Assembly: GCA_036172245.1 (NCBI GenBank)
Contig: JAYWIR010000053.1
Location: forward strand, 1 to 64,000
Reading direction: 5' to 3'
DNA: 64,000 nucleotides
From: Raillietiella orientalis
Lineage: Eukaryota
Shown here: positions 1-64,000 of the stretch, piece after piece
How the letters are laid out: every line of letters starts with the position of its first letter
How positions within the stretch are numbered: the first letter of the stretch is position 1
The notes under the pieces: generated by a model
What the model was told of the DNA's origin: nothing
Database searches by the model: none
The model's input: the letters and a program-made list of their open reading frames with translations, nothing else
Made by a program: the position numbers and the translations under genes

Positions 1-763
1 GACCATCCGCAGCAGGGTCAGTACGTTGAGGTCATCTGCAAACATACAGAGCTGGCATAACTACTGCTTAAAACTCCCGTTGTGATGGATCGCTCAGGCT
101 TCTCCCCACTACGGCGGATCGCAGCATGGTGGTCCACCTGTTAGGCGTAACCGCGCGAATGCGCAAAGAACAGGTTCGCGCCGCTCTGGAACAGTTCGGA
201 ACGGTCCACGCGCAATGGACGAAAGTTAGTCCTTTCGAAGACTACACGGGGCTGCAACAGGGGATCACAGCTGCGCGCGTGACCGTTCGAGAGGGCTGCA
301 TTTTTCCCCACAATCAGGTGGTCGAAGGCGAAACCGTCGACCACTATTATGTGGGGAATCCGAAATAATGTGGCTTCTGCAATAGGTAGGGCCACGTCAA
401 AAAGCGGTGTTTTGACGTACAGTACCAAGTATGCGGCACAATGGGCCACACGAGGGAAATGTGCTTAAAAGCAGCAGTGCGGGTGGTTTCCAAGAGAAAC
501 CTTAAAAAACGCGCCCGGCTTCTGCAGAAATGGCTGGCGGGGAAAGCTGCCGCGAAGCCTGTACCACCCGTGCCCAAGGCCCAAGCCGCACCTGTGACCC
601 CGGTGACCAACGCTAAAAAAGTTGAGGGAGCCGGTCAGGAGACTGGGTGGCAATTGGCAATGGCCAAAAATTTAAAGAAGGAGACGAGATTAGATAAAAA
701 CTACGCCTCCCGATTGAAAAAACAGCAAGCAAGCGAGGAGATAAAAAAATGCAGCGTTGTCGT
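1..763 (+). pseudogene. A2 ORF1 (gag-like, two degenerate CCHC knuckles), central part
   Basis: VVHLLGVTARMRKEQVRAALEQFGTV is nearly identical to A1 ORF1. CGFCNR*GHVKKRC and YQVCGTMGHTREMC are present. In-frame stops. Confidence 0.9.
755..763 (+). repeat. TSD of element G, CGTTGTCGT (second copy at 32753-32761)
   Basis: Identical 9-mer on both sides, and the host ORF1 frame is continuous across it. Confidence 0.8.
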
Positions 764-962
764 TTATTTCTTAGATGCGTTGGGACGTTTATTCATAATC
801 TCAACTGGAAACTTAGGCTAGGAGAACAGAAAATGGGGTGTAGATTTCCCGGAACGCAATCCGCGTACACTGAGAGTTCGGAACTGCAGGGGGTGGGACA
901 ACAAATAAATAAATTGAGTGGGAGGGCGGGGATAGAGGTATACAGTCTAATCGTTCCTGTTC

Positions 963-3144
963 TTAGAACCGGCGGTGAAAGCCGCCGATATCCGTCCTCA
1001 CTTCTGCTCCCAGGTGTGGCCACCAGGCAGCCATTCGCAGGTTGCAGGCTGCGGTGTCGGGGACCGATGTTGAAACTGCTCGCATCTGCAATACGTGACA
1101 GGCACTGACAATGACGCGGACGCAGCAGATGATTGCGAAGAACGCTCCAAGAGAAAGACCGTCACGCGTGTAGAAGCGGCGCATCCAATCGAGTGCGGTG
1201 TGTCCGGGGTTCACCAGCGGTGAAGACAGCTGCCCCCACAGATCCTGGAGGGCAGAGCACTCAAACAGCAAATGCGGAAGCGATTCCACCTTTCAGCATT
1301 GGGCACAGTTCGGAGAAGCAACTCCCCCGGAAATCAGGTGCACCCGCAGGTTGCAGTACAAACCCCAATGCACCAGCAGAAAAGCATCCTGTTTCCACCG
1401 AAGGGGGAAGAGAGTCGCGTCCCAACACGCAGAAGGGAACAGAAGTTCATCGTTGGGCACCCCGAGGAGCTCACTCCACCGCAGAAGTCCCTTGGCACGA
1501 AGGCGAGGTGTGGCAGCGTCTGCTACTTCGCAAGTCCGCCAGCCGCTTAGCAGTCGGGTTTCGCCTGCGATTTTGCTAGTGATCTCTCACCTCGGCGGCA
1601 GGTCACTGTCATCTCGCACCATCAGTGCATACAGTGCCTCGTCGAGTGGCGTAGCGGCTAGGCGTGTCCACAGGTCCTGGTCTTGCAGCACCTGCCCCAC
1701 TGGACAGTATCGGGAAAGTTTCACGCATCGGAGTTCCAATAGCGACACATCCTGTTGCGCTGCCCAGGACGATTAGGCTTCCTGCCTCCAGGCGTTGAAG
1801 TTCGTCGGTTGGGAGGAGAACGACTCATGCTTTCCCAGAAGCGTGGCGAGCTGCTTCAAAGAAGAGGCGAATCCTCTCTGGGCGCGCTCCGTGCGCAGAT
1901 GCAACGAACGTAGTCCAGAGCTGCGCACAGAGTGCCAGCATGCGGAAATGCACTAGCAGTCCGATCCGCACCAGCGTCAGGATGCCCAATCCTGCATCCC
2001 GCCGAGGAGCCGCCAAGTCCTTCAGGTGTATACTGCACCTCGCCGGTCCCCACAGGGCGTTCCGCAACAAACGTTGCGCCCGGGGCTTAGCCATGTAGAT
2101 TGGGGGACATACACAAAAGAGAGGACGGAGGAGGAAGGCAACGAAAATGTACCACACGAAGGTCCGTTCCGACAGGAGAAACCTGCCACCATGGAACGGG
2201 CTCAGTGCAGTCTGCGCCTTGTGAAGGCAGTCCAAACACGCTTTTGCTGAACAGAAGGCGCTTAAGGAAAAGCCAAGGTACTTTATGCCCCTGCCCGTGA
2301 AAATCCCCAGGGGGATCCTGTCGGACTGCTTCTTCCACGTAGAGCCAACCGGTACAACGGTTGATTTCGTCCTGTTGACGCTCAGGACCGCTCCCCGACG
2401 AATGAGCTCGAAGAAATCCTCGAGCCTGGACGCCGGGGAAGACATGTGCCGCAGTAGGAGAAGGTCGTCAGCATAGGCGTTCACGGCTGGTGATCCCGGG
2501 CAGGAGCTCGGCAGGTTGGTCCGCGTCAGCCTGTACGCCCTCAGCACCAACTCAAAGAAGATGCTGAAGAGCAGGGGGACTAAGCTGTATCCCTGCCTGA
2601 TTCCCCGCCGTATGAGAATGCCGTACACGTGGCGCCCGCTGGAAGAGATACAGCACAAAGCTAGGCGCCTGCAGGAACGCAATTAGGCGATGAGGTGCGT
2701 CGGGAGGCCTAGGCGTCCCAGAAGCTCCACAAGTAGGTCCTGGTTAACGCTCTCGTACGCTTTGCAGAGATCGACGGCGACCGCTAAGGCTCCCGGCGTT
2801 CCATCGTGCCTTGAACACCGCCGCTTTCCTTTGGTAGCGGCGATTTCGGCTGCCTAGCTCTGCTGCGTCACGCGCTGCTGCAACTCGAAGCATGTTCGCG
2901 CGAAGAAGAGATTCGCGTCCATGGACCGCCCCGGAACAGCATACGTCTGCTCCGGACTTACCAAGGTCTCTCCGATTCTCCCCAGGCGCGCGACTTATAG
3001 CTTGGAGAACAGCTTGACGTCCGAATTCACCAAGGTGATCGAACGCCAGTTGCAGAGGTGGCGCAAATCACCGCCTTTCGGCAGGAGTTGCACCTTTGCT
3101 GAGCGGAAAGAAGCGGGAACATCTCCCGTCCCACGCATCAGCGA
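963..3144 (-). pseudogene. G ORF2: RT and C-terminal zinc finger
   Basis: GIRQGYSLVPLLF, YADD, KYLG and C..C...ESLPHLLFEC are present, with several stops and frameshifts. Confidence 0.9.
3133..3144 (+). repeat. TSD of element F, ACGCATCAGCGA (second copy at 18429-18440)
   Basis: Identical 12-mer. Host G reads LSLSSLMR|GTGDVPASFRSAKV across it. Confidence 0.92.
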
Positions 3145-3228
3145 CGGTCGCGTACGGACGTTCTTTTGCGTTGCTGCGCAGTATATTGGCTCTTGTGTGT
3201 TTCTGTTCTGCTGTGCTTCTGTGCTGCA

Positions 3229-4628
3229 ATGAGAGCAAAGAAAAATATCAGCCGCAAGAAGGAAACTTCACCTGCTCCTGAGATGGCTGCTTCGGCTGCT
3301 AGCAAGGAGCCTCTGTCCTCGCCGACGGCGAGCACATTCACCCAGGTCCCTGCCCTCGTGGCTACGATGGGACCTTCGCCCGACAGACTTTAGCTTTAGG
3401 CGTATGTAGCAAATTGCTACACGCCTGCACTCAGGTATAAGGTAAGTATTTTTATGCCTGAGCGGGTTGGGCGCCAGTTTGGCCAGGAACTCCAACGGAT
3501 TGGAGTTCAAAAAGGCCAACTGGACTCCATCATGCCCATGAGTGGCTGCGGCTACTAAGAGGTGTCCAGTAAGCACGCTCTCCTTACGCAGCGTTTGCTG
3601 CACACGCCGCTGCTAATTCGTGGGCAGGTAATACTCCCTGTCACAACTGATCAGTCGTTCGTTGTCCGGCTCAGTGGAGTGTGTAAGGGTCCTTCGGACC
3701 GCCAGGTCGTGGAGGCCCTTTAAAAATTCGCTACCGTCCACGCGCTTTGGAGGTTGCCAAACCCTGCTGCAGGGTTCGAAGACCACCACAGCGGGCTCGC
3801 GCAAGTGCGAGTGACGATGACGGATCGCCGTGCAATGCCCACGCGACTGCAGGTATGTGGAATGACTGTGCGCCCGTGGTTTGCCGGGCAAACGCGTGTA
3901 TGCGCGGAATGCGGGCAGAAGGGTCACCGCATCACGAAGTGTCCCTCGGCCGCTTGCCGCTACTGCCACGAGCACGGGCACACTAAATGAACGTTCTCAG
4001 AGCTTTTTTTAAAAAACGAAAAGCGCACGAACCAATCGCGTTCCGCATTGCGGAATAATCGCCGCTAATCGAGAGAAAGAAACATCAAAGCTTCGAAAAG
4101 CGTTGCGAAAACCGCGACCACGCACGTTGAGAAAACTGCTTCTCGCCACCACAAAGAAGGGGTGAAAAGCACAAAAAAACTCGTCGCCACAAAGCCTCTG
4201 GCTATCGACCCGAAGGAAGCTCGCGAAGAATGCGAACTTTCTACAAGACCTCGCAGCTAAATGTTAAATGCAGGAGACATTGTGCCAGAGGTCAAAAAGC
4301 CTTCTACTGTCGCCATCACGACCGCGAAGCCTCGTACCAAGGCCTCGACGAGCGGCGCGGAATGCGGTCGTTCGCCCGATACAGGAAAAACGCGCCCGCG
4401 AGCAAAGAACACCGCGCCGTCTGAAGCAACGGCGGCCAAGGTGCCCCAGGAACCGAGTGCCGCGAAGAAACAGCCGGCAAACCCGCAGTCCTCGCGCGCG
4501 GACGCAGCGCCTACTGCGGCCAAGGAAGAAACTGCTACGGTGAGCACAGCCGATACAGCAGGGCCCCCAACGGTCGCAAAGCCAACGCGCGAACCCTCCG
4601 ATCTGGAAGAGGCAGCGCCTCTCGCGAT
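3229..4628 (+). pseudogene. F ORF1, N-terminal part
   Basis: CAECGQKGHRITKC and CRYCHEHGHTK knuckles, similar to C ORF1. Stops and frameshifts. Start codon uncertain. Confidence 0.8.
4619..4628 (+). repeat. TSD of element B, CTCTCGCGAT (second copy at 10253-10262)
   Basis: Identical 10-mer. F ORF1 reads EEAAPLAI|PKGVAYAC in frame across it. Confidence 0.85.
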
Positions 4629-4769
4629 AGATAAGTTTCCCCAAGTCCCACAAAGGGTGGAGTAAGTTTATTTTTCTATAAAAATACAATATTTACATTC
4701 GCACTCTCATTCACTCAATACAAACATTTTGCACTTAAGGGTCCTTGCGTTGCACTAGAGTTCTGCTTT

Positions 4770-7700
4770 TCAGGGGGGAATTCCAGCTGGATGGTCCCGG
4801 GCGTCGTCCTCGATCCTCTTCAGGATGAATCGGTACGTCCAGGCGTGGATCTTCCCGCAGTTCCTGATGCCGATTTCCCTCTTCAAGAGCCCTTGTAGGA
4901 TCTCCATCGGTGGTGCGGCTCTACTGGCTTTCCTCATTTTCCACCACCGCACAAGTATGGTGGTGATGAAGAGGGCTATGGTCGTCCTCACCATTAGATT
5001 GTAACATGGAACATTACCATCCCCATGAAACATCCCGGCGAGGTTCTCCACAACGGACTTGTTAATAAGTCCTATGATCCTTTTCAGGATCAGCCAGTAA
5101 TGCAGCACTGTGGGACACGTCAAGACGTGAAGTCTCGTCTCGTCGTCTCCACATGCTGCGCAGTCTCGGTCTTCCCGCCTTCCTGTGAAGAGCTGCAATC
5201 GGGACCCACTCTGGATTCCTCCGTGATAAAACATCAGGAGGTCATCCTGGGTGCCCGGCGGAAGGTCACTCCTCCAGAGCGTCGTGCCGATCGCTAACAG
5301 GTTGAACCGTTCACTCCCGTAGCGTTCGGTGGCTTCCTGGAGGGCACTGGTGTCAGGGTCGTTTTCTTGGATAAGCCTTCGGAGGTTTGTTCTGGTTACC
5401 CTCGACCATGCGAACTCGTTGTGGTTGAACCACACTTCGCGGGTCCTGTGAGTAAACCTTCCTAACATCATCTCTCTATACGGAAGTATACGAGTTTGAT
5501 GTAGGTAACCTCCTCGCCTCCACTCCTGGATTTGCAGTAGGGTAACTCTGGACCGCTGGTAGATCCAGCTTCTCGTGTCCGGCGGGACAGGAAGCATCCA
5601 AGGGATCACCAGGATGGACTCGTCCTGCCAGAGTTCCCTGCTTTGCGGCACGATCTTGATTTGGTGCTTCCCCACCAGCCGTTGCTTCCTCCTCCAGGTC
5701 GGGTCGATTGTTATCCATTCCCCGACTTTGCCTAGCAGCGCAGTCATCAGGCCTTTCGAGTTGTTAAGCAACAAAGCGAAGGCCCTGTGCGCCGCATGCG
5801 GCCAGTCATCCCAGTGAGTGGTAATGTCCAGGATGTGTCGCATATCCATGATTTCCATGGAATGTGCAAGCGACTTCTTCCCGGAACCGCCTTCTTCCCT
5901 GGGACGACACAGGGGTTCCAGTCTTACTCTTGGGCGATAGTGGCCCCAGAGTGTTTTTCTTTGCAGCTTGTCGAACTCCCTAGTAGTGTCCTTGTTCATC
6001 CTCTCAAAGGCCGCCCCGAAGAGCACTTTCGGAAGGAGTACTTCGTTCCATATGCTGGCCTTTCGCTTCATCCCAAGGTCCGTTCGGGTGTACTTGGCTG
6101 CTTCCTTGTCCGTTTTCCCCAGGATTTCCTTCCACAGCAGCTTCGACGTAGAGTCGTCGCCGATGTAGACTCCCAGGTACTTGGCCGTGTCCACCGTACG
6201 GAATCCACTACTTGTTAGAGTGGAGAGGTTCAGGATTCCGAAGGGCAAAAGCTGGCTCTTCTGGGAATTGATTTTTAAGCCCAAGCCCTGTTCCATCAAG
6301 CCCATCACATCCAGAAACGCACGCTGATTTTTCTCTCCCTTGATGAAGAAGAGTAGATCATCGACGTATGCCAGATAAGTAAGACGCTGGCCATGGATGG
6401 TAATCCCGCTGAGTCGTCCGCTCTTCTCGATAAAGGACGACAACGCCTCCATATAGATGACGAACAGCATCGGACTTAGCGAGTCGCCCTGTCGGACTTC
6501 TCGTTCCATCCTGATTGCTGCCGTCTCCTGGCCGTTGACCTTGATCCGGCAGTACTGGTTCTGGAGTACCGCCCTCACGAAGTTGCTGAAGTGTTTCGGA
6601 AGCCCTAGCTTCTCCAGAACCTTCAGCAGCATCCCGTGGTCGATGGAGTCGAAAGTTTTCTCCATGTCAGTGAACACGAGCACCAGGTTCTCGCCGACGT
6701 ATCGACAGGGTCCGACGGTGGCCTGGGAACACTTGACATTGTCCGACATGTGACGTCCAGGGACTGCACACGTTTGGACCGGAGAGATGAGCCTCGACAT
6801 GACCTTGCCTAAGCGGTTGGACCAGATCTTCGCCAACCACTTGGCATCGGAATTTAGGATCGAGATTGGCCTCCATTGGGCGATCTGGGTAGAGTCGCCT
6901 CCTTTCGGCAGCAATCTCATCCGACTCTCGTAGAAGGACTGAGGTAGCCTGCCTTCTTCCCGGATGCAGAGGGTCAACTGGTGGAACAAGCGCAGGTAGG
7001 CGTGCAGGTACCGCTGATAGTGCGTGATGGGTACACTGTCAGGGCCCGCTGCCACGTCCTTGCGATGTTGCCCAAACGCTGTCTTCACTACTTCTGCGGA
7101 GAACTCCTTCTCGAATCTGTTCCGCTGGAGGTCGTCGGTCCCCTTCTCGAGGTAGCTCAATAAGGCCTGTTGACTAGAGCGACACAGCTGTTGTCGCCTG
7201 AAGTGTTTCGTGTAATGCCTTTGAAAGGCATCCACGATGTCCTCAGACGACTGTCGCTTTTGGCCGTAATACTGGATGCAGAAGATATCTGTTGCCAGCT
7301 TTCTCTTCTCCAGCACGCCGACTTCCCCTTTTATGTTATTGAGGACTTGCCGACTCTCGTACTGATAAAAGTACTTTGAAAGGGAGCGATCTTGGATGTT
7401 CAGCTCCCGGTACGCCTCTTGCCTCAAGCGCCTATCTTCGAACTGCATGTTCGCAAACAGGTGTATCCTGTGTTTCAGGCTGTCCCAGTCGGCGACTCTT
7501 CGGATTGTTGTTGCCTTCAGAATCGCCTCCAGGACAGCCTGATGTCCGGGATGGGTTTCGAGCCAGGCGGGCATGCTGATGAGCGCCGCTCTGGTGCCTT
7601 GCCTCCGCCGAGGATTCTCCGTTCTTAGGGATAACCGCACCAGGGGGTGATCGGACACCGTAGTCATAGTGTCGCGAAACCCCTGGATGCGGTTCCCAAG

Positions 7701-8289
7701 TTCGGTGCTGTGCAGGACGTGATCGATCGGCTTGTGGCTTGCTGTTCGCCAGACCAGTCCGAACTCGTCGGATAGCCGTCGATACGCCGTCCTTCCTCTG
7801 GCGTCTTCTGAATGAATGATCTCATCCAAGATGTTGAGATCCCCAGCAACAATCACGACGTCCTTAGGAGCGACCTTTTGCAGGAGTGCTGCATGCAGCG
7901 CCTCCGCACAACGAAGTTTAAGCCTATGCGGCCCGTACACGTTCAATAGTATAAGGTGAACAGTTTCGGACCAAGGCCAGTCGGACGCCGATGGTTCGTC
8001 CGGGTTGGGGACAGAACACTTCCAGAATAGTGGGGGCTAAGTGGTTCTTTATTAGCACCGCCACACCCATCGTGTTCCGTTCTCCCTCGCTGACGAAAAT
8101 CTGCACGATGAATCGCCGTTCCATTTGCTGGCCGATCTCGAGACCCATCCTGTGGGTCTCCTGCAGGCACACGATGTCTTGTTGTGCGATGGTCCGCACA
8201 ATCCTTCTTCTTTTTCTCTGGTCGATCACACCGTTTACGTTCCAGGATTCGATGTTCAGCCTCCTGGCGGTCGATAGGGAAGAGGTCAT
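4770..8289 (-). pseudogene. B ORF2: AP-endonuclease, RT and zinc finger; nearly intact, one frameshift near 7945
   Basis: SWNVNG, CLQETH, NVYGP, AGDLN, IDH, SDH, WRPISILN, QGDSLSP, YVDD, KYLG and CAAC...HVLTC; a 1058-aa open stretch. Confidence 0.93.
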
Positions 8290-10105
8290 AATAGGGGAAG
8301 ACCTTCTTGGCCTTCCTGAGCTTCTTCTGTCTGGGAGAGCGTGCTCTTCCAGACGTCGAAGAAGCAGCGGGCTTCTCGCTGCCGGCGTCACTCTCCGCAC
8401 CTGTGAGGTCGGTAATTTCCGCCTCCTCCGTGGAGTGTTCCGCCCGCGCGATTAATTTCCGAGATAGCGCCTCTATCTCGACCTTGGCGCAGAAGTTCGC
8501 CTTCACGTCGAGAAGCTGTTCCTCTAACTTCTCGCGTTCAGCGAACTCCACAACCTGGTTGATGTTCTGTTGTGCAGTGCAGATCTTCTGCAAGATTTTC
8601 TCTTGCTGAGGACCGCTCTGCACCTCCATGATCTCCTCCGCCAGTGTTGCCAACTCCTCCGTGGTCTGCAGAGCCTCCTGCGACACTTTTGTGGCTTCCT
8701 GTCTCTCTTCCTTCGCGCCTTCCTGCGCTACCTCCACCTTCTCGCCTTACTGCTCTGCTGCTTCCAGGATTTGAGGAGTTCCTTGCTTCTTGACGAGCAT
8801 CCTCCTCTTTCCTTTCTTTCCCACTTCTATAAAGCCGTCCGCCGACACAGGAACGGCTTCTTTCACCTTCTTCGGCCTTCCTGCCTTCTGAGGTTGTTCG
8901 GCCTCCTTGATGTTTCTCTCTCTCACGGGGGAGAGACCTCGAATCCTTCTGCAGTTTTCAAAATCCGGACAGCTTCATTTCGCATGTCCGTGTTTCTTGC
9001 AGAAGGAGCACACCTCCGGCTGCGGGCAGTTTCGGACTTGATGTCCTACTTCGCCGCAGCGAAAGCAGCGGCAAGTTTTGCAAGCGCTGGCCCTGTGGCC
9101 GAACTGCTTGCACCCGGTGCAGAATACCGGTTGTTGCCGGTAACGCACATTCACTCTCTGGGATTGTTCGTCAATAACGGCCAATCCAGGGATCACCGCT
9201 CCTTCCCTCAACTTCATCTTGGCGATCATGTCGCCAGAAAATATGTTTCCAGAGAAGTTCTGGAAATCAAGGTCCAGAACTTCCCCAAACTGCTCCAAGT
9301 AATCCCACATCGCTAGTTGCGGTTTGAGGATGGAGATGCCGTTTAAAAAGACGGTTGTGTATGGCATCTCGCCAATACCACAAACCATCCGTCCTTGTAT
9401 ATTGATCCCCTTCTGGATCAATCGCTCTCTAATGTTTTCACAGTCTGTAAAGACTGTGAACCCGTTGTTCGATGGAATGATCGCCTGAATGCGCTCAAAG
9501 TCTATGTCCGTCTTGTCGAGGGACAAATAGACCTCCCTGATGTTATTAAATTTTATTAGCCCAGTATTGTAGATAATGGGCTTCACGTTGGGGCCTATTT
9601 CGACTATTGGTCGGTCCACTTTTAGAACTTTAACGCTAAGTCGCTTACCAAATTTCCTAGGTGGGTGGACACTCGCCTGTCCAGCCGCCACCGACGCATA
9701 GGAAAAGGGCTGCGACGCCGTAGCCGAACAAGATGGCGTCGCTCCCTGCACCGCGTGGACGCCCGCGGGTCCCGCCTAGGACGCCGTCGCCGCGGGCGCA
9801 AACCTCGACGTTGCCGCCGTTACCGCCGCGGGCGGCACCCTCGGCATCGCCGCCGCCGGCGCAGCAAAGCCCGCCGCGGGCGCGATCATCGGCATGCCTG
9901 CCGCCACCTCGCCGTTGCCGCACGTTACCTCCATGGCTTCCATGGGGGGCGATGGCCTCACCACTCCTCCAACTCCAGATGCCTGCATCCTGGCAGCTGT
10001 TCCGGCTCCTCTAGACGACTGCAGGACTTTTACCGTGGACTTCTCGGCGGTGCTGCTGCTGCAGCTGAAGGTCCCCGTTTGCTTTCTTTCCACACTGGCG
10101 TTCAC
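8288..10105 (-). pseudogene. B ORF1: Ala/Pro-rich N-terminus, RRM-like core, three CCHC knuckles, Glu/Gln-rich probable coiled coil
   Basis: One frame broken by stops at 9776, 8975 and about 8747. Knuckles CTGCKQFGHRASAC, CFRCGEVGHQVRNC and CSFCKKHGHAK*SC. Both ends uncertain. Confidence 0.85.
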
Positions 10106-10252
10106 TCAAACACTTGCCCTCTCAGGGCACTCAGAAATTGCCTTGGCAGTGGTTTTAAACACTGCCTTGGCGGGGTATCGGGTATAGTTTTAAACTAGCA
10201 ATAATCACGCCTCCCTTTCGTTCAGCGGCGGCGATACCGCCCGTGCGCAAGG

Positions 10253-10975
10253 CTCTCGCGATCCCTAAAGGAGTTGCTTACGCCTGCGTGGAGGCAGAAC
10301 TCCAAGAGGCAGCAAAGGCAACGCCTTTTACATCTGTGGAAGCAAAGCTATCTCAGGATTGCAAAGATAACTGCGACGCGAAGGAAGAAGGCTGGATGCA
10401 GGTGAGAAAGATCATTAGAAAGAAACCATCAAGGTTTTCGCAGCTCTGTGTGAAGGTGAGTGAGCGAAAGAAACCCGCGAAACCTTCCTAAGAAAAAGAT
10501 TACGATTCTTTCCTCCTGCGCAGTCGTCCTCTCGCGGATGGAGCGGGAAGCTGCTGCTGCGGCTAAAAGGACGAAAGTCCCAGCCGTAGTAGCAGAAAGC
10601 GCTAAGAAACAGGCAGCGAACGATTTCCCTAATTCCGGGAAACAGCAGCAGCTCCTGGCAAGCCCTCGACTGTCGGATTCTTATCCAGAGGCCGACAGAA
10701 ATAGCACACAGCGCGACAATCGCTCGAAAGCGCGCAATCGCCTCACGAAGACCCGCAAGCGCGTTGTTGCCGAGGAGGAATCGTTGCTGGGGAGGAAAAA
10801 AGAGGAAAAGGACCTCGCCTCTGAGCTACCGGCAACAAGCAGTGCAGCCTCGAATGGAGATGTCCAGTCTCCGAGATCGACCGCTCTGTCTCGTGACCAC
10901 TCGCCGGACAAGACGAGAAATCTGTGCTCACCTTCCCAGCCTTGATGCAGGTAGTCGCCTCTTTTCGTCGATTAA
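10253..10975 (+). pseudogene. F ORF1 C-terminal part and first codons of F ORF2
   Basis: Ends SPSQP* with a TGATG overlap at 10943-10947, followed by MQVVASFRRL (compare MPGIASRRRL in A2). Confidence 0.8.
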
Positions 10976-11004
10976 TAAACGCCGTCTGAGGGTAAGGGAA
11001 GGGT

Positions 11005-14000
11005 TCACAGTTGCTGGTGGGGCCGTTGCATCCTTTGCAGGATGCCGGTAAGCTCCTTCTGTATTCCTGGATCCAGGTGGGGCCATGAAGACGCCCTCCT
11101 CAGGAACTGGGACGCTCGCTGGATGGCACCCTGGTCGCGTTGTCCTCCCGTAGCCTTGCTCCAGGCGGTGACGATCCCTCGTAGCCCGCACAAAGCTGCT
11201 AACGAGGCCGCTGGCCGAAGGGCGTTGGCTACGAAGAGGGCTTTCAGTGCGTCCCTGGGGTTGCCGCAGGGGATTCCGATGGCCGCGGCAAAGCGAAACC
11301 AAAGGGGCCGAAGGACAACACAATCCACTAGCAGGTGGGGGAGGGAGTTCCGTTCCCCACACCTGACGCAATTTGGGTCCACAGCTCCCCAGGTCCAGTG
11401 GTGTCGGCGGGCGTTGCTGGGGAGTCCCCAGTGCTGCAACAGGAGAGCCGACTCCTGCCATTTTAAGAGGAGGGCGGAAGTGTTCATGAGCATCGGGGGC
11501 CACTTCAGATGTTCAATGGGAACATTGAGCAGCGCGCCCCAGCGCAGAAGTCCATTGGGAGGCGTACTCGGAGACGCAGCGTCTGTTAACAGGCCCGTCT
11601 TCCACTCTCCTATCTTCTTCTCCTTTGCGGAGATTGTTACTATAATTACCCACTTCGCCGCAACATCGCTGTCCAGATCTACCATCAGGGAGGGCAGCGC
11701 AGCAGCGAGGGGGGTTCTTCCTGCCCACGCTCTCTTCTTTGGATCCTTCAGGATCTCGCGAAGCGTGCAACTTCTGTAACCCACAAACAGGAACCTTCGT
11801 TCCTGTTGGGAGCGTTGCATCCCGAACTGTCCCCACGTTCGAACGGTTTCCTGCAACCAGGCACAACCGTTCAACGGGCGACAGGTGAGCAATCCTGGGT
11901 TTTTTCGATACAGCGCGGCCACCCTCCGTAGTTGGAGTCCGCATCGGTTGACGCGGCGACGGAGTGCAAGAAACGACGTCAGTCCAGTCTTGCAGGTGGC
12001 TTGCTGGAGTAGGAGACGTGCAGAAACGCACCAACAGGTGCACCACCACTCTGGAACGAGTGCCGACAAGCGGAATTGGAGCTGAAGCTCCAGCCGCTCC
12101 AGCGTCAGGAGGCCCAGACCACCATTTCGACGAGGAGCGCACAAGTCCTTTAAGCGGCCTCGGGCCCTCCCGTTGCCCCAAAGGGCGATACGGAGGAGGT
12201 CCTTTGTTCGCTTTTCAATTCTCTCTGTTTGGGGGCAAACAAGAAGCAGGGAGCGAAGGAGAGAAGCCGCGAACGTGTTTCAAACCGCGGCCCGTTCAGG
12301 CAGGAAAAACTTGCCACCTCGGAACGGGCCGATCGCCGTCTCTACTTTTTGGAGGCAGCCGGACCACGCTTCCGCAGGGGAGTAGTCCCCCAACGGCACA
12401 CCAAGGTACTTGAAGTACCTCACCGTGGGGATCCCCAAACGGAACGAGTCCTGCTGCCCTGCCCACGCCGCACCAACTGGCATCACGGACGACTTCGCTC
12501 TGTTCGCCGTAAGTCCGGTTCCCCGATGCAGCAGGTCGAAGAACTCCTCGACCGCTGCAGCCGTGGTGGACATAGGGAGCAGCAGCAGAAGGTCGTCCGC
12601 GTATGCTGAAACGGCCAGCGTACCGGCAGAGTCGTGCGGCAGTTGCGCCAGAGTTTCCCTGTACGCTCTCAGTACCAACTCAAAGTAGGTACTGAAGAGC
12701 AAGGGGCTCAGGCTGTCTCCCTGCTGGATCCCACGCCGCACCGGCACGCTGTGCACGGTCTGCCCGCTGAAAGTAACATGGATAAGCGCGTCGCGCCAGC
12801 AGGAACGGAGATAGGCCACTAATGAGGCCGGGAAGCCCAAGCGTTCCAGAAGCTCCAGAAGGAGATTCTGGTCGACGCAATCGAATGCTTTTCGCAAGTC
12901 GATTGCGACCGCAAGGGCTACCTCCCCCACCCGACCATCCAACCCCTTGCCGGTGAACGCACCGGAATTCCGGCTGCGCCCCAAGCTCCTTTCATGTTGG
13001 AGCTCTAGCCTGGTGGAAGCGTGGAACAGGTTCGCCTCTATGCTTCGCCCGGGAACAGCATATGTCTGTTCCGGGCTGATGAAGATGTTGGCAACCCGTC
13101 CCAGACGCTCTGTCCAAACCTTTGCTAGCAACAAGGCGTCCGCATTCACTATTGTGATGGGACGCGAGCTGTTCATGCTCCTCAGATCTGCTCCTTTAGG
13201 GAAGAAACGCACCTTTGCCGAACGAAACGAGGCGGGAACGTCATCAGTTTCGCGTATCAGCAAGGTGAGTTGCTGTACCAGGGGGGTAAGCTCAGCCGCG
13301 AAAGTTTGATGAAACTCCGCGGGCAGGTCGTCCTCCCCTGGAGCCTTTCGCCTCTTGAGCTTTTCGATGGCCGAGAGGATCTCGTCCATCGTGAAAGGCT
13401 CGTCGAGGGTCTTTCTCTGCTCCACCCCGATCGCTGGAGCGCCTTCCGGAAGCAGGAGTCGTGAGACGTTCCTCTTCGGAGGTGCCCTGGCATACAGGGA
13501 GGAGTAGTAACTCCTCAGCAGGCCGCGGATTTGGGCAGGTACCGAGTGCTCCTGCCCCTGATCGTCCAGTAAGCTGGCCGATCCGGACTGCCAGGCTTAC
13601 CTCACGGCTCCCGCTTTGTATTCCGCCAGCCTGCGGATGTCGAGAGTCGTGGCGTAACGACGGACCTGCAGGTAGGCTCGTTCGTTACGGGTCCCGGTCC
13701 CAAAACCCGTAGGTAGACGGTGCAGAGGGAACTAGTCGCAGAACTCCTAGACCGACCGCTTCAAGCGGTCCCAATCCTGGAGTGTCCGCAGACTGAATCT
13801 CCGTATGAACGTGCGGAGATGTTACGCCGCGTCCAAGAACTTCAGCCAGTCCCCTGGGAGACGCCACGCTGACGAGGGGGGGGCCCCTGTCGCGCGGATG
13901 GATCTCGAGGACTAGCGGGCGATGGTCGGACAGCTCGCACGGTAACTTGCCGCGCCTGCCCACGCGAGGGCACAGGTGCTCGTCAAGAAACACGTGGTCA

Positions 14001-14586
14001 ATGCTGTCTTCCATCCCCGGTGCACTGGCCAACAAATTACAGGTGTGCACCGCCATGCACTCCTCGTTGACCAGGTCACGCTCGGGATTCTGCCCATCTG
14101 GTTTCAGGCGAACGTTGAAATCGCCTGCAACCCGATGGTCATTCCGCACACCTGCTTCGTTCAGCAGTCTCGCCGGAGGGTAAGGAAAAACTCTTTCCTC
14201 GTTCTCCTGTTCTTCAGGTCCTTGCCGCTCGGTGCGTACACGTTCGTTACGATCAGATCGATCGAGTCGGACTACCTGAGAGTCAGCTGGCCGACACGAC
14301 TGTGATCGTCGAACCGCACGCTTCGAGCCGCGGCCTCGACGGCTGGCCGAAGCAGGTAGGCGACACCGCAACTTTTCGCTCTCCCACACCTGTACCATAG
14401 CCGCCCTCCGGAGATCCGTTCGATCTCTTGCGCTTGTTCTGCAGATATCAAGTGGATCTCCTACAGCAGCCCAAGGTCGTAGGACTCCAGAAAGGCGGCC
14501 ATGTCTCGTCTCCTGCCGGTGTCTGTCATGCCGTTCACGTTTTAAACGGCGATGCGCAGACGACGGCAGGAGGAGATTCCCGGCAT
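11005..14586 (-). pseudogene. A1 ORF2 (endonuclease, RT, zinc finger)
   Basis: AGDFN, SIDH, SDH, DLRKAFD, QGDSLSP, YADD and CVRC...PHLLVDC, with multiple frameshifts. Confidence 0.92.
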
Positions 14587-16199
14587 TACTGCTGGGAAGA
14601 TTAAGGTGTGGGGGAGCCCTCCTCTTGCGAGGCGGGCAAGATGTCCATGGGGGTTTCGGCCTTCTCAGGCACCTGAGGCACCTGTTCGGCCTCCACCTTC
14701 TTTATCCTCTCCGTGTCCGCGCGTGGGAGTATCTCAAGCGACGGGTCCCGTGAGTTTCCCACGCTCATAGCACCCTCGCTTGCGGAAGCCATCCCTTCCC
14801 CTTCGACGGGGGAGACGAGCTTCCGTGTTTTTGTGGACTTACGTCCAGCCTTCTTGCGCGGTGCCGTAAAAACGGAGGCTGCGTTTCCGGCCTCCACCTC
14901 GGGGTCGGTAGTGGGGAACATCTGAGGGGAGGCCGGACGCCTTACGGCCTTCTTGCCAGCCTTGGAGGGTTCTGGCTGCAACGAAGCTGCCAGCTCCTTC
15001 GTGGCTCGCGCGAAGGCAACGTTATCGATGGTGGTGTTGATGACGGACGCCGCCGCCGGCTCGCTCTCCTTGCTGTTGACAGTGTCAACAGAGGGGAGGT
15101 CGTCGGTAGCGGCGAGTTCTTTCCGGCAGCGTTCGGCAACATCAAGAAAGCGTTCGACAACGACGCTGCGGTCTTTAATAATCGCGCTACCCAGCTCTTT
15201 CTGCTTCTGTTGGTAGGAGTTTTTCTATTCCATCCTCCTCTCCTTTGATTTTTTGGCCGTTGCCACTTGCCACCCAGTCTCCTGACAAGCTTCCTCAACT
15301 TTTTCGGCGTTGGTGGCCGGGGTCTCGGGTGCGGCCTGGATCTTGGGCACGGGTGGCACAGCCTTCGCGGCAGCTTTCGCCGCCAGCCTTTTCTGCAGAA
15401 GCCGGGCGCGTTTTTTAAGGTTTCTCTTGGAAACCACCCGCACTGCTGCTTTTGGGCACACCTCCCTCGTGTGGCCCATTGTGCCGCATACTTGGCACTG
15501 CACATTGGGACACCTCTTTTTGAGGTGGCCCGACGTATTGCAGAAGCCACAGTATTTCGGCTTCCCCACATACCAGAGGTCGACGGTTTCGCCTTCGACC
15601 ACCAGTTTGTGGGGAAGAGTGCAGCCCTCCTGAACGGTCACGCGCGCAGCAGTGAGGCCGTGTTGCAGCCCCGTGTAGTCCTCGAAAGGACTAACTTTCG
15701 TCCACTGCGCGTAGACCGTTCCGAACTGTTCCAAAGCGGCGCGAACCTGTTCTTTGCGGATTCGCGCGGTGACGCCTAACAGGTGGACCACCATGCTGCG
15801 GTCCGCCGTAGTGGGGAGGAGCCTGCGCGTTTCCATCACAACGGGGGTTTTAAGCAGTCGTTGGGCCAGCTCTGCATGTTTGCAGATGACCTCAACGTAC
15901 TGACCCCCACTGCGGATGGTCACAGCGCTGAGCTCCTCCTCTTTCACATCGAGAGCGCGCATGCCCTTCGAGAAGGCGCGCGCGCTCTCTAAAGAATATA
16001 AATTGCCTACCTTGTAGAACAATGAGGGGTTGTACCCCTCCTCTACATAGGCCGACAATTCCGCCGCGGCTGCAGGCGATGGCGCCGACACAACGGCGCT
16101 CCACGCCCGCGCTGCAGCGGGGACCGATTCTGTGGGGGCGGATGCCCCCACCTCCATCGCCTCTGGGGGCGACGTTGCCGCCGCCCTCTGGCTCTCCAT
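14586..16199 (-). pseudogene. A1 ORF1
   Basis: A 324-aa open stretch with CGFCNTSGHLKKRC and CQVCGTMGHTREVC, later stops, ending at the TAATG overlap (14584-14588). Confidence 0.9.
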
Positions 16200-16352
16200 C
16201 GCCTCTGGGGACGCGTTGCCGCTGCCCCCTGGCCATCCCTGGTGGTCGCGTCAGGCATCGCTGCCTGATCGACCACCGAACCACACGACGCTTGCACTGG
16301 GGGAGACTTCCTGGCACGAGGAGCACCGAGAAAACACGTCCACCCTGGAGCG

Positions 16353-18174
16353 CACAAAGCATTCGACTGCGTAAACCAGGAACTCCTCTTGGAGCTCCTG
16401 GAGCGTCTTGGTCTTCCGAATCATCTTCTCCTGTACTTGCGCTCCTGTTGCCGCCACGCGATTATCAACTTGTATTTCAGCGGCTCCCGCGTGTACGGAG
16501 TGGCCGTGCGCAGAGGCATCAGACAGGGCGACAGCTTAAGCCCGTTGCTCTTCAGCATCTACTTTGAGTTGGTGCTAAAAGCGTATAGGCTGACGCTGGC
16601 CGTCCTGCCCAGCGACTCTCCGTGCAATCCGTCCGCGGCAGCATACGCCGACGACCTTCTGCTTTTGTTGCCCATGTCTACTCCGAAGGACTCGGTCCAA
16701 GACTTCTTCGAGCTGATCCGTCGTGCCGCTGGGTGCGTCGTGGGAGGGACAGGCCGACTGGATTTGCCTGGGGATTCCCACGGTCAGGTACTTCAAGTAC
16801 CTTGGCGTACCGTTGGGCGACGTCTGCTCGTCTGAATCGTGGTCGGCCTGTCTTCAAAAGGCAGAGATGGCTCTAGGCCCGTTCCTGGACGGCAAGTTCG
16901 TATTGCCGGAAAGGGCGTGCATATGGAACACTTTCCTTGCCCCCCTCCTCCGCCCCTTATTTTTTGTTTGCGCGCCTCCCTATGTGGTTAAACTCCGGGC
17001 GCAGCGTCTTCTACGTGAGGTCTTGTGGTGCACTGCGCGATCCAGGGTTCGCCTCTAAGATTTGGTGGCGCCATGCCAGGACGGAGGCCTGGGCATCCTG
17101 ACCATCCAGAAGATTGGACTGCAAGTGCAGTTCCGGCTTCTATCCCTATGTGGGAAATTGAAGTGTAGTCACTGGTGTGCTCCGGCTCGGCATATTCTCC
17201 AGCGATGTGTCGGCAGTGCAGGATTGCTTTCGTTGCTGCCGCGCAACCTTCTCCGGAGAACTGGATTTGGCTACCCACTGAGGCATTTGTCCTCGTTGCT
17301 GTTAGCCCATTCCTGGATTTCCTGCCGCCCCTCCAATTGGAATGCTTGGCAGCAGGAAGCTCTGGAGCACTGGACGTCCACTTTGGATGTGCACCCAGAG
17401 CAACTGCGACCCATACAGGGCCTCTTACGCAAACCTCTGGGAGTGATTCTACAGGACTGGTTGCTTTGGTCCCGGATAGTCGTCTCACCCATCCCCGCAG
17501 CGCTGTCTGCTCTCAGGGCAAACAAGGACAGTAGCCAACCGGCAAGGTTGGAGTACTTCTGCAGCATTGAAGGAGTGGGAAGACTGCTGAGCGGCTGCAG
17601 AACGAGCGTTTTGTTAGACGCTGCCACTCCTCGTTACCTGGCAAAGCGACTTCTTCGTTGGAGTGAGGTTCTTGGATTACTCCCCGAAGATCTCGTGGTC
17701 CCTTCCTTGTGTGTGGACAGCTCCTTGTACTCGCTTCGATGGAAGCAGGATATTCTTTTTTTTCTGCACTGGGGATTCCAGTGCAATAAGCGCAGAAACT
17801 TCGTTACAGGGGGAGTCGTCTCTCCGAACTGCCTCAGGTGCTTGGCGATAGAATCGCTTACGCAACTGCTCCTTGAGTGTTGTGACTTCCAGGTGTTATG
17901 GCGAAGACTAGCTTCGGCACTTTGTCGTCCTCAGGACACTGCCACAGACCTGCTTCGACGCTTCTTCAGAAAAAACAGACTGGATAAAGGCGCTGTTATC
18001 GCAACAAACTCTTGCATCCGTGCAAACGTGATCGCCCGCCGTAAACTAGAAGGAAGCTCGCAGCAAACAGACGCCGCCAGAATCGCTGAGAATCCTATGA
18101 AAGCAGCTGTCAGGTGGCCTCATCTGCCCAGAAGAGTCTCCAGGGGAGTCGCCATTGTCAGACAGCGCTTCTAG
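16353..18174 (+). pseudogene. F ORF2 C-terminal half (from RT motif HKAFD to the stop)
   Basis: HKAFDCVNQ, QGDSLSP, YADD, KYLG and CLRC...QLLLEC. Confidence 0.92.
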
Positions 18175-18428
18175 AAAGATTAGGAACGTTTACGACCAAA
18201 GATCCCTGACCCCACCCTCCACTGTTTTTTTTGTTTGTTCTCTTATTTTTTGTTTATTTTGTATCCCTCTCCCTCTGTTCCTTTCTTTTGGAAGGCAACC
18301 TGCGTGCCGGTGATCTTTCTGAACTGAACTTTCTGTATGGGCGTTTCTTGTGTCTTGAAAGGATGAATTTGCCTTAAAAATTGTGGTTCGTTTTCACAAA
18401 TAAACGTCCCGGCGCAACCGGATTCAAA

Positions 18429-18716
18429 ACGCATCAGCGAGGAAAGGCTTAGCATCAGGGCAACGAGCTCCGCCGCCAAGCACTGAAAGACCTCCGGGGG
18501 GAGGCCTTACTCCCCAGGCGCCTTACGCCTCTTAAGGCCCGCTATAGCGGAAGATACTTATTCCGCCTTGAAGGGCCAATCCAATCTAGCGCGTTCCTCC
18601 TCGTCGATAGCAGGTTTACCCTTCGGAAGAAGCAGCAGGGATAGACTGCGTTCCGTGGGCTTCTCCGCGTACAACGAGGAGTAGTAGCCCTTGACTGCGC
18701 GGTGCACGGCGGACGC
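18429..18716 (-). pseudogene. G ORF2 fragment (start of RT region)
   Basis: YYSSLYA...LKRRKAPGE*GLP...LSSLMR, continuous with 3144 across the F TSD. Confidence 0.88.
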
Positions 18717-18824
18717 TCGTTCCTGCAAGGCTTCCATCTGCAGTCGCTCGCGGACTGGGACGACTTCAAGAGCTCAGTCCGCGAATTCTGCGACCAGTTT
18801 CCCCTGAACCGTCTCCCCCCAGGT

Positions 18825-18831
18825 TTCGACG
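18825..18831 (+). repeat. TSD of left D, TTCGACG (second copy TTCGGCG at 30558-30564)
   Basis: 6 of 7 bases match, and the site is the same as for the right-hand D insertions. Confidence 0.75.
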
Positions 18832-19036
18832 TTATCACCCGGGTACGCCCGGGGCGTTTATTAATAAACTTTACATGCGTGGCACAAGGCCCCACCACGG
18901 CCCTAAACACAGGACCTGTCGGGACATCGGAACGCAGCCCAGCGTAGCACTCCCCGACAGCGAAGGGGGATGGGGCAAAGACAAAAAGTAAAATAAAAAG
19001 AAACAAACAAAAAGAAGTTGGAGGGCAGGGAAGGCA

Positions 19037-22000
19037 TCACTGTTCGCTGTGGAGAGGGCCCATCCGTCGAACGGAGCCCTCGAGGTCAGTCTGCATATTC
19101 TCCAGCTGGGGCCATCCGGCAGCTCTTCGCAAGAAGCGTTGGGCATATGGGATGACATCCCTCGCGTGTTCACCCACTCCTTCCTTGTTGGTGTCGCTCC
19201 ATGCCGCCACGATGCCTCGGACGCAGCACAAGGCTGCAAGGGCTGCGGCTGGCTGCAGGGCGTTTTTCACGAAGAGGGGCCGAAGAACGTCTCTAGGGGA
19301 ACTGCCCGTTGGGAGACCAAGGATCGACCCCAACCGTTCCCAAAGGGGACGAAGGGCAGCACAGTCCACAATAAGGTAAGAGAGCGATTCCCGCTCTCCG
19401 CACCTGACACACGCAGGATCCACAACTCCTCTTGTCCAGTGAGAGCGGCGTGCGTTGCAGGGTAAACCCCAATGCAACAACAGAAACGCCGACTCTTTCC
19501 ACTTAAGGGGCAGGATCCTTGATTCCTGAAGAAGCGGGGGCCACTTCAGCACATCCATAGGGATGGCCAGCAGCTCTCCCTATCTTCTTAGTCCTCGCGG
19601 CTGTAAACTCGGGGTCGTGGCGTCTGCCAGTTCTCCTGTTGTCCAGCCGCTGATCAACTTTTCGCGTTCCTCGATGCAGCAGGAGACTTGCCACCTTGGC
19701 GTCCGGCTGCTGTGAAGTGCCCTCTTCAGGAAGGGCAGCGCCGTAGCAAGACAGGTCGTCTCTGCCCACGTGCATCTTGTTGGACTCTCCAGGAGATTCC
19801 GCAGCGTGCAGCGGGCGTAGGGGCTGCATCGAAGACGATTCCACGTCTCGTGGCTTGTCTGGATAACCACTGCCCACGTTCCAATATTTTCTTCCAGCCA
19901 GGCGGGGGAGTTGGCGGGGCAGCAAACCATCCAGCTGTTCTCCTTGGCCAATGTTGCTATGCGCCCGAGCAGTAGGCCGCATCTTCGCATCTTCCGGCCA
20001 CGGCTGAGAAGAAAAGACGCGAGTCCATCGCACCGGGACACACGGCTGGCCAGGAGGCGGGCCGGAGTGAACCAAGGGGTGCACCACATCTTCGCTAGGA
20101 TGGCCAGGGTTCGCCACCGCAGCTGCTTCTCCACGCGCTCCAGCGTCAGGAGGCCAAGACCGCCGTCCCGACGCGGAGCGCACAAGTCCTTCAGTGGGAC
20201 TCGGGGCCTCCCCTTGCTCCAAAGGGCGATACGGAGGAGGTCCTTCGTCCTCTTCTTGGATTCCACGGTGGGAGGGCAAACAAAAAGCAAAGGGCGGAGG
20301 ATGGGGGCCGCGAAGGCGTTCCGAACCGCGGCCCGTTCCGGCAAGTGAAACTTGCCAAGTGAAACTTCCAGGAACGGGCCGATAGCCGTCTCGACTTTTT
20401 GGAGGCAGCTGGACCACGCTTCCGCAGGGCAGTAGTCCCCCAACGGCACACCAAGGTACTTGAAGCACCTCGCAATGGGGATCCCCAGACGGACCCAGTC
20501 CTGCTGCCCTGCCCACGCCGCACCTATTGGCACAACCGACGACTTCGCCCTGTTAACCTGCAGTCCGGTCCCGCGGCTTAGCAGATCGAAGAAGTCTCCG
20601 ACCGCCTTCGCCGGGGTGGACATTGGCAACAAGAGCAGAAGATCGTCGGCGTACGCTGCTACGGCGGGCGTGCCGGGGCACGAGCTCGGCAAGAGAGCCA
20701 AAGTCACCTTGTGCGTTCTCAGCACTTACTCAAAGTAGGTGCTAAAGAGCAGGGGGCTGAGGCTATCGCCCTGCCTTATGCCCCGCCGAACCGGCACGCC
20801 ATACACCTTCTGTCCACTGAAACAAACGGTAATGATCGCATTCCGCCAGCAAGAGCGCAGGTAGGAAATCAGGGAGGGTGGGAAGCCCATGCGACCCAGG
20901 AGCTCCAAAAGGACTTCCTGGTCTACACAGTCGAACAGGCGTTCGACTGTGTAGACCTGGAAGTGTGGAGATCGACTGCGAGCGCTAGGGCCCTCTTTTC
21001 TGCCCGAGGGTCCCTTCCCAGCCCAGCTGGCGGCCCCAATGTGGGGTTGCCGACTTTCCCTATCCCTTTCTTTTCTCTTCTTTGCAGATGCACCCATGTG
21101 CTTGCGAAGAAGAGGTTGGCATCCATACTTCGCCCAGGAACCGCATAAGTCTGCTCCGGGCTAATTACGGATTCTGCCACCTGCCCCAGACGCGAAGCTT
21201 ATAGCCCTGCTATCAACTTGGTGACCGTATTCACGATCGTGATCGGACGCCAGTTCTTTAAATTCCTGAGGTCTCCCCCGTTAGGAAGGAGCCTCACTCT
21301 CGCTGACCGAAACGAGGCCGGAACATCGCCCTCGTCACGGATCAGCCTGATCAGCTTAAGCAGCAGGGGTGCCAGCACTTCCGCGAAGCTCTGAAAAAAC
21401 TCCGCGGGCAAGCCGTCTTCCCCTGGAGCTTTACGCCTCTTCAGCCTTTTGATACCGGCGAGAATTTCGCCTGTGGTAAAAGGCTCGTCGAGGCTTTCTA
21501 TCTCCTCCTCCCCTATTGCCTGGGCGCCATCCGGAAGCAAGCGCCGAGAGGCGTTTCGATCCTATGTCTCCATGGCGTAAAGGGAGGAATAGAAACTCCG
21601 CACGAGATGCCGTACCGACGCCGGGGACGAACATTCCCGGCCATGGTCGTCCAGCAAGCTGGCCGACCCGGATTGCCAGGCTTGGCGTTCGGCCCCGGCG
21701 CGGTACTCGGCCAGGCGACGGACATTAGGGGTTCTCTCGTACCTACGAGCCTGTAAATATGCCCGATGGTTGCGAGCACCCTCGCCGAATCCGGGGGGCA
21801 GGCGATCCAGGGGGAACTGCTCACAGAACTCGCGGACCGATTCCTTAAAAAGGTCCCAGTCCTGGAGATTCCGGAGCGTGACACCTCTCAGGTATTCGCG
21901 AAGGTATTCCTTCGCACCTGAGAGTCGCGTCCAGTTCCCCGGAAGACGCCAATCCCTGGATGGCGGTCCCTTGTCACGAGGCCGCATCTCGAAAATTAAC

Positions 22001-22205
22001 CGGGAATGGTCCGACAACGTCGACGCAACCCTGCCCCGTTTGCCGACCCGTGAACACAGGTCAGCGTCGAGGAAGACGTGGTCGATGCTGCGGACCATTC
22101 CCCTCTCACCCGCGAACAAGTTGCGCGCACGCATGGCGGCGCACAACTCGTTCATCGCTTTCACTTGTGTTTCCGGCTCACCTGTTAGCAGGCGGAGATT
22201 GAAAT
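19037..22205 (-). pseudogene. Left D ORF2, from the FN of GDFN to the stop
   Basis: SIDH, SDH, WRPITIVN, QGDSLSP, YADD and CVRC finger, with stops. Confidence 0.93.
22197..22205 (-). repeat. TSD of left C, ATTTCAATC (second copy at 28113-28121)
   Basis: Identical 9-mer on both sides. The empty site is visible in D2 at about 57348. Confidence 0.92.
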
Positions 22206-22518
22206 TTATCCCCCGTTTACGCCGGGGCGTTTATTAATAATAATAAACTGGTCAGGGACAATGTCCCCAACCAAGAGAACGACAGAGAACATAGAAAAAT
22301 TACCGGCACGCAGGCCTGGTAAACAAACCGCTCGCAGCGTGGGGGGAATGAGGGGAAACAAACAAAAATCAAAAACTGGAGGGAAGGGTAACGGGTTTTT
22401 GGTTAGGCTCCGTACTCAAGGGGATTCATACGATGAGCACCTAAAATGTTCCGAAGCCTATGCGGACGCGGGTGTAAAAAGAAAATACAAATTTAGTTTA
22501 TGGAGGGTAGGGCAATGA

Positions 22519-25500
22519 TCACCGGGTTGGCCGCTGATGAGGGTGTGTAAACCGGCGGTGTATTGCGGCGAGATTCCTCTTTGTCTCCTCTGTCAAATGA
22601 GGCCATCTTGCGGATGCTCCCATGTAGAAGGATGCTTTGCTGATTACCTCTTGGTGCTGTCCGTTGATTACCAACGCCTGGCAGCCGGAAACTATCGCGC
22701 GTATGCAACCGATGGTTGCAATCCTTGGGCTTAGTGAATGCCCGCTCGGCGTGAAGAATCGTCGCAGCAAGTCTCTTGCGGTGTCCACGGGATGCAATAG
22801 TGCTGTTGCCAGCCTATGCCACAGTCCTTGTAGGACACCGCAGTCCAGAAGTAGGTGCGGAATCGACTCCGTCGATCCGCACCGAACGCAGTTCGCAGAC
22901 GCAAGTCCCCCGGAGTCACGATTCCAACGCTCGTTGCACTGAAAACCCCAGTGAACGAAAAGCAGCACGGCTTGTTTCCAAGCAAGGGGGAGCAGCGAAC
23001 TGTCCATACACTGTGGAGGGAATACAAGTTCTTCGGGGGTGACAGCAAGTTCTTCTGCCCACCGGAGGAGTCCCTTTGCAGTAACACGAGGAGTGGCGGC
23101 GTCCGCCAACTCACTTGTCTTCCAGGTGCCAAGAAGTTTGGTTCTTCCCGCTATCGTGCAGGAAACCTCCCACCTCGCCGGTTGGTAACTGTCGTTTCGT
23201 GCTCTGAGGGCAGACAGCGCTGCGGCAAGAGGCGTGGCCGCCAGGGTAGAAAACTTCACCTCGTCCTGCATTACTTCTTCCAAGGATCGTGGAAAAAATT
23301 GGCGCAGGGGGCGAAGATCTTCAGGGCGTATTCCTTGGAACGCCGCCCAGGATTCAACAGACTCCTGCCGCCAAGCTTCAACGTTCATTGGGCGGCAGGA
23401 GATCCAAGAGTGTGCTTCCAGAAGTGCGGTCAACTGCCGCAATGGAAACCCGAAACCCCGCTTCCTGTATTGAGTGCCCGGCAAAAGCGAGAGAAATCCT
23501 CCGCTGCCGGCGCATCTCCGCAGGAGAATGCGAGCTGGCACACACAGCGATGATGTCCATAGCTGGGCACACAGTGCCAGCAGTCGGAACTGCACCTGCA
23601 GTCCGATTCACTCCATTGTCAGGATACCCAAACCAGCATCCCGACGCGGAGCTGACAAATCTTTAAGGCGGATCCTGGATCTCGCCGGACCCCAGAGAGC
23701 GTTCCTGTGCAGGCGCTTAGCTTGCTGTTTTGCCGCATAGGGTGGGTCCAAAACAAAAAACAGGGGACGGAGGAGGGGGGCCACAAAGGTGTTCCAAATA
23801 GTCGCCCGTTCCTGCAAGGTAAACTTGCCGTTAAAGAACGGGCTGATGGCCAACTCTGCTTTCTGAAGACAGTCCGCCCACGCTTCGGCTGCGCCGAAAG
23901 CGCCCAACGGAACGCCAAGGTACTTAAAGTACCCGCCCGTGGGGATCCCCAGGCGGATCCAGTCGGACTGCCCCTCCCACGACGTACCCACAGGAACCAC
24001 CACGCTTCTCTCTCTGTTCACGCTCACGCCCGCTCCCCGACGAATCAGGACGAAGAAATCCTCGACACTGGACGCCGGGGTGGACATGGGGAGCAGAAGA
24101 AGCAGGTCATCAGCGTAGGCGGCCACGGCAGGCTTTCCCGGGCAGGAGCTTGGCAAGTGAGACAGCGTCAGCCTGTATGCTCTTAGCACCAACTCAAAGA
24201 AGATGCTGAACAGCAACGGGCTTAAGCTGTCGCCCTGTCGGATGCCCCTACGAAAGGGAATACCATACACGCGGCAGCCGCTAAAAGTGATGCAGGTTAG
24301 CGCGTGGCGCCAGCACGCGCGCAAATACAGCAGGAGTTGCGCCGGGAACCCAAGGCGTTCCATAAGCTCCAAAAGCAGCTTCTGGTTTATGCAGTCGAAC
24401 GCCTTGTGGAGATCGACCGCGACCGCCAAGGCACCTGGCGTTCCCTCCTGCCGTCGGCGCCTGTTCTTTTTGCCTGCGGCAGTGACTTTCGCAGCAGCCT
24501 GGCTTTGCTGCGCCACAACTTCCTGCAGCTGCATCCATGTACGCGCGAAAAGGATGTTCACCTCCATGGGTCGTCCCGGAACCGCGTAGGTTTGTTCCGG
24601 GCTCACCACAGATTCCGCGATTCTTCCTAACCGCGCTACCCACAGCTTGGAAAACAACTTGACGTCCGAGTTCACCAAGGTGATCGGACGCCAGTTGTTA
24701 AGTTGGCGCAAGTCTCCGCCTTCCGGCAGGAGACGCACCTTCGCTGAGCGGAAGGAATCAGGAAAATTCCCGGATTCACTCATCAGCGTCGCGAGTTTCA
24801 GCATCAAGGGAATGAGCTCCACTGCAAAGCACTGATAAAACTCTGCAGGGAGCCCATCCTCGCCTGGCGCCTTGCGTCTCTTCAGCCCAGCGATGGCGGA
24901 CGAAAATTCATGCGCCCCGAAGGGCTCGTCGAGACGTTCGCGTTCCTCCTCGCCGACAACCCGAGCATCCTGAGACAGCAGTATCTCAGAAAGAATATCC
25001 TCCGTCGGGGATTCCGCGTAGAGCGAGGAGTTGTAGCGTCTCACAATGCGGCGAACTTCGGCTGGAGCCGAACATTCCTGGCCCTTGTCGTCCAACAGGC
25101 ATGCTGCTCCGGACTGCCAGACCTGGCGCTCGGCCCTCGCCTTGTACTCTGCGAGACGCCCGACATCGGCGCGTCTCGAAAACGTGCGGGCCTGCAGAAA
25201 GTCTCTACTGTTGGCCACGCCCTCTCCGAAACCGCGTGGAAGCCGGTGCAAGGGGAATTGGCAGCAGAACTCGCGGACAGATCTTTTGAGATCGTCCCAG
25301 TCCGCAAGTTCTTGAATAGCAAAGCCTCGAAGGTATCCACGTAGATGCTCCGTAGCCTCCGGTTGGCTAAGTCAATCCGCCTGCATCCTCCAGTTTTGCA
25401 ACGGAGGCCCCCTGCCTGGCGGAAGAATCTCAAACTTCAACCTGTGGTGGTCAGAAAGCCTAGTCAACAATCTTCCTCTCCTACCTACATGCGAATGCAG

Positions 25501-26112
25501 ATTTTCATCGAGGAAAATGTGATCGAGCGATCTTTTCATTCCAGGTTCGCTGACCATCAAGTTGGCGGCGTGCACGGACGCGCACTTCTCGATGGAGAGC
25601 GCGCGCTCACTCGGCCGGCTCCAATCGTCGGAGAGCAGGCGGACGTTGAAGTCCCCAGCAACGAGGTGCGCCACTTGGAAACCGGAGTTGTTGAGCCAGT
25701 GGCTCTGCACCTCACCAATGAAAGCTACTCTTTCTTCGAGGTAGCGATAGCCACTCGGCGCGTAGACGTTCGTAACGACGAGATCGATGGACTCGGAACT
25801 CTTCATGACAAGCTGGCCTATCCGTCCGTCGTCATCGAAACGAACACTACGCACCGCTTCCGCCATTTTTCCTCTTACGAGGAACGCGACGCCGCACGTG
25901 TGTGCGCCGCCGCACCGCCAATGTAGCGTTCCGCCTGCGCGCTCCTCGATTTCGGCTGCCTGCTCGTCGGAGATTACGTGAATCTCCTGCAGGAGCGCGA
26001 GGTCGACGGGGCGCAGGGCGTTGGCTACTAATCGCCTCTTCTCGTCGTTCTGTAGTCCGTTCACGTTCCAACACGTTACGGACAGACGACGAGAAGACGC
26101 GATTCCCCGCAT
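22519..26112 (-). pseudogene. Left C ORF2 (endonuclease, RT, zinc finger), one frame with premature stops at 25372 and 23608
   Basis: CWNVNG, LQEIH, NVYAP, AGDFN, LDH, SDH, DLHKAFD, YADD and CVRC...PHLLLDC. Confidence 0.94.
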
Positions 26113-28034
26113 TACTGCTGGGAAGGTGGCAGCTTTTTGCTCGCTTTATGCGGCGAGCAGACGGCGAGCAGCACGACTGGCTGGAGGGGACGGTCGCCAC
26201 CGTCCTCTGTCGTGCTGCATGCATGTAATGCCTCCACGCTAGGCTGAACCCCGTCGGGTTTCGTGGAGACTTCGCGTTGCTTCGCGGCGAGCGTTGCCTG
26301 GCTGCCTACTCTTGATCGGCGCGCACACGCTTTTGAACGAGTTGTCCTCGTCTCGGTGATCGGAACGGCATCCATTTCGGAGTCCGACCGGCGCATGTTC
26401 GATAGGGTTTCGGCCTTCCGCGAAGCAGTGACAGGTTCTGCTGGATTGACAGCTGTCCTGTTTTCGTTTTCCGTCACCAGAGCATAGCTTTTGGTGACGG
26501 CTGCTTTCCCGGCGCGCGCGTTTTCAGCGTGCTCACGCGCAGTTGCACGAGGGACCTTTGCTGAAGTCTTCTTTATTTCATTACGGTTCCTCACTCCGCG
26601 TGGCACCGTAAATGGAGATTGTGCTCCATGGCCATCTTTGAAGCCATCCGCGTCTTTGGACGGGAGCACTTTCGATGGCTCCGACACGCTCGTCATGGAC
26701 GCTGCTTTCGGAAGGGCTTTTAATCCCTTCGTTGGCATGGCATCCGCGCCAGTCGAGAGCTTGCTCTCCGACTGCGACCGCGTGAGATTTTTCTCCGCTT
26801 TCGCGGTGTTGGATCGCGACGCGGATTTTTTTTTGCCGACTTTCGAAGTCGACACGGCACAACCCTTCTTACCCGATTTGGGCTTTTCAGCCACTGCAGG
26901 AGGTACAGGAATGGATCTGACGGTACTGGAAGTGTCCTTACCGCCGTTGTCCATTGGCGTCCCCGCCGGTTGCTCGAACTCCGAGAGAGCCGGGCGTGCT
27001 TGGGAAGGACAGCTATTGCGCCTAGGGGGAATTACCATTGCCCCGGATTCCCCGCACCCTTTCTTTTGCGGCTTTCCTGCCGCAAGAGGGGGTGCGCAGG
27101 GCTTCGCGTGCGAGGTTTCCTGCTGCTTTGGGGCGACATTCCGCCTCGCGTTTTTACCGAATTTCTGCCGTGGGGTCTCCAGGTTTTTCGCAGATTTTTT
27201 CTTTTTATCCGCGCTTTGTTTTCTAGGATGGAGCTTCGCCGCTGACTTTTTTCGCAAAAGATCCGGGCAATTTTTCAATTGGTGCCCGGATAGTTTGCAA
27301 TAACGGCATTTTCCAGAGGGGCATTTATCCAAACAATGCTCCTCCTTCCCGCATTGCTCGCACGTTTCTACTTTGCCCACGAACCACTGGTGAACGACCG
27401 TGTCTTTCACCTGTAGTTTGGTGGGCAGCAGACGGCGGTCCGGCATTGTAAGCTGGACTCCAGCGACTCCGCTGTGTATGGACGGGAAGTCCTTGAGGTT
27501 GCTACGCACCCTCCACAGCGCATGGACCGTGGCGAATTTCGCCAACGCGTTCCGAATATCAGTATCGGAGATTTCCGACTCGATGTCGAAAATCTCCACC
27601 ACAAATGAGTCGTCCATGGCGGCCGAGAAGACCTTCTGGCCACGGATCGACAACGGGGTGCGCAGCAAGCGTTGCACAAGTGCAGCGTCTTTGCAACGCA
27701 CCTTGAAATAGCCCATGTCTTTTACGGGCATAATGGCGAGAAGGTCCTCCTCCCGCACGCCAACACGGGTCAGTTCATCGTTGAACTGATTCCTTTCGCG
27801 CGCAGAAAGAAAACCATTCACCTTATATCGGTGAGCAGGTCGATAGCCTTGGGCTACGTATGCCCGCAACTCCGACTCGTCGAGTGGTTTTCCTTTGACG
27901 GCTGCTGTGGCAGCAACGTCAGCAAATCTCCTATCCATTGGCGAGAAAGACGAAGTGGAGGCGGCCGTCGGTTCCGCGATTGCAGATCCGGATTCTGTTC
28001 CTCCAACTTCAGTAGCTTTGGGTTGGGTCGACAT
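26112..28034 (-). CDS. Left C ORF1, open (about 640 aa): RRM-like core, two CCHC knuckles, long basic Ser/Ala/Lys-rich tail
   Basis: Uninterrupted ORF with CEQCGKEEHCLDKC and CRYCKLSGHQLKNC; its stop overlaps the ORF2 ATG. Confidence 0.88.
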   Translation of the reverse strand: MSTQPKATEVGGTESGSAIAEPTAASTSSFSPMDRRFADVAATAAVKGKPLDESELRAYVAQGYRPAHRYKVNGFLSARERNQFNDELTRVGVREEDLLAIMPVKDMGYFKVRCKDAALVQRLLRTPLSIRGQKVFSAAMDDSFVVEIFDIESEISDTDIRNALAKFATVHALWRVRSNLKDFPSIHSGVAGVQLTMPDRRLLPTKLQVKDTVVHQWFVGKVETCEQCGKEEHCLDKCPSGKCRYCKLSGHQLKNCPDLLRKKSAAKLHPRKQSADKKKKSAKNLETPRQKFGKNARRNVAPKQQETSHAKPCAPPLAAGKPQKKGCGESGAMVIPPRRNSCPSQARPALSEFEQPAGTPMDNGGKDTSSTVRSIPVPPAVAEKPKSGKKGCAVSTSKVGKKKSASRSNTAKAEKNLTRSQSESKLSTGADAMPTKGLKALPKAASMTSVSEPSKVLPSKDADGFKDGHGAQSPFTVPRGVRNRNEIKKTSAKVPRATAREHAENARAGKAAVTKSYALVTENENRTAVNPAEPVTASRKAETLSNMRRSDSEMDAVPITETRTTRSKACARRSRVGSQATLAAKQREVSTKPDGVQPSVEALHACSTTEDGGDRPLQPVVLLAVCSPHKASKKLPPSQQ

Positions 28035-28112
28035 CGTCGTCAAAATGTACGACGCCAAGATGAAGCGGATGAAAGCACGGAGACGAGAGCGAAGAAAAAC
28101 ACGTCCGCACTC

Positions 28113-28581
28113 GATTGAAATCTCCCGCTTTCAGGTGAGGCTTCCGCCCGTTCCTGTCCGCCAGCCAGTCGCGCTTCAGGGTTTCCAGCAGCCTGGTGCG
28201 GTCGCGGTAACCCTGTTTGCCGCTGGGTCCATACACGTTTGTGACGATTAGGTCGATCGAGTCGGACCAGCAGAGAATCAGCTGATCGATCCGACCGTCG
28301 TCATCAAACCGCACGATCTTTACGGCAGCGTCGATGGCCGGCTTCACGAAGAACGCGACCCCGCAGGTGTTGCGGAGGCCGCATCGCCAATACAGCCGAC
28401 CCCCCGCGATCGTCTCGATTTCCTGGGCGTCTGCCGCGGTGATCACGTGGATCTACTGCAGCAGCGCCAGGTCGAGCTCACGCAGAGTGTCGGCTGTATC
28501 TCGCCTGTTGCCGTCGTCGCGCAGCCCGTTGACGTTCCAACAGGCCGCGCGAATCCGACGGCGACTGGCGAGCCCAGGTGT
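28113..28581 (-). pseudogene. Left D ORF2 endonuclease N-terminal half
   Basis: CWNVNG, LQ*IH, NVYGP and AGDFN. Confidence 0.9.
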
Positions 28582-30452
28582 TAGTCCAGGGAAAACGGCG
28601 ATGCGGCGTCCGCCACCTGCTGGGGCGGGACGCTAGGTAGAGGGGGAGGAAGGACAGGTACTGAAGGCACCTTTTCCTCCTCCTCCATCGGTGCCGGCGC
28701 GTCGAGCGGGTCACCCTCAGGTGGGGTCGCGCCTACCTGTTGGCCCTCCTCCATGGGGGCGGGCTGTTCAGGCTCGGCGACTGCAGGGAGGACTTCGCCT
28801 TCTTGCTCACCCTTCTCTATGGGGGTTGCCGGCTCGACGGCTTCCGAGCGTGGGAGTTCAACCTCCGGCATTCCCACGCTACCGCTGGCTTCCTGCTTCT
28901 ACTCCTCGCTGGTGGAGGGGAGGAGCCTCCTTGGTTTCTGGGACTTGCGTCCCGACTTCCTATGGGTGCCTCCGAGGAGGAGGATCCGCTTCCGGCTTAC
29001 AGGTCGCACTCACCTGCGGGGGCCTTCTTCGTCGGGCCGACCTGCGTACGCCCTTGCACGACGGGGTTTCGCGCTCGGCGAGCGTTGCTGCGAGCTCCTC
29101 CGCCGCTTTCTCGAAGGCCGCGTCTTCGCCAGCGGCGACCGTTTCCGCGGGCTGCTCCGCGACCTTATCGAGCGCGGCGTCATCGTTGACGGCGAACGTT
29201 GCCGCGGGCTCCTCCGCGACTTTATCGAGCGCGGCGTCCTGGCTGTCGGCGCGCGAGTCTCGCGTCTCACCCTCTAAACGTAGATTGGGCTCGTCCACGC
29301 GAGTATTCATCGCGTCCGCATCAGCTGTTCCGCGAACATTGCCGCGGGCGGACTCGGCAGGAACGGCTAAGCGTTCCAGTGCCACCGAGCATTCGCGGAG
29401 TTTTTTTTTTGAAAGCGGCGCGGCTTTTTTCTTGTTGCCGGCAGTTTTCTTCTCCGAATTTTCTTCTATCATCACTTTCTTTTTTTTCTCTTTTCTGGCC
29501 TGAACCAGCTGCCAACCCTCCTCCATTCCCGCGTCCACGGGAGCTATTTGCTCCGACGTCTGTACGGGAGGAAGGGAGGCTGGCAGTTGGGAACGGCCAT
29601 TTTCGCGAGCTGGTTTTTCCACCAGCTTTCCACGTTTTCCCTGCGCCTTTTTGGCGGCAGGGGGCACCGGGGTGGGGCGCTTGGGGCACACGCGCCGAAC
29701 GTGACCCTTTTCGCCGCATAGGTGGCACACAATGTTCGGGCACCTTTTTCGGAGATGCCTACTGCATTGCAGTAGCCACAAAATTAGCGTTTCCCCACGT
29801 ACCAGAGGTCCACCGCTTCTTGGCAGACCTCCAGCTTATGGGGAAGCGCACCACCCTTTTTTACCGTGATTGGCGCCGCAGCTTGACCTCCGAAAAGGCT
29901 ATTGTAGCCTCGGAAAATCGTGGACTTCGGCCACAACGCGTGCACTTCTCCGTGCTCTTGTAGCTGTTCTCGAACCGCTGACCTCGTCATGCGACTTGAG
30001 ATCCCAGTGAGATGGACCACCACCGAGCGGTCCATCGTTATCGGTAAGATCTTCCGACCATCAACGATCAGCGGGTCGGTGATCAGGTGTCGGGCCAAGG
30101 TGATATCCTTGCATACCACCTCGACCCGCTGCCCGCCGCTGAGGACGCAGAGGCCGTCGAGATCTTTTTCAAAAATATTGGCGTCCTGCAGCGCCTTCGT
30201 AAAGGCGCGTGCAGTTCGCCCATCGAAAAGGTTGCCTACCTTGTAGACTAGCGAGGGTTTATACCCCGCTTTCTTGTAGGCTTCCATCTCGGCCATGGCT
30301 TCCACGCTTGGCGCGGCCACCATGGCGCTCCATGACCTCGGCGTCGCCGGGGACGATTCCGGGGCGGATGCCCCTGATGCAGTAGGCTGTGGGGACGAAC
30401 AAGCTTCCATCACGCCTACTTCTATCGCGGCGTCCTCTGGCAACGCCGCCAT
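28581..30452 (-). pseudogene. Left D ORF1
   Basis: MAALPED..., DLWYVGK, CHLCGEKGHVRRVC and PMEE repeats, with frameshifts. Confidence 0.9.
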
Positions 30453-32752
30453 CGGACACCGACGATGTGCACGCAGAAATCACTTAATAAGAAAAAACAC
30501 TCGCTTTGCCACGCAGGCGGAGTGCAGGAAAAGCACGTCCGCTCTCCACAGCGGGGATTCGGCGAAGGGCTGAGGAACGACCGGGCATACCACCACGCCC
30601 GTCTTTACTCTAGGACTTCCGACGTTTGACGCCTGGCGGAGTATAAAGCTGGGGCTGAAGCGACAGACCTGGCAATCGGGGCCGGCCAGCTTGCTGGACG
30701 CCTCAAGAATGCTCAGCTCCGGCGAGAATAAACCGCATCCTGCGGGACTATTACTCCTCCTTGTACGTGCGTTGAACAACAGAGCGCGCCGTGGCGCAGC
30801 GCTTGCTGCTGCAAGGCGCCCCCGCGCTCCAGGAGGATCAGGCACATCAACTCGAGGAGCCTTTCTCGATGGCAAAGATCGTCTCCGCCATCGGAAAGCT
30901 CCGAAAGAGGAAAGCACCAGGGGAAGACGGTCTGCCCGCGGAGTTCTACCAAGGCTTCGTGGCGGAGCTGGCCCCCCTGGTGCATCGGCTATGCATGCTT
31001 ATCCGAGAACAAGGGGACGTCCCCAAATCGTTCCGGTCAGATACAGTACGTCTTCTGCTGAAAGGAGGAGACAATCGCAACGTAGGCAACTGGCGTCCCA
31101 TCACAGTAGTGAATGCGGATGCGAAGTTGCTTGCCAAGCTTTAAGCTGAGCGACTGGGACGGGTGGCGTAATCCGTGGTCAGTCCGGGGCAGACATACGC
31201 TGTTCCCGGACGAAGCATGGTGGCCAACCTGTTCCTCGCCAGTACATGGTGGCAGTTGCAACAAAGCAAAGACCAGGGAGGTCAAGAGAATCCTGCATTC
31301 TACTCTGTCCAGGGAGAGGACGCCCTTCATGGTAGAGCCGCGCCCGCTGCCCTTGAGGTCGCAGTCGATCTGCGTAAAGCATTCGATTGCGTCGACCAGG
31401 AACTGCTTCTGGAGCTCCTGGAACGCTAGGGATTCCCGGCCGTCTTCCGGGCTTACCTGCGCTCCTGCTGGCGCTTCGCTCTAATCAACATCTCTTTTAG
31501 CGGCCGGCACGTGTACGGCGTGCCGGTTCGGCGTGGCATTAGGCAGGGTGACAGTCTGAGCCCCTTGCTCTTCAGCATCTACTTCGAGCAGGTGCTGAGG
31601 GCATACCGTGAGACTCTGGCAACCCTGCCAAGCTCGTGTCCCGGCACGCCTGCCGTGTCGTCCTACGCCGACGAACTTCTGCTCCTGCTTCCCGGGTCCA
31701 TCCCGGCGTCAGCGCTCGAAGATTTCTTTGAGTTGCTGCGCCGCGGGACGGGCCTCGAGGTGAACAGAGAGAAATCTTCCATCGTTCCAACATCACCACA
31801 ACTTTTCAACAATACGGCGTGGGCCGGACGGCCGGACTGGATCCGCTTGGGGATCCCCACGGGCAGGTGCTTCAAGTACCTTTGCGTTTTGTTGGGGGAC
31901 TTCTGCGTTGCAGAAGCCTGGTCCGACCGTCTCCATAAGGTGGAGTTGGCGATGGGCCCGTTCCGGAACGGCAAGTTTTACTTGCTGGAGCGGGCCGCGG
32001 TGTGGAACGCGTTCGCGGCCCCCCTCCTTCGCCCCTTACTTTTTGTTTGCCTAGCCCGTCCCATCATACAGAGACCGACCAAAGCCCTCTTGAGGACTGC
32101 CCTTTGGGGCACAGCGAGGTCGCGAGTCCGATTGAAAGACTTGTGCGCTCCACGCAGGGATGGTGGCTTGGGCCTCCTTACGTTGGAGCGCATCCAACTA
32201 CAGACAACACTTCGGAAGTTAGTTCTTGCGACTAGCTTATGGATGACGCCATGGAGCGATATGGCACGGCTCCTCGCCAGAAGAGCGATCGGCTGCGAAG
32301 GATTGTCCTCGATCCTCGTGGCCTACTAGCACAGCCTCTCCAACTGTGGCCCCGATTTGCGCCAGATGGTCGCCCTTATGAGGGAGAATACCTGGATCTC
32401 CTGCATCCCCGTGAACTGCACTGCCTGGTTTCAGCAGTCAGCTTCCGCGCGGTTTAAGATCAACGGCACGAGCGAGGCGGAATACAACTGCTTACGACGA
32501 GGACCGTACGCTCGCCAGCCGCTGCAGGATATTATCTACACGCCCCGGAAGTTTCTGTGGGCTTCTTTCCGCCCCCTTGCCCCCGTTCTCTCCTTCCTTA
32601 AAAACACTAAAAGCACTAACGAGCGGGCATCGTGTGAAGTGTCCTGCCTCATTCGAGGTAGGAAAAAACCTTTAAAGGCGTTGACGACTCGGAATCACAT
32701 GAAGACGGAAAGGAATCACGCTTGAGGAGCAACACAGAACACGTCAGTGCAC

Positions 32753-33212
32753 CGTTGTCGTCGAGCGTATGCTCGACGACGTCGCCTTTGAACGAGCGGC
32801 GGTGGAGCTTGCTTTGTCCTTGCAGCGTCCGCTTAAATCCGCGAAAAAGGCCGTAAGGCGTTCGACCTCGAACAAGAATGCGGAGATTCCGAACTCTGAC
32901 GCAGAGGCGGAAAACACAGCCTGCGGCATCGCGGCCTCCCTTTCGAAGGCCAATCGCACGAACAAGGCTACCCGCAAGATTGTTCTGTTTCTAGAAAAGG
33001 TAGAGATAATTGAGGGAAGCGAGCGTGCCAATAAAGTAAGGAACTCCGGGGACTCCCCTCGAGAGGTAACCTCACGCTGCGTCCTCGGAGGGAGGGAAAG
33101 TGTAGAGTCTGTGCCCCAGAAGCTTCAAGTGCCTAAGATGGCTGCGGTCGCCTTACTCGTCCTTCCCACCTGTCCGTTGACAGGTGGTCCAACGCCAGGT
33201 TCCCAGTCTTAA
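32753..33212 (+). pseudogene. A2 ORF1 C-terminal part
   Basis: Open to the TAATG at 33210-33214; homologous to the A1 ORF1 tail. Confidence 0.85.
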
Positions 33213-36200
33213 TGCCGGGAATCGCCTCTCGCCGCCGTCTGCGAATTGCTTGTTGGAACGTCAACGGGCTATGCAACGACGGCAAGAGACGAGACGTGGG
33301 CTCCACCCTGGCATCGTTCGACCTGGTGCTGCTGCAAGAGATCCACGTGATCTCCGCAGATCAAGCAACGGTGATCGGGCGTACCTCGGGTGGACGGCTA
33401 CTGTGGATTTGCGGCACTGTTAAATCTTGCGGTGTCGCGTTCCTGCTCCGTCCAGCTGTCGAGGCTGCGGCAAAGGGCGTACGGTTCGATAGTGCCGGTC
33501 CCGTCGGGCACTTGACCATCAGGAGGTTGGACTCCATCGATCTGGTCATTACATACGGGTACGCCCCCAGCAACAGCGACGCGCTAGAGGCAAAGGCAAG
33601 GAGAGATTTCTTCCTTACCCCGAGGCGCGAATATCTCGACGATGCGAAAGTGGGCAAATCGCACCTAATCGCAGTTGACTTTAACCTGCGCCTGCTGTCG
33701 GGTGCGTCCGACACACTTCGGAACCGCGTCAACGAGCTGTGCGCAGAGATGCACACGCGAAACTTGTTCGCGGGAGATCCGTAAATTGCCGACAGCATAG
33801 ATCACGTGTTTCTTGATCAGCGCCTATGCTCACACGTGGGCAGGCGCGGCAAGTTACCGTCGGAACTGTCGGACCATGACCGCATCGTACTCGAGGTGCG
33901 CCCACGCGATAAGGGTTCCGCCGTCATCTACGTGGCGCTTACCGGGAAACTGACTGAAACTTCCGGAAGCCGCAAAGCTTCTCCGCGGATTCATACGAGC
34001 TTTCAGCTTGCAGATGCCTCAGGACTTAGACCGCTTCAAGCGCTCGGTCCGGAATTTTGGTGACGAGTTCCCTATGAACCTCCAGCCTGCCGGGTTTGGT
34101 GAAAGCGTGCGTAACGAGACACGGTATTTATAATCTCGATGTTACGCGCAAACATTAGACGTACGCAGGCTAGCCGAATACCGTGCGAAAGCCGAGAGGC
34201 AGGCGTGGCCATACGAAAAGGCCAGCTTACTGGACGATCAGGGTTCGAGGCACTTGGCCCCCGCCCAGGTAAAGGGCTTATTAAAAAAATTCTACTCCTC
34301 CCTGTACGCGCGCGCTGCACCGGAACGGGATGTCTCGCGACTTCTTCTACCGGAGGGCGCTCCGGCGATCGGGGAGGAAGATAGAAAGGCCCTCGACGAT
34401 GAGCGAGATCATTTTGTCCATAGGAAAGTACAAGAGGTGGAAGGCTCCAGGGGAGGACGGCCTGCCAGCGGAGTTTTCTCAATGTTTCGAGGCAGAGCTC
34501 ACTCCTTTGGTGAAGAAACTCACCTTGCTGTTCCGCGAAACGTGCGACGTCCCTGCCTCGTTTCGTTCGGCAAAGGTGCGTCTCCTTCCTAAGGGAGCAG
34601 ACCTTCGGAGCATGAGAAACTGGCGGCCGATTACCGTGATCAACGCGGATGCCAAGTTGCTGGCGAAATTGTGGGCTGAACGCCTGGGGCGGTTAGCGGA
34701 AAGTTTCATTTGCCCGGAGGAGACATATGCTGTTCCCGGGCGGAGCATGGATGCCAACCTGTTCCTCGCCAGCACCTTTCTCGCGCTCCAACAGGAAAGG
34801 GTCAGGATGGGCAACCGGACTTCCGGAATGTTTGCCGCTAGGAAACGGGAAGCTTGGGTGGAGGAGGGAGCCCTCGCAGTCGCAGTCGATTTGTATAAAG
34901 CTTTCGACTGTGTAAACCAGAGGCTCCTCCTGGAGCTCCTGGAACGCTTGGGCTTCCCGGTCTCTTTGCTGACCTACCTGCTATCCTGCTGGCGCGACGC
35001 GCTCATCCAGATCTTTTTCAGTGGACACACCGTGCACGGCGTACCGGTGCAACGCGGCATACGGCAGGGAGACAGCCTGAGTCCCATGCTCTTCAGTACA
35101 TAATTGGATTTGGTTCTGAGAGCGTACAGGGAAACTCTAGCGCACCTGCCGCGCGACTATCCTGGTACGCCCGTGGTGTCAACATATGCGAACGACCTAC
35201 TGCTGCTGTTTCCTATGTCCACCCGGGCTTCGACGGTCGAGGAGTTCTTCGACCTGCTAAGTCGGGGAACCGGGCTTGAGGTGAACAGCGCGAAGTCGTC
35301 CGTCATGCCAATCGGTGCAGCGTGGGCAAGGCAGCCATATGTGGTCCGTTTAAGGATCCCCACGGTACGGTACTTCAAGTACCTCCGTGTACCGATGGCT
35401 GATTATCTCCCTTCGGATGCGTGTTCCAGCTGCCTTCAAAAGGTAGAGACGGCGATCGGTCCGTTCCAAGGCCGCAGGTTTCTCCTGACGGAAAGGGCCG
35501 CGGTGTGGAACGCATTCGCGGCGCCCCTCCTCCGTTCCCTGCTTTTTGTTTGTCCCCCACCACAGAGAATAAAGAGCGGACGAAGGACCTCCTAAGGATT
35601 GCCCTGTGGGGTAATGGGAGAGCCCGAGTCCGACTTTAGGACTTGAGCACTCCGCGTCGGGACGGCGGTCTCGGCCTCTTGACGCTAGAGCGGCTAGAGC
35701 TCCAGCTCCAGTTTCGGTTACTCGCCCTAAAGGCGTAATATTGGAATAACAGTTGGTGCGAGCCCGCACGCCTACTCGTCGAGCAGGCTACAGGGAAGGT
35801 GGGACTGTCATCCTTCCTTGCGCTCCGTCGACGCCGCCGTGTCGGTGACTGCGGGTTGCAGCTACGGAGAGTGGCTGACCTGATTAGGAAGAACGCAGGA
35901 TGGCTCTGCTGTCGCCCCGTTAACGGACCTGCATGGCTGCAAGAGACGGTGCAGACGTGGGCAAGGAGCAAGCAGCAACCCAAGGAGGGCAGAGACAATT
36001 CTTCGCACGTAATGACCGACTCCCGGAGAGTCAGGCGAGAGAACCCCCAAAAACCAGCAGAGTCAGGCGAGAGAACCCCCAAAAACAAGCGTGGGCAAGA
36101 ACAACTCTTCTTGCTGCAATGCTGTTTCCGCTCTCGGAACACTTAAACGGCAACACTGCTGCGAAATTGGATGTTTACCTCAAAATCTGCGGTACGGAGA

Positions 36201-36814
36201 AAAAGATCGGGGAATGGAAAACGGGAATTCTCTGTTATACCGCGGCCCGGACTACCACCTCTATTGGACTTTAGCGCTAAGGCGAGCTGCTAAATGTTTC
36301 CCGGGAACAATTAAAGTGGCCGCCGGTGCTGATGAACACTTCCAGCCTCCCATTAAAATGGCAGGCGTCGTCGCTATTGTTGCTGCATTGGGGACTCCCC
36401 TGCTACGCCCGCCGACACCATTGGACCTGGAAAGGGGTGAGCCTTGATTGTGCGAGGTGTGGAGAACGGGAGTCCCTCACTCACCTCCTTTTGGATTGTG
36501 TGGCTCTTTCGACCCTTTGTAACCGTTTTGCCTCGGCAATCTGTATCTACTGAGGCAACCCCAGAGACGCAATTAGATCCCTCTTTGTTTGCGACGTTCT
36601 TCGACCCTCGGCCTCCTTAGCAACTCTGTGCTGCTTTCTCGGGATCGTCGCTGCATGTAGCAAAGCAACGGGAGGACCTCGCGATAATGGTGTTGTCCAG
36701 TGCGCAGCCGAGTTTATGCGGACAGCGACAGGAGGGACCCATCAGGATTCAGACATCCAAAAACAGCTTGCCGGCATCCTGCAAAGGATGTAACGGCCCC
36801 ACAGCACACTGTGA
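33212..36814 (+). pseudogene. A2 ORF2, heavily degraded
   Basis: MPGIASRRRLRIACWNVNG, LQEIH, VDFN, SDH, DLYKAFD, QGDSLSP, YAND and CARC...HLLLDC. Confidence 0.92.
36027..36090 (+). repeat. 32-bp tandem duplication inside A2 ORF2
   Basis: agagtcaggcgagagaacccccaaaaac(c/a)agc occurs twice. Confidence 0.9.
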
Positions 36815-37030
36815 TCCCTTCCCGTGTCCCCCAGATCTTGATTTTATATAAATTCTTTTTTGTTTTATTTTGTCCTTGGCCCCTCTGCTGTCGTGTTGCA
36901 CCGTACCGGATTACGAACCGGTGACCCGGCAGGCTTAATTTCGTATACTTGTGCGTGGCCGGACCATCTGGTCAGCCACCAACGTTTGTTTTATTGAAAA
37001 GAATAAACGCCTGGCGCAACCGGGTGAAAA

Positions 37031-37890
37031 ACGTGCTTTCGAACGGCCATGGTCCATAGTTGCAGGCGGAGGTGCTCCGCAGTCACCGCATTTCTCAACC
37101 AGTCGGCCGGAAGCCTTCAGACGTGCGTCGAAGGGACCTTGCCAGGTAGGAGAGGCTCACACACCAGCCTGTAGTGGTCGGAAAGCTCGGACGGCACGGG
37201 ACCTCTTCTACCCACACAACAATGCAGGTAATTGTCGAGGAACACATAGTCCGGCAAAGCACGCATCCCAGGATCGTCGACCTGGGAATTCGAGGCGTGC
37301 ACGGACGCGCACACCTCGTTCACCAGTTGTTTCTCTCGGCGACGGTGAGACTTCTCGGAAAACGCGTGGCCGTTGAAGTCTTAAGCTACGAGGTGAGCCA
37401 CGTCGGGGCCAAAGTTGCAGAGCCAGCGGTCGCGCAGTCTCTCGAGAAACTCCAGTTTCTCGGAGCGACGCGCGGAACCGCTCGGCGCGTACACGTTCGT
37501 GACGACAAGGTTGATCGATTCGGTCCACTTGAGAACAATTGGGCACACACTACCTTTCTCTTCGAAACATACACTCCGCACTGCTCCCGCCACCCTGCCT
37601 TGGACAAGGAATGCGACTCCGCAGGTATACTGGTAGCCTGACTTCCAATAAAGCGTCTTGCCTGCGCGAACTTACAGATCGGCCGCTTGCTGCTCGGAGA
37701 GTGCGTGAATCTCCTGCAGCAGGGCCAGATCGAAGTCGCGCAAGACGTTGGCAACCAATCGCCACTTCTCGTTGTCTCGCAGTGACGTCACCATCAGCTG
37801 ACGACAATGCCGCTCCGGCATTGCCAGGGAAGGACGTCTGCGCGCCGATCGATGAAGCCGCTTCCATTGCGCCTGCGCCCACTGTCGTTG
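37031..37890 (-). mobile_element. Element I fragment (end of ORF1 plus endonuclease); outermost visible host
   Basis: LALLQEIH, TNVYAPSG, HLVA*DFN, SELSDH and RLPADWL. Bounded by the A2 3' end and the H 5' end. Confidence 0.85.
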
Positions 37891-38995
37891 AAGTGGAAGG
37901 ACGTGTTTTTTCGGTGCTCCGGAAAACCGTCTTTTTTTACGGATGTTTCGGTGTATTTGGCGCGGTTGTTCCTGGGCAGAAATGCCCGAGGACACCGCCA
38001 ACAAGGCGGAGGGGGGCAAGCAAGCCTCGTCCCTCCAACCAATGGATGTTGGGGCCATCTCCCCAGCGGATTCGTCCCCCGCCCCGCCGAGGGCTTGGAG
38101 CGCGGTGGTGGCGGCGCCTGCGCCACCCCCCGCAGAGGAACAGCAGGCGTACATGGCCGACGGATACAACCCGGACCTCCTGTACAAGGTAGGTGGCCTG
38201 TACTTCCCGCGGTTTTGCGGTCGTTCGCGGCCGAATTCAAGAAATTGAAAGTCCCGGAGGACGAAGTCCTCGGGCTTTCCGTGCGAAGTGGCGCGCAGCT
38301 GGTTGAGCTGAACTGCAAGTCTGCAGGGATGGCTCAGCAGCCGCTCCGCCTGCCGGTGACCGTGAATGGTCGAAGAATCTTCCCGTTCACGCCGGAGAAC
38401 TCCATCATTGTCCACCTCACCGGCATCACCATGCGAATGGCAAAGACCGCAGTTCGCGAATCTTTAGAGCGCTTCGGAACCGTCCACGCGTTGTAGGCAA
38501 AACCCAATGTCCTGGGTTACACCAGGGCATTCAGTGGTTACGCCGCTGCCCGCGTGACCGTCCGAGCCGAGGGTGGGCTACCCCACAGAATGCAGGTCGG
38601 GGAGGAGAAGCTCGACCTGTGGTATGTGGGGAAACCCGTTTACTGCGACTTTTGCCAGGTGTCGGGGCATTTAGAAAAGAAATGCCCCAAAATCGTGTGC
38701 TTGGGATGTGGGGAGAAGGGGCACATCAGGCGGATATGCCCCAACCGAAAAAGGTCCGTTCCATCAGGCGCGAGGAAAGCAGACACGCCGAAGGAAAAGG
38801 ACCAAAGCCAACAACTGGCAGAATCCCGCCCTGCCGACCAACCCGCTGCTCAGCCATCCTCCAGCGAACAACCAGCTGGAGAAAGCGCCGAGAACAAGGA
38901 AGGTTGGCAAAAGGTAGAAAAGAAGAAGCCTCAGAAGAAGGAAGCAAAAAAGAAAAACAAGGCGGCGCCGAAAAAGCAGAAACCGGTCGTCCGCG
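37890..38995 (+). mobile_element. Element H 5' part (leader and ORF1 from about 37982), interrupted by E
   Basis: GGACGTG at 37899-37905; RAWSAVVAAP, GYNPDLLYKVG, CDFCQVSGHLEKKC and CLGCGEKGHIRRIC. Confidence 0.87.
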
Positions 38996-40622
38996 TTTTC
39001 ACCCGGATATGCCGGGGCATTTATTCAAAAGAATAAAATGACAATGGATTGTCGCGTGGTGAACCCAGAGGTCCACCACTACAAAACAGCTTGGTATTTA
39101 CGGGCGCTATGCCGTAGAGGTCCATCCGATCCGCGGGGGTTGGGAAAGAAAAAACAAAAAACAAACAAATAGTGGAAGTATGGGAAGAAACAAATGTTTC
39201 GGGAATGGGAGGGCAGGGAGGGGATCACCGTGCGGGCGGATAGGTCCTCTAGATCCTATTTAGGATCCGTACAAGCTGAGTCCTCTCTGCGCCCAAGTGG
39301 CGCCACTTGCAGACGTCTCGGACGAATAGGCGAGTGAACCGTAAGGCGTTGCCGGTTGGCTGACGTCTTCTTCTGGTGGCGTTCCAGGCCGCCACGATCC
39401 CACGAATGCAGCAGAGGACTGCTACAGAAGAGGGGGGGGACAACGCGTCACTACGGAAGAGGAGCCTAAAAACGTCCTTAGGGCCGCATCCGCGCAAGTC
39501 CAGGATCGCCGTAAGGCGATCTCATAAACGGCGGATGGCACTGCACTCGATGAGAAGGTGGGGGAAGGTCTCTTTTTCCCCGCACCGGTCACAATAAGGA
39601 TCCACAGCCCCCAGGGTTGTGTGATGAAGGCGTGCTTTGAATGGATGTCCCCAGAGGACCACAAGCAACGCCACATCCTGCCATTTCAGGGGGAGGGATC
39701 CACTGTTCCAGGACGGCGGGGGCCACTTCATCTCCTCCGGAGATAGTCCCACTAGCTCGCCCCAGCGTCGAATTCCGTTGGGCGGGACTCTCGGCGTCGC
39801 AGCGTCCGCTAGCTTCCGAGATGTCCACGCCATAATCGTTTGTGTGCTGCCTCCAATGGTGCAGGACACGTTCCAATTTCCAAGCTCTCTACTGTCCCTG
39901 GCGTCGATGAGGAAGGGCAGCACTGGGGAAAGGGTGGTTATCAAAGCCCACATGCGCTTTTCGTGGGACTGCACGATCTTCTGCAGTTTCCAGCGGGCGT
40001 GCCTTTGCAGACAAGTGTTTCTTGTGCCCTCCGAAACGTGGATCTTTACCCAGGTGGACACTGACTCGTGCAGCCATGCAGAGTAGTTCCCTGGGCGGCA
40101 GGAGATCCAGGCGTTCTCTTGTACCGCAACTTCCATGCGACGCAGGATTAAGCAGCCGTGTGCTTCTCTGCGGTCGCGTGCCAGCAGAAACGACAAAAGT
40201 CCGTCGAATCCGCAGGATCGTTGGGCCAGGTGAAGTGCTGGAACGCACCAAGGTGTGTCCCACAATCCGGCCTCGAGGGCAAGGGTCCTAAATCTTAATT
40301 GAACTTCCATGCGCTTCAGCTTAAGAACGCCAAGTCCTCCGTCCTTACGTGGAGCGCACAAGTCTTTGAGCCTCACACGGGACCTCCCTCTGCCCCAAAG
40401 GACGGTCCTCAGGAGGCCCGCTGCTCGTTTACGAATAAAGTACTGGGCGGGGCACACAAAAAGTAGGGGGCGAAGAAGAAGGGCCGCAAACGCGTTCCAC
40501 ATCGCGGCCCGTTCCTGCAAGTAGAACTTGTTTCTTGGAACGGACCGGTCGCCAACGCTGCCTTTTGGAGACGGTCGGACCAGGCTTCTGCTGCGCAGAA
40601 GTCCCCCATCGGAACGCCAAGG
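38996..40622 (-). mobile_element. E1: 3' 1.6 kb of an E-family element (from LGVP to a complete 3' end)
   Basis: ORF2 C-terminus with CDRC...PHLLIEC, 3' UTR, and AATAAAtgccccggcatatccgggtgaaaa. Confidence 0.88.
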
Positions 40623-43362
40623 CATGTTTGGGAAATAGGGGGAAGGCGGGAGGGGAATCACATTGCGCGCCGAAAGGTCCTCTAGATCCTGTTCAGAATC
40701 TTCACAAGCTGCGTCCGTTGTTCACCCAGGTGTCGCCACCTGCAAATGTTCCTCACAAAGAGGCGGGTCCAATATGTAGCCTTGCCGCTAACTTGGCGCC
40801 TTCTTCTTGTGGCGTTCCAAGCCGACACGACCCCTCTGATGCAGCAAAGAACTGCTACTGAGGCCGGTGGGGACAAGGCGTCATGCAAGAAGAGGGGCCT
40901 AAAAATTTCTTTAGGGCCACCTCCGTGAATGTTTAGGATCGTTGCAAGCCGATCCCAGAGAGGGTGGAGAGCATTGCACTCGATAAGAAGGTGGGGAAAT
41001 GTCTCTTTTTCTCCGCACCGGTCGCAATTGGCACCCACAGCCCCCCGTGTGCAGTGAGAGAGGCATGCTTTGTAGGGTAGACCCCAGTGTAAAACCGGCA
41101 ACGCCACCTCCTGCCTTTTCAAGGGGAGGGATACACTGTTCCAGGACGCTGGGGGCAACTTCATCTCCTCCGGAGATAGTCCGAGTAGCTCGCCCCAGCG
41201 TCGAATTCCGTTAGGCGGGACACTCGGCGTCGCAGCGTCCGTAAGCTGCCGAGATGTCCACGCCTCGATCTTTCGTGTCCTACCATCTATGGTGCAGGAC
41301 ACTGTCCATTTTCCCTGCTCTCTGCTGTTCCTGGCGTTTACTAAAAAGGGCAGCACTGGAGCAAGGGGGGTTATAAAGGCCCACAGAAACTGATCGTGAG
41401 ATTGCACGATTTCCTGCAGCGTCCAGCGGGCGTGCATTTTCAGGCAAGTGTTCTTTGTACCCGCCGGTACGTGGATCTTTTCCCAAGAGGGGACTGACTC
41501 GTGCAGCCATGCCGAGTGGTTCCCAGGAAGGCAGGAGATCCATTCGTTCTTCCGAGCCACGACGGCAATGCGACGCACGTGAAAGCCGCAATGCGAATTC
41601 CTGCGGTCGCGAGCCCAGAGAAACGACGAGAGTCCGCCATATCCAGAGGCACGTTGGGCCAGAAGGTGTGCTGCACGCACCAGGGCGTGTTCCACAGTTC
41701 CGCTGCAAGGACGAGCGTTCAGAACTGTAATTGTACTTCCATGCGCTCCAGCGTAAGTAGGCCAAGTCCACCGTCCTTACGTGGAGCGCACAAGTCTTTG
41801 AGTCTCACACGTGACCTCCCTTTGCCCCAAAGGACTGTCCTCAGGAGGCCCGCTGCTCTTTTTCCGACAAAATAAGGGTCGGAGCACACAAAAAGTAGGG
41901 GGCGAAGGAGTGGGGCCGCAAACGCGTTCCACACCGCGGCCCGTTCCTGCAAGTAGAACTTGCTTTCTTGGAACGGACCGATCGCCAACGCTGCCTTTTG
42001 GAGACGGTCGGACCAGGCTTCTGCTGCGCAGAAGTCCCCCTACGGAACGCCAAGGTACTTGAAGCACCTGCCCGTGGGGATCCCCAAGCGGATCCAGTCC
42101 GACCGTCCAGCCCACGCCGAGCCAACACGAGCCATGGACGACTTCGCCCTGTTCACCTCCAGGCCCGTCCCGCGGAGCAGCAACTCGAAGAAGTCCTCGA
42201 GTGCACTCGCCGGGGTGGACCCGGGAAGCAGCAGCAGAAGATCGTCTACATAGGCAGACATGGCAGGCGTGCCGGCACACGAGCTCGGCAGGGTTGCCAG
42301 AGTTACCCTGTATGCCTTCAGCACCAACTCGAAGTAGATGCTGAAGAGCAAGAGGCTCAGACTGTCACCCTGCCGGAAGCCGCGGCGTACGGGCACGCCG
42401 TACACGTGCCGGCCGCTGAAACAAACATTAATAGACGCGTTGCGCCAGCAGGAGCGCAGGTAGGACTGGATCACGGCCGGGAAACCCATGCGTTCCAGGA
42501 GCTCCAGAAGGAGATCCTGGTCGACGCAGTCGAATGCTTTGTGGAAATCGACCGCGACGGCAAGGGCTCCCGCCGAGTCCATCCCACCCTTTATCCGATC
42601 TTCTTGGTCAGAGAGGAGCGCGAGGCTTCCTTGACCATCCTGAGCAACGCGTTGTCGCAACTGCCACCATGAGCTGGCAAGGAGCAGGTTGGCCTCCATG
42701 ATTCGTCCGGGAACAGCGTAGGTCTGCTCGGGACTCACCACGGAAGCGGCCACTCGCCCCAAACGCTCAGCCCACAACTTGGCATACAACTTTGCGTCCG
42801 CATTCACTACTGTGATGGGACGCCAGTTGCGAACGTTGCGTAGGTCTCCTGACTTCGGCAGGAGACGTACTTTTGCTGACCGGAACGAAGCGGGAACTTC
42901 GTCGTGTTCGCGGATCAGCTGACTTAACATGAGCACCAGGGTGGCCAGCTTTGGCGCGAAGTAATTGTAAAACTCCGCGGGCAGGCCGTCCTCCTCTGGT
43001 GCCTTCCTTGCTATTAATTTCCTGATGGCGGAGATGATCTCTGTGATCGTAAAGGGTCCTGACAATCTGGAACAAACTTCCTCCCCGAGCGCAGGAGCAC
43101 CATTCGGCAGTAGGCACTGCGCGAAATGGCGCTCAGGTGTGAGTGGCGCGTATGAGGAGGAATAAAACTCCCGCACTATGCGGCTTTCCTGGGCTGGGCT
43201 GGAGCGTTCTTGGCCCTGATGGTCCAGCAAGCAGGCCGAGCCTGACTGCCAGGCCTGCCTCTCCGCCTCAGCCTTGAATTCAACCAGGCGACGGACGTCG
43301 GGACGCCTTGAATAACGGCGGGCCTGAAGGAACGCCCGCTCGTTCCTGACACCTTCGCCGAA
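40623..43362 (-). pseudogene. E2 ORF2, RT and zinc finger, with truncated 3' UTR
   Basis: FGEGVRNERAF, WRPITVVN, DFHKAFD, YVDD, KYLG and CDRC...PHLLIEC. Confidence 0.92.
43356..43362 (+). repeat. Triplicated target site CGCCGAA (also at 55026-55032 and 60691-60697)
   Basis: Flanks and separates D1 and D2. Host E2 reads RLPPSFG|EGVRNE across the array. Confidence 0.9.
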
Positions 43363-43467
43363 TCCCCGCTGTGTAGAGCGGACGTGCTTTTCCTGCGCTC
43401 CGCCTGCGTGGCAAAGCGAGTGTTTTTTCTTATTAAGTGATTTGTGCGTGAACATCGTCGGTGTCCG

Positions 43468-45338
43468 ATGGCAGCGTTGCCAGAGGACACCGCGATGGAA
43501 GTAGTCGTGATGGAGGCTTGTTCGTCCCCACAGCCTACTGGATCAGGGGCTTCCGCCCCGGAATCGTCCCCGGCGACGCCGAGGTCATGGAGCGCCATGG
43601 TGGCCGCGCCTAGCGTGGAAGCCATGGCCGAGATGAAAGCCTACAAGAAAGCGGGGTATAAACCCTCGCTAGTCTACAAGGTAGGCAACCTTTTCGATGG
43701 GCGAACTGCACGCGCCTTTACGAAGGCGCTGCAGGACGCCAATATTTTTGAAAAAGATCTCGACGGCCTCTGCGTCCTCAGCGGCGGGCAGCGGGTCGAG
43801 GTGGTATGCAAGGATATCACCTTGGCCCGACACCTGATCACCGACCCGCTGATCGTTGATGGTCGGAAGATCTTACCGATAACGATGGACCGCTCGGTGG
43901 TGGTCCATCTCACTGGGATCTCAAGTCGCATGACGAGGTCAGCGGTTCGAGAACAGCTACAAGAGCACGGAGAAGTGCACGCGTTTTGGCCGAAGTCCAC
44001 GATTTTCAGAGGCTACAATAGCCTTTTCGGAGGTCAAGCTGCGGCGCGTATCACGGTAAAAAAGGGTGGTGCGCTTCCCCATAAGCTGGAGGTCTGCCAA
44101 GAAGCGGTGGACCTCTGGTACGTGGGGAAACGCCAATTTTGTGGCTACTGCAATGCAGTAGGCATCTCCGAAAAAGGTGCCCGAACATTGTGTGCCACCT
44201 ATGCGGCGAAAAGGGTCACGATCGGCGCGTGTGCCCCAAGCCCCCCACCCCGGTGCCCCCTGCCGCCAAAAAGGCGCAGGGAAAACGTGGAAAGCTGGTG
44301 GAAAGACCAGCTCGCGAAAATGGCCGTTCCCAACTGCCAGCCTCCCTTCCTCCCGTACAGACGTCGGAGCAAATAGCTCCCGTGGACGCGGGAATGGAGG
44401 AGGCTTGGCAGCTGGTTCAGGCCAGAAAAGAGAAAAAAAAGATAGTGATGATAGAAGAAAATTCGGAGAAGAAAACTGCCGGCAACAAGAAAAAAGCCGC
44501 GCCGCTTTCAAAAAAAAAACTCAACGAACGCTCGGTGGCACTGGAACGCTTAGCCGTTCCTGCCGAGTCCGCCCGCGGCAATGTTCGCGGAACAGCTGAT
44601 GCGGACGCGATGAATACTCGCGTGGACGAGCCCAATCTACGTTTAGAGGGTGAGACGCGAGACTCGCGCGCCGACGGCCAGGACGCCGCGCTCGATAAAG
44701 TCGCGGAGGAGCCCGCGGCAACGTTCTCGGTCAACGATGACGCCGCGCTCGATAAGGTCGAGGAGCATCCTGGGGAAACGGTCGCCGCTGGCGAAGACGC
44801 GGCCTTCGAGAAAGCGGCGGAGGAGCTCGCAGCAACGCTCGCCGAGCGCGAAACCCCGTCGTGCAAGGGCGTACGCAGGTCGGCCCGACGAAGAAGGCCC
44901 CGCAGGTGAGTGCGACCTGTAAGCCGGAAGCGGATCCTCCTCCTCGGAGGCACCCATAGGAAGTCGGGACGCAAGTCCCAGAAACCAAGGAGGCTCCTCC
45001 CCTCCACCAGCGAGGAGTAGAAGCAGGAAGCCAGCGGTAGCGTGGGAATGCCGGAGGTTGAACTCCCACGCTCGGAAGCCGTCGAGCCGGCAACCCCCAT
45101 ATAGAAGGGTGAGCAAGAAGGCGAAGTCCTCCCTGCAGTCGCCGAGCCTGAACAGCCCGCCCCCATGGAGGAGGGCCAACAGGTAGGCGCGACCCCACCT
45201 GAGGGTGACCCGCTCGACGCGCCGGCACCGATGGAGGAGGAGGAAAAGGTGCCTTCAGTACCTGTCCCCCCTCCCCCTCTACCTAGCGTCCCGCCCCAGC
45301 AGGTGGCGGACGCCGCATCGCCGTTTTCCCTGGACTAA
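43468..45338 (+). pseudogene. D1 ORF1
   Basis: CGYCNAVG (frameshift) and CHLCGEKGHDRRVC; ends at TAACA. Confidence 0.9.
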
Positions 45339-45806
45339 CACCTGGGCTCGCCAGTCGCCGTCGGATTCGCGCGGCCTGTTGGAACGTCAACGGGCTGCGC
45401 GACGACGGCAACAGGCGAGATACAGCCGACACTCTGCGTGAGCTCGACCTGGCGCTGCTGCAGTAGATCCACGTGATCACCGCGGCAGACGCCCAGGAAA
45501 TCGAGACGATCGCGGGGGGTCGGCTGTATTGGCGATGCGGCCTCCGCAACACCTGCGGGGTCGCGTTCTTCGTGAAGCCGGCCATCGACGCTGCCGTAAA
45601 GGGCGTGCGGTTTGATGACGACGGTCGGATCGATCAGCTGATTCTCTGCTGGTCCGACTCGATCGACCTAATCGTCACAAACGTGTATGGCCCTAGCGGC
45701 AAACAGGGTTACCGCGACCGCACCAGGCTGCTGGAAACCCTGAAGCGCGACTGGCTGGCGGACAGGAACGGGCGGAAGGCTCACCTGATAGCGGGAGATT
45801 TCAATC
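45338..45806 (+). pseudogene. D1 ORF2 endonuclease N-terminal half
   Basis: CWNVNG, LQ*IH, NVYGP and AGDFN. Confidence 0.9.
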
Positions 45807-45884
45807 GAGTGCGGACGTGTTTTTCTTCGCTCTCGTCTCCGTGCTTTCATCCGCTTCATCTTTGCGTCGTACATTTTGACGACG

Positions 45885-47780
45885 ATGTCGACCCAACTTG
45901 AAGCTACTGAAGTTGGAGGAACAGCATCCGGATCTGCAATCGCGGAAGCGACGGCCGCCTCCACTTCGTCTTTCTCGCCAATGGAGAGGAGTTTTGCTGA
46001 CGTTGCTGCCACAGCAGCCGTCAAAGGGAAACCTCTCGACGAGTCGGAGTTGCGGGCATACGTAGCCCAAGGCTATAGACCTGCTCTCCGATATAAGGTG
46101 AGTGGCTTTCTTTCTGCGCGCGACGGGAATCAGTTCAACGATGAACTGACCCGTGTTGGCGTGCGGGAGGAGGACCTTCTCGCCATTATGCCCGTAAAAG
46201 ACATGGGCTATTTCAAGGTGCGTTGCAAAGACGCTGCACTTGTGCAGCGCTTGCTGCGCACCCCGCTTTCGATCCGTGCCCAGAACGTCTTCCCGGCCGC
46301 CATGGACGACTCATTTGTGGTTGAGATTTCCGACATCGAGTCGGAAATCTCCGATACTGATATTCGGAACGCGTTGGCGAAATTCGCCACGGTCCATGCG
46401 CTGTGGAGGGTGCGTAGCAACCTCAAGGACTTCCCGTCCATACACAGCGGAGTCGCTGGAGTCCGGCTTACAATGCCGGACCGCCGTCTGCTGCCCACCA
46501 AACTACAGTTGAAAGACACGGTCGTTCACCACGTTCAATGCGGGAAGGAGGGGCATTGTTTGGATAAATGCCCCTCTGGAAAATGCCGTTATTGCAAACT
46601 ATCCGGGCACCAATTGAAAAATTGCCCGGATCTTTTGCGAAAAAAGGCAGCCGCGGAGCTCCATTTTAAAAAACAAAGCGCGGATAAGAAGAAAAAATCT
46701 GCGAAAAACCTGGAGACCCCACGGCAGAAATTCGGTAAAAACGCGAGGCGGAATGTCGCCCCAAAGCAGCAGGAAACCTCGCACGCGAAGCCCTGCGCAC
46801 CCCCTCTCGCGGCAGGGGAGCCGCAAAAGAAAGAGTGCAGGGAATCCGGGGCAATGGTAAGTCCCCCTAGGCGCAATAGCTGTCCTTCCCAAGCACGCCC
46901 GGCTCTCTCGGAGTTCGAGCAACCGGCGGGGACGCCAATGGACAACGGCGGTAAGGACACTTCCAGTACCGTCAGATCCATTCCTTCACCTCCTGCAGTG
47001 GCTGAGAAACCCAAATCGGGTAAGAAGGGTTGTGCCCTGTCGACTTCGAAAGTCGGCAAAAAAAAATCCGCGTCGCGATCCAACACCGCGAAAGCGGAGA
47101 AAAATCTTACGCGGTCGCAGTCGGAGAGCAAGCTCTCGACTGGCGCGAATGCGATGCCAACGAAGGGATTAAACGCCCTTCCGAAAGCAGCGTCCATGAG
47201 GAGCGTGTCGGAGCCATCGAAATTGCTCCAGTCCAAAGACGCGGATGGCTTAAAAGATGGCCATGGAGCGCAATCTCCATTTACGGCGCCACGCGGAGTG
47301 AGGAACCGTAATAAAATAAAGAAGACTTCAGCAAAGGTCCCTCGTGCAACTGCGCGTGAGCACGCTGAAAACGCGCGCGCCGGGAAAGCAGCCGTCACCA
47401 AAAGCGATGCTCTGGTGACGGAAAACGAAAACAGGACCGCTGTCAATCCAGCAGAACCTGTCACTGCTTCGCGGAAGGCCGAAATCCGATCGAACATGCG
47501 CCGGTCGGACTCCGAAATGGATGCCGTTCCGATCACCGAGACGAGGACAACTCGTTCGAAAGCGTGTGCGCGCCTATCAAAAGTAGGCAGCGAGGCAACG
47601 CTCGCCGCGAAGCAGCGCGAAGTCTCCACGAAACCCGACGGGGTTAAGCCTGGCGTGGAGGAATTGCATGCATGCAGCACGACGGAGGACGGTGGCAACC
47701 GTCATCTCCAGCCAATCGTGCTGCTCGCCGTCTGCTCGCCGGATAAAGCGAGCAAAAAGCCGCCACCTTCCCAGCAGTAA
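45885..47780 (+). CDS. Right C ORF1, open but with an in-frame deletion at the first zinc knuckle
   Basis: VVHHVQCGKEGHC here versus VVHQWFVGKVETCEQCGKEEHC in left C. Confidence 0.8.
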   Translation: MSTQLEATEVGGTASGSAIAEATAASTSSFSPMERSFADVAATAAVKGKPLDESELRAYVAQGYRPALRYKVSGFLSARDGNQFNDELTRVGVREEDLLAIMPVKDMGYFKVRCKDAALVQRLLRTPLSIRAQNVFPAAMDDSFVVEISDIESEISDTDIRNALAKFATVHALWRVRSNLKDFPSIHSGVAGVRLTMPDRRLLPTKLQLKDTVVHHVQCGKEGHCLDKCPSGKCRYCKLSGHQLKNCPDLLRKKAAAELHFKKQSADKKKKSAKNLETPRQKFGKNARRNVAPKQQETSHAKPCAPPLAAGEPQKKECRESGAMVSPPRRNSCPSQARPALSEFEQPAGTPMDNGGKDTSSTVRSIPSPPAVAEKPKSGKKGCALSTSKVGKKKSASRSNTAKAEKNLTRSQSESKLSTGANAMPTKGLNALPKAASMRSVSEPSKLLQSKDADGLKDGHGAQSPFTAPRGVRNRNKIKKTSAKVPRATAREHAENARAGKAAVTKSDALVTENENRTAVNPAEPVTASRKAEIRSNMRRSDSEMDAVPITETRTTRSKACARLSKVGSEATLAAKQREVSTKPDGVKPGVEELHACSTTEDGGNRHLQPIVLLAVCSPDKASKKPPPSQQ

Positions 47781-50700
47781 TGCGGGGAATCGCGTCTTCT
47801 CGTCGTCTGTCCGTAACGTGTTGGAACGTGAACGGACTACAGAACGACGAGAAGGGGCGATTAGTAGCCAACGCCCTGCGCCCCTTCGACCTCGCGCTCC
47901 TGCAGGAGATTCACGTAATCTCCGACGTGAAGGCAGCCGAAATCGAGGAGCGCGCAGGGGAAACGCTACATTGGCGGTGCGGCGGCGCACACACGTGCGG
48001 CGTCGCGTTCATCGTAAGATGAAAAATGGCGGAAGCGGTGCGTAGTGTTCGTTTCGATGACGACGAACGGATAGGCCAGCATGTCATCAAGTGGTCCGAG
48101 TCTATCGATCTCATCGTTACGAACGTCTACGCGCCGTGTGGCTCTCGCTACCTCGAAGAAAGAGTAGCTTTCTTTGGTGAGGTGCAGAGCCACTGGCTCA
48201 ACAACTCCGGCTTCCAAGTGGCGCACCTCGTCGCTGGGGACTTCAACGTCCGCCTGCTCTCCGACGATTGGAGCCGCCCGAGGGCGCGCGCGCTGCCCAT
48301 CGAGATGTGCGCGTCCGTGCACGCCGCCAACTTGATGGTCAGCGAACCTGGAATGGAAAGATCGCTCGATCACGTTTTCCTCGATGAAAACCTGCATTCG
48401 CGTGTGGGTAGGAGAGGAAGATTGTTGACTGAGCTTTCTGACCACCACAGGTTGGAGTTTGAGATCCTTCCGCCAGGCAGGTGGCCTCCGTTGCAAAGCT
48501 GGAGGATGCAGGCGGATTGGCTTAGCCAACCGGAGGCTGCGGAGCATCTACGTGGATACCTCCGGGGCTTTGCCATTCAAGAACTTGCGGACTGGGACGA
48601 TCTCAAAAGATCTGTCCGCGAGTTCTGTTGCCAATTCCCCTTGCACCGGCTTCCACGCGGTTTCGGAGAGGGCGTGGCCAACAGTAGAGACTTTCTGCAG
48701 GCTCGCACGTTTTCGAGACGCGCGGATGTCCGGTGTCTCGCAGAGTACAAGGCGAGGGCCGAGCGCCAGGTCTGGCAGTCCGGAGCATCATGCCTGTTGG
48801 ACGACAAGGGCCAGGAATGTTCGGCCCCAGCCGAAGTACGCCGCATTTGAGACGCTACTACTCCTCGCTCTACGCGGAATCCCCGACGGAGGATATTCTT
48901 TCTGAGATACTCCTGTCTCAGGATGCTCGTGTTGTCGGCGAGGAGGAACGCGAACGTCTCGACGAGCCCTTCGGGGCGCATGAATTTTCGTCCGCCATCG
49001 CTGGGCTGAAGAGACGCAAGGCGCCAGGCGAGGATGGGCTCCCTGCAGAGTTTTATCAGTGCTTTGCAGTGGAGCTCATTCCCTTGATGCTGAAACTCGC
49101 GACGCTGATGAGTGAATCCGGGAATGTCCCTGATTCCTTCCGCTCAGCGAAGGTGCGTCTCCTGCCGAAAGGCGGAGACTTGCGACAACTTAACAACTGG
49201 CGTCCGATCACCTTGGTGAACTCGGACGTCAAGTTGTTTTTTAAGCTGTGGGTCGCGCGGTTAGGAAGTATCACGGAATCTGTGGTGAGCCCGGAACAAA
49301 CCTACGCGGATCCGGGACGATCCATGGAGGCGAACATCCTTTTCGCGCGTACATGGATGCAGCCGCAGGAAGTTGTGGCGCAGCAAAGCCAGGCTGCTGC
49401 GAAAGTCACTGCCGCAGGCAAAAAGAACAGGCGCCGACGGCAGGAGGGAACGACAGGTGCCTTGGCGGTCGCGGTCGATCTCCACAAGGCGTTCGACTGC
49501 GTAAACCAGAAGCTGCTTTTGGAGCTTATGGAACGCCTTGGGTTCCCGGCGCAACTCCTGCTGTATTTGCGCGCGTGCTGGCGCCACGCGCTAACCAGCA
49601 TCACTTTTAGCGGCTGCCGCGTGTATGGTATTCCCGTTCGTAGGGGCATCCGACAGGGCGACAGCTTAAGCCCGTTGCTCTTCAGCATCTTCTTTGAGTT
49701 GGTGCTAAGAGCATACAGGCTGACGCTGTCTCACTTGCCAAGCTCCTGCCCGGGAACGCCTGCCGTGGCCGCCTACGCTGATGACCTGCTTCTTCTGCTC
49801 CCCATGTCCATCCCGGCGTCCAGTGTCGAGGATTTCTTCGACCTGATTCGTCGGGGAGCGGGCGTGAGCGTGAACAGAGAGAAGAGCGTGGTCGTTCCTG
49901 TGAGTACGTCGTGGGAGGGGCAGTCCCACTGGATCCGCCTGGGGATCCCCACGGGCGGGTACTTTAAGTACCTTGGCGTTCCGTTGGGCGATTTCGGCGC
50001 AGCCGAAGCGTGGGCGGACTGTCTTCAGAAAGCAGAGTTGGCCATCAGCCCGTTCTTTAACGGCAAGTTCACCTTGCAGGAACGGGCGACTATTTGGAAC
50101 ACCTTTGTGGCCCCCCTCCTCCGTCCCCTGTTTTTTGTTTTGGACCCCCCCTATGCGGCAAAACAGCGGGCTAAGCGCCTGCTCAGAAGAGCTCTCTGGG
50201 GTCCGGCGAGATCCAGGATCCGCCTTAAAGATTTGTCAGCTCGGCGTCGGGATGCTGGTTTGGGTATCCTGATAATGGAGCGAACCGGACTGCAGGTGCA
50301 GTTCCGACTGCTGGCACTGTGTGCCCAGCTATGGAGATCCCCCCTGTGTGTGCCAGCTCGCATTCTCCTGCGGAGATGCGCCGGCAGCGGAGGATTTCTC
50401 TCTCTTTTGCCGGGCACTCAATACAGGAAGCGGGGTTTCGGGTTTCCATTGCGGCAGTTGACCGCACTTCTGGAAGCACACTCTTGGATCTCCTGCCGCC
50501 CAATGAACTTTGAAGCTTGGCGGCAGGAGTCTGTTGAATCCTGGGCGGCGTTCCAAGGAATACGCCCTGAAGATCTTCGCCCCCTGCGCCAATTTTTTCC
50601 ACTATCCTTGGAAGAAGTACTGCAGGAAGAGGTGAAGTTTTCTACCCTGACTGCCCCGCCTCTTGCCGCAGCGCTGTCTGCCCTCAGGGCAAGAAACCAC

Positions 50701-51372
50701 AGTTACCAACCGGCGAGGTGGGAGGTTTCCTGCACGATAGCGGGAAGAACCAAACTTCTTGGCACCTGGAAGACAAGTGAGTTGGCGGACGCCGCCACTC
50801 CTCGTATTACTGCAAAGGGACTCCTCCGGTGGGCAGAAGAACTTGCTGTCACCCCCGAAGAACTTGTAGTCCCTCCACAGTGTATGGACAGTTCGCTGCT
50901 CCCCCTTGCTTGGAAACAAGCCGTGCTGCTTTCCGTTCACTGGGGTTTTCAGTGCAACGAGCGTTGGCATCGTGACTCCGGGGGACTTGCGTCTGCGAAC
51001 TGCGTTCGGTGCGGATCGACGGAGTCGATTCCGCACCTACTTCTGGACTGCGGTGTCCTACAAGGACTGTGACGTAGGCTGGCAACAGCACTATTGCATC
51101 CCGTGGACACCGCAAGAGACTTGCTGCGACGATTCTTCAGGCCGAGCGGGCTTTCACTAAGCGCAAGGATTCCAACCATCGGTTGCATACGCGCGATAGT
51201 CTCCGTCCGCCAGGCGTTGGTAATCAACGGACAGCACCAAGAGGTAATCAGCAAAGCATCCTTCTACATGGGAGCATCCGCTAGATGGCCTCATTTGACA
51301 GAGGAGACAAAGAGGAATCTCGCCGCAATACACCGCCGGTTTACACACCCTCATCAGCGGCCAACCCCGTGA
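47780..51372 (+). pseudogene. Right C ORF2
   Basis: All endonuclease, RT and finger motifs; stops at 48020 and 51070, frameshift near 48848. Confidence 0.94.
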
Positions 51373-51685
51373 TCATTGACCTACCCTCCATAAACTAAAT
51401 TTGTATTTTCTTTTTACACCCGCGTCCCCATAGGCTCCGGAACATTTTAGGTGCTCATTGTATAAATCCCCGTGAGTACGGAGCCTAACCAAACACCCGT
51501 TACCCTTCCCTACAGTTTTTGATTTTTGTTTGGTTCCATTCATTCCCCCCACGCTGCGAGCGGTTTGTTTTCCAAGCCTGCGTGCCGGTAATTTTTCTAT
51601 GTTCTCGGTCGTTCTCTTGGTTGGGGACATTGTCCCTGACCAGTTTATTATTATTAATAAACGCCCCGGCGTGACCGGGTGATAA

Positions 51686-54600
51686 ATTGCAATCTCCGCC
51701 TGCTAACAGGTGAGCCAGAAACACAAGTGAAAGCGATGAACGAGTTGTGCGCCGCCATGCGTGCGCGCAACTTCTTCGCTGGTGAGAGGGAAATGGTCCG
51801 CAGCATCGACAACGTCTTCCTCGACGCTGACCTGTGTTCACGGGTCGACAAACGGGGGAGGGTTGCGTCAACGTTGTCGGACCATTCCCGGTTAATTTGC
51901 GAGCTGCGGCCTCGCGACAAAGGACCGCCATCCAGGAATTGGCGTCTGCCGGGGGACTGGACGCGACTCTCAGGTGCGAAGGAACACCTTCGCGAATACC
52001 TTAGAGGCGTCACGATCCGGAATCTCCAGCACTGGGACCTTTTTAAGGAATCGGTCCGCGAGTTCTGTGAGCAGTTCCCCCTGGATCGCCTGCCCCCCGG
52101 ATTCGGCGAGGGTGCTCGAACCATCGGGCCTATTTACATGCTCGTAGGTACGAGAGAACCCCTAATTTCCGTCGCCTGGCCGAGTACCGCGCCGGGGCCG
52201 AACGCCAAGCCTCGCAATCCGGGTCGGCCAGCTTGCTGGACGACCAAGGCAGGGAATGTTCGTCCCCGCCGTCGGTATGGCAACTCGTGCGGAGTTCTTA
52301 TTCCTCCCTTTACGCCAGGGAGTCCCCGGATCGAAACGCCTCTCGACGCTTGCTTCCGGATGGCACCCCGGCAATAGGGGAGGAGGAGTTGAAAAGCCTC
52401 GACGAGCCTTTTACCACCGGCGAAATTCTCAACGGTATCAAAAGGCTCAAGAGGCGTAAAGCTCCAGGGGAAGACGGCTTGCCCGCGGAGTTCTTTCAGA
52501 GCTTCGCGGAAGAGCTGGCACCCCTGCTGCTTAAGCTGACAAGGCTGATCCGAGACGAAGGCGATGTTCACGCCTTGTTTCGGTCAGCCAGAGTGAGGCT
52601 CTTTCCGAAAGGGGGAGACCTTAGGAATTTGAACAACTGGCGTCCGATCACGATCTTGAATACGGTCGCTAAGTTGATAGCAGGGCTATAAGCTTCGCGT
52701 CTGGGGCAGGTGGCAGAATCCGTAATTAGCCCGGAGCAGACTTATGGTGTTCCCGGGCGAAGTATGGATGCCAACCTCTTCTTCGCAAGCACATGGGTGC
52801 ACCTGCAGAGAAGAGAAAAGAAAGGGATAGGGAAAGTCGGCAAGCCCACATTGGGGCCACCAGCCGGGCTGGGAAGGGACCCCCGAGCAGGGAAGGGGGC
52901 CCTAGCGCTCGCAGTCGATCTCCTCAAGGCGTTCGACTGTGTAGACCAGGAACTCCTCTTGGAGCTCGTGGGTCGCATGGGCTTTCCACCCTCCCTGATT
53001 TCCTACCTGCGCTCTTGCTGGCGGAATGCGATGATTACCGTCTGTTTCAGTGGACAGAAGGTGTATGGCGTGCCGGTGCGGCGGGGCATAAGGCAGGGCG
53101 AAAGCCTCAGCCCCCTGCTCTTTAGCACCTACTTTGAGTTGGTGCTGAGAGCGTACAGGGTGACTTTGGCCCCCTTGCCGAGCTCGTGCCCCCCACGCCC
53201 GCCGTAGCAGCGTACGCCGACGATCTTCTGCTCTTGTTGCCAATGTCCACCCCGGCGAAGGCGGTCGGAGACTCCTTCGATCTGCTAATCCGCGGGACCG
53301 GACTGCAGGTTAACAGGGCGAAGTCGTCGGTTGTGCCAATAGGTGCGGCGTGGGCAGGGCAGCAGGACTGGGTCCGTGTGGGGATATCCTCGGCGAGGTG
53401 CTTCAAGTACCTTGGTGTGCCGTTCAGAAACTACTGCCCCGCGGAAGCGTGGTCCAGCTGCCTCCAAAAAGTCCAGACGGCTCTGGGCCCGTTCCTGGAA
53501 GGCAAGTTTCACTTGCCGGAACGGGCCGCGGTTTGGAACGCCTTCGCGGCCCCCATCCTCCGCCCTTTGCTTTTTGTTTGCCCTCCCACCGTGGAATCCA
53601 AGAATAGGACGAAGGACCTCCTCCGTATCGCCCTTTGGGGCAAGGGGAGGCCCCGAGTCCCACTGAAGAACTTGTGCGCTCCGCGTCGGCACGGCGGTCT
53701 CTGCCTCCTGACGCTGGAGCGCGTGGAGAAGCAGCTGCGGTGGCGAACCCTCGCCATCGCAGCGAAGATGTGGTGCACCCCTTGGTGCACTCCAGCCCGC
53801 CTCCTGGCCAGCCGTGTGTCCCGGTGCGATGGACTCGCGTCTTTTCTTCTCAGCCGTGGCCGGAAGATGCGAAGATGCGGCCTACTGCTCGAGCTCATGG
53901 CAACATTAGCCAAGGAGAACAGCTGGATGGTTTGCTGCCCCGCCAACTCCCCCGCCTGGCTGGAGGAAAATATTGGAACGCGGGCAGTGGTTAACCAGAC
54001 AATCCACAAGACGTGGAATCGTCTCCGTTGCAGCCCCTACGCCCGCTGCACGCTGCGGAATCTCCTGGAGAGTCCAGCAAGATGCACTTGGGCAGTGACG
54101 ACCTGTCTAGCTACGGCGCTGCCCTTCCTGGAGAGGGCACTTCACAGCAGCCGGACGCCAAGGTGGCAAGTCTCCTGCTGCATCGAGGGACGCGAAAAGT
54201 TGATCAGCGGCTGGACAACAGAAGAACTGGCAGACGCCACGACCCCGAGCGTCCAGCCGCGAGGACTAAGAAGATGGGGCGAGCTGCTGGCCATCCCTAT
54301 AGATGTGCTGAAGTGGCCCCCGCTTCTTCAGGAATCCAGGATCCTGCCCCTCAAGTGGAAAGAGTCGGCGTTGCTGTTGTTGCATTGGGGTTTACCCTGC
54401 AACGCACGCCGCTCTCACTGGACAAGAGGAGTTGTGGATCCTGCGTTTGTCAGGTGCGGAGAGCGGGAATCGCTCTCCCACCTTATTGTGGACTGTGCTG
54501 CCCTTCGTCCCCTTTGGGAACGGTTTGGGATGATCCTCGGTCTCCCAACGAGCAGTTCCCCTAGAGACGTTCTTCGGCTCCTCTTCGTGAAGGACGCCCT

Positions 54601-54820
54601 GCAGCCAGCCGCAGTTCTTGCAGCCTTGTGCTGCGTCCGAGGCATCGTGGCGGCATGGAGCGACACCAACAAGGAAGGAGTTGGTCAACACGCGAGGGAT
54701 GTCATCCCATATGCCCAACGCTTCTTGCGAAGAGCTGCCGGATGGCCCCAACTGGGGAATATGCAGACTGACCTCGAGGTCTTCGTTCGACGGATGGGCC
54801 CTCTCGACAGCGACCAGTGA
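51686..54820 (+). pseudogene. D1 ORF2 remainder
   Basis: SDH, WRPITILN, DLLKAFD, YADD and KYLG, with stops and frameshifts. Confidence 0.93.
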
Positions 54821-55045
54821 TCCCTTCCCTGCCCTCCAACTTCTTTTTGTCTGTTTCTTTTTATTTTACTTTTTGTCTTATGCCCATCCCCCTTCGCTGT
54901 CGGGGAGTGCCACGCCGGGCTGCGTCCCGGTGTCCCGACAGGTCCTGTGTTTAGGGCCGTGGTGGGGCCTTGTACCACGCATGTAAAGTTTAATAATAAA
55001 CGCCCCGGGCGTACCCGGGTGATAACGCCGAATCCCTTGGTGAGT

Positions 55046-55052
55046 GGACGTG
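55046..55052 (+). promoter_or_regulatory. DPE-like 5' motif GGACGTG (representative copy)
   Basis: Recurs close to the 5' end at 3156, 16335, 28100, 30534, 32740, 37899, 43380 and 45813 (single-base variants at 3156 and 32740). Function is inferred. Confidence 0.6.
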
Positions 55053-55131
55053 TGTTTCCTTCGCTCCCGAGTGAGTCGACAGGAAGCGGTTTTTTCTATT
55101 GTTGTTTGGTGTGGAACATCGTTGGTGTCCG

Positions 55132-56889
55132 ATGCCAGCGATGCCTGAGGACACCACGATGGAGGTAGGTGTGGGGGAGGCTTGCCCACCCCCACAGCCT
55201 ACCGAATCAGGGGCGTCCGCCCCGGAATCGCCCTCGCCGCTTAAGGCGAGGAGCTGGAGCGCCATGGTGGCCGCGCCGAGCGCGGAAACCATGGCCGAGA
55301 TGGCGTCCTACCTGGCAGCTGGGTACAAGCCCAGCTTGGTTTACCAGGTAGGCAATCTCTTTGACGGGCGAACTGCACGCGCTTTTTCGAAAGCGCTGCA
55401 GAACGCCAACGTGTTGGAAAAGGACCTTGACGGTCTATCCGTGCTCAGCGGGGGTGAGCGCGTCGAGGTTGTCTGCAAGGACATCACCTTGGCGCAAAGC
55501 TTGATAACCACCCCGCTGAACGTGGACGGACGCAAGATCCTACCAGTCACGATGGACCGCTCCGTAGTGGTCCATCTGACAGGGATCACCAGCCGCAAGA
55601 CGCGGTCTACGGTTGGTGATCAGTTAATAAAGTACGGGGATGTTCACGCGCTTTGGCCAAAGGCCACAATCTTCGATGGCTACGATAGCCTTTTCGGAGG
55701 GCAGGCCGCCGCGCGCGTGACGGTGAAGGAGAGTGGGCTTCCCCACAAACTAGAGGTCAATGGCGAAGTCGTAGACCTCTGGTACGTGGGGAAACCCCGC
55801 ATTTGAGGCTACTGCAATGCAGTAGGACACTTGCGCAAGCGGTGCCCGAACGTTGTGTGCCACTTATGCGGGGAGAAGGGCCACGTACGCCGCGTATGCC
55901 CTAAACGCCCCACTCCGGTGCCGTCTGCTGCAAAGAAAGCACAGGCAAAATGCGGTAAACTGGTCGAAAGACCAAAAAGAGATACTGGCCGGCAGCAGCC
56001 GCTGGCCCCTGTTCCTCCCACACAGGCGTCGGAAGAACAACCCTCCGAAGACGCGGGAGTCCAAGACGACTGGCAGTTGGTCAACGCCAGGAAGGAGAGA
56101 AAGGTGCACTTCGCGGAACCCGCGAAAGCGGTAAAAAAGACAGCCGGCAAGGCGAACAAACCTGGACCGCCCTCTAAGACCATGCAGGAGTGTACGGTAG
56201 CACTGGAGCGCATAGCCGTTCCCTAGATTGCCACCCGGGGCGACGAGCCTTCCCTCGCCGTTTCCGCCGCGCCCGCGGTTCGCGACGGCGAACAATCTGT
56301 TTACACAGAGGGTGAGCCGCGCGAAATAGCGACGGTCGAAGCCGAGGACGCCGCGTTCGCTCAGGCGGCGGAGGAGCTCGCGGCCACGCTGGCGGAGCGT
56401 GAGAACCCCTCGCGCAAGGCCGTGCGAAGGCCGGCTCCCGCGAAAAAGGCCCCCACAGGTCAGTCGGACCTGGCGGCCGGAAGTGCATCCTCCTCCTCGG
56501 AGGTACCCCCCAGGAAGTCGGGACGCAAGTCCCAGAAACCCAGGAGGCGCCTCCCCTCCACCAGCGAGGAGGAGAAGTAGGAAGCTAGCGGTAGCGTGGG
56601 AATCCCGGAGGGGGAACTCCCATTCTCGGAAGTCGTCGAGCCGGCCACCCCCATGGAGGAGGGTGAGCAGGGGGGCGAAGTCCTCCCTGCAGTCGCCGAG
56701 CCTGAACAGCCCGCCCCCATGGAGGAGGGCCAACAGGTAGGCGCGACCCCACCTAAGGGTGACCCGCTCGACGCGCCGTTACCCATGGAGGAGGGGGACC
56801 AGGTGCACGCAGCGCCTGACCCTCCTCCTCCACCTAGCGTCCCACCCCAACATGTGGCGGACGCCGCATCGCCATCTTCCCAGGAATAA
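55132..56889 (+). pseudogene. D2 ORF1
   Basis: Stop at 55804 in the first knuckle; CHLCGEKGHVRRVC; frameshifted tail with three PMEEG repeats. Confidence 0.9.
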
Positions 56890-59800
56890 CACCTGGGCTC
56901 GCCAGTCGCAGTCGGATTCGCGCCGCCTGTTGGAACGTCAACGGGCTGCGCGACGACGGTAACAGGCGAGATACGGCCGATAACCTGCGTGAGCTCGACC
57001 TGGCCCTGCTGCAGGAGATCCACGTGGTCACCGCGGCAGACGCCCAGAAAATCGAGGCGATCGCGGGGGGTCGGCTGTATTGGCGGTGCGGCCTCCGCAA
57101 CACCTGCGGGGTCGCGTTCTTAGTGAAGCCGGCCATCGACGCGGCCGTGAAGGGCGTGCGCTTCGATGACGACGGTCGGGACGGTCAGCTGATTCTCAGC
57201 TGGTCCGACTCGATCGAATTTATCGTCACGAATGTGTACGCCCCCAGCGGTAAACAGGGATACAGCGACCGTACCAGGCTGCTGGATTCCCTGAAGCGCG
57301 ACTGGCTGGCGGACACGAACGAGCGGAAGGCTCACCTGATAGCGGGAGATTTCAATCTCCGTCTGCTAACAGGTGAGCCAGAAACACAAGAGAACGCGAT
57401 GAACAAGTTGTGCGCCGCCATGCGTGCGCGCAACTTGTTCGCGGGAGAGAGGGGAATGGTCCGCAGCATCGACCACGTCTTCCTCGACGCTGACCTGTGT
57501 TCACGGGTCGGCAAACGGGGGAGGGTTGCGTCGACGTTGTCGGACCATTCCCGGTTAATTTTCGAGATGCGGTCTCGTGACAAGGGACCTCCATCCAGGG
57601 ATTGGCGTCTGCCGGGGGACTGGACGCGACTCTCAGGTGCGAAGGAATACCTTCGCGAATACCCGAGAGGTGTCACGCTCCGGAATCTCCAGGACTGGGA
57701 CCTTTTTAAAAAATCGGTCCGCGAGTTCTGTGAGCAGTTCCCCCTGGATCCCCTGCCCCTTGGATTCGGCGAGGGTGCTCGCAACCATCGGGCCTATTTA
57801 CAGGCTCGCAGGTACGACAGAACCCCTAATGTCCGTCGCCAGGCCGAGTACCGCCCCGGGGCCGAAAGCCAAGCCTGGCAATCCGGGTCGGCCAGCTTGC
57901 TGGACGACCAGAGCCGGGAATGTTCGTCTTTGGCGTCGGTACGGCATCTCTTGCGGAGTTTTTATTCCTCCCTTTACGCCCAGGAGCCCCCGGATCGAAA
58001 CGCCTCTCGACGCTTGCTTCCGGATGGCACCCCGGCAATAGGGGAGGAGGAGATGGAAAGCCTCGACGAGCCTTTTACCACCGGCGAAATTCTCGCCGGT
58101 ATCAAAAGGCTCAAGAGGCGTAAAGCTCCAGGGGAAGACGGCTTGCCCGCGGAGTTCTTTCAGAGCTTCGCGGAAGAGCTGGCACCCCTGCTGCTTAAGT
58201 TGATCAGGCTGATCCGAGAGGAAGGCGATGTTCCCGCCTCGTTTCGGTCAGCCAGAGTGAGGCTCCTTCCGAAAGGGGGAGACCTCAGGGATTTAAAGCA
58301 CTGGCGTCCGATCACAATCGTGAATACGGACGCCAAGTTGATCGCAGGGCTATGGGCTTCGCGTCTGGGGCAGGTGGCAGAATCCGTAATTAGCCCGGAG
58401 CAGACTTATGCTGTTTCCGGGCGAAGTATGGATGCCAACCTCTTCTTCGCAAGCACATGGGTGCACCTGCAGAGAAGAGAGAAGAAAGGGATAGGGAAAG
58501 TCGGCAACCCCACATTGGGGCCGCCAGCCGGGCTGGGAAGGGACTACCGGGCGGGGAAGGGGGCCCTAGCGCTCGCAGTCGATCTCCACAAGGCTTTCGA
58601 CTGTGTAGACCAGGAACTTCTCTTGGAGCTCCTGGGTCGCATGGGCTATCCCCCCTCCCTGATTTCCTACCTGCGCTCTTGCAGGCGGAATGCGATAATT
58701 ACCGTCTCTTTCAGCGGTCAAAAGGTGTATGGCGTGCCGGTGCGGCGGGGCTTAAGGCAGGGAGATAGCCTCAGCCCCCTGCTCTTCAGCACCTACTTTG
58801 AGTTGGTGCTAAGAGCGTACAGGGTGACTTTGGCCCCATTGCCGAGCTCGTGCCCCGGCACGCCCGCCGTAGCACCGTACGCCGACGATCTTCTGCTTTT
58901 GTTGCCAATGTCCACCCCGGCAAAGGCGGTCGGAGACTTCTTCGATCTGCTAAGCCGCGGGACCGGACTGCAGGTTAACAGGGCGAAGTTCTCGGTTGTG
59001 CCAATAGGTGCGGCGTGGGCAGGGCAGCAGGACTGGGTCCGTCTGGGGATCCCCACGGCGAGGTGCTTCAAGTACCTTGGTGTGCCGTTGGGGCACTACT
59101 CCCCTGCGGAAGCGTGGTCCAGCTGCCTCCAAAAAGTCGAGACGGCGATCGGCCCGTTCCTGGAAGGCAAGTTTCACTTGCCGGTACGGGCCGCGGTTTG
59201 GAACGCCTTCGCGGCCCCCATCCTCCGCCCCTTGCTTTTTGTTTGCCCCTAAACCGTGGAATCCAAGAAGAGGACGAAGGACCTCCTCCGTATCGCCCTT
59301 TGGGGCAAGGGGAGGCCCCGAGTCCCACTGAAGGACTTGTGCGCTCCGCGTCGGGACGGCGGTCTTGGCCTCCTGACGCTGGAGCGCGTTAAGAAGCAGC
59401 TGCGGAGCCGAACCCTCGCCATCGTAGCGAAGATGTGGAGCACCCCTTGGTGCACTCCAGCCCGCCTCCTGGCCAGCCGTGTGTCCCGGTGCGATGGACT
59501 CGCGTGTTTTCTTCTCAGCCGTGGCCGGAAGATGCGAAGATGCGGCCTACTGCTCGGGCGCATGGCAACATTGGCCAAGGAGAACAGCTGGGTGGTTTGC
59601 TGACCCGCCAACTCCCTCGCCTGGCTGGAGGAAAATATTGGAACGTGGGCAGTGGTTAACCAGACAAGCCACGAGACGTGGAATCGTCTTCGTTGCAGCC
59701 CCTACGCCCGCTGCACGCTGCGGAATATCCTGGAGAGTCCAGCAAGATGCATGTGGGCAGAGACGACCTGCCTAGCTACGGCCCTGCCCTCCCTGAAGAG

Positions 59801-60485
59801 GGCACTTCACAGCAGCCGGACGCCAAGGTGGCAAGTCTCCTGCTGCATCGAGGGACGCGAGAAGTTGATCAGCGGCTGGACAACAGGAGAACTGTCCGAC
59901 GCCACGACCCCGAGAGTCCAGCCGCGAGGATTAGTAAGATGGGGCGAGCTGCTCGCCATCCCCAGGGATGAGCTGAAGTGGCGCCCGGTGATGAAGGAAT
60001 CCAGGATCCTGTCCCTCAAGTGGCAAGAGTCGGCGTTGCTTTTGTTGCACTGGGGTCTACTCTGCAACGCGCGCCGCTTCCACTGGACGAGGGGAGCTGT
60101 GGATCCAGCGTGTGCCAGGTGAGGTGAGCGGGAGTCGCTTCCCCACCTTATTGTTGATTGTGCTGCCCTCCGACCCCTTTGGGAACGGTTCCGGACGACC
60201 CTCGGGCTCCCTACGGGCAGGACCCCCAGAGACGTTCTTCGGCCTTTCTTCGTGAAGGACGCACTGCAGCCAGCCGCAGCCATCGCAGCCTTGTGCTGCG
60301 TCCGTGGCATCGTGGGGGCATGGAGCGACGCCAACAACGAAGGAGTGGGTCCACAGGCGAGGGATATCATCCCGTATGCCAAACGCTTCTTGCGAAGATC
60401 TGTCGGATGGCCCCAACTGGGGAATATGCAGACTGACCTCGAGGGCTTCGTTCGAGGAATGAGCCCTCCCTACAGCGACCAGTGA
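56889..60485 (+). pseudogene. D2 ORF2, open from ACA at 56889 to 59252 (complete endonuclease and RT), then in-frame stops
   Basis: TPGLASRSRIRAACWNVNG, LQEIH, AGDFN, SIDH, SDH, DLHKAFD, YADD and KYLG. Confidence 0.94.
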
Positions 60486-60659
60486 TCCCTTCCCTGCCCT
60501 CCAACTTCTTTTTGTTTGTTTCTTTTTATTTTCCTTTTTGACTTATCCATATCTTCCTTCGCTGTCGGGGAGTGCCACGCCGGGCTGCGTCCCGGTGTCC
60601 CGACAGGTCCTGTGTTTACGGCCGTGGTGGGGCCTTGTACCACGCATGTAAAGTTTATT

Positions 60660-60690
60660 AATAAACGCCCCGGGCGTACCCGGGTGATAA
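60660..60690 (+). terminator. 3' end signal: AATAAA + CCCGGG-CGTA-CCCGGG hairpin + TGATAA (representative copy)
   Basis: Equivalent signals at 764-793, 18399, 18832-18862, 22206-22235, 37002, 38996-39025, 51656, 54995 and 61114. Confidence 0.7.
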
Positions 60691-61113
60691 CGCCGAAGCT
60701 CGGCGGAAGACGTTCCATGGGAAACTAGTCGCAAAACTCGCTGACTGAGCACTTCATTTCGTCCCAGTCCGCGAACGTATGAAGCTGGAATCCTCGCAGG
60801 AAGGAGCGTAGATGTTCCGCCGCTGCTGCGAGGCGCAACCAATCCCCTGGCAGGCGCCATGTTTTCAGGGGAGGGCCCTTATTGCACCGATGTAACTCGA
60901 GCACGAGCCGTGGATGGTCGGACAGTTCTGCCGGGAGCGTTCCTCGAGTTTCCACCCGCGTGGACAGGTGGTTGTCGAGGAACATGTGGTCGATGTTCCG
61001 ATCTCTCCCGGCATCACCGGCCAACAAGTTGCGCGCATTCATTGCTCCGCACAACTGGTTGACCAGCTGTGCTCGTCGGTTGGGCGCACCTGCCAGCAGG
61101 CGGAGATTGAAAT
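60691..61113 (-). pseudogene. E2 endonuclease C-terminal half (FN to RLPPSFG)
   Basis: FNLRLL, NIDH, SDH and DWDEMK; joins 43362 across the D array. Confidence 0.9.
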
Positions 61114-64000
61114 TTATCACCAGGACACGCCGAGGGGTTCATTAATAATAATAAACTGGTCAGGGACAATGCCCCCAGCCAATAAAACGACAGAGAACAT
61201 AGAAAAATTACCGGCACGCAGGCCTGGTAAACAAACCGCTCGCAGCGTGGGGGGAATGAGGGGAACCAAACAAATCAAAAACTGGAGGGAAGGGAAAAGG
61301 GTTTTTGGTTAGGCTCCGTACTCACGGGGATTTAAACGATGAGCACCTCAAATGTTCCGGAGCCCATGGGGACGCGGGTGTAAAAAGTAAATACAAAATT
61401 AGTTTATGGAGGGTAGGGCAATGATCACCGGGTTGGCCGCTGCTGAGGGTGTGTAAACCGGCGGTGTATTGCGGCGAGATTCCTTTTTGTCTCCTCTGTC
61501 AAATGAGGCCATCTAGCGCATGCTCCCATGTAGAAGGATGCTTTGCTGATTACCTCTTGGTGCTGTCCGCTGATTACCAACGCCAGGCGGACGGAAACTA
61601 TCGCGCGTATGCAACCGATGGTTGCAATCCTTGCGCTTAGTGACAGCCCGCTCGGGGTGAAGAATCGTCGCAGCAAGTCTCTTGCGGTGTCCACGGGATG
61701 CATTAGTGCTGTTGCCAGCCTACGCCACAGTCCTTGTAGGACACCGCAGTCCAGAAGTAGGTGCGGAATCGACTCCGTCGATCCGCACCGAACGCAGTTC
61801 GCAGACGCAAGTCCCCCGGAGTCACGATGCCAACGCTCGTTGCACTGAAAACCCCAGTGAACGAAAAGCAGCACGGCTTGTTTCCAAGCAAGGGGGAGCA
61901 GCGAACTGTCAATACACTGTGGAGGGACTACAAGTTCTTCGGAGGTGACAGCAAGTTCTTCTGCCCACCGGAGGAGTCCCTTTGCAGTAACACGAGGAGT
62001 GGCGGCGTCCGCCAACTCACTGGTCTTCCAGGCGCCAAGGATTTTGGTTTTTCCCGCTATCGTGCAGAAAACCTCCCACCTCGTCGGCTGGTAACTGTCG
62101 TTTCTTGCCCTGAGGGCAGACAGCGCTGCGGCAAGAGGCGTGGCAGCCAGGGTAGAAAACTTCACCTCGTCCTGCAGTACTTCTTCCAAGGATCGTGGAA
62201 AAAATTGACGCAGGGGGCGAAGATCTCCAGGGCGTATTCCTTGGAAAGCCGCCCAGGATTCAACAGACTCCTGCGCCGAGCTTCAAAGTTCATTGGGCGG
62301 CAGGAGTTCCACGAGTAAGCTTCCAGAAGTGCGGTCAACTGCCGCAATGGAAACCCGAAACCCCGCTTCCTGTATTGAGTGCCCGGCAAAAGCGAGAGAA
62401 ATCCTCCGCTGCCGGCGCATCTCCGCAGGAGAATGCGAGCTGGCACACACAGGGGGGATCTCCATAGCTGGGCACACAGTGCCAGCAGTCGGAACTGCAC
62501 CTGCAGTCCGGTTCGCTCCATTATCAGGATACCCAAACCAGCATCCCGACGCCGAGCTGACAAATCTTTAAGGCGGATCCTCGATCTCGCCGGACCCCAG
62601 ACAGGGTTCCTGAGCAGGCGTTTAGCCCGCTGTTTTGCCGCATAGGGGGGGTCCAAAACAAAAAACAGGAGACGGAGGAGAGGGGCCACAAATGTGTTCC
62701 AAATAGTCGCCCGTTCCTGCAAGGTAAACTTGCCATTAAAGAACGGGCTGATGGCCAACTCTGCTTTCTGAAGACAGTCCGCCCACGCTTTGGCTGCGCC
62801 GAAAGCGCCCAACGGAACGCCAAGGTACTTAAAGTACCCGCCCTTGGGGATCCCCAGGCGGATCCAGTCGGACTGCCCCTTTAACGACGTACCCACAGGA
62901 ACGACCACGCTCTTCTCTCTGTTCACGCTCATGCCCGCTCCCCGACTAATCAGGTCGAAGAAATCCTCGACACTAGACGCCGGGGTGGACATGGGGAGCA
63001 GAAGAAGCAGGTCATCAGCGTAGGCGGCCACGGCAGGCGTTCCCGGGCAGGAGCTTGGCAAGTAAGACAGCGTCAGCCTGTATGCTCTTAGCACCAACTC
63101 AAAGAAGATGCTGAAGAGCAACGGGCTTAAGCTGTCGCCTTGTCGGATGCCCCTACGAACGGGAATACCATACACGCGGCAGCCGCTGAAAGTATTGCAG
63201 GTTAGCGCGTGCCGCCAGCACGCGCGCAAATACAGCAGGAGTTGCGCCGGGAACCCAAGGCGTTCCATAAACTTTAAAACGAGCTTCTGGTTTACGCAGT
63301 CGAACGCCTTGTGGAGATCGAACGCGACCGCCAAGGCACCTGGCGTTCCCTCCTGCCGTAGGCGCCTGTTCTTCTTGCCTGCGGCAGTGACTTTCGCAGC
63401 AGCCTGGCCTTGTTGCGCCACAACTTCCTGCAGCTGCAACCATGTGCGCGCGAAAAGGATGTTCGCTTCCATGGATCGTCCCGGAACGGCGTAGGTTTGT
63501 TCCGGGCTCACCGCAGATTCCGCGATACTTCCTAACCGCGCGACTCACAGCTTGGAAAACAACTTGACGTCCGAGTTCACCAAGGTGATCGGACGCCAGT
63601 TGTCAAGTTGACGCAAGTCTCCGCCTTACGGCAGGAGACGCACCTTCGCTTAGCTGAAGGAATCCGTGACATTCCCGGATTCACTCATCAGCGTCGCGAG
63701 TTTCAGCATCAATGGAATGAGCTTCACTGCAATGCACTGATAAAACTCTGCAGGGAGCCCATCCTCGCCCGGCGCCTTTCGTCCCTTCAGCCCAGCGATT
63801 GCGGACGAAAATTCATCCGCAGTGAAAGGCTCGTTGAGACGTTCGCGTTCCTCCTCGCCGACAACACGAGCATTCTGAGACAGGAGTATCTCAGAAAGAA
63901 TATCCTCCGTCGGGGATTCCGCGTACAGAGAGGAGTAGTAGCGTCTGACAATGCGGCGTACTTCGGCTGGGGCCGAACATTCCTGGCCCTTGTCGTCCAA
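61114..64000 (-). mobile_element. Element C (third copy), 3' 2.9 kb (ORF2 from 61425 upward), in sense at GDFN of E2; continues beyond the window
   Basis: Highly similar to the other C copies; its 3' end GTGATAA abuts ATTTCAATC at 61105-61113. Confidence 0.93.

Follow-up and report, generated by a model that had tools for sequence, protein, structure and literature searches.

The stretch of DNA analyzed here, 64 kb in its full length and called the window below, consists almost entirely of retrotransposons nested in one another. It raises the question of whether related LINEs have merely accumulated in one region, or whether they select one another's coding sequence as a target. A preliminary description favored the latter. 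We consider it probable that this LINE-only island arose by successive insertion of about ten L1/Tx1-type families into one another, at least two of which are sequence-specific. Families are named anew here: K corresponds to B of the preliminary description, E to F, H to G, B' to A2, A to D, D1 to J and D2 to E2, while C keeps its name.

LINE content of the window

Six-frame tblastn and HMM mapping of the window places nearly every base in a LINE ORF1, ORF2 or UTR. Long ORFs carry Exo_endo_phos and RVT_1 domains (Pfam). An APE endonuclease (EN) is present at the N terminus of ORF2 (PF03372, E 8e-14 in A and 5e-07 in K) and, among solved structures, matches the L1 EN (E ~5e-07). The closest solved relative of the RT domain (PF00078) is human L1 ORF2p, with an E value of 1.9e-48 compared with 1e-10 to 1e-14 for R2 proteins. 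RT nucleotide identity among the approximately ten families ranges from 41 to 85%. The ORF1 of K contains a zf-CCHC domain (Pfam, E 2.8e-06); the corresponding match in B is weak (E 0.23-0.78), with two C-x2-C-x4-H-x4-C motifs visible in the translation, and the ORF1 of C has no Pfam match.

The element ends are similarly uniform. Eleven complete 3' termini have in common AATAAAC, a short hairpin and an A-rich end. A poly(A) tail is absent from all 11, with the last letters (GATAA, GAAAA, TCAAA or ATAAA) lying directly on the target. Eight insertions have a complete 5' end, and GGACGT(G/T)-YTTTC is common to these eight ends. In-frame stops are found in each copy in which the ORF2 frame was checked (C1 and A1), and ORF2 of K maps as two separate stretches, so neither activity nor EN specificity can be inferred from intact genes here.

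The elements follow one another as listed, in window coordinates.

1-762, plus strand: left part of B' (3' half of ORF1 and start of the leader); hosts the H unit, TSD copy at 750-762
763-3144, minus strand: 3' part of H (ORF2 aa ~458-1208 and 3' UTR)
3145-18428, plus strand: E, full-length, split by K and B/f3, antisense in H at the ...GDVP codons; E's own pieces are 3145-4628, 10253-~10990 and 16348-18428 (plus strand)
4629-10252, minus strand: K, in the ORF1 tail of E; ORF2 open for 1088 aa
10117-10254, minus strand: U4 snRNA, at the 5' end of the K insertion unit, within the K TSD
10991-16347, minus strand: B (f3), ORF1 and ORF2
18429-18713, minus strand: 5' remnant of H (ORF2 aa ~359-469), starting with the second E TSD copy
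18714-18831, plus strand: left piece of D1 (ORF2 aa ~277-310), inverted relative to H; hosts A3
18832-30557, minus strand: A3, a full-length A split by C1, antisense in D1 at the GFGEG codons
22206-28112, minus strand: C1, full-length, sense in A3 at the GDFN codons, ATTTCAATC on each side
30558-32705, plus strand: right piece of D1 (ORF2 aa ~309-1025), followed by a 42-nt filler (32706-32747)
32748-37031, plus strand: right part of B' (f11; leader, ORF2 and 3' UTR)
37032-37894, minus strand: I (f12), ORF2 start to aa ~290; the outermost host seen
37895-38995, plus strand: G, 5' end (GGACGTG motif) and ORF1; hosts f13
38996-40622, minus strand: f13, ORF2 aa ~740 to the complete 3' terminus ...CCGGGTGAAAA
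40623-43362, minus strand: 3' piece of D2 (ORF2 aa ~309 to the stop and ~70 nt of truncated 3' UTR); hosts A2/A1
43363-55025, plus strand: A2, a full-length A split by C2, antisense in D2 at GFGEG, CGCCGAA on both sides
45807-51685, plus strand: C2, full-length, in A2 at the GDFN codons, TSD ATTTCAATC and ATTGCAATC
55033-60690, plus strand: A1, an uninterrupted A in tandem behind A2, CGCCGAA between them
60691-61113, minus strand: 5' piece of D2 (ORF2 aa ~171-311), between the 3' ends of A1 and C3
61114-64000, minus strand: C3, 3' half of a third C copy, sense in D2; its 5' part lies outside the window

A tRNA scan of the window found none, and the 42-nt filler has no match anywhere else in it. 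Known proteins are distant. A protein search with ORF2 of A gave 13 matches, the best a JGI protein at 71% and the best named one a Xenopus tropicalis RT at 25% identity; K gave five, all at or below 26%, and a protein atlas search returned generic APE+RT clusters only. Metagenomes scanned for the 3' terminus pattern of A and C gave 0 matches; scanned with an ORF2 alignment, they gave five loci, which at 25-41% identity are uninformative. Among the sequencing runs compared, one contains the window DNA and two others match short low-complexity stretches only.

Nested insertions and their junctions

The six TSD-supported nestings previously described are all reproduced: K in E, E in H, H in B', C in A, A in D1 and A in D2. 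K is flanked by a 10-bp TSD, CTCTCGCGAT (4619-4628 and 10253-10262), after which the frame of E resumes. E is flanked by a 12-bp TSD, ACGCATCAGCGA, at 3133 and 18429. The H unit lies in B' between copies of a 13-bp TSD matching at 12/13 positions (750-762 and 32748-32760); without this unit the B' frame is rejoined as ...KKCSVVVERMLDD..., as in an intact relative, and the 3' terminus of H, ...AAGAAATAAA, adjoins the B' leader codons SVVV. ORF1 in the left part of B' is 89% identical to that of B/f3.

Several nestings that depend on single junctions are also confirmed, namely C3 in D2, the 3' end of B' in I (...CCGGGTGAAAAA adjoining I at ORF2 aa ~290), the 5' end of G in I, and the 3' end of f13 in G. 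The last lies antisense in the G leader at PVVR, at most 3 nt from the position homologous to the H insertion site in B'. A different parse could make I (37032-37894) the missing 5' part of H, in which case D1 and f11 would form a single chimeric insert and ~207 bp of the target would be deleted; placing the H unit in B' is preferred on the strength of the 12/13 TSD and the resumed frame. Classical twin priming was considered for the inverted D1 piece and rejected, since D1 overlaps H in ORF2 coordinates and belongs to another family (~66% identical).

Two junctions, that at the 3' end of B/f3 and that between D2 and f13, are not clean target-primed insertions. The earlier placement of B/f3 in E (then A1 in F) is borne out at the 5' end, where the GGACGTG motif adjoins E right before the RT codons HKAFD. 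At the other end B/f3 has lost part of its 3' UTR and E lacks aa ~30-573, which together point to a deletion. The D2/f13 junction likewise has a truncated 3' UTR. The six levels of nesting first proposed are reached only if D2 in f13 is counted as an insertion.

The absence of host DNA, another early claim, describes almost all of the window, the exception being the 5' end of K. The U4 snRNA there is the only non-LINE sequence recognized in the window and is complete (10117-10254; Rfam RF00015, 91.4 bits, model positions 1-138 of 138), so that a full snRNA at the 5' end of LINE sequence is enclosed by one TSD. Sections of PMC4494074 describe snRNA-L1 chimeric retrocopies (U6/L1 and others) and the snRNA-headed SINEU, in which a full snRNA is fused 5' of LINE-derived sequence within one TSD, and ascribe such fusions to template switching in reverse transcription (citing Buzdin 2002 and Garcia-Perez 2007). 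K differs in having a U4 head on a LINE that is apparently full-length (ORF1 and ORF2). Template switching and read-through from a U4 gene targeted by K are equally open as the origin of this head. K is a distant family (25-31% aa identity to A over aligned stretches), inserted in the low-complexity ORF1 tail of E, and may lie outside any scheme of sister-LINE targeting altogether.

Recurrent targets of families A and C

Family C occupies the GDFN codons of the endonuclease in sense orientation, and its hosts are two A copies and D2. The TSD of both complete copies is 9 bp, ATTTCAATC, imperfect in one copy at C2 (ATTGCAATC). Both share the 5' junction GGGAGATTTCAATC to GAGTGCGGACGTG, and in 3/3 copies the 3' junction joins ..GATAA to ATTTCAATCTCCGCCTGC. 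C3 shares its insertion nucleotide with C1 and C2; its host D2 and their host A are ~67% identical over 430 nt. The empty site is present in A1 as GGGAGATTTCAATCTCCGTCTGC, and the sole intact C-target 16-mer of the window (57345-57360) is found there. C-target occupancy follows target sequence: three of the four sites with the 16-mer are occupied versus none of six related sites with 4-6 mismatches (Fisher one-sided p=0.033). The unoccupied EN sites are those of B, C itself, f11, f12 and K, in which 4-6 of 16 positions differ; in C's own GDFN codons the differences are mostly synonymous (three synonymous positions).

Family A is antisense in the GFGEG codons of D1 and D2 and occurs once more in tandem (A2-A1). 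Its 7-bp TSD, CGCCGAA, accompanies 3/3 copies, with one mismatch in A3 (CGTCGAA). All three 3' ends read GGTGATAA directly followed by CG(C/T)CGAA, and CGCCGAA precedes all three 5' ends. Between A2 and A1, the sole same-family tandem pair in the window, the target is regenerated. The sites in D1 and D2 are occupied and those in B, C and f11, with at least three mismatches, are not; the three A copies are one mismatch from the A target, yet unoccupied, so the alignment for A parallels that for C only partly. Outside the window, a contig joint (52108/60690) places an A-type 3' end, on the opposite strand, on GGATTCGGCG at the A family's own GFGEG site. This joint, in one contig of the one run containing this DNA, has 39 nt on its shorter side and is one of few among those listed; it is probably a further locus of the same genome.

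The recurrence of these two families (then C and D) at fixed nucleotides in different hosts, as initially claimed, is upheld by identical junctions in diverged hosts. The same nucleotide is used in independent targets, by C in A and D2 and by A in D1 and D2, and for a random hit in a 5.7-kb host agreement in both nucleotide and orientation has a probability of ~9e-5 per pair. Duplication could seem to account for the repetition, given an inverted repeat (18822-32229 versus 55035-41705) that is 93% identical over 13.4 kb and several more repeats at 88-92%. The 93%, however, comes from the A(C) insert. A inserts are 94.4-98.3% identical among themselves and C1 and C2 are 96.3% identical, whereas the hosts D1 and D2 are 75.7% (1245/1645) and 78.8% (93/118) identical, with no rise next to the A junction. 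With hosts so much more diverged than their inserts, the recurrence is not explained by segmental duplication or gene conversion, and conversion as the origin of the shared A(C) insert was rejected on the flat flank identity. Moreover, divergence between copy 1 and copy 2 is uneven over three segments (1.7%, 3.7% and 5.6%; chi-square p 1.6e-13), a poor fit to one duplication with uniform decay. A3(C1) and A2(C2) do pair up in both the A and the C comparisons. The A(C) composite may therefore have moved as one unit, in which case the independent C events fall to two.

Taken together, junctions that coincide to the nucleotide in hosts of only 67-79% identity, TSDs of constant length, the empty site and the tandem A-A arrangement support the conclusion that A and C are sequence-specific and that the motifs they target are short and lie within conserved ORF2 codons of sister families. 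The broader proposal that the families in general target conserved sites in sister LINEs thus holds for A and C; each of the roughly seven remaining families (E, B, H, f13, G, B' and K) is represented by one insertion in the window. Conserved codons (GDVP, HKAFD, SVVVER) are hit by these single insertions too, in keeping with the same strategy, though this is no proof of it.

Three other explanations deserve consideration. In the first, which we regard as unlikely, insertion is sequence-specific but not restricted to LINEs: the 14-16-bp motifs also occur elsewhere, or chromatin attracts the elements, and there is no mutual guild. The evidence does come from one 64-kb window and one contig joint, probably of the same sample, and K with its U4 head indicates that for at least one family LINE motifs need not be the target. 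In another of the contig joints, 45527/51685 (opposite strands, shorter side 32 nt), an A/C-type 3' terminus lies at another EN position, so not every element with such a terminus uses the two sites. Against this, chance expectation in 64 kb with 2 mismatches allowed is ~0.03 for a 16-mer and ~0.8 for a 14-mer, which implies that non-LINE copies of the motifs are rare in a typical genome, and in the window 6/6 copies of A and C occupy the LINE sites.

A second alternative, RNA-guided homing, is more doubtful still. After a chance founder insertion, the flank of a read-through transcript would pair with the homologous LINE stretch and fix the priming site for a relaxed EN. Read-through target sequence improves precise insertion by R1Bm and R2, and homing would suit junctions exact to the nucleotide, targets that are homologous stretches of a multicopy family, and defined termini set straight onto the target without poly(A). 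However, the near-palindromic C target and the fixed stagger of 9 bp for C and 7 bp for A argue for protein recognition of both strands, and where A2 and A1 meet in tandem the target is followed downstream by the 5' end of A1 and not by host sequence. Finally, ordinary pile-up of non-specific LINEs in a gene-free heterochromatic or centromeric island, with repeated junctions produced by duplication, conversion or misassembly, has the rearranged junctions on its side (truncated 3' UTRs, the inverted D1 piece, a 1.43-kb direct repeat at 80%) and a precedent in LINE-only centromeric clusters, as parts of PMC8226300, PMC9940879 and PMC11288735 report, but is very improbable in view of the perfect 9-bp TSDs and empty site, the use of one and the same nucleotide by C3 in a host that shares 67% identity with A, and the divergence and coincidence estimates above.

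Proposed mechanism and known systems

If specific insertion is accepted for A and C, the island would have grown by successive target-primed reverse transcription of related families into one another. C would recognize the near-palindrome GGAGATTTCAATCTCC in the G-D-F-N-L codons of the APE endonuclease, and staggered nicks would yield its 9-bp TSD, with insertion in sense. A would recognize GGATTCGGCG/AAGG in the G-F-G-E-G codons between EN and RT and insert antisense with a 7-bp TSD; this TSD regenerates the site, so that tandem A-A arrays could form. The 30 nt 3' of C-type termini would start ATTTCAATCTCC..., and those 3' of A-type termini CGCCGAA.... By analogy with R1 and Tx1, the APE endonuclease that each element encodes is the most likely source of specificity, and pairing of the RNA 3' end with the nicked target may assist it.

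A more far-reaching version is offered tentatively: a closed ecosystem in which sister LINE families are obligate mutual hyperparasites, each EN is specific for a 14-16-bp motif stretch, an arms race runs at synonymous sites, and LINE-only islands grow by self-renewing targets. The GDFN, GFGEG, GDVP, HKAFD and SVVVER targets would then be ones that a functional host element can hardly mutate away, and LINE-only islands may serve as centromere-like domains. Confirmed genome-wide, specific insertion of this kind would be a clear case of retrotransposons finding a safe haven in the conserved coding sequence of related retrotransposons. Such a strategy would carry no cost to the host genome, disable competitors and renew its own supply of targets. 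It would also be a source of natural endonucleases of APE type that recognize long, defined sites, a palindrome among them, and that bear on how a LINE EN gains specificity and on tools for site-directed retrotransposon insertion.

R1 and R2 insert at one exact nucleotide of rDNA with a fixed TSD or short deletion, have a defined 3' end with no long poly(A), and re-use or regenerate their target. The window resembles them in exact insertion nucleotide, fixed TSD, defined 3' end and target regeneration. The R1/R2 target is an rRNA gene under host selection, whereas in the window any preservation of the target would come from selection on catalytic motifs belonging to other parasites.

The preliminary description knew of no comparable case, and our literature search likewise found no described case of LINEs targeting sister-LINE coding sequence; Zepp nesting in itself and Tx1 families directed at other transposons come nearest. 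Targeting of other transposons is a known principle; the sister-LINE coding target is new. Tx1-clade LINEs are likewise of APE type and insert sequence-specifically into multicopy targets, including other transposable elements, according to sections of PMC4494074: Tx1L in Tx1D, the crocodilian Tx1-Mar in Mariner-N4_AMi, Tx1-8_Crp and Tx1-4_AMi in LTR retrotransposons, and Keno in U2 snRNA genes. Their targets, as given there, are DNA transposons, LTR elements, snRNA genes and microsatellites. The likeness is one of insertion behavior; in the window it is conserved coding motifs of sister LINEs, members of the same radiation, that are targeted, several levels deep.

Two centromeric systems resemble the island as a whole. 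Celine of poplar is a centromere-concentrated LINE found mostly in other TEs and sometimes nested in itself; in the portions of PMC11288735 that treat its insertions each copy has a unique TSD, so its targeting is regional, whereas TSDs in the window are identical. Zepp and ZeppL, in centromeres of the green algae Chlorella, Coccomyxa and Chlamydomonas, form clusters of L1-type LINEs with scant other DNA and insertion into LINE copies. As far as the available accounts describe it, Zepp is one self-inserting family whose arrays consist mostly of 5'-truncated 3' ends. By description the window is set apart from it, with about ten diverged families, mostly full-length, at defined codons with fixed TSDs and no poly(A); if the reading proposed here is true, it supplies a sequence-level mechanism for the origin of Zepp-like LINE-only islands.

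Composition of the window and its LINE families

Within this window, there is good support for two LINE families, A and C, inserting site-specifically at coding motifs of their sister LINEs. The 64-kb window has a G+C content of 54-64%, and both strands are rich in long stop-to-stop frames in which Pfam identifies an APE-type endonuclease (EN, PF03372) followed by a reverse transcriptase (RT, PF00078). Among solved proteins, the A-family ORF2 is closest to human LINE-1 ORF2p (E 1.9e-48), with R2 proteins at 1e-10 to 1e-14. In a large protein collection the A ORF2 matches 13 proteins, the best being unnamed (71%) and the best named being a Xenopus tropicalis RT (25%); metagenome scans for related elements returned either nothing or distant matches only. 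CCHC knuckles in ORF1 are clear by Pfam in family K, and weak by Pfam and visible by eye in family B.

Families were grouped by comparison of a 660-nt RT block.

LINE families and terminal motifs (identities over the 660-nt RT block)
A: three copies (A1-A3), mutual identity 93-94%
C: three copies (C1-C3), 95-98%
D: two copies (D1, D2), 85%
B and f11 (the ORF2-bearing right part of element B'): 81%
E and H: closer to C
K: outlier, 41-47%
5' motif: GAGYGGACGTG
C-type and A-type 3' termini: AATAAACGCCCCGG..GATAA

All families but K share the 5' end GAG(Y)GGACGTG(Y)TTTTC, of which E has a close variant, and a 3' end that combines AATAAAC with a short hairpin and an A-rich terminus without poly(A). 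The hairpin is weakly supported, by five predicted pairs and a single compensatory change. The two copies checked are both broken by in-frame stops inside ORF2 (two in C1, three in A1). Over its 5' third (5' UTR, ORF1, and leader; 55040-57348), A1 is only ~79% identical to A2 (43375-45797) and A3 (28114-30545), against 92.5% in its 3' part, which suggests that families have swapped ORF1 and ORF2 modules.

Several further features of the reading frames were observed. A 57-bp tandem repeat of about three copies lies between ORF1 and ORF2 of A3 (29075-29251) and A2 (44682-44844). The ORF1 of C (26112-28130, minus strand; 45792-47780, plus strand) is open for 662-672 aa and has a ~380-aa Lys/Ser/Ala-rich tail without a Pfam match; the E ORF1 tail, in which the K insertion sits, resembles it. 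In B/f3, a family B copy with both ORF1 and ORF2, the ORF1 frame (15225-16250, minus strand) ends in a single stop and is followed in the same phase by a 207-aa open frame (14601-15224), which may be a read-through leader of ORF2. The SVVVER motif, the target of H and of the ORF2-bearing piece f13, lies inside this frame.

Searches by tblastn with the window's own ORFs, and with profile HMMs made from them, place ORF1 or ORF2 pieces across the whole window. The preliminary description of a stretch of LINEs without host DNA is upheld to that extent, the exception being a complete U4 snRNA on the minus strand at 10117-10254 (Rfam, 91.4 bits, model positions 1-138 of 138). The K insertion unit begins at its 5' end with this U4 sequence, which lies within the target site duplication (TSD) of K. 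The sequence may have arisen by template switching, as a chimera, or by read-through if K had earlier targeted a U4 gene. One study describes snRNA-LINE chimeras as arising by template switch (PMC4494074).

Nested insertions and their junctions

Insertions and single junctions in the window
K in the ORF1 tail of E, 4629-10252: TSD CTCTCGCGAT on both sides, host frame continues
E in H, 3145-18428: TSD ACGCATCAGCGA on both sides
H unit in B', 763-32747: TSD copies TGCAGCGTTGTCG and TGCACCGTTGTCG
C in A, two cases: TSD ATTTCAATC on both sides, empty site kept in A1
A in D1 and A in D2: flanked by CGCCGAA copies
B', complete 3' terminus: adjoins element I at ORF2 aa ~290
G, complete 5' end: adjoins the start of I ORF2
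f13, complete 3' terminus: adjoins the G leader at PVVR
B/f3, 5' end: adjoins E immediately upstream of RT codons HKAFD
C3: adjoins D2

Each of the six nestings previously credited with TSDs is reproduced. The host frame resumes across K, and B' rejoined across the H unit reads ...KKCSVVVERMLDD..., which matches ...DRSVVVERFLD... of its intact relative B. The single junctions (B' in I, G in I, f13 in G, B/f3 in E, and C3 in D2) also hold, and the f13 site in G is at most 3 nt from the homologous H entry point in B'.

The B/f3-E and D2-f13 junctions, also proposed to be insertions, are not clean, having short 3' UTRs. At the former, B/f3 has only ~20 nt of 3' UTR and E lacks ORF2 aa ~30-573; the simplest reading is one later deletion. 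At the latter, D2 has only ~70 nt of 3' UTR, f13 starts at ORF2 aa ~740, and the D2/f13 region contains a 1.43-kb direct repeat at 80% identity (39194-40622 versus 40624-42055). Template switching or recombination is as likely a source of this joint as insertion. On its 5' side, H meets an inverted piece of D1, a different family, and a 42-nt filler that matches nothing else in the window; in a possible alternative parse, I is the 5' part of H. Of the six levels of nesting proposed, five stand when counted from I outward to C2, and the sixth is reached only if D2 in f13 counts as an insertion.

Recurrent insertion sites and their targets

Self-comparison of the window reveals an inverted repeat of 13.4 kb at 93%, which taken alone would suggest segmental duplication. 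When the repeat is dissected, identity is 94.4% and 98.3% for the A pieces and 96.3% for the C copies, whereas the D flanks reach only 75.7% (1245/1645) and 78.8% (93/118), a split that speaks against duplication as the source of the shared insert. Flank identity ranges from 59 to 88% per 100-nt window and does not increase toward the junction. Because the flanks are far more diverged than the insert, without a rise at the junction, the same A(C) insert sits at one and the same nucleotide in two distinct D elements. Similarly, in a four-way alignment ATTTCAATCTCCGCCTGC comes after the C 3' end in A3, A2, and D2; identity between A and D2 is only 67% over 430 nt. A2 and A1 lie head to tail, separated by CGCCGAA alone, as would be expected if a regenerated target were used repeatedly. 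For random hits in a 5.7-kb host, the chance of the same nucleotide and orientation is ~9e-5 per pair. The recurrence of C and A at fixed nucleotides noted in the preliminary description is thus borne out by diverged A and D hosts with identical junctions.

The sequence expected downstream of a terminus is ATTTCAATCTCC for C-type and CGCCGAA for A-type. C enters the GDFN codons of the endonuclease with a 9-bp TSD. Its 16-mer target, GGAGATTTCAATCTCC, matches its own opposite strand with 2 mismatches and is therefore a near-palindrome; the one intact occurrence in the window is in A1. The corresponding EN codons in B, C itself, f11, f12 (the ORF2-bearing piece of I), and K are 4-6 positions off and all empty. 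Occupancy is 3/4 versus 0/6 (one-sided p 0.033, from small and partly non-independent numbers), and on these sequences C occupancy appears to follow the target. C's own site departs from it by three synonymous differences and one L/V change. GDFN presumably contains catalytic residues of L1-type endonucleases; if so, no host element could give up the motif that C targets and stay functional. The A target, at GFGEG codons between EN and RT, is GGATTCGGCGAAGG in the D hosts. A's own site is one base off, and those of B, C, and f11, which differ by at least 3 bases, are empty.

The A and C insertions are target-primed, and their staggered cuts are fixed and lie at defined motifs. The first C nick would fall on the bottom strand between GATTGAAAT and CTCC and the second on the top strand between ATTTCAATC and TCC, almost symmetrically within the palindrome. 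A would nick the sense strand of its host after GGATTCGGCG. In R1 and Tx1, the APE endonuclease sets specificity, and by analogy it most likely does so here. A live alternative is that the site is set when the 3' end of a read-through RNA pairs with the target.

Among the three sequencing runs compared with the window (X1-X3), only X1 contains its DNA and may be the source sample. At least two of the X1 contig joints listed involve a 3' terminus, and both are LINE-in-LINE, in a listing that would not show flanks in non-LINE DNA. One places an A-type terminus, on the opposite strand, onto ...CCCGGATTCGGCG of an A-like host and so adds a further host type for the same site. At joint 45527/51685, seen in one contig, an A/C-type 3' terminus lies on the opposite strand next to ...GGTCGGCTGT, where an A-like element has its EN codons GGRLY; this third LINE-in-LINE site is absent from the window and has only 32 nt on its shorter side. 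X2 (same sample) and X3 match the window only in short stretches of low complexity, and their loose ends are AT-rich. The sequenced material may contain other components besides the LINE-bearing genome.

Comparison with known target-specific LINEs

The nested-LINE observation is confirmed with corrections concerning the U4 snRNA, two unclean junctions, the H 5' side, and broken ORF2s. A wider guild of mutually targeting LINE families, as first proposed, is a plausible hypothesis. In the searched literature, which comprised openly accessible papers, targeting of sister-LINE coding motifs by LINE families was not found described, and an earlier description is possible. A brown-alga preprint and a paper on R2 proved irrelevant here. 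ZeppL clusters are described as putative centromeres (PMC9940879), and targeting by Celine is regional, each copy having a unique TSD (PMC11288735). PMC4494074 reports Tx1 families whose specific targets are Tx1D, U2 genes, microsatellites, Mariner-N4_AMi, and "specific groups of LTR retrotransposons."

Follow-up and report, generated by a model that had tools for sequence, protein, structure and literature searches.

Organization of the retrotransposon cluster

In the window, a stretch of 64,000 nucleotides from Raillietiella orientalis, GC-rich non-LTR retrotransposons of the L1 type form a cluster whose members use fixed sequences in one another as insertion sites. Nested repeats make up the region almost throughout. 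Two composites, each a LINE of family D carrying a nested LINE of family C, lie on opposite strands. Copy A occupies 18832-30557 on the minus strand (11,726 nt) and copy B 43363-55025 on the plus strand (11,663 nt). When aligned, the two are identical at 11,217 of 11,663 bases (96.2%) and mismatched at the other 446. A further 63 columns are taken up by 7 indels, at all of which copy A has the longer allele. The similarity stops at the D termini, and identity drops to about 50% immediately beyond the D 3′ end. The coordinates and exact ends given for both composites in the original prediction were right, as was the large inverted repeat with a spacer of about 12.8 kb; the spacer between the inverted arms (30558-43362) measures 12,805 nt.

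Copy A interrupts LINE J, which lies on the plus strand. The upstream piece of J (18714-18831), located by tblastn with the ORF2 of another D copy, D2, and by the junction sequence, covers about aa 273-310 of ORF2. Its last 7 nt (18825-18831) are the target site duplication (TSD) copy at the 3′ end of A, CGTCGAA in the orientation of D. It is followed, on the minus strand, by the D 3′ part (18832-22205), which contains ORF2 from aa 171, the 3′ UTR, a terminal hairpin and the TGATAA end; by the nested C of 5,907 nt (22206-28112); and by the D 5′ part (28113-30557), which contains the 5′ UTR, ORF1 and aa 1-170 of ORF2. The nested C has ATTTCAATC on both sides (28121-28113 and 22205-22197). The downstream piece of J (30558-32229, plus strand) resumes ORF2 at about aa 311, includes the RT domain and begins with the second TSD copy (30558-64), which on the plus strand is the complement of the CGCCGAA of D.

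Copy B is inserted into LINE E2, a minus-strand piece of which (41705-43362) covers ORF2 from aa 803 down to about aa 309 and contains the TSD copy CGCCGAA (43356-43362) at the 5′ end of B. On the plus strand follow the D 5′ part (43363-45806), the nested C of 5,879 nt (45807-51685), flanked by ATTTCAATC (45798-45806) and ATTGCAATC (51686-51694), and the D 3′ part (51686-55025). E2 had been named as the neighbor on the 3′ side of B as well, but that position is held by D2, and E2 resumes only after it. D2 (55033-60690, plus strand) is an uninterrupted D copy in a head-to-tail tandem with B, the two sharing a single TSD copy, CGCCGAA, on the plus strand between them (55026-55032). It has an endonuclease and RT frame of 804 aa (56838-59249) and a C target that is intact but empty (57345-57356), and its 5′ third is just 76-88% like that of A and B.

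D2 is followed by CGCCGAA at 60691-60697 and by a further minus-strand piece of E2 (60698-61113) that covers ORF2 from aa 311 down to aa 171, has 52% amino acid identity to D2 and lies between the D2 and C2 insertions. C2 (61114-64000, minus strand), a third C copy beyond what had been described before, is present in E2 at the usual site of C, ATTTCAATC. Its 3′ 2.9 kb, in which three private stops and a single frameshift occur, precede the cut made by the window end. A, B, D2 and the nested C copies of A and B (C-A and C-B) are all full length and have the same 5′ ends. A candidate truncated tandem adjoins E2 at 38996-40622.

Family features and target sites

The D2 frame matches the Pfam families Exo_endo_phos and RVT_1, and among the 79 frames scanned RVT_1 was found in 11 and Exo_endo_phos in 4. 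Among solved relatives, human LINE-1 ORF2p scores best (E 1.9e-48), with R2-type proteins at 4.6e-14 or weaker, while protein searches returned 13 and 5 matches, distant or unnamed relatives only. Based on the predicted order of endonuclease and then RT in ORF2, the elements are L1-superfamily (APE-type) non-LTR retrotransposons. Upstream of ORF2, the D ORF1 possesses the zinc knuckle motif CX2CX4HX4C in A, B and D2, CCHC knuckles being a feature of many L1/Tx1 lineages; the C ORF1 (662-672 aa) has no Pfam match. The 3′ ends of D and C consist of AATAAA, a short GC hairpin and TGATAA. A poly(A) tail is absent at all eight ends examined, each of which stops at TGATAA or TGAAAA after the hairpin, and the arrangement of AATAAA, hairpin and TGAWAA is conserved in these eight ends from four families. 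Some LINEs recognize their own 3′ UTR, and the conserved 3′ end fits recognition of the RNA 3′ end.

In A, B and D2, D lies antisense to the host ORF2 at the 7-bp target CGCCGAA, with a 7-bp TSD. On the host sense strand the target represents the Phe-Gly-Glu codons at about aa 309-311 of ORF2, and in both J and E2 the host sequence breaks off and resumes at ORF2 aa 310/311 around the D insertions. In all three copies the 5′ junction reads TTCGCCGAA followed directly by TCCC, and the 3′ junction reads GGTGATAA followed by CG(C/T)CGAA and the host. The exact 9-mer TTCGCCGAA occurs at two places only in the window, both of them D 5′ junctions. Copies A and B each have a separate 7-bp TSD. In the sequencing run X1, one contig seems to connect a flank resembling J with a 5′ end resembling that of D2, as read from a 30-letter loose-end consensus only.

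C is inserted in sense at ATTTCAATC, the GDFN endonuclease codons, in both composite D copies and in E2, with a 9-bp TSD. Three of the four exact C target sites in the window are filled, that of D2 being the empty one. The nesting thus consists of D in J and in E2, and of C in D twice and in E2. Judged from these junctions, both families are sequence-specific in insertion, so exact ends and identical architecture are no proof that the nest moved as a unit.

The two flanks had been taken for two different hosts, a description that conceals their kinship. J and E2 are homologous L1-type LINEs with D at the same codons, and on the 5′ side of the composites 30558-32229 and 43362-41705 align colinearly, with identity at 1,253 of 1,653 bases (75.8%). 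By sequence comparison they are nonetheless separate lineages: across 1,315 aligned nt, the three codon positions have 87, 85 and 146 differences (p ~1e-5). Differences begin less than 15 nt from the 5′ junction and at the very first base past the 3′ junction, which speaks against DNA copying that started from homologous flanks.

Shared and private lesions

Three lesions of D are common to A and B: a change of GAG to TAG in LLQEIH (A 28455-28453, B 45464-45466), a change of TGG (Trp) to TAA (A 21201-21199, B 52689-52691) and the loss of 1 nt from the first zinc knuckle of ORF1 (after B 44162 and A 29758). C is inserted at the same nucleotide in both (A 22206-28112, B 45807-51685). All four features had been predicted, and all are present at the mapped positions. 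The same three D lesions in both copies indicate that sequence was shared after D had been inactivated. In addition, each copy has lesions of its own. In the D of copy A these are two stops, at codons 385 and 656, and an insertion of 23 nt; in that of copy B, codons 315 and 674 have each lost 1 nt. In C-A, ORF1 is open and ORF2 contains two private stops (25374 and 23610). C-B alone has stops at 48020 and 51070, has lost 1 nt at 48847 and lacks 27 nt, in frame, at 46530.

No lesion of C is common to A and B, and all five stops and frameshifts in C-A and C-B are private. Both C reading frames were therefore evidently open at the A/B split, which implies that C was not yet disabled at that time and leaves no visible interval between the arrival of C and the copying. 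The proposal that the composite was copied after its inactivation is thus partly supported, by the D carrier but not by C.

Private lesions also bear on the reliability of the assembly. That one real D[C] was duplicated by the assembler, or that repeat copies were mis-joined, is a highly improbable explanation of the pair. Nested repeats leave little else in the region, and the sole public run with the sequence gave short contigs, none of which spans a whole copy. False assembly duplications, however, are normally near-identical, whereas A and B are separated by 446 base differences and 7 indels, have their own stops and frameshifts, and lie in different flanks with a proper TSD for each copy.

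Uneven divergence and gene conversion

Uniform divergence of the D and C parts was not borne out by the alignment, which gave values of 1.3, 3.7 and 5.6% for different parts of the composite. The D 5′ part differs at 42 of 2,444 positions (1.7%), and it includes a low-divergence tract at D positions 275-2444 with 29 mismatches in 2,170 nt (1.3%). The first 274 nt of D contain 13 mismatches (4.7%), only 2 of them within the first 58 nt, where D2 is about 24% different. The nested C differs at 217 of 5,879 positions (3.7%) and the D 3′ part at 187 of 3,340 (5.6%), with 43 mismatches (~5%) in roughly its last 840 nt, compared with 87-103 to D2. Divergence in the 275-2444 tract is lower than in the first 274 nt and lower than in C (Fisher p 4e-4 and 5e-9, respectively). 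The change points in divergence, at 45523-45923 and 51048-52278, bracket the element junctions. Once the low-divergence 5′ tract and the tracts of D2 type described below are set aside, the background between A and B is about 3.7-5%.

Within the RT region, 86 sites were polarized with outgroups. The derived base is shared by A and B at 10 of them, by B and D2 at 8 and by A and D2 at 1; private derived changes number 23 in A and 25 in B and are flat by codon position. Copy B has D2-type bases in two tracts, at about 52325-52493 and 52808-52985, and an A/B-type patch at 52626-52691 that contains the shared TAA lesion. The shared-derived sites along copy B form 5 runs, as opposed to about 9.9 expected. 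Copy B is therefore a mosaic with its neighbor D2, which indicates that gene conversion has acted. Two of the three shared lesions, the ORF1 deletion and the TAG, fall inside the apparently homogenized 5′ tract. Because the shared lesions thus lie in a tract that looks homogenized between A and B or in a short A/B patch, conversion could have spread them.

Conversion might even account for the whole pair, although this seems unlikely. D would have inserted independently in J and E2, and C together with the lesions would then have passed between the inverted arms by long-tract gene conversion, perhaps beginning with a break made by the C endonuclease at an empty C site and repaired from the filled arm in a homing-like manner. 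Inverted arms just 12.8 kb apart would suit such a transfer, and the 275-2444 tract, with its two shared lesions, resembles arm-to-arm conversion. The low number of runs in copy B, where A-type and D2-type tracts alternate, points in the same direction, and conversion limited to D homology would naturally stop at the D termini. However, the divergence of C is higher than that of the homogenized tract, so at least two separate events would be required, and one of them must bring in 5.9 kb absent from the recipient. Moreover, A and B are alike up to both termini, where D2, the sole C-less D in the window, is so different, and J and E2 flank the copies without co-conversion.

The relations among the C copies are less informative. 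Of the three copies, C-A and C-B are the most closely related pair, as had been expected, but the test has low power: since C2 is the sole third copy, any neutral stem shared by C-A and C-B would be inseparable from the branch of C2 itself. Private changes in C are unequal, 81 in A and 55 in B (binomial p 0.03). By codon position they fall 14/13/17 in C-A and 10/10/8 in C-B and look neutral, whereas the differences of C2 from both (30/15/41) are biased by selection.

Origin of the twin composites

The pair may have arisen by copying of one complete nest or by two separate rounds of nesting with the same outcome. The history ranked first, though only tentatively and at less than even probability, is that one read-through D[C] RNA was mobilized in trans. 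A D copy would have decayed in place, where it acquired the frameshift in ORF1 and both stops in ORF2, and would then have received an intact C. Transcription from the 5′ end of D itself would have continued past the 3′ signal of C to the 3′ end of D, and a working D copy would have supplied proteins that recognized this end. Through target-primed reverse transcription, these proteins would have introduced the whole 11.7-kb RNA into another host LINE, related to the first, at its D target. Later, the arms would have exchanged 2.2 kb from within the D 5′ part, and copy B would have exchanged short tracts with its tandem neighbor D2. The anatomy, target sites, TSDs, common lesions and mosaic pattern are observed in the sequence; we infer read-through, the travel of C inside the RNA and the supply of proteins in trans.

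Several observations argue for this history. The disabling lesions are common to copies that lie at different sites with TSDs of their own. A and B have derived bases in common at 10 of the 86 polarized RT sites, and at both D termini each resembles the other much more than D2, consistent with common descent. The background divergence is roughly uniform across the 5′ terminus (4.7%), C (3.7%) and the 3′ terminus (~5%), and the differences between C-A and C-B look neutral while those of C2 are biased by selection. Copying as originally proposed is thus supported in part, by the D lesions, the TSDs, the distinct flanks and the derived bases, but the identical ends and C position carry less weight because the sequence-specific sites give the same result. 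Since C is site-specific and most of its sites are filled, a second independent C insertion would yield the same structure. The uneven divergence by part also means that later conversion events must be added, the private changes in C are unequal, and the RNA must read through a 3′ signal of C that is of the same type as that of D.

Construction of the nest twice, with D copies of one subfamily inserted separately in J and E2 and an active C then inserted independently at GDFN in each, is possible but somewhat less probable. Either a dead D would have been mobilized in trans, or two live siblings would have come to share their lesions later by conversion. The evidence for it comes largely from C, which uses one fixed site in hosts as unlike as D and E2 (52% protein identity), occupies three of the four exact sites in the window while leaving that of D2 intact but empty, and had ORF1 and ORF2 open at the A/B split, with its five lesions private. 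The private C branches are unequal and the divergence change points coincide with element junctions, as would befit separate insertions. Repeated D insertion, repeated C insertion and conversion tracts are, moreover, each seen independently in the window. On the other hand, this history requires one more insertion event than copying of the composite. C-A and C-B derive from the same C variant, with codon-flat differences, whereas the changes that separate C2 from both are biased by selection. The divergence of C is also close to that of the D termini (4.7-5%), which single copying predicts and building twice merely allows. Mobilization of one D[C] RNA in trans remains the reading ranked first.

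Relation to known systems and implications

In several green algae, the centromeres are believed to be made up of Zepp-type nested LINE clusters, and one cluster per chromosome, the putative centromere, is a trait of Zepp/ZeppL. The window is similar to the Zepp/ZeppL clusters of Coccomyxa, Chlorella and Chlamydomonas in that GC-rich, L1-type LINEs are nested in one another, a likeness of arrangement. In the parts of the Zepp-type papers drawn on here, arrays consist mostly of 5′-truncated 3′ ends, and new copies are said to ‘target existing copies’, nothing more exact being given. Unlike in these descriptions, the insertions in the window are full length, lie at single defined nucleotides and are without poly(A).

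The ‘composite’ elements of Xenopus, Tx1L in Tx1D, are the classic case of a target-specific LINE inside another transposon. The window shares with target-specific L1 elements of the Tx1 group independent insertions at one short site, a constant TSD and tandems that share one TSD. Within the portion of the crocodilian study considered here, Tx1 families and SINEU-3 in Mariner-N4_AMi have copies at one short transposon sequence with a constant TSD, and tandem copies sandwiching one TSD are interpreted as sequential insertions (PMC4494074). In contrast to the Tx1 group, the targets in the window are coding motifs of sister LINEs (GDFN and FGE) and not a DNA transposon or RNA gene.

As with trans-mobilized LINE derivatives, a disabled copy is found at a new site with its own TSD. 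During human L1 3′ transduction, transcripts run past an internal 3′ signal; here, the putative passenger would instead be a whole 5.9-kb LINE inside the carrier and not flanking DNA. The low-divergence internal tract, bounded on both sides, resembles conversion between inverted-repeat arms, and the alternating ancestry tracts in copy B, which has a tandem neighbor, resemble conversion in tandem repeats. Unlike inverted repeats that are kept near-identical, however, the arms are 96.2% alike, with 3.7-5.6% divergence outside the tract.

A joint reading of these features, which as a whole appears rather doubtful, is that the endonucleases of L1-type families are each aimed at conserved ORF2 codons of rival families. 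C would target GDFN in sense and D would target Phe-Gly-Glu in antisense, and the copy of the target in each family itself would differ from the sequence cut. By disabling one another, the families would build and renew a self-contained LINE island of the Zepp type, possibly a centromere, in which even a dead 11.7-kb nest could be propagated as one RNA by the machinery of its carrier.

For annotation, the window teaches that identical architecture, junctions and exact ends in nests are no proof of movement as a unit. It also follows a single-nucleotide rule, with one fixed site per family inside the ORF2 of related families, one of which encodes GDFN. If true genome-wide, this rule would explain how islands of this kind assemble without spreading into genes, and it would provide both a clear case of retrotransposons parasitizing one another and testable endonuclease targets.

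LINE content of the window

The window is filled with non-LTR retrotransposons, both fragments and full copies, and has a G+C content of about 58% throughout. When its 79 stop-to-stop frames of at least 180 aa were scanned against Pfam, RVT_1 was matched in 11, Exo_endo_phos in four and zf-CCHC in one. The best solved structure for the 804-aa frame (56838-59249) of D2, a copy of the LINE named D, is human LINE-1 ORF2p (E 1.9e-48), while R2-type proteins match at E 4.6e-14 or weaker. Searches of protein collections returned 13 and 5 matches that were distant or unnamed, the sole close one being an unnamed 71% fragment, and an Atlas search led to generic endonuclease/RT clusters.

A separate LINE family is present at 4773-9775 (-), with an ORF2 only about 25% identical to those of D and of a second LINE, C. 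It possesses an unbroken 1,088-aa endonuclease and RT frame (4773-8036) and, upstream, a CCHC-knuckle frame (8978-9775). Because the first frame is uninterrupted and the second is present, this LINE may be a recently active element. No close relative of it was found in the public protein collections (five matches, best 26% identity). At the left end of the window, a 612-nt inverted repeat (91-702 and 15218-15829, 89% complementary) is formed by two other LINE fragments. The 3' part of E2, a LINE that hosts other copies, and a neighbouring fragment (38996-40622 and 40429-42055, -) are 82% alike with an offset of 1,433 nt. The fragment behind E2 looks like a related, 5'-truncated copy placed head-to-tail, but a search for the 3'-end motif of these LINEs at the junction expected between the two found none.

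Site-specific nesting of D and C

The more general and better-supported result of this analysis is a site-specific nesting rule, rather than the history of the composite formed by copy A (18832-30557, -) and copy B (43363-55025, +), each a D carrying a nested C, or D[C]. Host anatomy was mapped by aligning the D2 ORF2 protein to the window. The host of A, LINE J (+), is represented upstream by aa 273-310 (18714-18827), where A follows in antisense, and downstream from about aa 311 (30558 onward). The host of B, LINE E2 (-), is represented by aa 803-309 (41884-43365), next to B. The complete third D copy, D2 (55033-60690, +), lies directly after B in a head-to-tail tandem, and E2 then continues with aa 311-171 (60692-61114), where it is interrupted by C2, a third C copy that is cut by the window end.

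The junctions of A, B and D2 are the same in kind. At the 5' junctions the host ends in ...TTCGCCGAA and D begins with TCCC..., and at the 3' junctions the D sequence closes with ...CCCGGGTGATAA, after which come CGCCGAA (CGTCGAA in A) and host sequence. Since, in addition, a single CGCCGAA separates B from D2, D has inserted at the same 7-bp site on at least three occasions, each time antisense to the host ORF2. The J and E2 flanks already differ in the 15 nt next to the 5' junction, and past the 3' junction they differ from the very first base, which is evidence against a DNA copy primed by flank homology. The differences between J and E2 are distributed 87/85/146 over the three codon positions. 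This third-position excess indicates that the two hosts are separate lineages and separate insertions of related families, and an old inverted duplication of the whole J[D[C]] arrangement was rejected on the same ground.

C also has a fixed site. The empty site in D, as seen in D2, reads GGGAGATTTCAATCTCCG, and C is flanked in A and B by ATTTCAATC and ATT(T/G)CAATC. In E2, C2 ends ...GGTGATAA ATTTCAATCTCCG, the same kind of site, even though E2 and D share only 52% protein identity there. The site falls inside the codons for Gly-Asp-Phe-Asn, a conserved motif of this endonuclease family. Three of the four exact C sites seen are filled; the target in D2 is still perfect and empty. The homologous GDFN codons of C itself read GGGGACTTCAACGTC / GGGGACTTCAAC versus the target GGAGATTTCAAT, and the homologous D site within D reads CTCGCCGAAT versus the target TTCGCCGAA(A/G); both are empty. 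The C target of D2 and the families' own versions of the sites are located at 57345-57356, 25645-25656, 48236-48247, 52102-52110, 57765-57773 and 21781-21789. The difference and emptiness of the own sites may reflect self-avoidance, for which these numbers are too small to tell.

Three contigs from X1, a public sequencing run, meet the window at loose ends, each with a 30-letter consensus. At 55026, a J-like flank appears to be joined to a D2-like 5' end. At 51656 or 51687, one contig seems to run from a C-type 3' end into another downstream flank, and in another the final 30 nt of C, at the same D site, seem to be attached to a different 3' UTR. These would be more insertions into the known sites, in other parts of that genome.

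All eight 3' ends, of D, C and related elements, consist of AATAAA, a GC hairpin of 5-7 bp and TGA(T/A)AA without poly(A). The hairpin is conserved and none of its seven pairs showed a compensatory change among the eight ends, so its structure is given here as putative. Two more LINE families, at 36981-37030 (+) and 38996-39045 (-), end in AATAAA, a hairpin and TGAAAA beside other LINE fragments. Metagenome scans returned no match to the C/D 3' junction pattern and six loci for the 3'-end motif, all attributable to chance, since none of the six had a tblastn match to the LINE proteins.

The A and B copies

The original prediction described A and B as a near-identical pair in different hosts, sharing lesions acquired before the composite was copied. 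The near-identity is confirmed. A repeat finder linked the arms through a series of inverted matches with 93-98% complementarity, and 11,217 of 11,663 aligned bases are identical in a global alignment with seven indels. The flanks are as different as proposed on the 3' side of D, where identity falls immediately to about 50%, but beyond the 5' end it is still about 76%, nearly gap-free over 1.65 kb (1,253 of 1,653 aligned bases). The shared D lesions are present as claimed, namely a TAG for Glu in LLQEIH, a TAA for Trp and the loss of 1 nt from the first ORF1 knuckle. Lesions private to A are two stops and a 23-nt insertion, and those private to B are two 1-nt deletions. The shared lesions show that A and B had sequence in common after D was disabled. 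The exact ends, equal junctions and common C position are no proof that the nest moved as a unit, because sequence-specific target-primed reverse transcription yields these every time.

The substitutions between the copies (43363-55025 versus 30557-18832) comprise 217 transitions and 229 transversions, in about equal number, and the observed/expected ratio for CpG is 0.9-1.1, without depletion. Adjacent double mismatches number 47 versus 19.0 expected, a 2.5-fold excess, and several stops arose through two adjacent changes (TGG to TAA, CCG to TAG, TTG to TAA). Such a pattern points to frequent multi-nucleotide mutation, or else to numerous conversion patches of very short length.

The contigs of three public runs, X1-X3, were placed on the window in numbers of 116, 1 and 0; they include no joints and none spans a copy, so they have no bearing on assembly correctness, C-less copies or expression. 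X1 was the one run identified as containing the sequence (0.35 of sampled words), and no RNA run containing it was listed. That the pair is an assembly artefact is considered highly improbable.

Divergence and gene conversion

Divergence between A and B is uneven, with 42 mismatches in 2,444 nt (1.7%) of the D 5' part, 217 in 5,879 (3.7%) of C and 187 in 3,340 (5.6%) of the D 3' part. The support intervals of the two best change points, 45523-45923 and 51048-52278, both bracket element junctions. In the D 5' part, 13 mismatches fall in nt 1-274 (4.7%), none in positions 275-623 and 29 in positions 275-2444 (1.3%; Fisher p 4e-4). Positions 275-2444, which include the ORF1 deletion and the TAG, form an internal low-divergence tract, best read as the product of later conversion between the inverted arms.

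This tract makes a DNA-level transfer between the arms plausible. Such a transfer must bring 5.9 kb absent from the recipient, requires at least two events of different ages and has to leave A and B matching through the final base of each terminus, and we regard it as unlikely.

In an unrooted comparison over 51686-54186, the pairwise distances among A, B and D2 are about equal, a star-like picture. Across the D 3' part, the apparently private sites of A then show a strong third-codon-position bias (10/10/32, p 9e-5), whereas those of B are flat (22/15/23). When four outgroup LINEs of the window (J, E2 and two others) were used for rooting, with at least three in agreement, 86 of 145 variable sites could be polarised. 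The private derived changes number 23 in A, 25 in B and 19 in D2, each flat by codon position. Shared derived changes number 10 for A and B, including the TAA, eight for B and D2, seven of them at third positions, and one for A and D2. Along 52203-53566, A+B sites and B+D2 sites form five alternating blocks, against about 9.9 runs expected by chance. From these counts and the block pattern it follows that A and B are sisters on the backbone. Star-like descent of all three copies from one evolving master was dropped after this rooting, given the flat, equal private branches and the A+B shared-derived sites.

B also carries two short D2-type tracts, at about 52325-52493 and 52808-52985. As they hold lineage-type differences and hardly any of D2's own decay, they point to early exchange, with D2 itself in the tandem or with a similar copy as the partner. 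A complete conversion of B by D2 was rejected since each 250-nt step along the pair shows at least 13 mismatches, except for the last, incomplete step; exchange between B and D2 was limited to short tracts. Outside these overlays, A and B differ by a background of roughly 3.7-5% throughout: the 5' terminus stands at 4.7%, C at 3.7% and the 3' terminus at about 5%. Over the 600 nt of D that directly follow C (51686-52297), A-only differences number four and B-only differences about 25; in C directly upstream of 51686 the tendency is reversed, with more private changes in A than in B. The backbone model leaves the asymmetry at 51686-52297 unexplained; one possibility is that a D copy lacking C refreshed A in this stretch.

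The nested C copies and the origin of the pair

In the nested C copies, ORF1 is open in both. The copy in A has two stops and that in B two stops and one frameshift, all private, and no lesion common to the two was found. Since every stop and the frameshift are private, C was coding-competent at the A/B split. Over 2,886 columns shared with C2, 52 changes are private to A and 37 to B, and C2 differs from both at 102. By codon position the changes in A (14/13/17) and B (10/10/8) are flat, in contrast to those of C2 (30/15/41). The C copies of A and B therefore come from one C variant with only decay since, and C2 from a somewhat different one.

A 3,755-nt X1 contig has the character of a majority consensus among C copies, matching A at 18 of its 19 listed differences from B. 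It polarises the 47 further A/B differences in its span, assigning about 29 to A and about 18 to B, but it cannot expose a shared A/B stem, as the majority may consist of A and B. Summed private changes in C are 81 in A versus 55 in B (p 0.03).

Independent insertion of C into two copies of one D subfamily agrees with the intact state of C at the split and invokes only processes found elsewhere in the window. It costs one extra insertion event and needs the same C variant as the source of both copies, and appears rather doubtful. Our tentative first choice is mobilisation in trans of a single D[C] RNA, which would have read through the 3' signal of C and then been moved as a whole. This reading ranks first because it takes the fewest insertion events to account for the sister backbone, the shared lesions, the common C variant and the near-uniform background. 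It needs passage through the 3' signal of C, a signal of the kind that D itself has. All three models, the DNA-level transfer included, need site-specific D insertion and some gene conversion, and the probability left over belongs to histories that we have not thought of. The original prediction thus holds for sequence sharing after D was disabled, but movement of the nest as a unit is undecidable against the main rival, independent C insertion, from the window alone.

Comparison with known systems

Passages on Zepp and Zepp-like elements of green algae describe nested L1 clusters that 'target existing copies' and mark putative centromeres (PMC8226300, PMC3446292, PMC9940879, preprint 10.1101/2025.03.28.645958). 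The window resembles these clusters in that L1-type LINEs are nested in existing copies. The literature searched, which did not extend to the primary Zepp papers, held no description of fixed-site or self-targeting Zepp insertion. Of the crocodilian Tx1 and SINEU families, the relevant passages report that L1/Tx1-group LINEs enter one site inside another transposon and that tandem copies sandwiching one duplication represent sequential insertions (PMC4494074). The single insertion site and the tandem copies around one duplication are likenesses to the window. LINE families aimed at codon motifs in a sister ORF2, or a nest of this kind moving as a unit, were found nowhere in the literature searched and are possibly already in print. 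What appears to be new here is a set of LINE families that each target a fixed codon motif in the ORF2 of their sister families.

Follow-up and report, generated by a model that had tools for sequence, protein, structure and literature searches.

Site-specific LINEs are known to insert into rDNA, snRNA genes, microsatellites, telomeres and a few DNA transposons. Among the closest described systems, the Tx1 elements, which are APE-type, have their fixed target sites in DNA transposons, including Tx1 in the piggyBac-type Tx1D, Tx1-Mar in Mariner-N4_AMi and Tx1-9_AMi in Harbinger elements (PMC4494074). Tandems of R1, an APE-type element of insect 28S rDNA, arise by double insertion with the target duplication (33 nt) kept between the copies (bioRxiv 10.1101/158386). 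Zepp and ZeppL of green algae are L1-type elements, GC-rich relative to the genome, that form nested clusters by insertion into existing copies; as far as these accounts go, Zepp arrays are mostly 5'-truncated 3' ends and a fixed motif is not given (PMC3446292, PMC8226300). Cnl1 of Cryptococcus is a non-LTR element that builds subtelomeric arrays of its own copies (bioRxiv 10.1101/2021.08.11.455996).

The window analysed here (positions 1-64,000, forward strand, of Raillietiella orientalis contig JAYWIR010000053.1, GCA_036172245.1) is a dense nest of decayed, L1-like LINEs at 54-64% GC, in which at least two families are, with good probability, sequence-specific for sites in other LINEs. As there are 74 in-frame stops over the LINE reading frames and every copy is dead, an intact gene cannot show activity or endonuclease specificity. 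Matches in ORF2 of one copy of family D (D2 below) to Exo_endo_phos (8e-14, aa 32-237) and RVT_1 (5.2e-21, aa 573-750) both exceed the Pfam cut-offs, and by this domain order (endonuclease then RT in ORF2) the elements are classed as APE-type non-LTR retrotransposons. They also show 7-bp and 9-bp target duplications and a defined 3' end with a common terminal module, and lack terminal repeats; copies A, C, K and M are 5'-truncated. The best solved relative is human L1 ORF2p (1.9e-48), with R2 proteins at 5e-14 or weaker, and the endonuclease matches L1-EN at 4.8e-07; judged by these matches, RT and endonuclease are closest to L1-type proteins (L1/Tx1 group). No R1-clade or TRAS endonuclease structure (R1Bm and TRAS1 chains included) was among the 21 PDB sequences matched at E <= 0.01, and the nearest named match is a Xenopus tropicalis RT protein (25% identity). 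Inspection by eye shows CCHC knuckles in the translated ORF1, with all Pfam zinc-knuckle matches below cut-off (best zf-CCHC_2, 18.3 bits vs 27), and a CxxC...H...C motif in the C-terminal domain, where zf-RVT scores 17.4 and 19.1 bits, below the cut-off of 27.5. The 3' terminal module common to the families, AATAAACGCCCC, has 21 matches at <=2 mismatches vs 4.23 expected, and its small hairpin carries one compensatory change. Neither D nor a second family, G, has a poly(A) or A-rich tail, the target following directly after ..GGTGATAA; related families in the nest have 3' ends with 4-5 A.

Two D copies stand in tandem inside a related element, E2. At 43356-60697 the junctions read exactly as an earlier note on this DNA had given them, CGCCGAA-D1-CGCCGAA-D2-CGCCGAA. 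According to the tblastn map, the 3' part of E2 (40685-43355, minus strand) encodes ORF2 from the linker (..EGVRNERAF) through the RT to the C-terminal domain (D2 ORF2 aa 309-803 match at 41884-43365 and the C-terminal part at 40685-42270); its flank left of D1 reads ..CACCTT before the first target copy (43356-43362), which in host sense is TTCGGCG, the codons F-G-E. D1 (43363-55025, plus strand) is split by a nested G copy. Its 5' part (43363-45806) holds the leader, ORF1 in frameshifted form and, as far as the GDFN motif, aa 1-173 of ORF2, and ends in the first copy of the 9-bp G duplication, ATTTCAATC (45798-45806); its 3' part (51686-55025) opens with the second copy, ATTGCAATC (one change; 51686-51694), and runs from ORF2 aa 171 to the 3' end, ..CCCGGGTGATAA. 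It is the nested G1 that brings D1 to 11,663 bp, and without G1 and one duplication copy D1 measures 5,775 bp. The second CGCCGAA (55026-55032) provides the sole bases between the 3' end of D1 and the 5' end of D2, so that one 7-bp duplication is common to both copies, in agreement with the proposal that the array re-uses its target duplication. D2 (55033-60690, plus strand; 5,658 bp) has an uninterrupted layout of leader, ORF1 and an APE+RT ORF2; ORF1 contains in-frame stops, and ORF2 is open for 804 aa, followed by three in-frame stops. Both D1 and D2 end in ..GGTGATAA with CGCCGAA next. After the third copy (60691-60697), E2 resumes with GCTCGGCGG in its 5' fragment (60698-61113, minus strand; ORF2 aa 171-308).

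The third D copy, left D (18832-30557, minus strand; 11,726 bp), lies antisense in another host, J, and carries its own G copy. It is flanked by the same site, as had been claimed: TTCGACG (one transition; 18825-18831) adjoins its 3' end, and TTCGGCG (30558-30564) its 5' end. The 5' fragment of J (18714-18824, plus strand; ORF2 aa 273-308, ..FPLNRLPPG) is cut on its upstream side by another element, and the 3' part (30565-32695, plus strand) contains the linker (..EGLRNDRAY), the RT and part of the C-terminal domain. All three D copies run antisense to their hosts and interrupt the endonuclease-RT linker within its F-G-E codons, which upholds the fixed position and orientation proposed before. 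The evidence on D is limited to three events, which fall at two host sites of a single window.

By itself the 7-mer shows no enrichment in the window (17 matches vs 16.55 expected; a count of 17 is reached in 52 of 100 shuffles). The non-random feature is where the insertions lie: two hosts are broken at one and the same nucleotide, with D in the same relative orientation in both. Both perfect copies of the 11-mer TTCGGCGAAGG in the window are occupied by D, and none of the seven variant homologous linker sites is filled (three in D, TTCGGCGAGGG; two in G, TTCGGAGAGGG; one each in E1, TTTGGGACCGG, and H, TTTGGTGAAAG), so that D site choice follows sequence. Among the empty sites is the linker of D2 itself, where TTCGGCG (57765-57771) is followed by AGGG (57765-57775 in all); the earlier note had reported this unoccupied 7-mer at about 57765. 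Its inference of sequence-specific targeting of the linker of E-like elements is thus supported within the window.

The hosts are much less alike than the D copies in them. J and E2 share 78.4% identity over 111 nt upstream of the site, with differences by codon position of 9/1/14, which bears out the remark that they differ at many third positions, and, downstream, 69.5% over 292 aligned nt; between left D and D1, the ends next to these flanks reach 95.5% identity. With hosts only 69-78% alike and D ends 95.5% alike, the D insertions are separate. Within the tandem, D2 and D1 are 67% identical in the first 111 nt and 76.4% over D2 positions 10-1070, cannot be aligned over 1070-1300, and reach 88.0% over 1300-2325 and 92.5% over 2317-5658. 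On this evidence D1 and D2 are members of different subfamilies, and 5' ends that are only 67-76% alike rule out a tandem duplication, as the note had argued from the leaders and ORF1.

An observation absent from the earlier note is that family G is nested in both D1 and left D, and that G is itself a second site-specific family. G1 (45807-51685, plus strand; full-length, 5,879 bp) lies in sense in D1, starts with GAGTGCGGACG and ends in GGTGATAA. G-left (22206-28112) occupies the ATTTCAATC site of left D, with duplication copies at 28113-28121 and 22197-22205. A third copy, G3 (61114-64000, minus strand), is represented by its 3' part, in sense at the GDFN site of E2; it is about 95% identical to G1 and runs off the window, so that its 5' junction lies outside. 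The upstream end of the E2 5' fragment is ATTTCAATC (61105-61113), directly behind the G3 3' end. In D1, left D and E2 alike, G is inserted in sense, with the 9-bp duplication ATTTCAATC, at the GDFN endonuclease motif. The 3' junctions, ..GGTGATAA followed by ATTTCAATC, are base-identical in all three, and the 5' junctions in D1 and left D read ATTTCAATC followed by GAGTGCGG. Over the target stretch, E2 and D share only 52% protein identity. The 18-mer G target has 7 matches at <=3 mismatches vs 0.06 expected; of these, G occupies the three that match best and no others. D2 carries an unoccupied exact 9-mer (ATTTCAATC followed by TCCGTCTG, 57349-57365; one mismatch 4 nt downstream), so occupancy of the G site is not saturating. 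As the D+G composites of D1 and left D are 94-98% alike, their G insertions may be one shared event, and the evidence on G amounts to two or three events in one window. D and G have their last 8 bases in common and different target sites; over the stretch compared, their endonucleases share about 40-45% identity.

Target-primed reverse transcription at a specific sequence is the likely mechanism, with tandems formed by double insertion as in R1. We infer that the D endonuclease would nick the host sense strand at TTCGGCG^AAGG (F-G-E codons, endonuclease-RT linker of E-like elements), and that the freed 3'-OH would prime reverse transcription at the exact 3' end of the D RNA (..GGUGAUAA, without poly(A)), preceded by the conserved AAUAAACG-hairpin module. 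A second nick on the other strand, 7 bp away, would yield the 7-bp duplication, and such priming with two nicks would leave D full-length and antisense. Each insertion would restore the 7-mer on both flanks, and the one on the 5' side of D would retain the host AAGG half-site, so that a second D could enter there. The resulting D-7mer-D would be a double insertion in which D1 is presumably the younger copy, and arrays would grow at the 5' side. D may have carried over part of its target in its first bases (TCC.., which in host sense is a Gly codon), and this part would help to restore the site for a further insertion; the 7 bases could stem partly from a read-through RNA tail rather than from a true staggered cut, with the same final structure. 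G would insert in sense at ATTTCAATC followed by TCCGCCTG (GDFN catalytic motif) with a 9-bp duplication, striking both D and E2. The families' own target copies differ by synonymous or near-synonymous bases (D has GAG for the target GAA, and G has ACTTCAACG), so D and G would probably not cut themselves.

Specificity might instead be set mainly by RNA-DNA pairing, with D read-through into CGCCGAA annealing to the nicked target and the duplication partly templated. In R1/R2-type elements the RNA tail anneals to the nicked target, and R1-type elements need a read-through tail for precise insertion. Pairing predicts an identical final structure; D transcripts might also start in upstream target bases, and the 9-13 nt of D that precede the shared start motif GAGYGGACGTG are not the same in D1/left D as in D2, yet both begin TCCC. 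The shared last 8 bases of D and G cut both ways: something beyond the RNA 3' end must differ, and one RNA terminus (..GGUGAUAA) with different targets points to the proteins. Seven paired bases are also too few to single out one of 17 CGCCGAA matches in 64 kb, and we regard pairing as an unlikely main determinant. Rather less probable is a single ancestral D in one E-like element, from which J and E2 would have arisen by duplication of the composite or by its retrotransposition as E(D), with the D parts homogenised by gene conversion and the flanks diverging. Left D and D1 form an inverted repeat pair separated by 12.6 kb, and their patchy identity (93-99% per 500-nt bin) suggests some conversion; the identity also steps through 98.3, 96.3 and 94.4% at element borders, for which a simple history of a composite copied once gives no explanation. 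However, it is precisely at the element ends that identity falls, from 95.5% inside to 78% and 69.5% outside, and differences lie <=10 nt from both junctions, and a conversion tract is not expected to end at the last D base on both sides. Neither the single 7-mer common to D1 and D2 nor the independent same-site G junction in E2, with its 52% protein identity to D, would be explained.

An assembly artefact, in which the tandem, the inverted left D or both come from collapsed or mis-joined near-identical repeats, is very improbable. Copies that are 92-98% alike make the region extremely repetitive, and the contigs from the sole public run with the region, which may derive from the source sample, are a few hundred bases long, with none of those listed spanning a junction. 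Each junction is nevertheless a local feature (<40 nt) in which the element ends are clean and a duplication is present, and a mis-join would not create the same junction logic with different flanks (J vs E2) and variants (D1 vs D2). We give next to no credence to endonuclease-independent insertion at hotspots, by which fragile or structurally exposed DNA at the linker and at GDFN would capture any LINE cDNA. Nothing direct speaks for it, beyond Zepp-like nested clusters that target existing copies, in a description that gives no defined motif (PMC8226300). The linker is used only by D and GDFN only by G, each with a fixed orientation and a fixed 7- or 9-bp duplication. Other families' junctions in the nest lie elsewhere, at about ORF2 aa 273, 283, 469 and 584, so the two sites are family-specific rather than general hotspots.

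The proposed sequence-specific insertion into other LINEs sets the locus beside the known systems as follows. Like Tx1 elements as described, D and G are APE-type LINEs, L1/Tx1-like by best solved relative, with a fixed site in another transposon family, and both insert at one fixed sequence of a repeated target in this one window. Unlike in those accounts, related LINEs take the place of DNA transposons as targets, the sites fall in conserved coding motifs of a LINE enzyme (linker F-G-E, catalytic GDFN), two families use different sites with one striking the other, and the poly(A) tail is absent. R1 as reported is similarly APE-type and strictly site-specific, and its tandem logic matches D1-7mer-D2, but its target is rDNA and the duplication here is 7 bp. 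The likeness to Zepp and ZeppL is confined to the nested-cluster habit of GC-rich, L1-like elements; this nest, compared with what is reported of them, has full-length copies, base-exact sites and fixed orientation across families. Cnl1, too, has places that it prefers, where its own copies build up into arrays, but these arrays are subtelomeric, and its account does not describe a coding-motif target in other LINE families (bioRxiv 10.1101/2021.08.11.455996).

We tentatively propose, as a possibility that is somewhat against the odds, a small LINE-on-LINE homing network of related families, in which each family's endonuclease would have evolved so as to cut the enzyme gene of its rivals at a conserved run of codons (the linker F-G-E for D; the catalytic GDFN, that of D included, for G), with own copies escaping by synonymous differences. 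If this is true, insertion would disable competitors, use a landing pad that is harmless and conserved by selection on the host element, and build self-growing nested and tandem LINE islands by homing itself. Such islands occur at some algal centromeres, and homing would offer a mechanism for the self-assembly of nested LINE islands, a question that Zepp-type centromeric clusters also pose. A LINE that homes to a coding motif conserved in other LINEs and is itself the target of a second such family would be a new target class and a natural case of competition between transposon families by sequence-specific nicking. The D and G endonucleases, with that degree of identity and two short, clearly different targets, would then provide a compact system for the study of specificity change in APE-type endonucleases.

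Non-LTR retrotransposons, nested one in another, make up almost the entire 64-kb window (GC 54–64%). Using D ORF2 as a ruler, a tblastn map revealed about a dozen related copies with 40–65% protein identity, comprising D, G, E1, E2, J and H and the truncated A, C, K, M and N (element names except D, E2 and J were coined in this analysis). D2 serves as the reference copy: its ORF2 (56838–59252) is open for 804 aa and contains Exo_endo_phos (apurinic-type endonuclease; 8e-14) and RVT_1 (reverse transcriptase; 5.2e-21) domains, carries the protein atlas label 'APE+RT', and has human L1 ORF2p as its closest solved relative (1.9e-48), with R2 proteins far behind (5e-14 or weaker). Matches to zf-RVT in the C-terminal part of D2 and to zinc knuckles in D ORF1 are sub-threshold only. 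One LINE in the window, B (4770–9775, minus strand), is unrelated to the D-type copies and belongs to a different LINE family (~25% identity to D ORF2). B is much less decayed than the neighbouring elements; its ORF2 of 1,088 aa is stop-free with APE and RT (RVT_1 1.7e-31), and its ORF1 has a zinc knuckle above the Pfam cut-off.

The earlier note described two D copies in tandem within the host LINE E2, as CGCCGAA-D1-CGCCGAA-D2-CGCCGAA, and the junctions read as stated: on the plus strand, left to right, ..CACCTT / CGCCGAA / TCCCCGCTG..D1..GGTGATAA / CGCCGAA / TCCCTTGGTG..D2..GGTGATAA / CGCCGAA / GCTCGGCGG... Joining the outer flanks of D1-D2 restores the minus-strand element E2, whose reconstructed sense strand encodes ..FPMERLPPS-F-G-E-GVRNERAF... 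E2 reads through F-G-E once rejoined, so D is in antisense orientation and interrupts the endonuclease-RT linker at its F-G-E codons. A third copy, left D (18832–30557, minus strand), is found at the homologous place in the plus-strand host J, flanked by TTCGACG and TTCGGCG; the rejoined J reads ..FPLNRLPPG-F-G-E-GLRNDRAY.., which bears out the claim that the same site was used in both hosts. The 7-mer is as frequent as expected by chance (17 matches vs 16.55 expected in the window); the D signal is positional.

J and E2 indeed differ at many third positions around this site. Upstream of it they share 78.4% identity over 111 nt, with 24 differences (9, 1 and 14 at the first, second and third codon position, respectively), and downstream 69.5% over 292 aligned nt. 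These host differences start less than 10 nt from each junction; on the inner side of the junctions, left D and D1 share 95.5% identity over their first 111 nt and again over their last 111 nt. Since the hosts diverge right at the junctions of such similar D ends, a duplication carrying the flanks along is excluded. D1 and D2 likewise hold up as separate insertions, because they differ strongly at the 5' end: identity is 66.7% in the first 111 nt and 76.4% over D2 10–1070, the sequences are unalignable over 1070–1300, and identity is 88.0% over D2 1300–2325 and 92.5% over D2 2317–5658. We also observed 9–13 extra bases at the D 5' ends (43363–43375, 55033–55041 and 30545–30557), upstream of the start motif GAGYGGACGTG, with which G also begins. 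The extra bases of D1 and left D are unlike those of D2, yet all start with TCCC, which corresponds to the Gly codon before TTC in the host sense and may be a relic of the target carried at the 5' end.

Nested in D1 is a copy of another LINE family, G, which the earlier note did not mention. G1 is a complete 5,879-bp element (45807–51685) in sense orientation, giving D1 a length of 11,663 bp; it is bounded by ATTTCAATC and ATTGCAATC, and the insertion interrupts the coding sequence of the endonuclease catalytic motif, GDFN. The same arrangement is found in left D, where G-left (22206–28112) has ATTTCAATC on both sides. The upstream cut in E2 falls on this very base, too: within the window, E2 ORF2 starts at aa 171, and the ATTTCAATC found there (61105–61113) directly follows ..GGTGATAA, the 3' terminus of a third copy of G. 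This copy, G3, extends from 61114 to the window edge and is ~95% identical to G1. E2 and D share only 52% protein identity around the cut, so the G event in E2 is independent of the one or two in D, and the identical junction base therefore makes G a second site-specific family. G and D differ in target, in relative orientation (opposite) and in duplication length, which is 9 bp for G. In one contig of run X1, the match to D2 extends to 57357, where the 9-bp target of G ends, after which the contig jumps (side of 30 nt); it may conceivably derive from a D copy carrying a G insertion, perhaps from D1 or left D.

Both occupied D sites read TTCGGCG|AAGG, and they are the only perfect matches of this 11-mer in the window. 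The other copies that retain the linker are all empty (7/7) and differ from it: D's own three copies have TTCGGCG|AGGG, two G copies TTCGGAG|AGGG, E1 TTTGGGA|CCGG and H TTTGGTG|AAAG. All three sites occupied by G have the sequence ATTTCAATC|TCCGCCTG, and the empty G sites are found in D2 (the same 9-mer, then TCCGTCTG), in G itself and N (both ACTTCAACG), in E1 (ATTTCAACG) and in H (ACTTTAACC). The site variants contrasted are TTCGGCGAAGG vs TTCGGCGAGGG for D and ATTTCAATCTCCGCCTG vs ACTTCAACGTCCGCCTG for G. Other nest junctions lie elsewhere (~ORF2 aa 273, 283, 469 and 584), which argues that the linker and GDFN sites are specific to D and G rather than weak points in general. In a 5.7-kb host, the rough odds that another insertion would hit the homologous base in the same orientation are ~1 in 11,000, and same-site recurrence is seen for two families, plus the tandem. 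A candidate third fixed site, suggested by the junctions of H with its host (~ORF2 aa 283) and of M with J (aa 273), was rejected, as the two breaks are ~30 nt apart.

The 3' ends of D and G are precise (..GGTGATAA, without poly(A)), and a 3' terminal module of AATAAACG, a short hairpin and a short A-rich end is common to all related families, with 21 matches to AATAAACG at up to 2 mismatches vs 4.23 expected. Such a shared, precise module is consistent with recognition of an element's 3' end by its own reverse transcriptase. Related-family 3' ends are located at ~750 (A, minus), 18430 (C, plus), 37035 (H, plus), 38990 (K, minus), 51685, 55025, 60690 and 61114. The module reads AATAAA(C/T)G, followed by a GC hairpin (5 predicted pairs) and the A-rich end; AATAAA, ~25 nt before the end, resembles a polyadenylation signal, and the last 8 bases are identical in D and G. 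RNAalifold predicted a stem of five pairs (ACGCC/GGCGT), which in K shows one compensatory change to ATGCC/GGCAT; this consensus replaced a 6-bp CCCGGG 3' hairpin proposed by eye.

Judging from the 3' junctions, D would nick the host sense strand first (TTCGGCG^AAGG) and G the host antisense strand (GATTGAAAT^CTCCC), with the second nick presumably 7 bp (D) or 9 bp (G) away. The D1-D2 tandem bears the signature of a double insertion, a single target duplication separating the copies, which is a pattern known from R1 and other elements (bioRxiv 10.1101/158386). New D copies would enter at the 5' side, because empty sites deviate immediately past the nick, in a host half-site that only the 5'-side 7-mer keeps; D1 is predicted to be younger than D2. 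Pairing between RNA and target via read-through transcripts may contribute to the targeting by D and G.

How the D+G composites arose can be read in more than one way. Left D and D1 (43363–55025) are most alike in the D 5' part (98.3% identity), less so in G (96.3%) and least in the D 3' part (94.4%), and these steps coincide with the element borders. In the D 3' part the three copies are nearly equidistant (90, 89 and 157 unique differences); in the D 5' part, D2 stands 12–24% apart from the near-identical pair of left D and D1. This pattern suggests modular exchange of the D 5' half or patchy gene conversion. G may have hit two D copies separately, or a D+G composite may have moved as a unit and been patchily converted afterwards. 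D1 and left D appear to share a frameshift within the first ORF1 zinc knuckle (43441–44909 and 28960–29835), where they read ..QCSRHLRKRCP.. and D2 reads in frame ..CNAVGHLRKRCP... With this frameshift and the ORF2 split by G, the source of D1 and left D would already have been ORF1-broken and mobilised in trans.

All related copies are decayed, with 74 in-frame stops (TAA 30, TAG 24, TGA 20). A variant code with TGA as Cys, prompted by three D2 stops at Cys positions, was rejected given this mix of stop codons at many residues. Six of the stops are TAA at conserved Trp positions (2997, 14544, 21201, 31142, 36278 and 52689), a change that needs two G-to-A changes per codon; those at 21201 in left D and 52689 in D1 are at the same position. 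RIP-like hypermutation was also rejected: overall, transitions make up only about half of the changes separating left D from D1 (16/42, 105/217 and 96/187), so there is no clear hypermutation signature. K (39252–40621, minus strand), truncated at ~ORF2 aa 747, lies head-to-tail against the E2 3' untranslated end (E2 part 40685–42270, minus strand), with 85–97% identity to the matching E2 part and a spacing of 1,432 bp, and E2 lacks the usual 3' terminal module. The arrangement reflects either a partial tandem duplication or the insertion of a close relative.

The evidence for D and G comes from one window. The D/G 3' terminus had 0 exact matches in metagenome, genome and viral contigs, and a protein-guided scan of metagenome contigs gave five loci at only 27–41% identity, too distant to be informative. 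Searching with the D2 ORF2 protein retrieved 13 proteins, one with 71% identity (a fragment that begins at aa 354 of the D2 frame and does not include the linker site) and the others with at most 27%; protein searches using open frames across the D 3' and 5' junctions had no matches. One sequencing run contains 29% of D2's words (no RNA run is among those listed). Its contigs are a few hundred bases each, none among the pieces listed spans a junction, and contigs this short neither confirm nor contradict the junctions.

Fixed-target APE-type LINEs are described in the R1 and Tx1 clades (PMC4640811), and Tx1-clade families target specific places within DNA transposons (PMC4494074). Zepp/ZeppL L1 elements build nested clusters via insertion into existing copies (PMC8226300, PMC3446292), and Cnl1 forms arrays (bioRxiv 10.1101/2021.08.11.455996). 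A limited literature search, which does not prove absence, returned no case in which LINEs target a conserved coding motif of related LINEs and two such families, one parasitising the other, each use a motif of their own.

What the first reader, a model, noticed from the sequence alone, without database searches (positions are those of the whole stretch)
47768..47789. ORF1 stop and ORF2 start overlap inside a conserved hairpin
Seen: TAATG at 14584-14588 (-), 26110-26114 (-), 33210-33214 and 47778-47782, and TGATG at 10943-10947. In A1 and C the context TTCCCAGCA-GTAA-TGC(C/G)GGGAA folds to 8 of 9 pairs around a GUAA tetraloop. A2 keeps the outer stem. D2 has a different perfect stem, CCCAGG-AATAACA-CCTGGG. 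Known: silkworm SART1 uses UAAUG translational coupling, and GUAA is a GNRA tetraloop. Inference: termination-reinitiation is controlled by a stem-loop that presents the stop codon in its loop. F lacks an obvious stem.
Basis: partly seen in the sequence, partly recalled or inferred. Interest (0 to 1): 0.7.

Follow-up and report, generated by a model that had tools for sequence, protein, structure and literature searches.

The report
Three hairpins flank LINE stop-start junction
In a family of jumping genes (LINE retrotransposons), the stop of the first gene and the start of the second overlap inside a small RNA hairpin that is flanked by two better-supported hairpins, and together they probably help ribosomes restart on the second gene, a known trick in a new arrangement.

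Summary
The sequence is as described. ORF1's TAA (47778-80) overlaps ORF2's ATG (47780-82) in an 8-bp hairpin (47768-89) of an L1-like LINE. Corrections: 26110 and 47778 are arms of one 13-kb inverted duplication; in family C ORF1 stops 14 nt before the ATG; TGATG at 10943 is copy-specific; F does have a stem.

Across 16 subfamilies from this genome a hairpin nearly always spans the ORF2 start, but in shifting registers. Fixed-pair covariation fails; a register-free arm-swap test gives modest support. The stop lies in the loop in only 9 of 16. It is base-paired in the J lineage and 8-14 nt upstream in C and K. The whole hairpin also fits inside a terminating ribosome, so 'presenting' the stop is unlikely.

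Two unreported hairpins are better supported: SL1, ending 22-29 nt before the junction, and SL3, about 30 nt after the AUG. Best reading: SART1-like termination-reinitiation aided by a three-hairpin cassette; function untested. The scan had already noted this hairpin and the AUG-less (ACA) lineage on other DNA of this genome.

The parts
45885..47780 (+). ORF1 of the family-A LINE copy (first Met to TAA); CCHC-type motifs by eye, no Pfam hit
47733..47754 (+). SL1, upstream hairpin (7 bp, 8-nt loop) in the ORF1 tail; 3' end 23 nt before the stop; in family A an upstream repeat offers an alternative 5' arm
47768..47789 (+).
47778..47782 (+). TAATG: ORF1 stop overlapping ORF2 start (27 of 29 family-A copies)
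47809..47837 (+). SL3, downstream hairpin over the codons for the endonuclease W-N-V-N-G strand
47780..51072 (+). ORF2 (APE endonuclease, RT) of this copy; broken: TGA at codon 81 and frame breaks before the RT piece 48688-51072
26103..26124 (-). Twin of SL2 in the other arm of the inverted duplication (not independent)
14577..14603 (-). Family C junction: first ORF1 stop 14603-14601, then SL2 with a second TAA and the ATG
33200..33221 (+). Family B junction hairpin with TAATG in a 6-nt loop
10933..10954 (+). Decayed family E junction (copy-specific TGA; element broken near 10973)
56879..56897 (+). Family D junction hairpin, 6 bp in a shifted register; TAACA at 56887-56891, no AUG
56918..56953 (+). 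SL3 of the family D copy, 15 bp, -24.8 kcal/mol
45328..45346 (+). D' junction, weak stem with a U-U mismatch; twin at 28573-28591 (-)
8296..8316 (-). Family F stem (8 bp); this copy has lost 3 nt and with them the family's TAG stop; ATG at 8289-8287

Best explanation
These are L1-like LINEs whose ORF2 is made by termination-reinitiation on a bicistronic RNA, helped by three hairpins. SHOWN (sequence and computation): ORF2 is in the -1 frame; its start overlaps the ORF1 stop or lies 8-14 nt after it; three hairpins recur at fixed places in diverged subfamilies. INFERRED: (1) a ribosome translating ORF1 melts SL2, which otherwise masks the AUG and may slow the ribosome as it nears the stop; (2) SL1, just outside the exit side of a ribosome at the stop, refolds and holds the post-termination 40S, as the upstream structure does in victoriviruses; (3) SL3, about 30 nt after the start, brakes the small subunit over the start codon like the alphavirus DLP or the SART1 downstream structure; (4) since position fixes the start, Kozak context is poor, a short gap is tolerated (C, K) and AUG could be lost (D). 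SL2 is a gate over the ORF2 start, not a display of the stop.
For: Stop-start overlap in 14 of 16 subfamilies, gaps of 14 and 8 nt in C and K. No XXX YYY slippery heptamer in 15 of 15 subfamilies scanned. SL2: native arms fold better than swapped arms, p = 0.011 for 6 families, 1e-4 for 9; the energy gap (-2.41) is matched by 0 of 107 background windows. G re-paired both arms, D and E shifted register, and the nested J/K lineage replaced the whole 5' arm yet keeps a stem over the AUG. Positions 1-7 are invariant at 5 of 7 sites in six families where 2 of 41 four-fold sites are. SL1: beats synonymous recoding at p<0.05 in 13 of 16 subfamilies and ranks in the top 1-6% of windows in 6 of 6 families, while the encoded peptide varies; it ends 22-29 nt before the junction. 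SL3: p<=0.03 in 8 of 10 families, best of 112 ORF2 windows, mean pair probability 0.87-0.97 in 11 of 11; A and H re-paired it in another register. Arm-swap gaps of SL1 (-4.31) and SL3 (-3.97) exceed all 104 background windows. D-type ORF2 shows synonymous excess (9:2, 12:6, 10:6 codons). Precedent: SART1, victorivirus, DLP at 27-31 nt.
Against: No RNA, ribosome or protein data. SL2 alone is weak: it beats synonymous recoding in 1 of 16 subfamilies, ranks only in the top 8-66% of windows, shows no fixed-register covariation (64% paired, 123 of 500 shuffles), and RNAalifold finds no consensus structure over SL1+SL2; 4 of 107 background windows reach its 6-family p and one nearly reaches its gap (-2.39); it is nearly lost in H and D' (-6.0, -5.1) and has ensemble probability 0.00-0.29 in H, D3, G. 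SL3 has only 3 pairs with two-sided change (139 of 500 shuffles), its core is inherited with the W-N-V-N-G codons, and other ORF2 windows score close to it (2.9e-5 and 1.1e-4 against 4.4e-6). SL1 and SL3 were found after looking; subfamilies are related, so combined p-values overstate. One genome only; many copies may be segmental duplicates. A YAG sits 2-6 nt before the start in 14 of 16 subfamilies.
Confidence: 0.52

Rival explanations
1. Termination-reinitiation occurs through stop-start proximity alone. SL2 is a by-product (a C-rich ORF1 tail beside G-rich first codons, perfected now and then by template switching), and SL1/SL3, if selected, serve another RNA role such as RNP packaging, stability or reverse transcription.
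For: SL2 fails the synonymous and fixed-pair tests and is weak in H and D'. Other ORF2 windows also show excess structure. F, the distant family, has a different single stem.
Against: The three peaks sit at -46, -10 and +40 in a 300-nt profile over 10 families, at distances that fit the two faces of a ribosome on the start; J/K rebuilt a stem over the AUG from a new 5' arm.
Confidence: 0.22
2. The conserved pyrimidines plus CAG are a 3' splice acceptor; a spliced RNA without ORF1 makes ORF2p and could supply D's missing AUG from an upstream exon.
For: The motif fits (Y)nNCAG; G's change falls on the free -4 position; a YAG is present in 14 of 16 subfamilies, shifted by 1-3 nt in J.
Against: D' (10 of 10 copies) and K (5 of 5) have no YAG within 12 nt either side of position 1; none of 19 pattern hits with an altered 5' side forms a recurrent spliced-copy class; it does not explain why the stop stays at or near the start.
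Confidence: 0.11
3. One reading: SL2 displays the ORF1 stop in a GNRA loop, and this display controls termination-reinitiation.
For: Stop fully in the loop in 9 of 16 subfamilies, the likely ancestral state; G keeps a GNRA loop with TGA; F's TAG lies at the loop edge of another stem.
Against: Stop paired in J1, J2, J4, partly in J3, H, K, outside in C; GNRA in only 4 subfamilies; the mRNA cleft holds 10-12 nt downstream single-stranded (PMC4872096).
Confidence: 0.07
4. ORF2p is made as an ORF1-ORF2 fusion by -1 frameshifting stimulated by SL2 or SL3, which would explain the F-P-x-x residues conserved in the ORF2 frame before the AUG and D's missing AUG.
For: ORF2 is in the -1 frame; variation at positions 0, 6, 9 falls on ORF2 third positions; family A has C AAA AAG 8 nt before SL2.
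Against: No canonical heptamer in 15 of 15 subfamilies; J/K lack F-P; in C and K ORF1 stops before most of that stretch; AUG is kept in 13 of 16 subfamilies.
Confidence: 0.08

Closest known systems
SART1 (Bombyx mori non-LTR element), UAAUG translational coupling (Kojima et al. 2005; seen only through reviews PMC5972666, PMC10275272, PMC3894237, PMC2881922)
   Same: Bicistronic LINE, UAAUG overlap, structure downstream of the overlap (SL3 here, predicted).
   Different: Here an L1-like element (SART1 is R1-clade and telomere-specific, recalled); an upstream hairpin and a hairpin over the junction as well; natural variants TGATG, TAACA and 8-14 nt gaps; nothing tested by experiment.
Victorivirus HvV190S stop/restart (PMC6631646 passages; PMC5972666 section 15)
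   Same: AUGA/UAAUG overlap with a structure within about 32-38 nt upstream and no calicivirus motif 1.
   Different: There an H-type pseudoknot; here a simple hairpin (pseudoknot test negative, p = 0.35); a nuclear retrotransposon, not a virus.
Alphavirus downstream loop, DLP (PMC4872096 passages)
   Same: Stable stem about 27-31 nt after the start, in coding sequence; SL3's core starts about 29-36 nt and its extended base 23-32 nt from the A of AUG.
   Different: DLP acts on a scanning ribosome on a monocistronic mRNA when eIF2 is phosphorylated; no such evidence here.
Human LINE-1 ORF2 translation (Alisch et al. 2006, through PMC5972666 and PMC2881922)
   Same: Same broad clade by best solved relative (E = 1.7e-48); ORF2 translation depends on ORF1 translation.
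   Different: 63-nt spacer; no overlap. That L1 tolerates loss of the ORF2 AUG is recalled, not seen in a call.
Calicivirus / influenza B TURBS
   Same: UAAUG stop-start; upstream element; near-cognate starts still work at reduced rate (PMC10275272 passage).
   Different: No UGGGA motif 1 upstream (2 of 251 copies).

Membership tests
APE-type L1-group LINE | ORF2 with N-terminal APE endonuclease followed by RT | tested here: met
   Pfam PF03372 and PF00078 on 56838-59249 and 4773-8036
APE-type L1-group LINE | RT closer to L1 than to R2 | tested here: met
   Human L1 ORF2p E = 1.7e-48, R2 proteins 4e-14 or weaker
APE-type L1-group LINE | Separate ORF1 with nucleic-acid-binding motifs | tested here: inconclusive
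   CCHC-type motifs by eye in A; Pfam zf-CCHC only in the F copy's ORF1
APE-type L1-group LINE | Placement in the L1 or Tx1 clade by RT tree with reference elements | not tested
   Apart from one unnamed 71% hit, relatives are distant, mostly 23-33% identical; no reference tree was built
SART1-type translational coupling | UAAUG stop-start overlap | tested here: met
   27 of 29 A, 24 of 26 B, 19 of 20 E, 13 of 13 I copies; not the first stop in C
SART1-type translational coupling | RNA structure downstream of the overlap | tested here: met
   SL3 predicted and above synonymous recoding in 8 of 10 families; prediction only
SART1-type translational coupling | ORF2 translation depends on ORF1 termination and on the structure | not testable with these tools
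   needs reporters
TURBS-dependent reinitiation | UGGGA motif 1 upstream of the stop | tested here: not met
   2 of 251 copies within -90..+10
Victorivirus stop/restart | H-type pseudoknot just upstream | tested here: not met
   SL1 loop against linker, native versus swapped p = 0.35 over 12 families; single families (B, B2, G, H) can pair
-1 programmed frameshift | X XXY YYZ heptamer in the ORF1 frame before a structure | tested here: not met
   0 of 15 subfamilies
Alphavirus DLP | Stable stem 25-40 nt after the start codon | tested here: met
   SL3, -14 to -30 kcal/mol over +36..+80, base 23-32 nt from the A
Alphavirus DLP | Initiation without eIF2, trapping in ES6S | not testable with these tools
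   needs experiments
Any Rfam family | Covariance-model match | tested here: not met
   0 matches to E = 1 in 47600-47960

The most novel reading that the evidence does not exclude
A compact, TURBS-free reinitiation cassette in a nuclear retrotransposon RNA: an upstream hairpin that holds the post-termination ribosome, a hairpin that masks the start until ORF1 translation opens it, and a DLP-like downstream brake. The three together would place the ribosome on ORF2 by distance alone, well enough that lineages moved the stop 8-14 nt, rebuilt the middle stem from new sequence, or dropped AUG for ACA. The subfamilies form a ready natural mutant series for the open question of how LINE ORF2 is translated.
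Probability: 0.3. Interest if true: 0.75.

Novelty: new variant of a known kind. Interest (0 to 1): 0.5.

Why it matters
How LINEs translate ORF2 is still open; the reviews read here cite only SART1 and human L1 as tested cases. This clade offers 16 natural versions of a 120-nt junction in which stop type, stop-start distance, start codon and stem register vary while three hairpins persist, so short reporters could tell which features reinitiation needs. It also moves attention from the hairpin over the stop to the two flanking ones.

Tried and rejected
RNA evidence: no RNA holder listed for 45300-48300; no evidence either way. Other species: no relative confirmed in metagenome contigs (144 pattern matches, none confirmed); the one 71% protein hit came without DNA. 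A loose pattern search gave 731 matches against 283 control and little use. Fixed-register covariation for SL2: one search was mis-registered by two columns and is void; the corrected one search is negative. RNAalifold consensus over SL1+SL2: none. Pseudoknot between SL1 loop and linker: p = 0.35. D versus D' over 400 codons is void, since D' copies are interrupted; redone on 110 codons. TURBS motif, slippery heptamer, Rfam: negative. Kojima 2005 could not be read, so SART1's stem could not be compared in position or shape with SL3. Fisher-combined p-values are used for ranking only, as background windows reach about 1e-2 and below.
Full report
Setting. The window is G000:C53:1-64000 of a 210-Mb eukaryotic assembly; the host was not identified. 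It is a pile of nested non-LTR retrotransposons: 10 of 37 open frames scanned hit RVT_1, three hit Exo_endo_phos, and the best solved relative of ORF2 is human L1 ORF2p (E = 1.7e-48; R2 proteins 4e-14 or weaker). Public relatives are distant, mostly 23-33% identical, apart from one unnamed 71% hit. Bases 18822-32229 and 41705-55035 are an inverted duplication at 93% identity.

The observation. At 47768 the 22-mer folds into 8 of 9 pairs round GUAA. ORF1 ends at 47780 and ORF2 starts there in the -1 frame with an APE endonuclease N-terminus; this copy's ORF2 is broken at codon 81. Four details need correcting. The sites at 26110 and 47778 are one event, duplicated. In family C an in-frame TAA ends ORF1 14 nt before the ATG in 22 of 25 copies, and the two CAA copies are derived. 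The TGATG at 10943 is private to that copy. Family F has an 8-bp stem round its real stop, a TAG 13 nt before the ATG (p = 0.026 against synonymous recoding of the ORF1 tail); the window's F copy has lost that TAG.

Sampling. Genome searches scored 40 of 193-843 candidates per DNA query and 150 of 2909 for the D protein query, so copies are the best matches, not a census. Of 257 distinct junctions, 235 fell into 11 clusters of three or more; 22 singletons or pairs were left out. D was split into D (29) and D' (10). A pattern that left the 5' arm nearly free and an HMM scan revealed a lineage without the TTCCCAG arm; a follow-up pattern found 86 places against 0 control (that pattern demands both arms). 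Twenty were fetched; four (L328, L336, L337, L338) were dropped because their ORF1 side was broken or unrelated, leaving J1 (5), J2 (3), J3 (1), J4 (2), K (5). On a tree of the first 420 nt of ORF2, J/K are nested beside E/G/A/H, so the TTCCCAG arm is ancestral.

A stem spans the ORF2 start in all 16 local folds, from -12.7 (G) to about -5 kcal/mol (D', H), but not with the same pairs. A, B, C and I share one register; D is shifted by +1; E and G by -1, G with both arms changed; in J/K a new 5' arm pairs with the stop-start pentanucleotide itself. Fixed-pair counting therefore finds nothing: 64% of cells paired, 123 of 500 shuffles as high, and no RNAalifold consensus. Against synonymous recoding SL2 passes in 1 of 16 subfamilies. 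A register-free test does support co-variation: native 5' and 3' halves fold better than halves swapped between families (p = 0.001 for 11, 0.0024 for 7, 0.025 for 5; 0.011 for 6 and 1e-4 for 9). In 107 background ORF2 windows 4 reach the six-family p and none reaches the gap of -2.41 kcal/mol, the nearest being -2.39. Positions 1-7 are invariant at 5 of 7 sites in six families whose four-fold sites are invariant at 2 of 41, and wobble positions of both frames are kept; in C these bases lie after the stop and are identical to A's. So something acts on these nucleotides beyond protein, probably the stem, at modest strength.

Is the stop presented in the loop? The first ORF1 stop is fully looped in 9 of 16 subfamilies, fully paired in J1, J2, J4, partly paired in J3, H, K, and outside the stem in C. 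What persists is a stem over the start: AUG has unpaired probability 0.00-0.67 in the 13 AUG-bearing subfamilies, while the ACA of the three D-type ones is open (0.95-1.00; one lineage, so one event). A ribosome holds 10-12 nt downstream of the P site in its cleft (PMC4872096 passage), so SL2 cannot be folded when the stop or the start is read (inference). A gate fits; a display does not.

Two stronger hairpins. A profile from -200 to +100 over 10 families has three troughs, at windows starting near -40, -10 and +40. SL1 ends 22-29 nt before position 11, encodes unrelated peptides in different families, beats synonymous recoding in 13 of 16 subfamilies (not B, I, J3), and ranks in the top 1-6% of 500 windows in 6 of 6 families. 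In family A an upstream repeat gives it an alternative arm and its local pairs vanish in the wider ensemble. SL3 covers the W-N-V-N-G codons, passes in 8 of 10 families (not I, H), is the best of 112 ORF2 windows though two others come near, and has been re-paired in another register in A and H. In fixed register it is 80% paired (12 of 500 shuffles) with only 3 two-sided changes (139 of 500). Arm-swap gaps for SL1 and SL3 exceed all 104 background windows. Both were found after looking, and the families are related.

Mechanism. No subfamily has a canonical slippery heptamer (0 of 15), no TURBS motif (2 of 251 copies), no general pseudoknot, no Rfam match. A stop kept at or within 14 nt of the start in every subfamily fits coupled termination-reinitiation, for which overlaps and short separations are described (PMC5972666 passages and section 15). 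SL1 sits where the victorivirus upstream structure sits (PMC6631646 passages); SL3 sits where the alphavirus DLP works (27-31 nt, lower limit 25; PMC4872096 passages) and on the side where SART1 needs structure (PMC10275272 and PMC3894237 passages). The D lineage has TAACA in 47 of 52 copies, a first Met at about codon 170, open frames of 1,215-1,221 codons in three fetched copies and synonymous excess, so its ORF2 was used without AUG; earlier notes of the scan said so for other DNA of this genome, and I confirmed it in part. Splicing at the CAG stays possible: a YAG is present in 14 of 16 subfamilies but absent in D' and K, and no spliced retrocopy class showed among 19 hits.

Novelty. Stop-start coupling in a LINE is known from SART1. 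Seven literature searches (listings and abstract starts, with passages read from six papers) showed no report of hairpins on both sides of an L1-type junction or of this register-shifting stem; most subscription papers, the SART1 paper included, are not held, and no supplements were read. Verdict: a real feature, a new variant of a known kind, function untested; interest 0.5.

Noticed in passing
window 18822-32229 vs 41705-55035: 13.4-kb inverted duplication at 93% identity; D'-then-A nested pairs recur at similar spacing on many contigs, so arrays seem to spread by segmental duplication and copy counts overstate insertions.
   Followed up: partly
window about 45807-51690: The family A element sits in the same orientation inside the endonuclease region of a D' copy, just after the G-D-F-N codons; a 5-nt target duplication is possible but was not established.
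   Followed up: partly
ORF2, 36-nt windows starting about 130 and 769 nt from position 1 (six-family alignment): Two more windows with folding above synonymous recoding in most families; unexplained.
   Followed up: no
L213:4736(-): A D-related single copy has TAACG (ACG, a near-cognate start), a possible step between AUG and ACA or a copy-specific change.
   Followed up: no
L326-L334 (J1, J2): Junction reads ATGATG: two in-frame AUGs, giving both an AUGA and a UGAUG overlap with one TGA.
   Followed up: no
L074 and L226 (B, B2): SL1 differs between B and B2 by a U-A to C-G change, and each loop can pair with the linker behind it; B2 rests on 3 diverged copies and the pseudoknot test over all families was negative.
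   Followed up: partly
window about 10973: The E copy is cut at the base of SL3 by what looks like the 3' end of an antisense element; the other 39 scored E copies match only up to this point because they lack the insertion.
   Followed up: no
L301, L303: D-related copies whose sequence before the junction differs from D's and from each other but ends in the same six letters; subfamily, truncation or insertion site unclear.
   Followed up: no

What the first reader, a model, noticed from the sequence alone, without database searches (positions are those of the whole stretch)
56879..56897. Family D ORF2 has no AUG: TAACA replaces TAATG
Seen: all D copies (28579-28583, 45336-45340 and 56887-56891) read TAA overlapping ACA-CCT-GGG, giving TPGLASR...CWNVNG, which aligns with MPGIASR in A2. 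There is no ATG between this ACA and the WNVNG motif. D1 and D2 are diverged subfamilies, so ACA probably predates insertion. Known: human L1 ORF2 translation tolerates loss of its AUG. Inference: natural AUG-independent reinitiation, or a -1 frameshift producing an ORF1-ORF2 fusion.
Basis: partly seen in the sequence, partly recalled or inferred. Interest (0 to 1): 0.7.

Follow-up and report, generated by a model that had tools for sequence, protein, structure and literature searches.

The report
LINE enzyme gene without AUG start
One whole branch of a jumping-gene (LINE) family has ACA where its sister branches have the AUG start of the enzyme gene, yet the gene stayed intact, under selection and apparently self-mobilising, so ribosomes most likely restart at the first gene's stop codon without any AUG, between conserved RNA hairpins.

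Summary
Confirmed, and a clade-wide trait rather than copy decay. TAACA is at all three places; two of them are one segmental duplicate. Genome-wide, 185 of 192 matches to the D junction carry ACA and none carries NTG or NCG. ACA elements form one clade (SH-aLRT 100) nested among AUG families. Five of 38 longer copies keep a full 1195-1198-codon ORF2 from ACA; the first Met is at codon 171 (64 in D3), behind endonuclease motifs. ORF2 codons 2-63 show purifying selection between subfamilies (p=0.004). D subfamilies use insertion sites not seen for AUG families, which argues for their own endonuclease. The junction lies between a positionally conserved upstream hairpin and a large covarying downstream hairpin. 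Best reading (0.6): SART1-like termination-reinitiation that tolerates a non-cognate codon. Main rival (0.22): -1 slip at G_GAN_UAA giving an ORF1-ORF2 fusion. No RNA or protein data were available, so the mechanism is inferred. The scan noted this feature before in other windows of this genome, and a UUG case in another genome. New variant of a known kind.

The parts
55026..60697 (+). Full-length family D1 LINE including a 7-bp direct repeat CGCCGAA at both ends (55026-55032, 60691-60697; likely target-site duplication), inserted antisense into ORF2 codon ~294 of a related LINE
55132..56889 (+). ORF1, 585 codons plus TAA, gag-like with CCHC zinc knuckles; this copy has stops at codons 225, 365 and 483
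56837..56864 (+). SL1, upstream hairpin; its 3' end lies 22 nt before the ORF1 stop and 24 nt before ACA; weakened in this copy (z -2.1), z -3.1 in the 45286 copy
56879..56897 (+). SL2, small hairpin CCCAGG/CCTGGG with the stop and ACA in a 7-nt loop (z -3.3 here); tentative, covariation not supported
56887..56891 (+). TAACA: ORF1 stop TAA overlapping ACA at the position of the sister families' ORF2 AUG
56889..60485 (+). ORF2 frame, 1198 codons: APE endonuclease, reverse transcriptase, C-terminal Cys/His motif; this copy has stops at 59250, 59601 and 60120
56898..56970 (+). SL3, large downstream hairpin (+9..+81 nt) inside ORF2; z -5.0 here, -8.5 in the 45346 copy; covaries across families
57399..57401 (+). 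First in-frame ATG of ORF2 (codon 171), downstream of the WNVNG, QE and GDFN endonuclease motifs
45336..45340 (+). TAACA junction of a D2 copy whose ORF2 is interrupted at codon ~156 by a family C insertion
28579..28583 (-). TAACA junction, inverted segmental duplicate of the 45336 copy
33210..33214 (+). Comparator: TAATG stop-start of family A2
47778..47782 (+). Comparator: TAATG stop-start of family C (duplicate at 26110-26114 on the - strand)
14584..14588 (-). Comparator: TAATG of an A1 copy, whose ORF1 frame already stops 15 nt earlier

Best explanation
Family D is an autonomous, target-site-specific L1-like LINE clade whose bicistronic RNA is read by coupled termination-reinitiation, as inferred for its AUG-bearing sisters. 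Inferred steps: a ribosome translates ORF1, unwinds SL2 and stops at UAA; SL1 refolds just behind it and SL3 stands just ahead, which holds the post-termination ribosome over the junction; the start is then chosen by position, not by codon, so restart occurs at or within a codon or two of ACA, probably with Met-tRNAi as in calicivirus start-codon mutants. After this relaxed, AUG drifted to ACA (two changes, via a near-cognate ACG or AUA) in the ancestor of D1-D4. Shown: the ACA state, its monophyly, intact and selected ORF2, family-specific target sites, predicted and partly covarying hairpins. Inferred: every step of translation.
For: ACA in 185 of 192 genome matches, 0 NTG/NCG. 15 ACA-type rows form one clade, SH-aLRT 100, sister to TAATG families (98) in a quick protein tree of 29 rows. 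Five of 38 longer loci with a junction found (40 fetched) have the full 1195-1198-codon ORF2 open from ACA. Subfamily-fixed changes vs private (post-insertion) changes: codons 2-63 18.5 S/12.5 N vs 80.5/168.5, p=0.004; codons 2-170 p=1.8e-4; codons 171-530 p=1.4e-10; no majority stop in 530 codons of any of 4 subfamilies. Of 15 D 3' ends with a mapped flank, 8 sit at ORF2 codon ~294 (D1, D2, D4), 6 at ~485 (D3), 1 elsewhere; 0 of 15 mapped ends of AUG families sit at either site. Sister families keep AUG at the same place while the ORF1 stop lies at -17, -14, -11, -8, -2 or +1 nt, the flexibility typical of reinitiation. A second lineage (F) has an amplified GTG subfamily, 17 of 29 loci, 10 of 17 open over 556 codons. 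Mean pairing profile of 19 family representatives: hairpin at -50..-28, single-stranded -27..-13; template score 1.72 against a maximum of 1.40 at 335 other upstream offsets. SL3: 36 cells with two-sided change vs 14.7+/-3.0 shuffled (0/500) and 8-21 in slid controls. Literature passages: calicivirus reinitiation survives two or three changes in the start codon and still starts with Met; human L1 tolerates any sense codon (second-hand); SART1 uses UAAUG with a needed downstream structure (second-hand); TURBS stem-to-stop/start distance 12-24 nt.
Against: No expression or protein evidence. ACA is non-cognate (two mismatches); in CHV1 UAACG gave 8% reporter activity and no replication, and Zorro3 ATG->ACG fell below 5%, so tolerance is not general. 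No TURBS motif 1: UGGGA within 100 nt upstream in 1 of 40 junctions, and no qualifying pairing to the host 18S helix-26 loop in D1, D4, D5. The SL1 template was drawn after seeing the data; in a shuffle-based scan the -42 window ranked only 5th of 135 offsets, SL1 is weak in D5, J, I, G, C2 and absent in family E. RNAalifold on 22 families kept only 11 pairs of SL3; SL3 lies in coding sequence and the families are related. SL2 covariation is not supported and 22 of 30 D2 copies break one of its pairs. Selection in codons 28-63 alone is borderline (p=0.058). The careful tree did not finish, and a 380-nt DNA tree did not recover ACA monophyly against the distant family E.
Confidence: 0.6

Rival explanations
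1. Stop-dependent -1 frameshift: with UAA in the A site and SL3 8 nt ahead, the P-site tRNA slips from GAN back to GGA (G_GAN_UAA), then reads NUA-ACA-CCU, giving an ORF1-ORF2 fusion. ACA is then just a Thr codon.
For: The G at -5 that creates G_GAN is in 115 of 119 D loci and in none of the non-D junctions listed; SL3 starts 8 nt after the stop, a typical stimulator spacing (spacing rule from my own knowledge); G_GAU_UUU is a known shift site with a nearby stop that matters (passage); Dictyostelium TRE5-A and TRE3-A are described as needing a -1 shift for ORF2 (passage); the ORF2 frame is open 17-22 codons upstream in D.
Against: No X XXY YYZ heptamer in the overlap of D1-D4; re-pairing would be imperfect and single-tRNA (GAA, GAG, GAC, GAU, AAA all occur); SL3 is shared with families that keep AUG and whose stops lie up to 17 nt away, so it predates D and is not evidence for a shift; needs a change of mechanism, whereas reinitiation needs only tolerance; the one early report of a viral shifty-stop -1 case is treated with caution in the review. 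A shift upstream of SL1 is blocked by the ORF2-frame TAG at codon -18 in D1, D2, D4.
Confidence: 0.22
2. Structure-driven internal initiation (IRES-like), independent of ORF1 termination, at ACA or a neighbouring codon such as the NUA at -3 or a near-cognate codon at 10-12.
For: Three hairpins surround the site; AUU/AUC at codon 10 in D1, D2, D4 and GUG at 12 in D3, D4; AUA at -3 in D1 and D4.
Against: The ORF1 stop is held exactly at -2 in all D subfamilies; no single near-cognate codon before the WN motif is shared by D1-D4; CUG at codon 20 is shared but lies behind the conserved WN motif; no pseudoknot was shown.
Confidence: 0.08
3. D is non-autonomous: its ORF2 is not translated and D RNA is mobilised in trans by AUG-bearing sister families.
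For: Many AUG-bearing relatives with similar 3' ends coexist; low-level trans complementation was suggested for Zorro3.
Against: Purifying selection and absence of fixed stops after ACA arose; intact 1195-1198-codon copies; D-specific target sites that differ between D3 and D1/D2/D4.
Confidence: 0.05
4. A spliced RNA joins an upstream AUG-bearing exon to the ORF2 frame at a CAG acceptor (-8..-6 or -38..-36).
For: Pyrimidine-rich CAG/G sequences in the right phase exist at both places in most copies.
Against: 0 of 115 D loci show a break in alignment at either acceptor, so no retrotransposed spliced copy was seen; 22 of 30 D2 copies have CTG at the nearer site; any in-frame ORF1 CAG gives this phase by itself.
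Confidence: 0.05

Closest known systems
SART1 (Bombyx mori non-LTR retrotransposon), UAAUG translational coupling (Kojima et al. 2005; seen only through reviews)
   Same: Bicistronic LINE, ORF1 stop overlapping the ORF2 start by one base, RNA structure downstream of the junction; sister families here have literally UAAUG.
   Different: D has the non-cognate ACA as its natural state; an upstream hairpin is also conserved; the element is L1-like and targets ORF2 of related LINEs, not telomeric repeats.
Human L1 AUG-independent ORF2 translation (Alisch et al. 2006; seen only through PMC1965478, PMC5009743, PMC5972666)
   Same: ORF2 works when its AUG is replaced by another sense codon.
   Different: In L1 these are engineered mutants, natural L1 keeps AUG, and the ORFs are separated by a 63-nt spacer; here the loss is natural, fixed in a clade and at an overlapping stop.
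Calicivirus and influenza B TURBS termination-reinitiation (passages of PMC5972666, PMC10275272, PMC11921876)
   Same: Stop-start overlap, upstream stem ending 12-24 nt before stop/start (here 22 and 24 nt), tolerance of altered start codons in mutants.
   Different: No UGGGA and no conserved pairing to the host helix-26 loop; natural TURBS examples in that alignment all have AUG (by construction of the alignment); 3' sequences are dispensable there, while a large 3' hairpin is conserved here.
Zepp / ZeppL L1-type LINEs of green algae (passages of PMC8226300)
   Same: L1-type LINEs that build clusters by inserting into existing copies.
   Different: Here several families each use their own codon of relatives' ORF2, often antisense; sequence kinship with Zepp was not tested and nothing was read on Zepp ORF2 translation.
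Dictyostelium TRE5-A / TRE3-A and NLTR-B (passage of PMC5911963)
   Same: Non-LTR elements whose ORF2 is described as reached by -1 frameshift, or whose RT frame lacks a start codon.
   Different: There the ORFs overlap and a shift is stated; here AUG-bearing sisters define the start position exactly and no canonical slippery site is present.

Membership tests
APE-type non-LTR retrotransposon (LINE) | ORF2 with N-terminal APE endonuclease and reverse transcriptase | tested here: met
   PF03372 (E 1.2e-12) at 15-220 and PF00078 (E 3.8e-22) in the intact copy L171; same in the window copy
APE-type non-LTR retrotransposon (LINE) | Upstream gag-like ORF1 with CCHC knuckles | tested here: met
   PF00098
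APE-type non-LTR retrotransposon (LINE) | Independent insertions with target-site duplication | tested here: met
   CGCCGAA at both ends of the window copy; 10 of 10 examined 5' flanks translate to ORF2 of various host LINEs at the same site
L1 clade (L1/Tx1/Zepp-like) | RT groups with reference L1-clade elements in a phylogeny | not tested
   No named references were put in a tree; homologues found were 22-32% identical apart from one unnamed 71% hit, several with PF13966. The label L1-like rests on domain layout and recall.
SART1-type stop-start coupling | UAAUG overlap | tested here: not met
   UAACA in D; UAAUG only in sister families
SART1-type stop-start coupling | RNA structure downstream of the junction | tested here: met
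   SL3 predicted (z -5.0, -8.5) and covarying; requirement for translation not shown
SART1-type stop-start coupling | ORF2 translation depends on ORF1 translation and termination | not testable with these tools
   Needs reporter assays
TURBS reinitiation elements | Motif 1 complementary to the 18S helix-26 loop | tested here: not met
   UGGGA upstream in 1 of 40 junctions; host loop read as UAAAACCG from one 18S copy assumed to be the host's; no qualifying pairing in D1, D4, D5, 5 nt in D2, 6 nt in D3
TURBS reinitiation elements | Upstream stem ending 12-24 nt before stop/start | tested here: met
   SL1 ends 22 nt before the stop and 24 nt before ACA in D1, D2, D4; 24-29 nt before the start position in other non-E families that fold it; prediction only
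Canonical -1 programmed frameshift | X XXY YYZ slippery heptamer in the overlap | tested here: not met
   Best candidates have at least two mismatches or are C-runs
Canonical -1 programmed frameshift | Stimulatory structure a few nt downstream | tested here: inconclusive
   SL3 starts 8 nt after the stop but is shared with AUG families

The most novel reading that the evidence does not exclude
SL1-linker-SL3 is a new class of reinitiation element that clamps the terminated ribosome so tightly that D starts ORF2 with no initiator tRNA at all, loading an elongator Thr-tRNA on ACA (the route seen in vitro for non-cognate codons with eIF2D or post-termination 80S). D would be a natural genome-encoded case of codon-blind restart after a long ORF.
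Probability: 0.15. Interest if true: 0.85.

Novelty: new variant of a known kind. Interest (0 to 1): 0.6.

Why it matters
How LINEs translate ORF2 is still open; AUG-independence rests on engineered human L1 mutants and fails in other systems (Zorro3, CHV1). Here a whole clade lost the AUG to a non-cognate codon, kept its enzyme under selection and kept spreading, next to sister families with AUG or GUG in the same RNA frame of hairpins. That is a ready natural allelic series (AUG, GUG, ACA; stop at -17 to +1) for reporter tests of reinitiation against frameshifting. It also means that ATG-based annotation would cut 170 residues off such ORF2 proteins and call active elements dead.

Tried and rejected
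No related loci in metagenome contigs (264 pattern matches, none confirmed). The protein search gave 24 hits, one at 71% without DNA context. CpG decay of an ACG start in individual copies was rejected: 0 of 192 matches have NCG and only 1 of 119 D loci has ACG. A first dN/dS run was discarded for codons 171 onward because nested insertions were misaligned; it was redone with homology masking. The 380-nt DNA tree was too short to place D against family E. SL2 as a conserved functional element: present in most predictions but not an outlier by energy (rank 88 of 201 offsets) and without covariation support. Coding selection in the 17-codon overlap: none in either frame (p=0.56 each). A loop-downstream pseudoknot (AACA with UGUU) was considered by eye and dropped because D3 and D4 break it. 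dN/dS between the ATG and GTG subfamilies of F was uninformative (1 fixed difference in 488 codons). The primary papers Kojima 2005 and Alisch 2006 are not held. Literature searches (listings, with passages read from some) showed no natural LINE clade with a non-cognate ORF2 start; Repbase entries and subscription journals were not searchable, so absence from print is not established.
Full report
Observation. The pentamer TAACA stands at 56887-56891 (+), 45336-45340 (+) and 28579-28583 (-). In each, TAA closes the upstream frame and ACA opens TPGLASR..CWNVNG, colinear without gaps with MPGIASR (A2) and MRGIASS (C), where the pentamer is TAATG. The 28579 and 45336 copies belong to one inverted segmental duplication of 13.4 kb, so the window gives two independent junctions. 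In the 56889 copy the first in-frame ATG is codon 171, behind the WNVNG (15), QE (42) and GDFN (153) motifs of the endonuclease; a start there would remove most of the domain, which Pfam places at residues 15-220.

Family state. A 17-mer beginning at codon 2 matches the genome 192 times; 185 matches are preceded by ACA, none by NTG or NCG, none by TAATG. Searches with four D queries gave 30 loci each (the best 30 of 40 scored): ACA in D1 29/29, D2 30/30, D3 28/30, D4 30/30. A survey of 264 kb of the window's contig gave 41 ORF2 starts (one misaligned row dropped later), showing many sister families with TAATG, TGATG, ATGA or a stop further upstream. In a protein tree over 760 residues (29 of 51 candidate copies passed the coverage cut; quick search, the careful one did not finish) the 15 ACA rows form one clade at SH-aLRT 100, sister to the TAATG families A1/A2/H at 98, inside other AUG families. 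A 380-nt DNA tree did not recover this against the distant family E. AUG is therefore ancestral and was lost once, before D1-D4 split.

Is ORF2 still working? Of 40 longer loci, 38 had a junction in range; five have a complete ORF2 open from ACA (1198 codons in L171, L173, L175, L177; 1195 in the D3 copy L199), and seven D1 copies are 96.8-98.3% identical over ORF2. The first majority ATG is at codon 171 in D1 and D2, 64 in D3, 178 in D4, so no early AUG is shared. Changes fixed between subfamilies were compared with private changes of single copies, which reflect neutral decay. Codons 2-63: 18.5 synonymous and 12.5 non-synonymous against 80.5 and 168.5 (p=0.004). Codons 2-170: 53.8/51.2 against 224.5/469.5 (p=1.8e-4). 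Codons 171-530: 122/96 against 338.3/702.7 (p=1.4e-10). Codons 28-63 alone, outside the downstream hairpin, give p=0.058. No subfamily has a majority stop in 530 codons. The 5' end of ORF2 was thus translated after the AUG had gone.

Autonomy. The window copy is flanked by CGCCGAA on both sides (55026, 60691), and 10 of 10 examined 5' flanks are the antisense strand of ORF2 of various related LINEs at one site. Of 42 3' ends that could be tied to a junction, 23 were D-type and 19 AUG/GUG-type. Among D ends 8 mapped to host codon ~294 (D1, D2, D4), 6 to ~485 (D3), 1 elsewhere and 8 could not be mapped (mostly followed by another D). Among the others 15 mapped, to codons ~54, 63, 155, 267 or 570, none to 294 or 485. 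The sample is biased towards D neighbourhoods, but subfamily-specific targets are what use of the element's own endonuclease predicts.

RNA frame around the junction. Three hairpins are predicted. SL1 (56837-56864) has a different sequence in each family but a fixed place: over 19 family representatives the 5' arm lies at about -50..-42, the 3' arm at -36..-28, followed by a single-stranded linker; the template score is 1.72 at the true offset and at most 1.40 at 335 other upstream offsets. It folds with z -5.0 and -8.5 in the two window copies and in 23 of 24 representatives; on 22 sequences its 31 pairs show 36 two-sided changes against 14.7+/-3.0 in shuffles and 8-21 in slid controls; D1-D4 keep 27-31 of 31 pairs. 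RNAalifold kept only 11 pairs across all families, and coding constraint and relatedness can inflate these counts.

Mechanism. In sister families AUG stays put while the ORF1 stop lies at -17, -14, -11, -8, -2 or +1 nt; family E overlaps further. That is the pattern of termination-reinitiation, not of a shift at the stop. Family F has an amplified GTG subfamily (17 of 29 loci; 10 of 17 open over 556 codons against 3 of 12 others), a second loss of AUG in the same setting. In D the ORF2 frame is closed by TAG at codon -18 (D1, D2, D4), the overlap holds no canonical slippery heptamer, and neither frame shows coding selection there. No copy among 115 breaks at a putative splice acceptor. TURBS motif 1 is missing, so the tether, if any, is of another kind. 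I put AUG-independent reinitiation at 0.6. The serious rival is a stop-dependent -1 slip at G_GAN_UAA, because the G at -5 is a D-specific change (115 of 119 loci) and SL3 begins 8 nt after the stop (0.22). Internal entry (0.08), trans-mobilisation (0.05) and splicing (0.05) follow. No RNA run was listed, so no step of translation is shown.

Comparison with what is known. SART1 couples ORF1 and ORF2 at UAAUG and needs a downstream structure; human L1 ORF2 tolerates any sense codon in place of AUG. Both primary papers were unavailable and are cited from passages of PMC5972666, PMC3894237, PMC5009743, PMC1965478, PMC2881922, PMC10275272 and PMC2699510. Calicivirus reinitiation survives two or three changes in the start codon, but CHV1 UAACG and Zorro3 ACG largely fail. 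TRE5-A and TRE3-A are described as frameshifting (PMC5911963, passage). Zepp-type LINEs nest in their own copies (PMC8226300, passages); PMC5203782, PMC11921876 and PMC11260458 were also seen as passages or term counts only. No supplements were read. Six searches listed no natural LINE clade with a non-cognate ORF2 start, within the limits of an open-access library. D works like SART1 but fails its defining UAAUG; it is not a TURBS element.

Verdict. A real, clade-wide, selected loss of the ORF2 AUG in an autonomous LINE lineage: a new variant of a known kind, interest 0.6. Earlier agents of this scan reached a similar reading on other windows of this genome and noted a UUG case in another genome; these are unchecked notes and are not counted as support.

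Noticed in passing
window 45806-51686 and 55026-60697; loci L171-L210: The LINE families insert into fixed codons of each other's ORF2: C/I/C2 at ~155 (sense), G ~54, an I-like family ~63, H ~267, D1/D2/D4 ~294, D3 ~485, A1 ~570 (antisense).
   Followed up: partly
G000 C53:173848 (L071) and loci L141-L170: Family F has a young GTG-start subfamily (17 of 29 loci) beside an ATG subfamily; single related copies show ACG, TTG and AAG at the start position.
   Followed up: partly
window 18822-32229 vs 41705-55035: 13.4-kb inverted segmental duplication at 93.3% identity.
   Followed up: no
window 60663-60690 and all family 3' ends: Elements end in AATAAA followed by a shared GC-rich inverted repeat (CGCCCCGG..CCGGG) with no poly(A) tail; the motif is common to all families examined.
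   Followed up: no
ORF2 offsets +306, +216 and +132 nt from the start position: Further windows inside ORF2 fold better than shuffles across families, +306 most strongly (mean z -2.9).
   Followed up: no
window 8286-8289 (-), family E: Family E has AUG one codon further up, an ORF1 that mostly runs 31-52 nt into ORF2, and no SL1; only this copy has ATGA.
   Followed up: no
window 14584-14605 (-), family A1: ORF1 frame stops 15 nt before a retained TAATG (two stops in tandem) in 4 of 4 A1 copies of the contig survey.
   Followed up: no
loci L181-L184 vs L171-L179: D1 and D2 share ORF2 but have different 5' ends and ORF1 (75-78% identity), a mosaic pattern; L030 has a chimeric ORF1 whose 5' part is another family's ORF2.
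   Followed up: no
G000 contigs C11, C19, C22, C26, C35, C68, C70: D copies cluster near contig ends and in small repeat-rich contigs, which suggests subtelomeric or centromeric islands.
   Followed up: no

Follow-up and report, generated by a model that had tools for sequence, protein, structure and literature searches.

Family C, a LINE with three copies in the window (the whole 64-kb stretch of DNA analysed here), appears to be a sequence-specific element with a fixed target in the codons for the GDFN motif of related LINEs, a reading to which we assign a probability of about 0.68. All three copies in the window sit in this target, always in sense relative to the host, and every insertion splits the endonuclease domain of the host copy. 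The window has a GC content of about 58% and consists of LINE coding sequence from end to end. RVT_1 and Exo_endo_phos domains (Pfam) were found all over the 64 kb, and tblastn with the proteins of C and of the family D copy D2 revealed related families nested as full copies and fragments on both strands; by both methods the entire window is a LINE-only cluster with insertions into resident copies. Protein identity among most of these families is 50–65%, with only about 25% for a distant family at about 4770–9800. The copies of C, defined by BLASTN of C against the window, and their flanks are the following:

22197..22205, minus strand: 3' copy of the target-site duplication of C1, ATTTCAATC (exact search)
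22206..28112, minus strand: C1, full-length family C, 5907 bp, inside the D copy D1 (BLASTN; 95.9% identity with C2 from end to end)
28113..28121, minus strand: 5' copy of the target-site duplication of C1, ATTTCAATC, in the GDFN codons of D1 (exact search)
45798..45806, plus strand: 5' copy of the target-site duplication of C2, ATTTCAATC, in the GDFN codons of the D copy D1' (exact search)
45807..51685, plus strand: C2, full-length family C, 5879 bp, inside D1' (BLASTN)
51686..51694, plus strand: 3' copy of the target-site duplication of C2, ATTGCAATC, with one mismatch (flank reading)
61105..61113, minus strand: ATTTCAATC at the C3 3' boundary, within E2 (exact search)
61114..64000, minus strand: C3, C positions 2991–5879, its 5' part lying past the window end (BLASTN; 95.0% identical to C2)

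The original prediction that all three C copies adjoin the same 9-mer is borne out by all five C junctions inside the window, with the correction that the flank at 51686 carries one mismatch; it had been missed by the exact search because it reads ATTGCAATC instead of ATTTCAATC. The 3' junctions of C1 and C3 read ...GATAA followed by ATTTCAATCTCCGCCTGCT, which the tail of C3 meets from 61113 downward, and on the 5' side both C1 and C2 show GGGAGATTTCAATC followed by GAGTGCGGACG. A 9-bp target-site duplication, perfect for C1 and with one mismatch for C2, thus surrounds the element, which has defined ends and neither LTRs nor TIRs. Both ends are fixed, the head as GAGTGCGGACGTG and the tail as ...GGGGGATAA (also written ...TTATTAATAAACGCCCCGG..CCGGGTGATAA). 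There is no poly(A) or simple-repeat 3' end: ...CCGGGTGATAA ends every C and D copy and lies directly against the target. The presence of such a 3' end varies among LINE clades and is no strict requirement. The last 28 or so bases are common to C and D and include a small GC hairpin, which "can form" at most; as a proven structure it was rejected, with compensatory changes at none of the seven predicted pairs.

C has the domains of an autonomous APE-type LINE of L1/Tx1-like character, with an ORF1 and an ORF2, and is a possible member of the Tx1 clade. In C2, ORF1 (start methionine at 45885) carries a CCHC knuckle, and ORF2 encodes an endonuclease, a reverse transcriptase and a C-terminal C-x2-C-x7-H-x4-C arrangement, but is broken near 48847 by a 1-nt deletion. 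The C-terminal Cys/His residues read CVRCGSTESIPHLLLDC; Pfam zf-RVT was not reported there at E <= 0.001. Pfam recognized Exo_endo_phos ahead of RVT_1 both in C1 (E 2.9e-13) and in D2 (E 8e-14). The best solved relatives of C are the human L1 endonuclease and ORF2p, and its reverse transcriptase matches human L1 ORF2p with an E value of 4.8e-36, against 5.9e-16 for the best R2 chain. The nearest named protein is the zebrafish (Danio) "pol-like protein" BAC82609.1, at 29% identity, which is also the single hint at a placement in Tx1, and the sole close relative (56%) is a metagenome protein. A second homologue search, with lengths set to "longer", returned five weak matches and was uninformative, and the Protein Atlas gave generic endonuclease/RT clusters without useful taxonomy. 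A metagenome scan for the shared 3' tail yielded four loci that were unrelated chance matches (GC 41–52%, no LINE context).

The 9-mer ATTTCAATC occurs five times in the 64-kb window, where 0.36 occurrences are expected and where none of 100 shuffles reached five. Four of its places touch the end of a C copy (22197–22205, 28113–28121 and 61105–61113 on the minus strand and 45798–45806 on the plus strand), and the fifth (57349–57357, plus strand) is an empty site in D2. In the frame of the host the 9-mer lies within GGA GAT TTC AAT CTC, encoding G-D-F-N-L. The sequence LIAGDFN of D2 aligns with LIMGDFN of the human L1 endonuclease, so that GDFN corresponds to human G144-D145-F146-N147 and the host Asp to D145, as counted on the printed alignment. 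This agrees with the earlier statement that the GDFN Asp is catalytic; Asp145 of the L1 endonuclease is described as essential for catalysis (PMC8565326). The empty target and the equivalent sites of C itself are:

57345..57360, plus strand: empty exact 16-bp target in D2, GGAGATTTCAATCTCC, the quasi-palindrome GGAGATT-TC-AATCTCC
48236..48251, plus strand: C's own GDFN site in C2, GGGGACTTCAACGTCC, unoccupied, with four mismatches to the 16-mer, three of them in the 9-mer
starting at 25656, minus strand: C's own GDFN site in C1, GGGGACTTCAACGTCC

The 16-bp quasi-palindrome differs from its own reverse complement by two mismatches. As to occupancy, the exact 9-mer is present at four host sites in the window (in D1, D1', D2 and E2), three of which are filled, whereas none of the six GDFN-type sites with two or three mismatches in the 9-mer (at 7844, 14125, 25656, 48236, 33674 and 37383) is filled. 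It had been claimed that an empty site remains in D2, that C's own motif differs and that other GDFN-type sites differ and are unoccupied, and all of this agrees with these counts. DFN or DLN is retained at all six variant sites (GDFN or GDLN at four, VDFN at one, and a stop instead of Gly at one), and their changes in the 9-mer fall mostly at third codon positions. Escape from the target through synonymous change is, on the evidence of these sites, easy, since the amino acids are constrained and the nucleotides are free. The suggestion that C targets a motif that its hosts cannot easily lose was therefore overstated, because these six sites lack the 9-mer. The idea that C avoids itself through different codons fits the three mismatches in its own 9-mer, for a set of three C copies only. 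That C inactivates its hosts holds for the copy that is struck and does not extend beyond that copy.

The hosts of C are copies of family D and an element of another family, E2. The D copies are in turn inserted into LINEs, in E2 and in a further host, H1:

18666..18831, plus strand: fragment of host H1 up to the GFGEG-equivalent site, with its continuation at 30547–32689 on the plus strand (tblastn)
18832..30546, minus strand: D1 with C1 inside, antisense in H1, with CGTCGAA (18825–18831) on the 3' side and CGCCGAA (30558–30564) on the 5' side
41674..43373, minus strand: E2 continuation, residues about 309 to 555, beyond the tandem D insertions (tblastn)
43374..55025, plus strand: D1' with C2 inside, antisense in E2, preceded by CGCCGAA (43356–43362) plus TCCCCGCTGTG and followed by CGCCGAA (55026–55032)
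55040..60690, plus strand: D2, full-length, its endonuclease-RT frame open over 804 codons; tandem neighbour of D1', followed by CGCCGAA (60691–60697)
60692..61113, minus strand: E2 host fragment, endonuclease residues about 171–311 (D2 numbering), of a family distinct from D

The first E2 fragment ends ...AGCTTCGGCG, where the tail of D2 adjoins in antisense, and the CGCCGAA at 60691–60697 is the antisense of this end. E2 resumes from 43368 downward, at the same residue and GFGEG site, on the far side of D1', and in tblastn residues 309–803 of D2 match from 43365 down to 41884. E2, which stops and resumes at the same residue around the D copies, is thus one minus-strand element: C3 occupies its GDFN codons in sense, and two D copies follow about 420 bp downstream, in tandem and antisense. 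Their order in E2 is ...CTT[CGCCGAA]D1'[CGCCGAA]TCCCTTG D2[CGCCGAA]GCTCGG... The host identity switches in-register near 41674–41705, which hints at recombination elsewhere in the nest.

Like C, family D appears to be position-specific, entering the homologous GFGEG site of two hosts in antisense. The tails of all three D copies read GGGTGATAA followed by CG(C/T)CGAA, and the 12-mer GATAACGYCGAA, i.e., GATAACG(C/T)CGAA, occurs three times where 0.02 occurrences are expected. Read in antisense, this flank gives TTCG(G/A)CG, which in H1 as in E2 belongs to the (G/S)FGEG codons and is followed by AAGG. D's own three sites read TTCGGCGAGGG and are all empty. Self-avoidance would thus fit the self-site of D as it does that of C, with one base after the cut differing in D, for a handful of copies. 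Family F (16347 down to about 11000, minus strand) was considered as a fourth insertion at the GFGEG site and was rejected: its 3' flank starts with CGACGAA, but this flank is not significantly similar to any ORF2 region. A third type of element may likewise insert site-specifically, at CGCATCA, with one junction seen from each of two insertions. One tail ends at 18429 against CGCATCA, where an antisense host fragment ends ...CTGATGCG, and one LINE head lies at 3141 after CGCATCA (3134–3140), where an antisense C-like host begins TGATGCG...; tblastn places both junctions at homologous "LMR/LMS" codons, close to where the reverse transcriptase begins. The evidence for this type is weaker than that for C and D.

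Contigs from public sequencing run X1, in which 27% of the sampled words were present (contigs only, read where they cover the window), also bear on the junctions of C. A 1040-nt contig with the C tail, of word depth 19, aligns over its full length. Its last base lies at 51704, exactly 19 nt beyond the end of C, which is the point where D-type and E2-type flanks diverge. A 3755-nt contig with the C head begins at 45777, exactly 30 nt (k–1) before the C 5' end, as is expected where the same flank exists both filled and empty. These contig ends fit junctions that share the target, although X1 is possibly the window's own sample and would then mainly confirm the assembly. In the X1 copy one more G follows 48847, by which the endonuclease and reverse-transcriptase frames of C become one ORF2, and the frameshift of C2 is consequently private. 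As a point against the fixed target, in a depth-2 contig from X1 a D-type tail plus CGCCGAATCCC is followed by CTTT and then by sequence aligning from 45805 (the C head); this joint may represent either the head of a C-like element in a target of D type or a subfamily of D whose head resembles that of C. Runs X2 and X3 gave low-complexity 31-mers near 60505–60540 and a few short pieces, and were uninformative.

The identity between the hosts at the junctions raises the question of how the position is set. Past the C 3' junction, D and E2 have 19 bases in common (the flank of C2 matches at 18 of the 19); that they agree here had been noticed before. Beyond these 19 bases E2 is only 63% identical to either D copy over about 403 bases, and at the protein level (residues 171–311 of D2, tblastn) it is 52% identical, so the description of E2 as a distinct host stands, as does that of at least two independent insertions in sense. 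The native site of E2 might, however, have differed, since the 19 bases could partly have arrived with C as a read-through 3' end. R1-type site-specific LINEs position reverse transcription with read-through target sequence. Accordingly, a read-through C transcript (ATTTCAATCTCCGCCTGCT...) might pair with a nicked related LINE and so set the position by homology, which would explain both the abrupt end of the agreement between the 3' flanks and the stop of the 1040-nt X1 contig precisely at base 19. We nevertheless regard homology-guided insertion as unlikely. C itself likewise conserves the final 10 of these 19 bases (TCCGCCTGCT), and family I has the last eight (CGCCTGCT), so that much of the identity is ordinary coding conservation, and a nick at the right place would still be required. 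Moreover, the D junctions agree over seven bases only, differ directly beyond them and vary even within these (CGCCGAA or CGTCGAA), yet are equally position-specific, which argues that in this group the endonuclease chooses the site.

A different concern is whether the three C insertions are independent of one another. C may have entered D once, after which D[C] was copied as a retrotransposing composite or by DNA duplication. A D[C] copy would then have passed C on to E2 through ectopic recombination or through gene conversion, one end of the exchanged tract lying in the 19-bp identity. Over the 3' half, C1 and C2 are indeed 96.9% identical, compared with 94.6% and 95.1% to C3, inverted and tandem relatives are abundant, and the in-register identity switch near 41674–41705 would be in line with such exchange. 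For E2, however, a flank of 63% identity over about 400 bp past the 19 bp is a poor substrate for homologous exchange, and C3 is the most divergent C copy. For the two D copies, the outer flanks differ on both sides, with 76% identity outside D on the 5' side (30547–32229 versus 41705–43373) and 73% on the 3' side (18666–18831 versus its E2 counterpart), so that D1[C1] and D1'[C2] lie in different host elements, H1 and E2. The divergence between D1[C1] and D1'[C2] is, in addition, stepped: it amounts to 1.7% in the 5' part of D, 3.6% in C and 5.6% in the 3' part of D. A three-rate model with two change points is ahead of a single rate by 33.7 lnL units, and its maximum-likelihood change points, 45894 (support 45514–45984) and 51424 (51064–52264), have intervals within which the two C junctions (45807 and 51685) fall. 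A mosaic of this kind fits separate nested insertions, first of D and then of C, better than one copied block. An inverted block duplication in its simple form, suggested by a BLAST chain of 13.4 kb at 93% (18822–32229 to 55035–41705), was rejected on the same two grounds, i.e., outer flanks of 73–76% and stepped divergence. Furthermore, family D separately shows the position-specific pattern in two hosts. Taken together, an origin of the shared position through copying and exchange seems to us quite improbable. The window is rich in inverted and tandem relatives, which are possible recombination partners.

The number of C events can be narrowed down as well. C has struck hosts of the D and E2 families independently, at one and the same 9-mer and each time in sense. 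Two C events are certain from the comparison of these hosts; three are probable. The original prediction had left room for a single event behind the two insertions in D. This could still hold if a D[C] composite was retrotransposed and later patched by gene conversion, but with different D copies and differing outer flanks it is perhaps not the best reading. Mere preference for a region, with C favouring LINE-rich heterochromatin and the shared position being luck, would draw on the fact that the window is all LINE, so that any insertion lands in a LINE. We consider this very improbable: the chance of a second independent strike at the same nucleotide and strand within 64 kb, here in a host of 63% identity, is of the order of 1 in 10^5, and within the window the 9-mer is confined to these sites.

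For C as a sequence-specific LINE, the following course of integration can be proposed. C would integrate at GGAG^ATTTCAATC^TCC by target-primed reverse transcription, in host sense and with a 9-bp duplication. Its endonuclease would recognize the 16-bp quasi-palindrome GGAGATT-TC-AATCTCC and nick the bottom strand after ...GAAAT, from where the 3' OH would prime cDNA synthesis on the hairpin-GATAA tail. The top-strand nick would lie 8–9 bp off, after TCAATC or, if the C adjoining the head belongs to the element, after TCAAT. Since AAT^CTCC is present on both strands, both nicks could stem from one specificity. The target would offer C a safe, multicopy and sequence-conserved site, at the cost of killing, with each strike, that host copy alone. 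C would be one of at least two, and probably three, sibling lineages with a fixed site in the ORF2 of relatives, a habit that would build the LINE-only nest.

It is tempting to go one step further, although we offer this only tentatively and hold it to be somewhat doubtful. At least three sibling LINE lineages may form a guild, with endonucleases tuned to different short sequences in each other's conserved ORF2 motifs: C to ATTTCAATC at GDFN in sense, D to TTCG(G/A)CG^AAGG at GFGEG in antisense, and the third type to TGATGCG at "LMR" in antisense. The families would then parasitise each other, escape by mostly synonymous codon changes, and both build and confine LINE-only islands, similar to those that have been suggested to be centromeres in some algae. 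This wider pattern, in which D and the third type behave alike, is a more interesting lead than C alone.

Site-specific LINEs are of general interest as natural systems of programmable safe-harbour integration and as models for how an APE-type endonuclease gains long specificity. The harbour of C would be the catalytic-motif codon block of rival LINEs, a target that is held by protein constraint and can be escaped at third codon positions. With occupied, empty and escaped sites within one window, the locus may be regarded as a natural experiment on parasite-on-parasite conflict. If several lineages are truly reciprocal in this respect, they would provide a sequence-level route by which LINE-only islands, such as Zepp-like clusters, grow without spreading into genes.

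Target-specific LINEs of the Tx1 group that reside inside other transposons are established (Kojima, 2015; PMC4494074). The consulted portion of that paper describes Tx1L in the piggyBac-type Tx1D, Tx1-Mar in Mariner-N4_AMi, Tx1-9_AMi in Harbinger, and Tx1-8_Crp and Tx1-4_AMi in LTR retrotransposons, as well as a tandem arrangement with repeated target in Tx1-mobilised elements. C resembles this group as an APE-type LINE that enters other transposable-element families at one set place and in one orientation, and D resembles it in its tandem insertions that sandwich a target-site duplication. The target, however, is of a different kind: it is no DNA transposon, LTR element, RNA gene or microsatellite but the coding sequence of the catalytic motif of sibling LINEs from the same superfamily (50–65% protein identity). 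Compared with what is described there, the window also differs in that several sibling lineages appear to target one another, and C in that its tail is a hairpin plus GATAA instead of an A-rich or simple-repeat end. Neither a LINE with a fixed target in the endonuclease codons of sibling LINEs nor sibling LINE lineages that target one another were found in the full-text literature, a body in which subscription journals and Repbase Reports are thinly covered. Site-specific LINEs in other transposons are thus known, and the apparent novelty, which the coverage of that literature hints at, would be the choice of the catalytic codons of sibling LINEs as the target.

The nest itself is reminiscent of the Zepp/ZeppL L1 elements of green algae, which insert into existing copies and build LINE-only clusters (Craig et al., 2021; PMC8226300). 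No Zepp or algal names were present among our protein homologue matches. In both cases L1-type LINEs nest into LINE-only clusters. According to the part of that study consulted, which cites Higashiyama 1997, Zepp clusters are arrays mostly of 3' ends from 5'-truncated copies, while C1, C2, D1, D1' and D2 are full length, unlike the arrays described. In the window, the targets are exact 7–9-mers in coding motifs and the hosts belong to other families, whereas the description of Zepp, in the same part, names no motif.

Finally, C invites comparison with R1/R2 and other LINEs specific for rDNA or repeats (PMC1919474; PMC5035012; both as far as the consulted text extends). These elements and C have in common a sequence-specific endonuclease (in C a putative one), use of both strands of one conserved multicopy target, and the safe haven that such a target provides. 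The targets described for R1/R2 are, however, host genes or repeats under host selection, whereas the target of C would be kept only by selection on the enzyme of another parasite, and, as the window itself shows, such a target can be lost through codon changes, chiefly in third positions.

Insertion of the LINE family D is position-specific, like that of family C, the LINE family whose probable target is a 9-mer in the GDFN endonuclease codons of its hosts. The sequence CG(C/T)CGAA adjoins all three D tails in the window (18825-18836, minus; 55021-55032, plus; 60686-60697, plus), and at these junctions it is the antisense of GFGEG codons in the host LINE elements H1 and E2. The sites filled by D read TTCG(G/A)CG^AAGG, and D's own sites (n = 3), TTCGGCGAGGG, are all unoccupied. 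H1 holds the copy D1, and E2 carries the copies D1' and D2 as a tandem pair with the 7-mer between them. The 5' sides of the D junctions lie at:

30547-30564, 5' side of D1
43356-43373, 5' side of D1'
55026-55039, 5' side of D2

An identical stretch of 18 bases, CGCCGAATCCCCGCTGTG, precedes the heads of D1 (30547-30564) and D1' (43356-43373), while the host sequence further out differs; the counterpart at D2 is CGCCGAATCCCTTG. Either the insertion produced a 7-bp duplication, followed by a D 5' end that begins at TCCC, or D transcripts initiate within the upstream target copy and bring the target along.

The two composites of D with an inserted C (18832-30546 and 43374-55025) diverge from each other stepwise, by 1.7%, 3.6% and 5.6%, and the C junctions are where the rate changes. 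Between copies, transitions are about as frequent as transversions (e.g., 105:112 between the C copies C1 and C2), which is unusual under simple neutral decay and may reflect descent from more than one master copy, gene conversion or faulty consensus calls within the repeats. In a contig of X1, a public sequencing run that may be the window's own source sample, an extra G at 48847 joins the endonuclease and reverse-transcriptase frames of C, and the frame of C1 is also uninterrupted at the matching position; the frameshift of C2 is, therefore, private to that copy.

In one X1 contig, of depth 2, 55037 is joined to 45805, so that the D tail and CGCCGAATCCC are followed by CTTT and then by a head that aligns best to the first bases of C; this may be a C-like head inserted at a D-type target. 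Two other X1 contigs, at the loose ends at 51656, match the C tail from its last 30 bases on and carry unrelated AT-rich sequence before it, and may represent another family that has the terminal hairpin-GATAA tail in common with C.

At 41674-41705 the reverse-transcriptase frame of E2 runs in register into a far more divergent element, the identity to C falling from 59% to 36% at residues 555/557 of the C reverse transcriptase, which looks like a joint formed by recombination or template switch. A distant LINE family is also present:

4770-9800, minus strand, LINE with an ORF2 ca. 25% identical to those of C and D

Its endonuclease-reverse transcriptase frame is open over 1088 codons, its ORF1 contains a zf-CCHC knuckle, and its GDLN site at 7844 differs from the C target.

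The tail of a third LINE type, ending at 18429 (18400-18436, plus), adjoins CGCATCA, as does a LINE head starting at 3141 (3134-3165, plus) at a separate locus. The two junctions belong to separate insertions, possibly of different families. At both junctions CGCATCA is antisense to homologous "LMR" codons, in two different host elements, and it may constitute a third fixed target.
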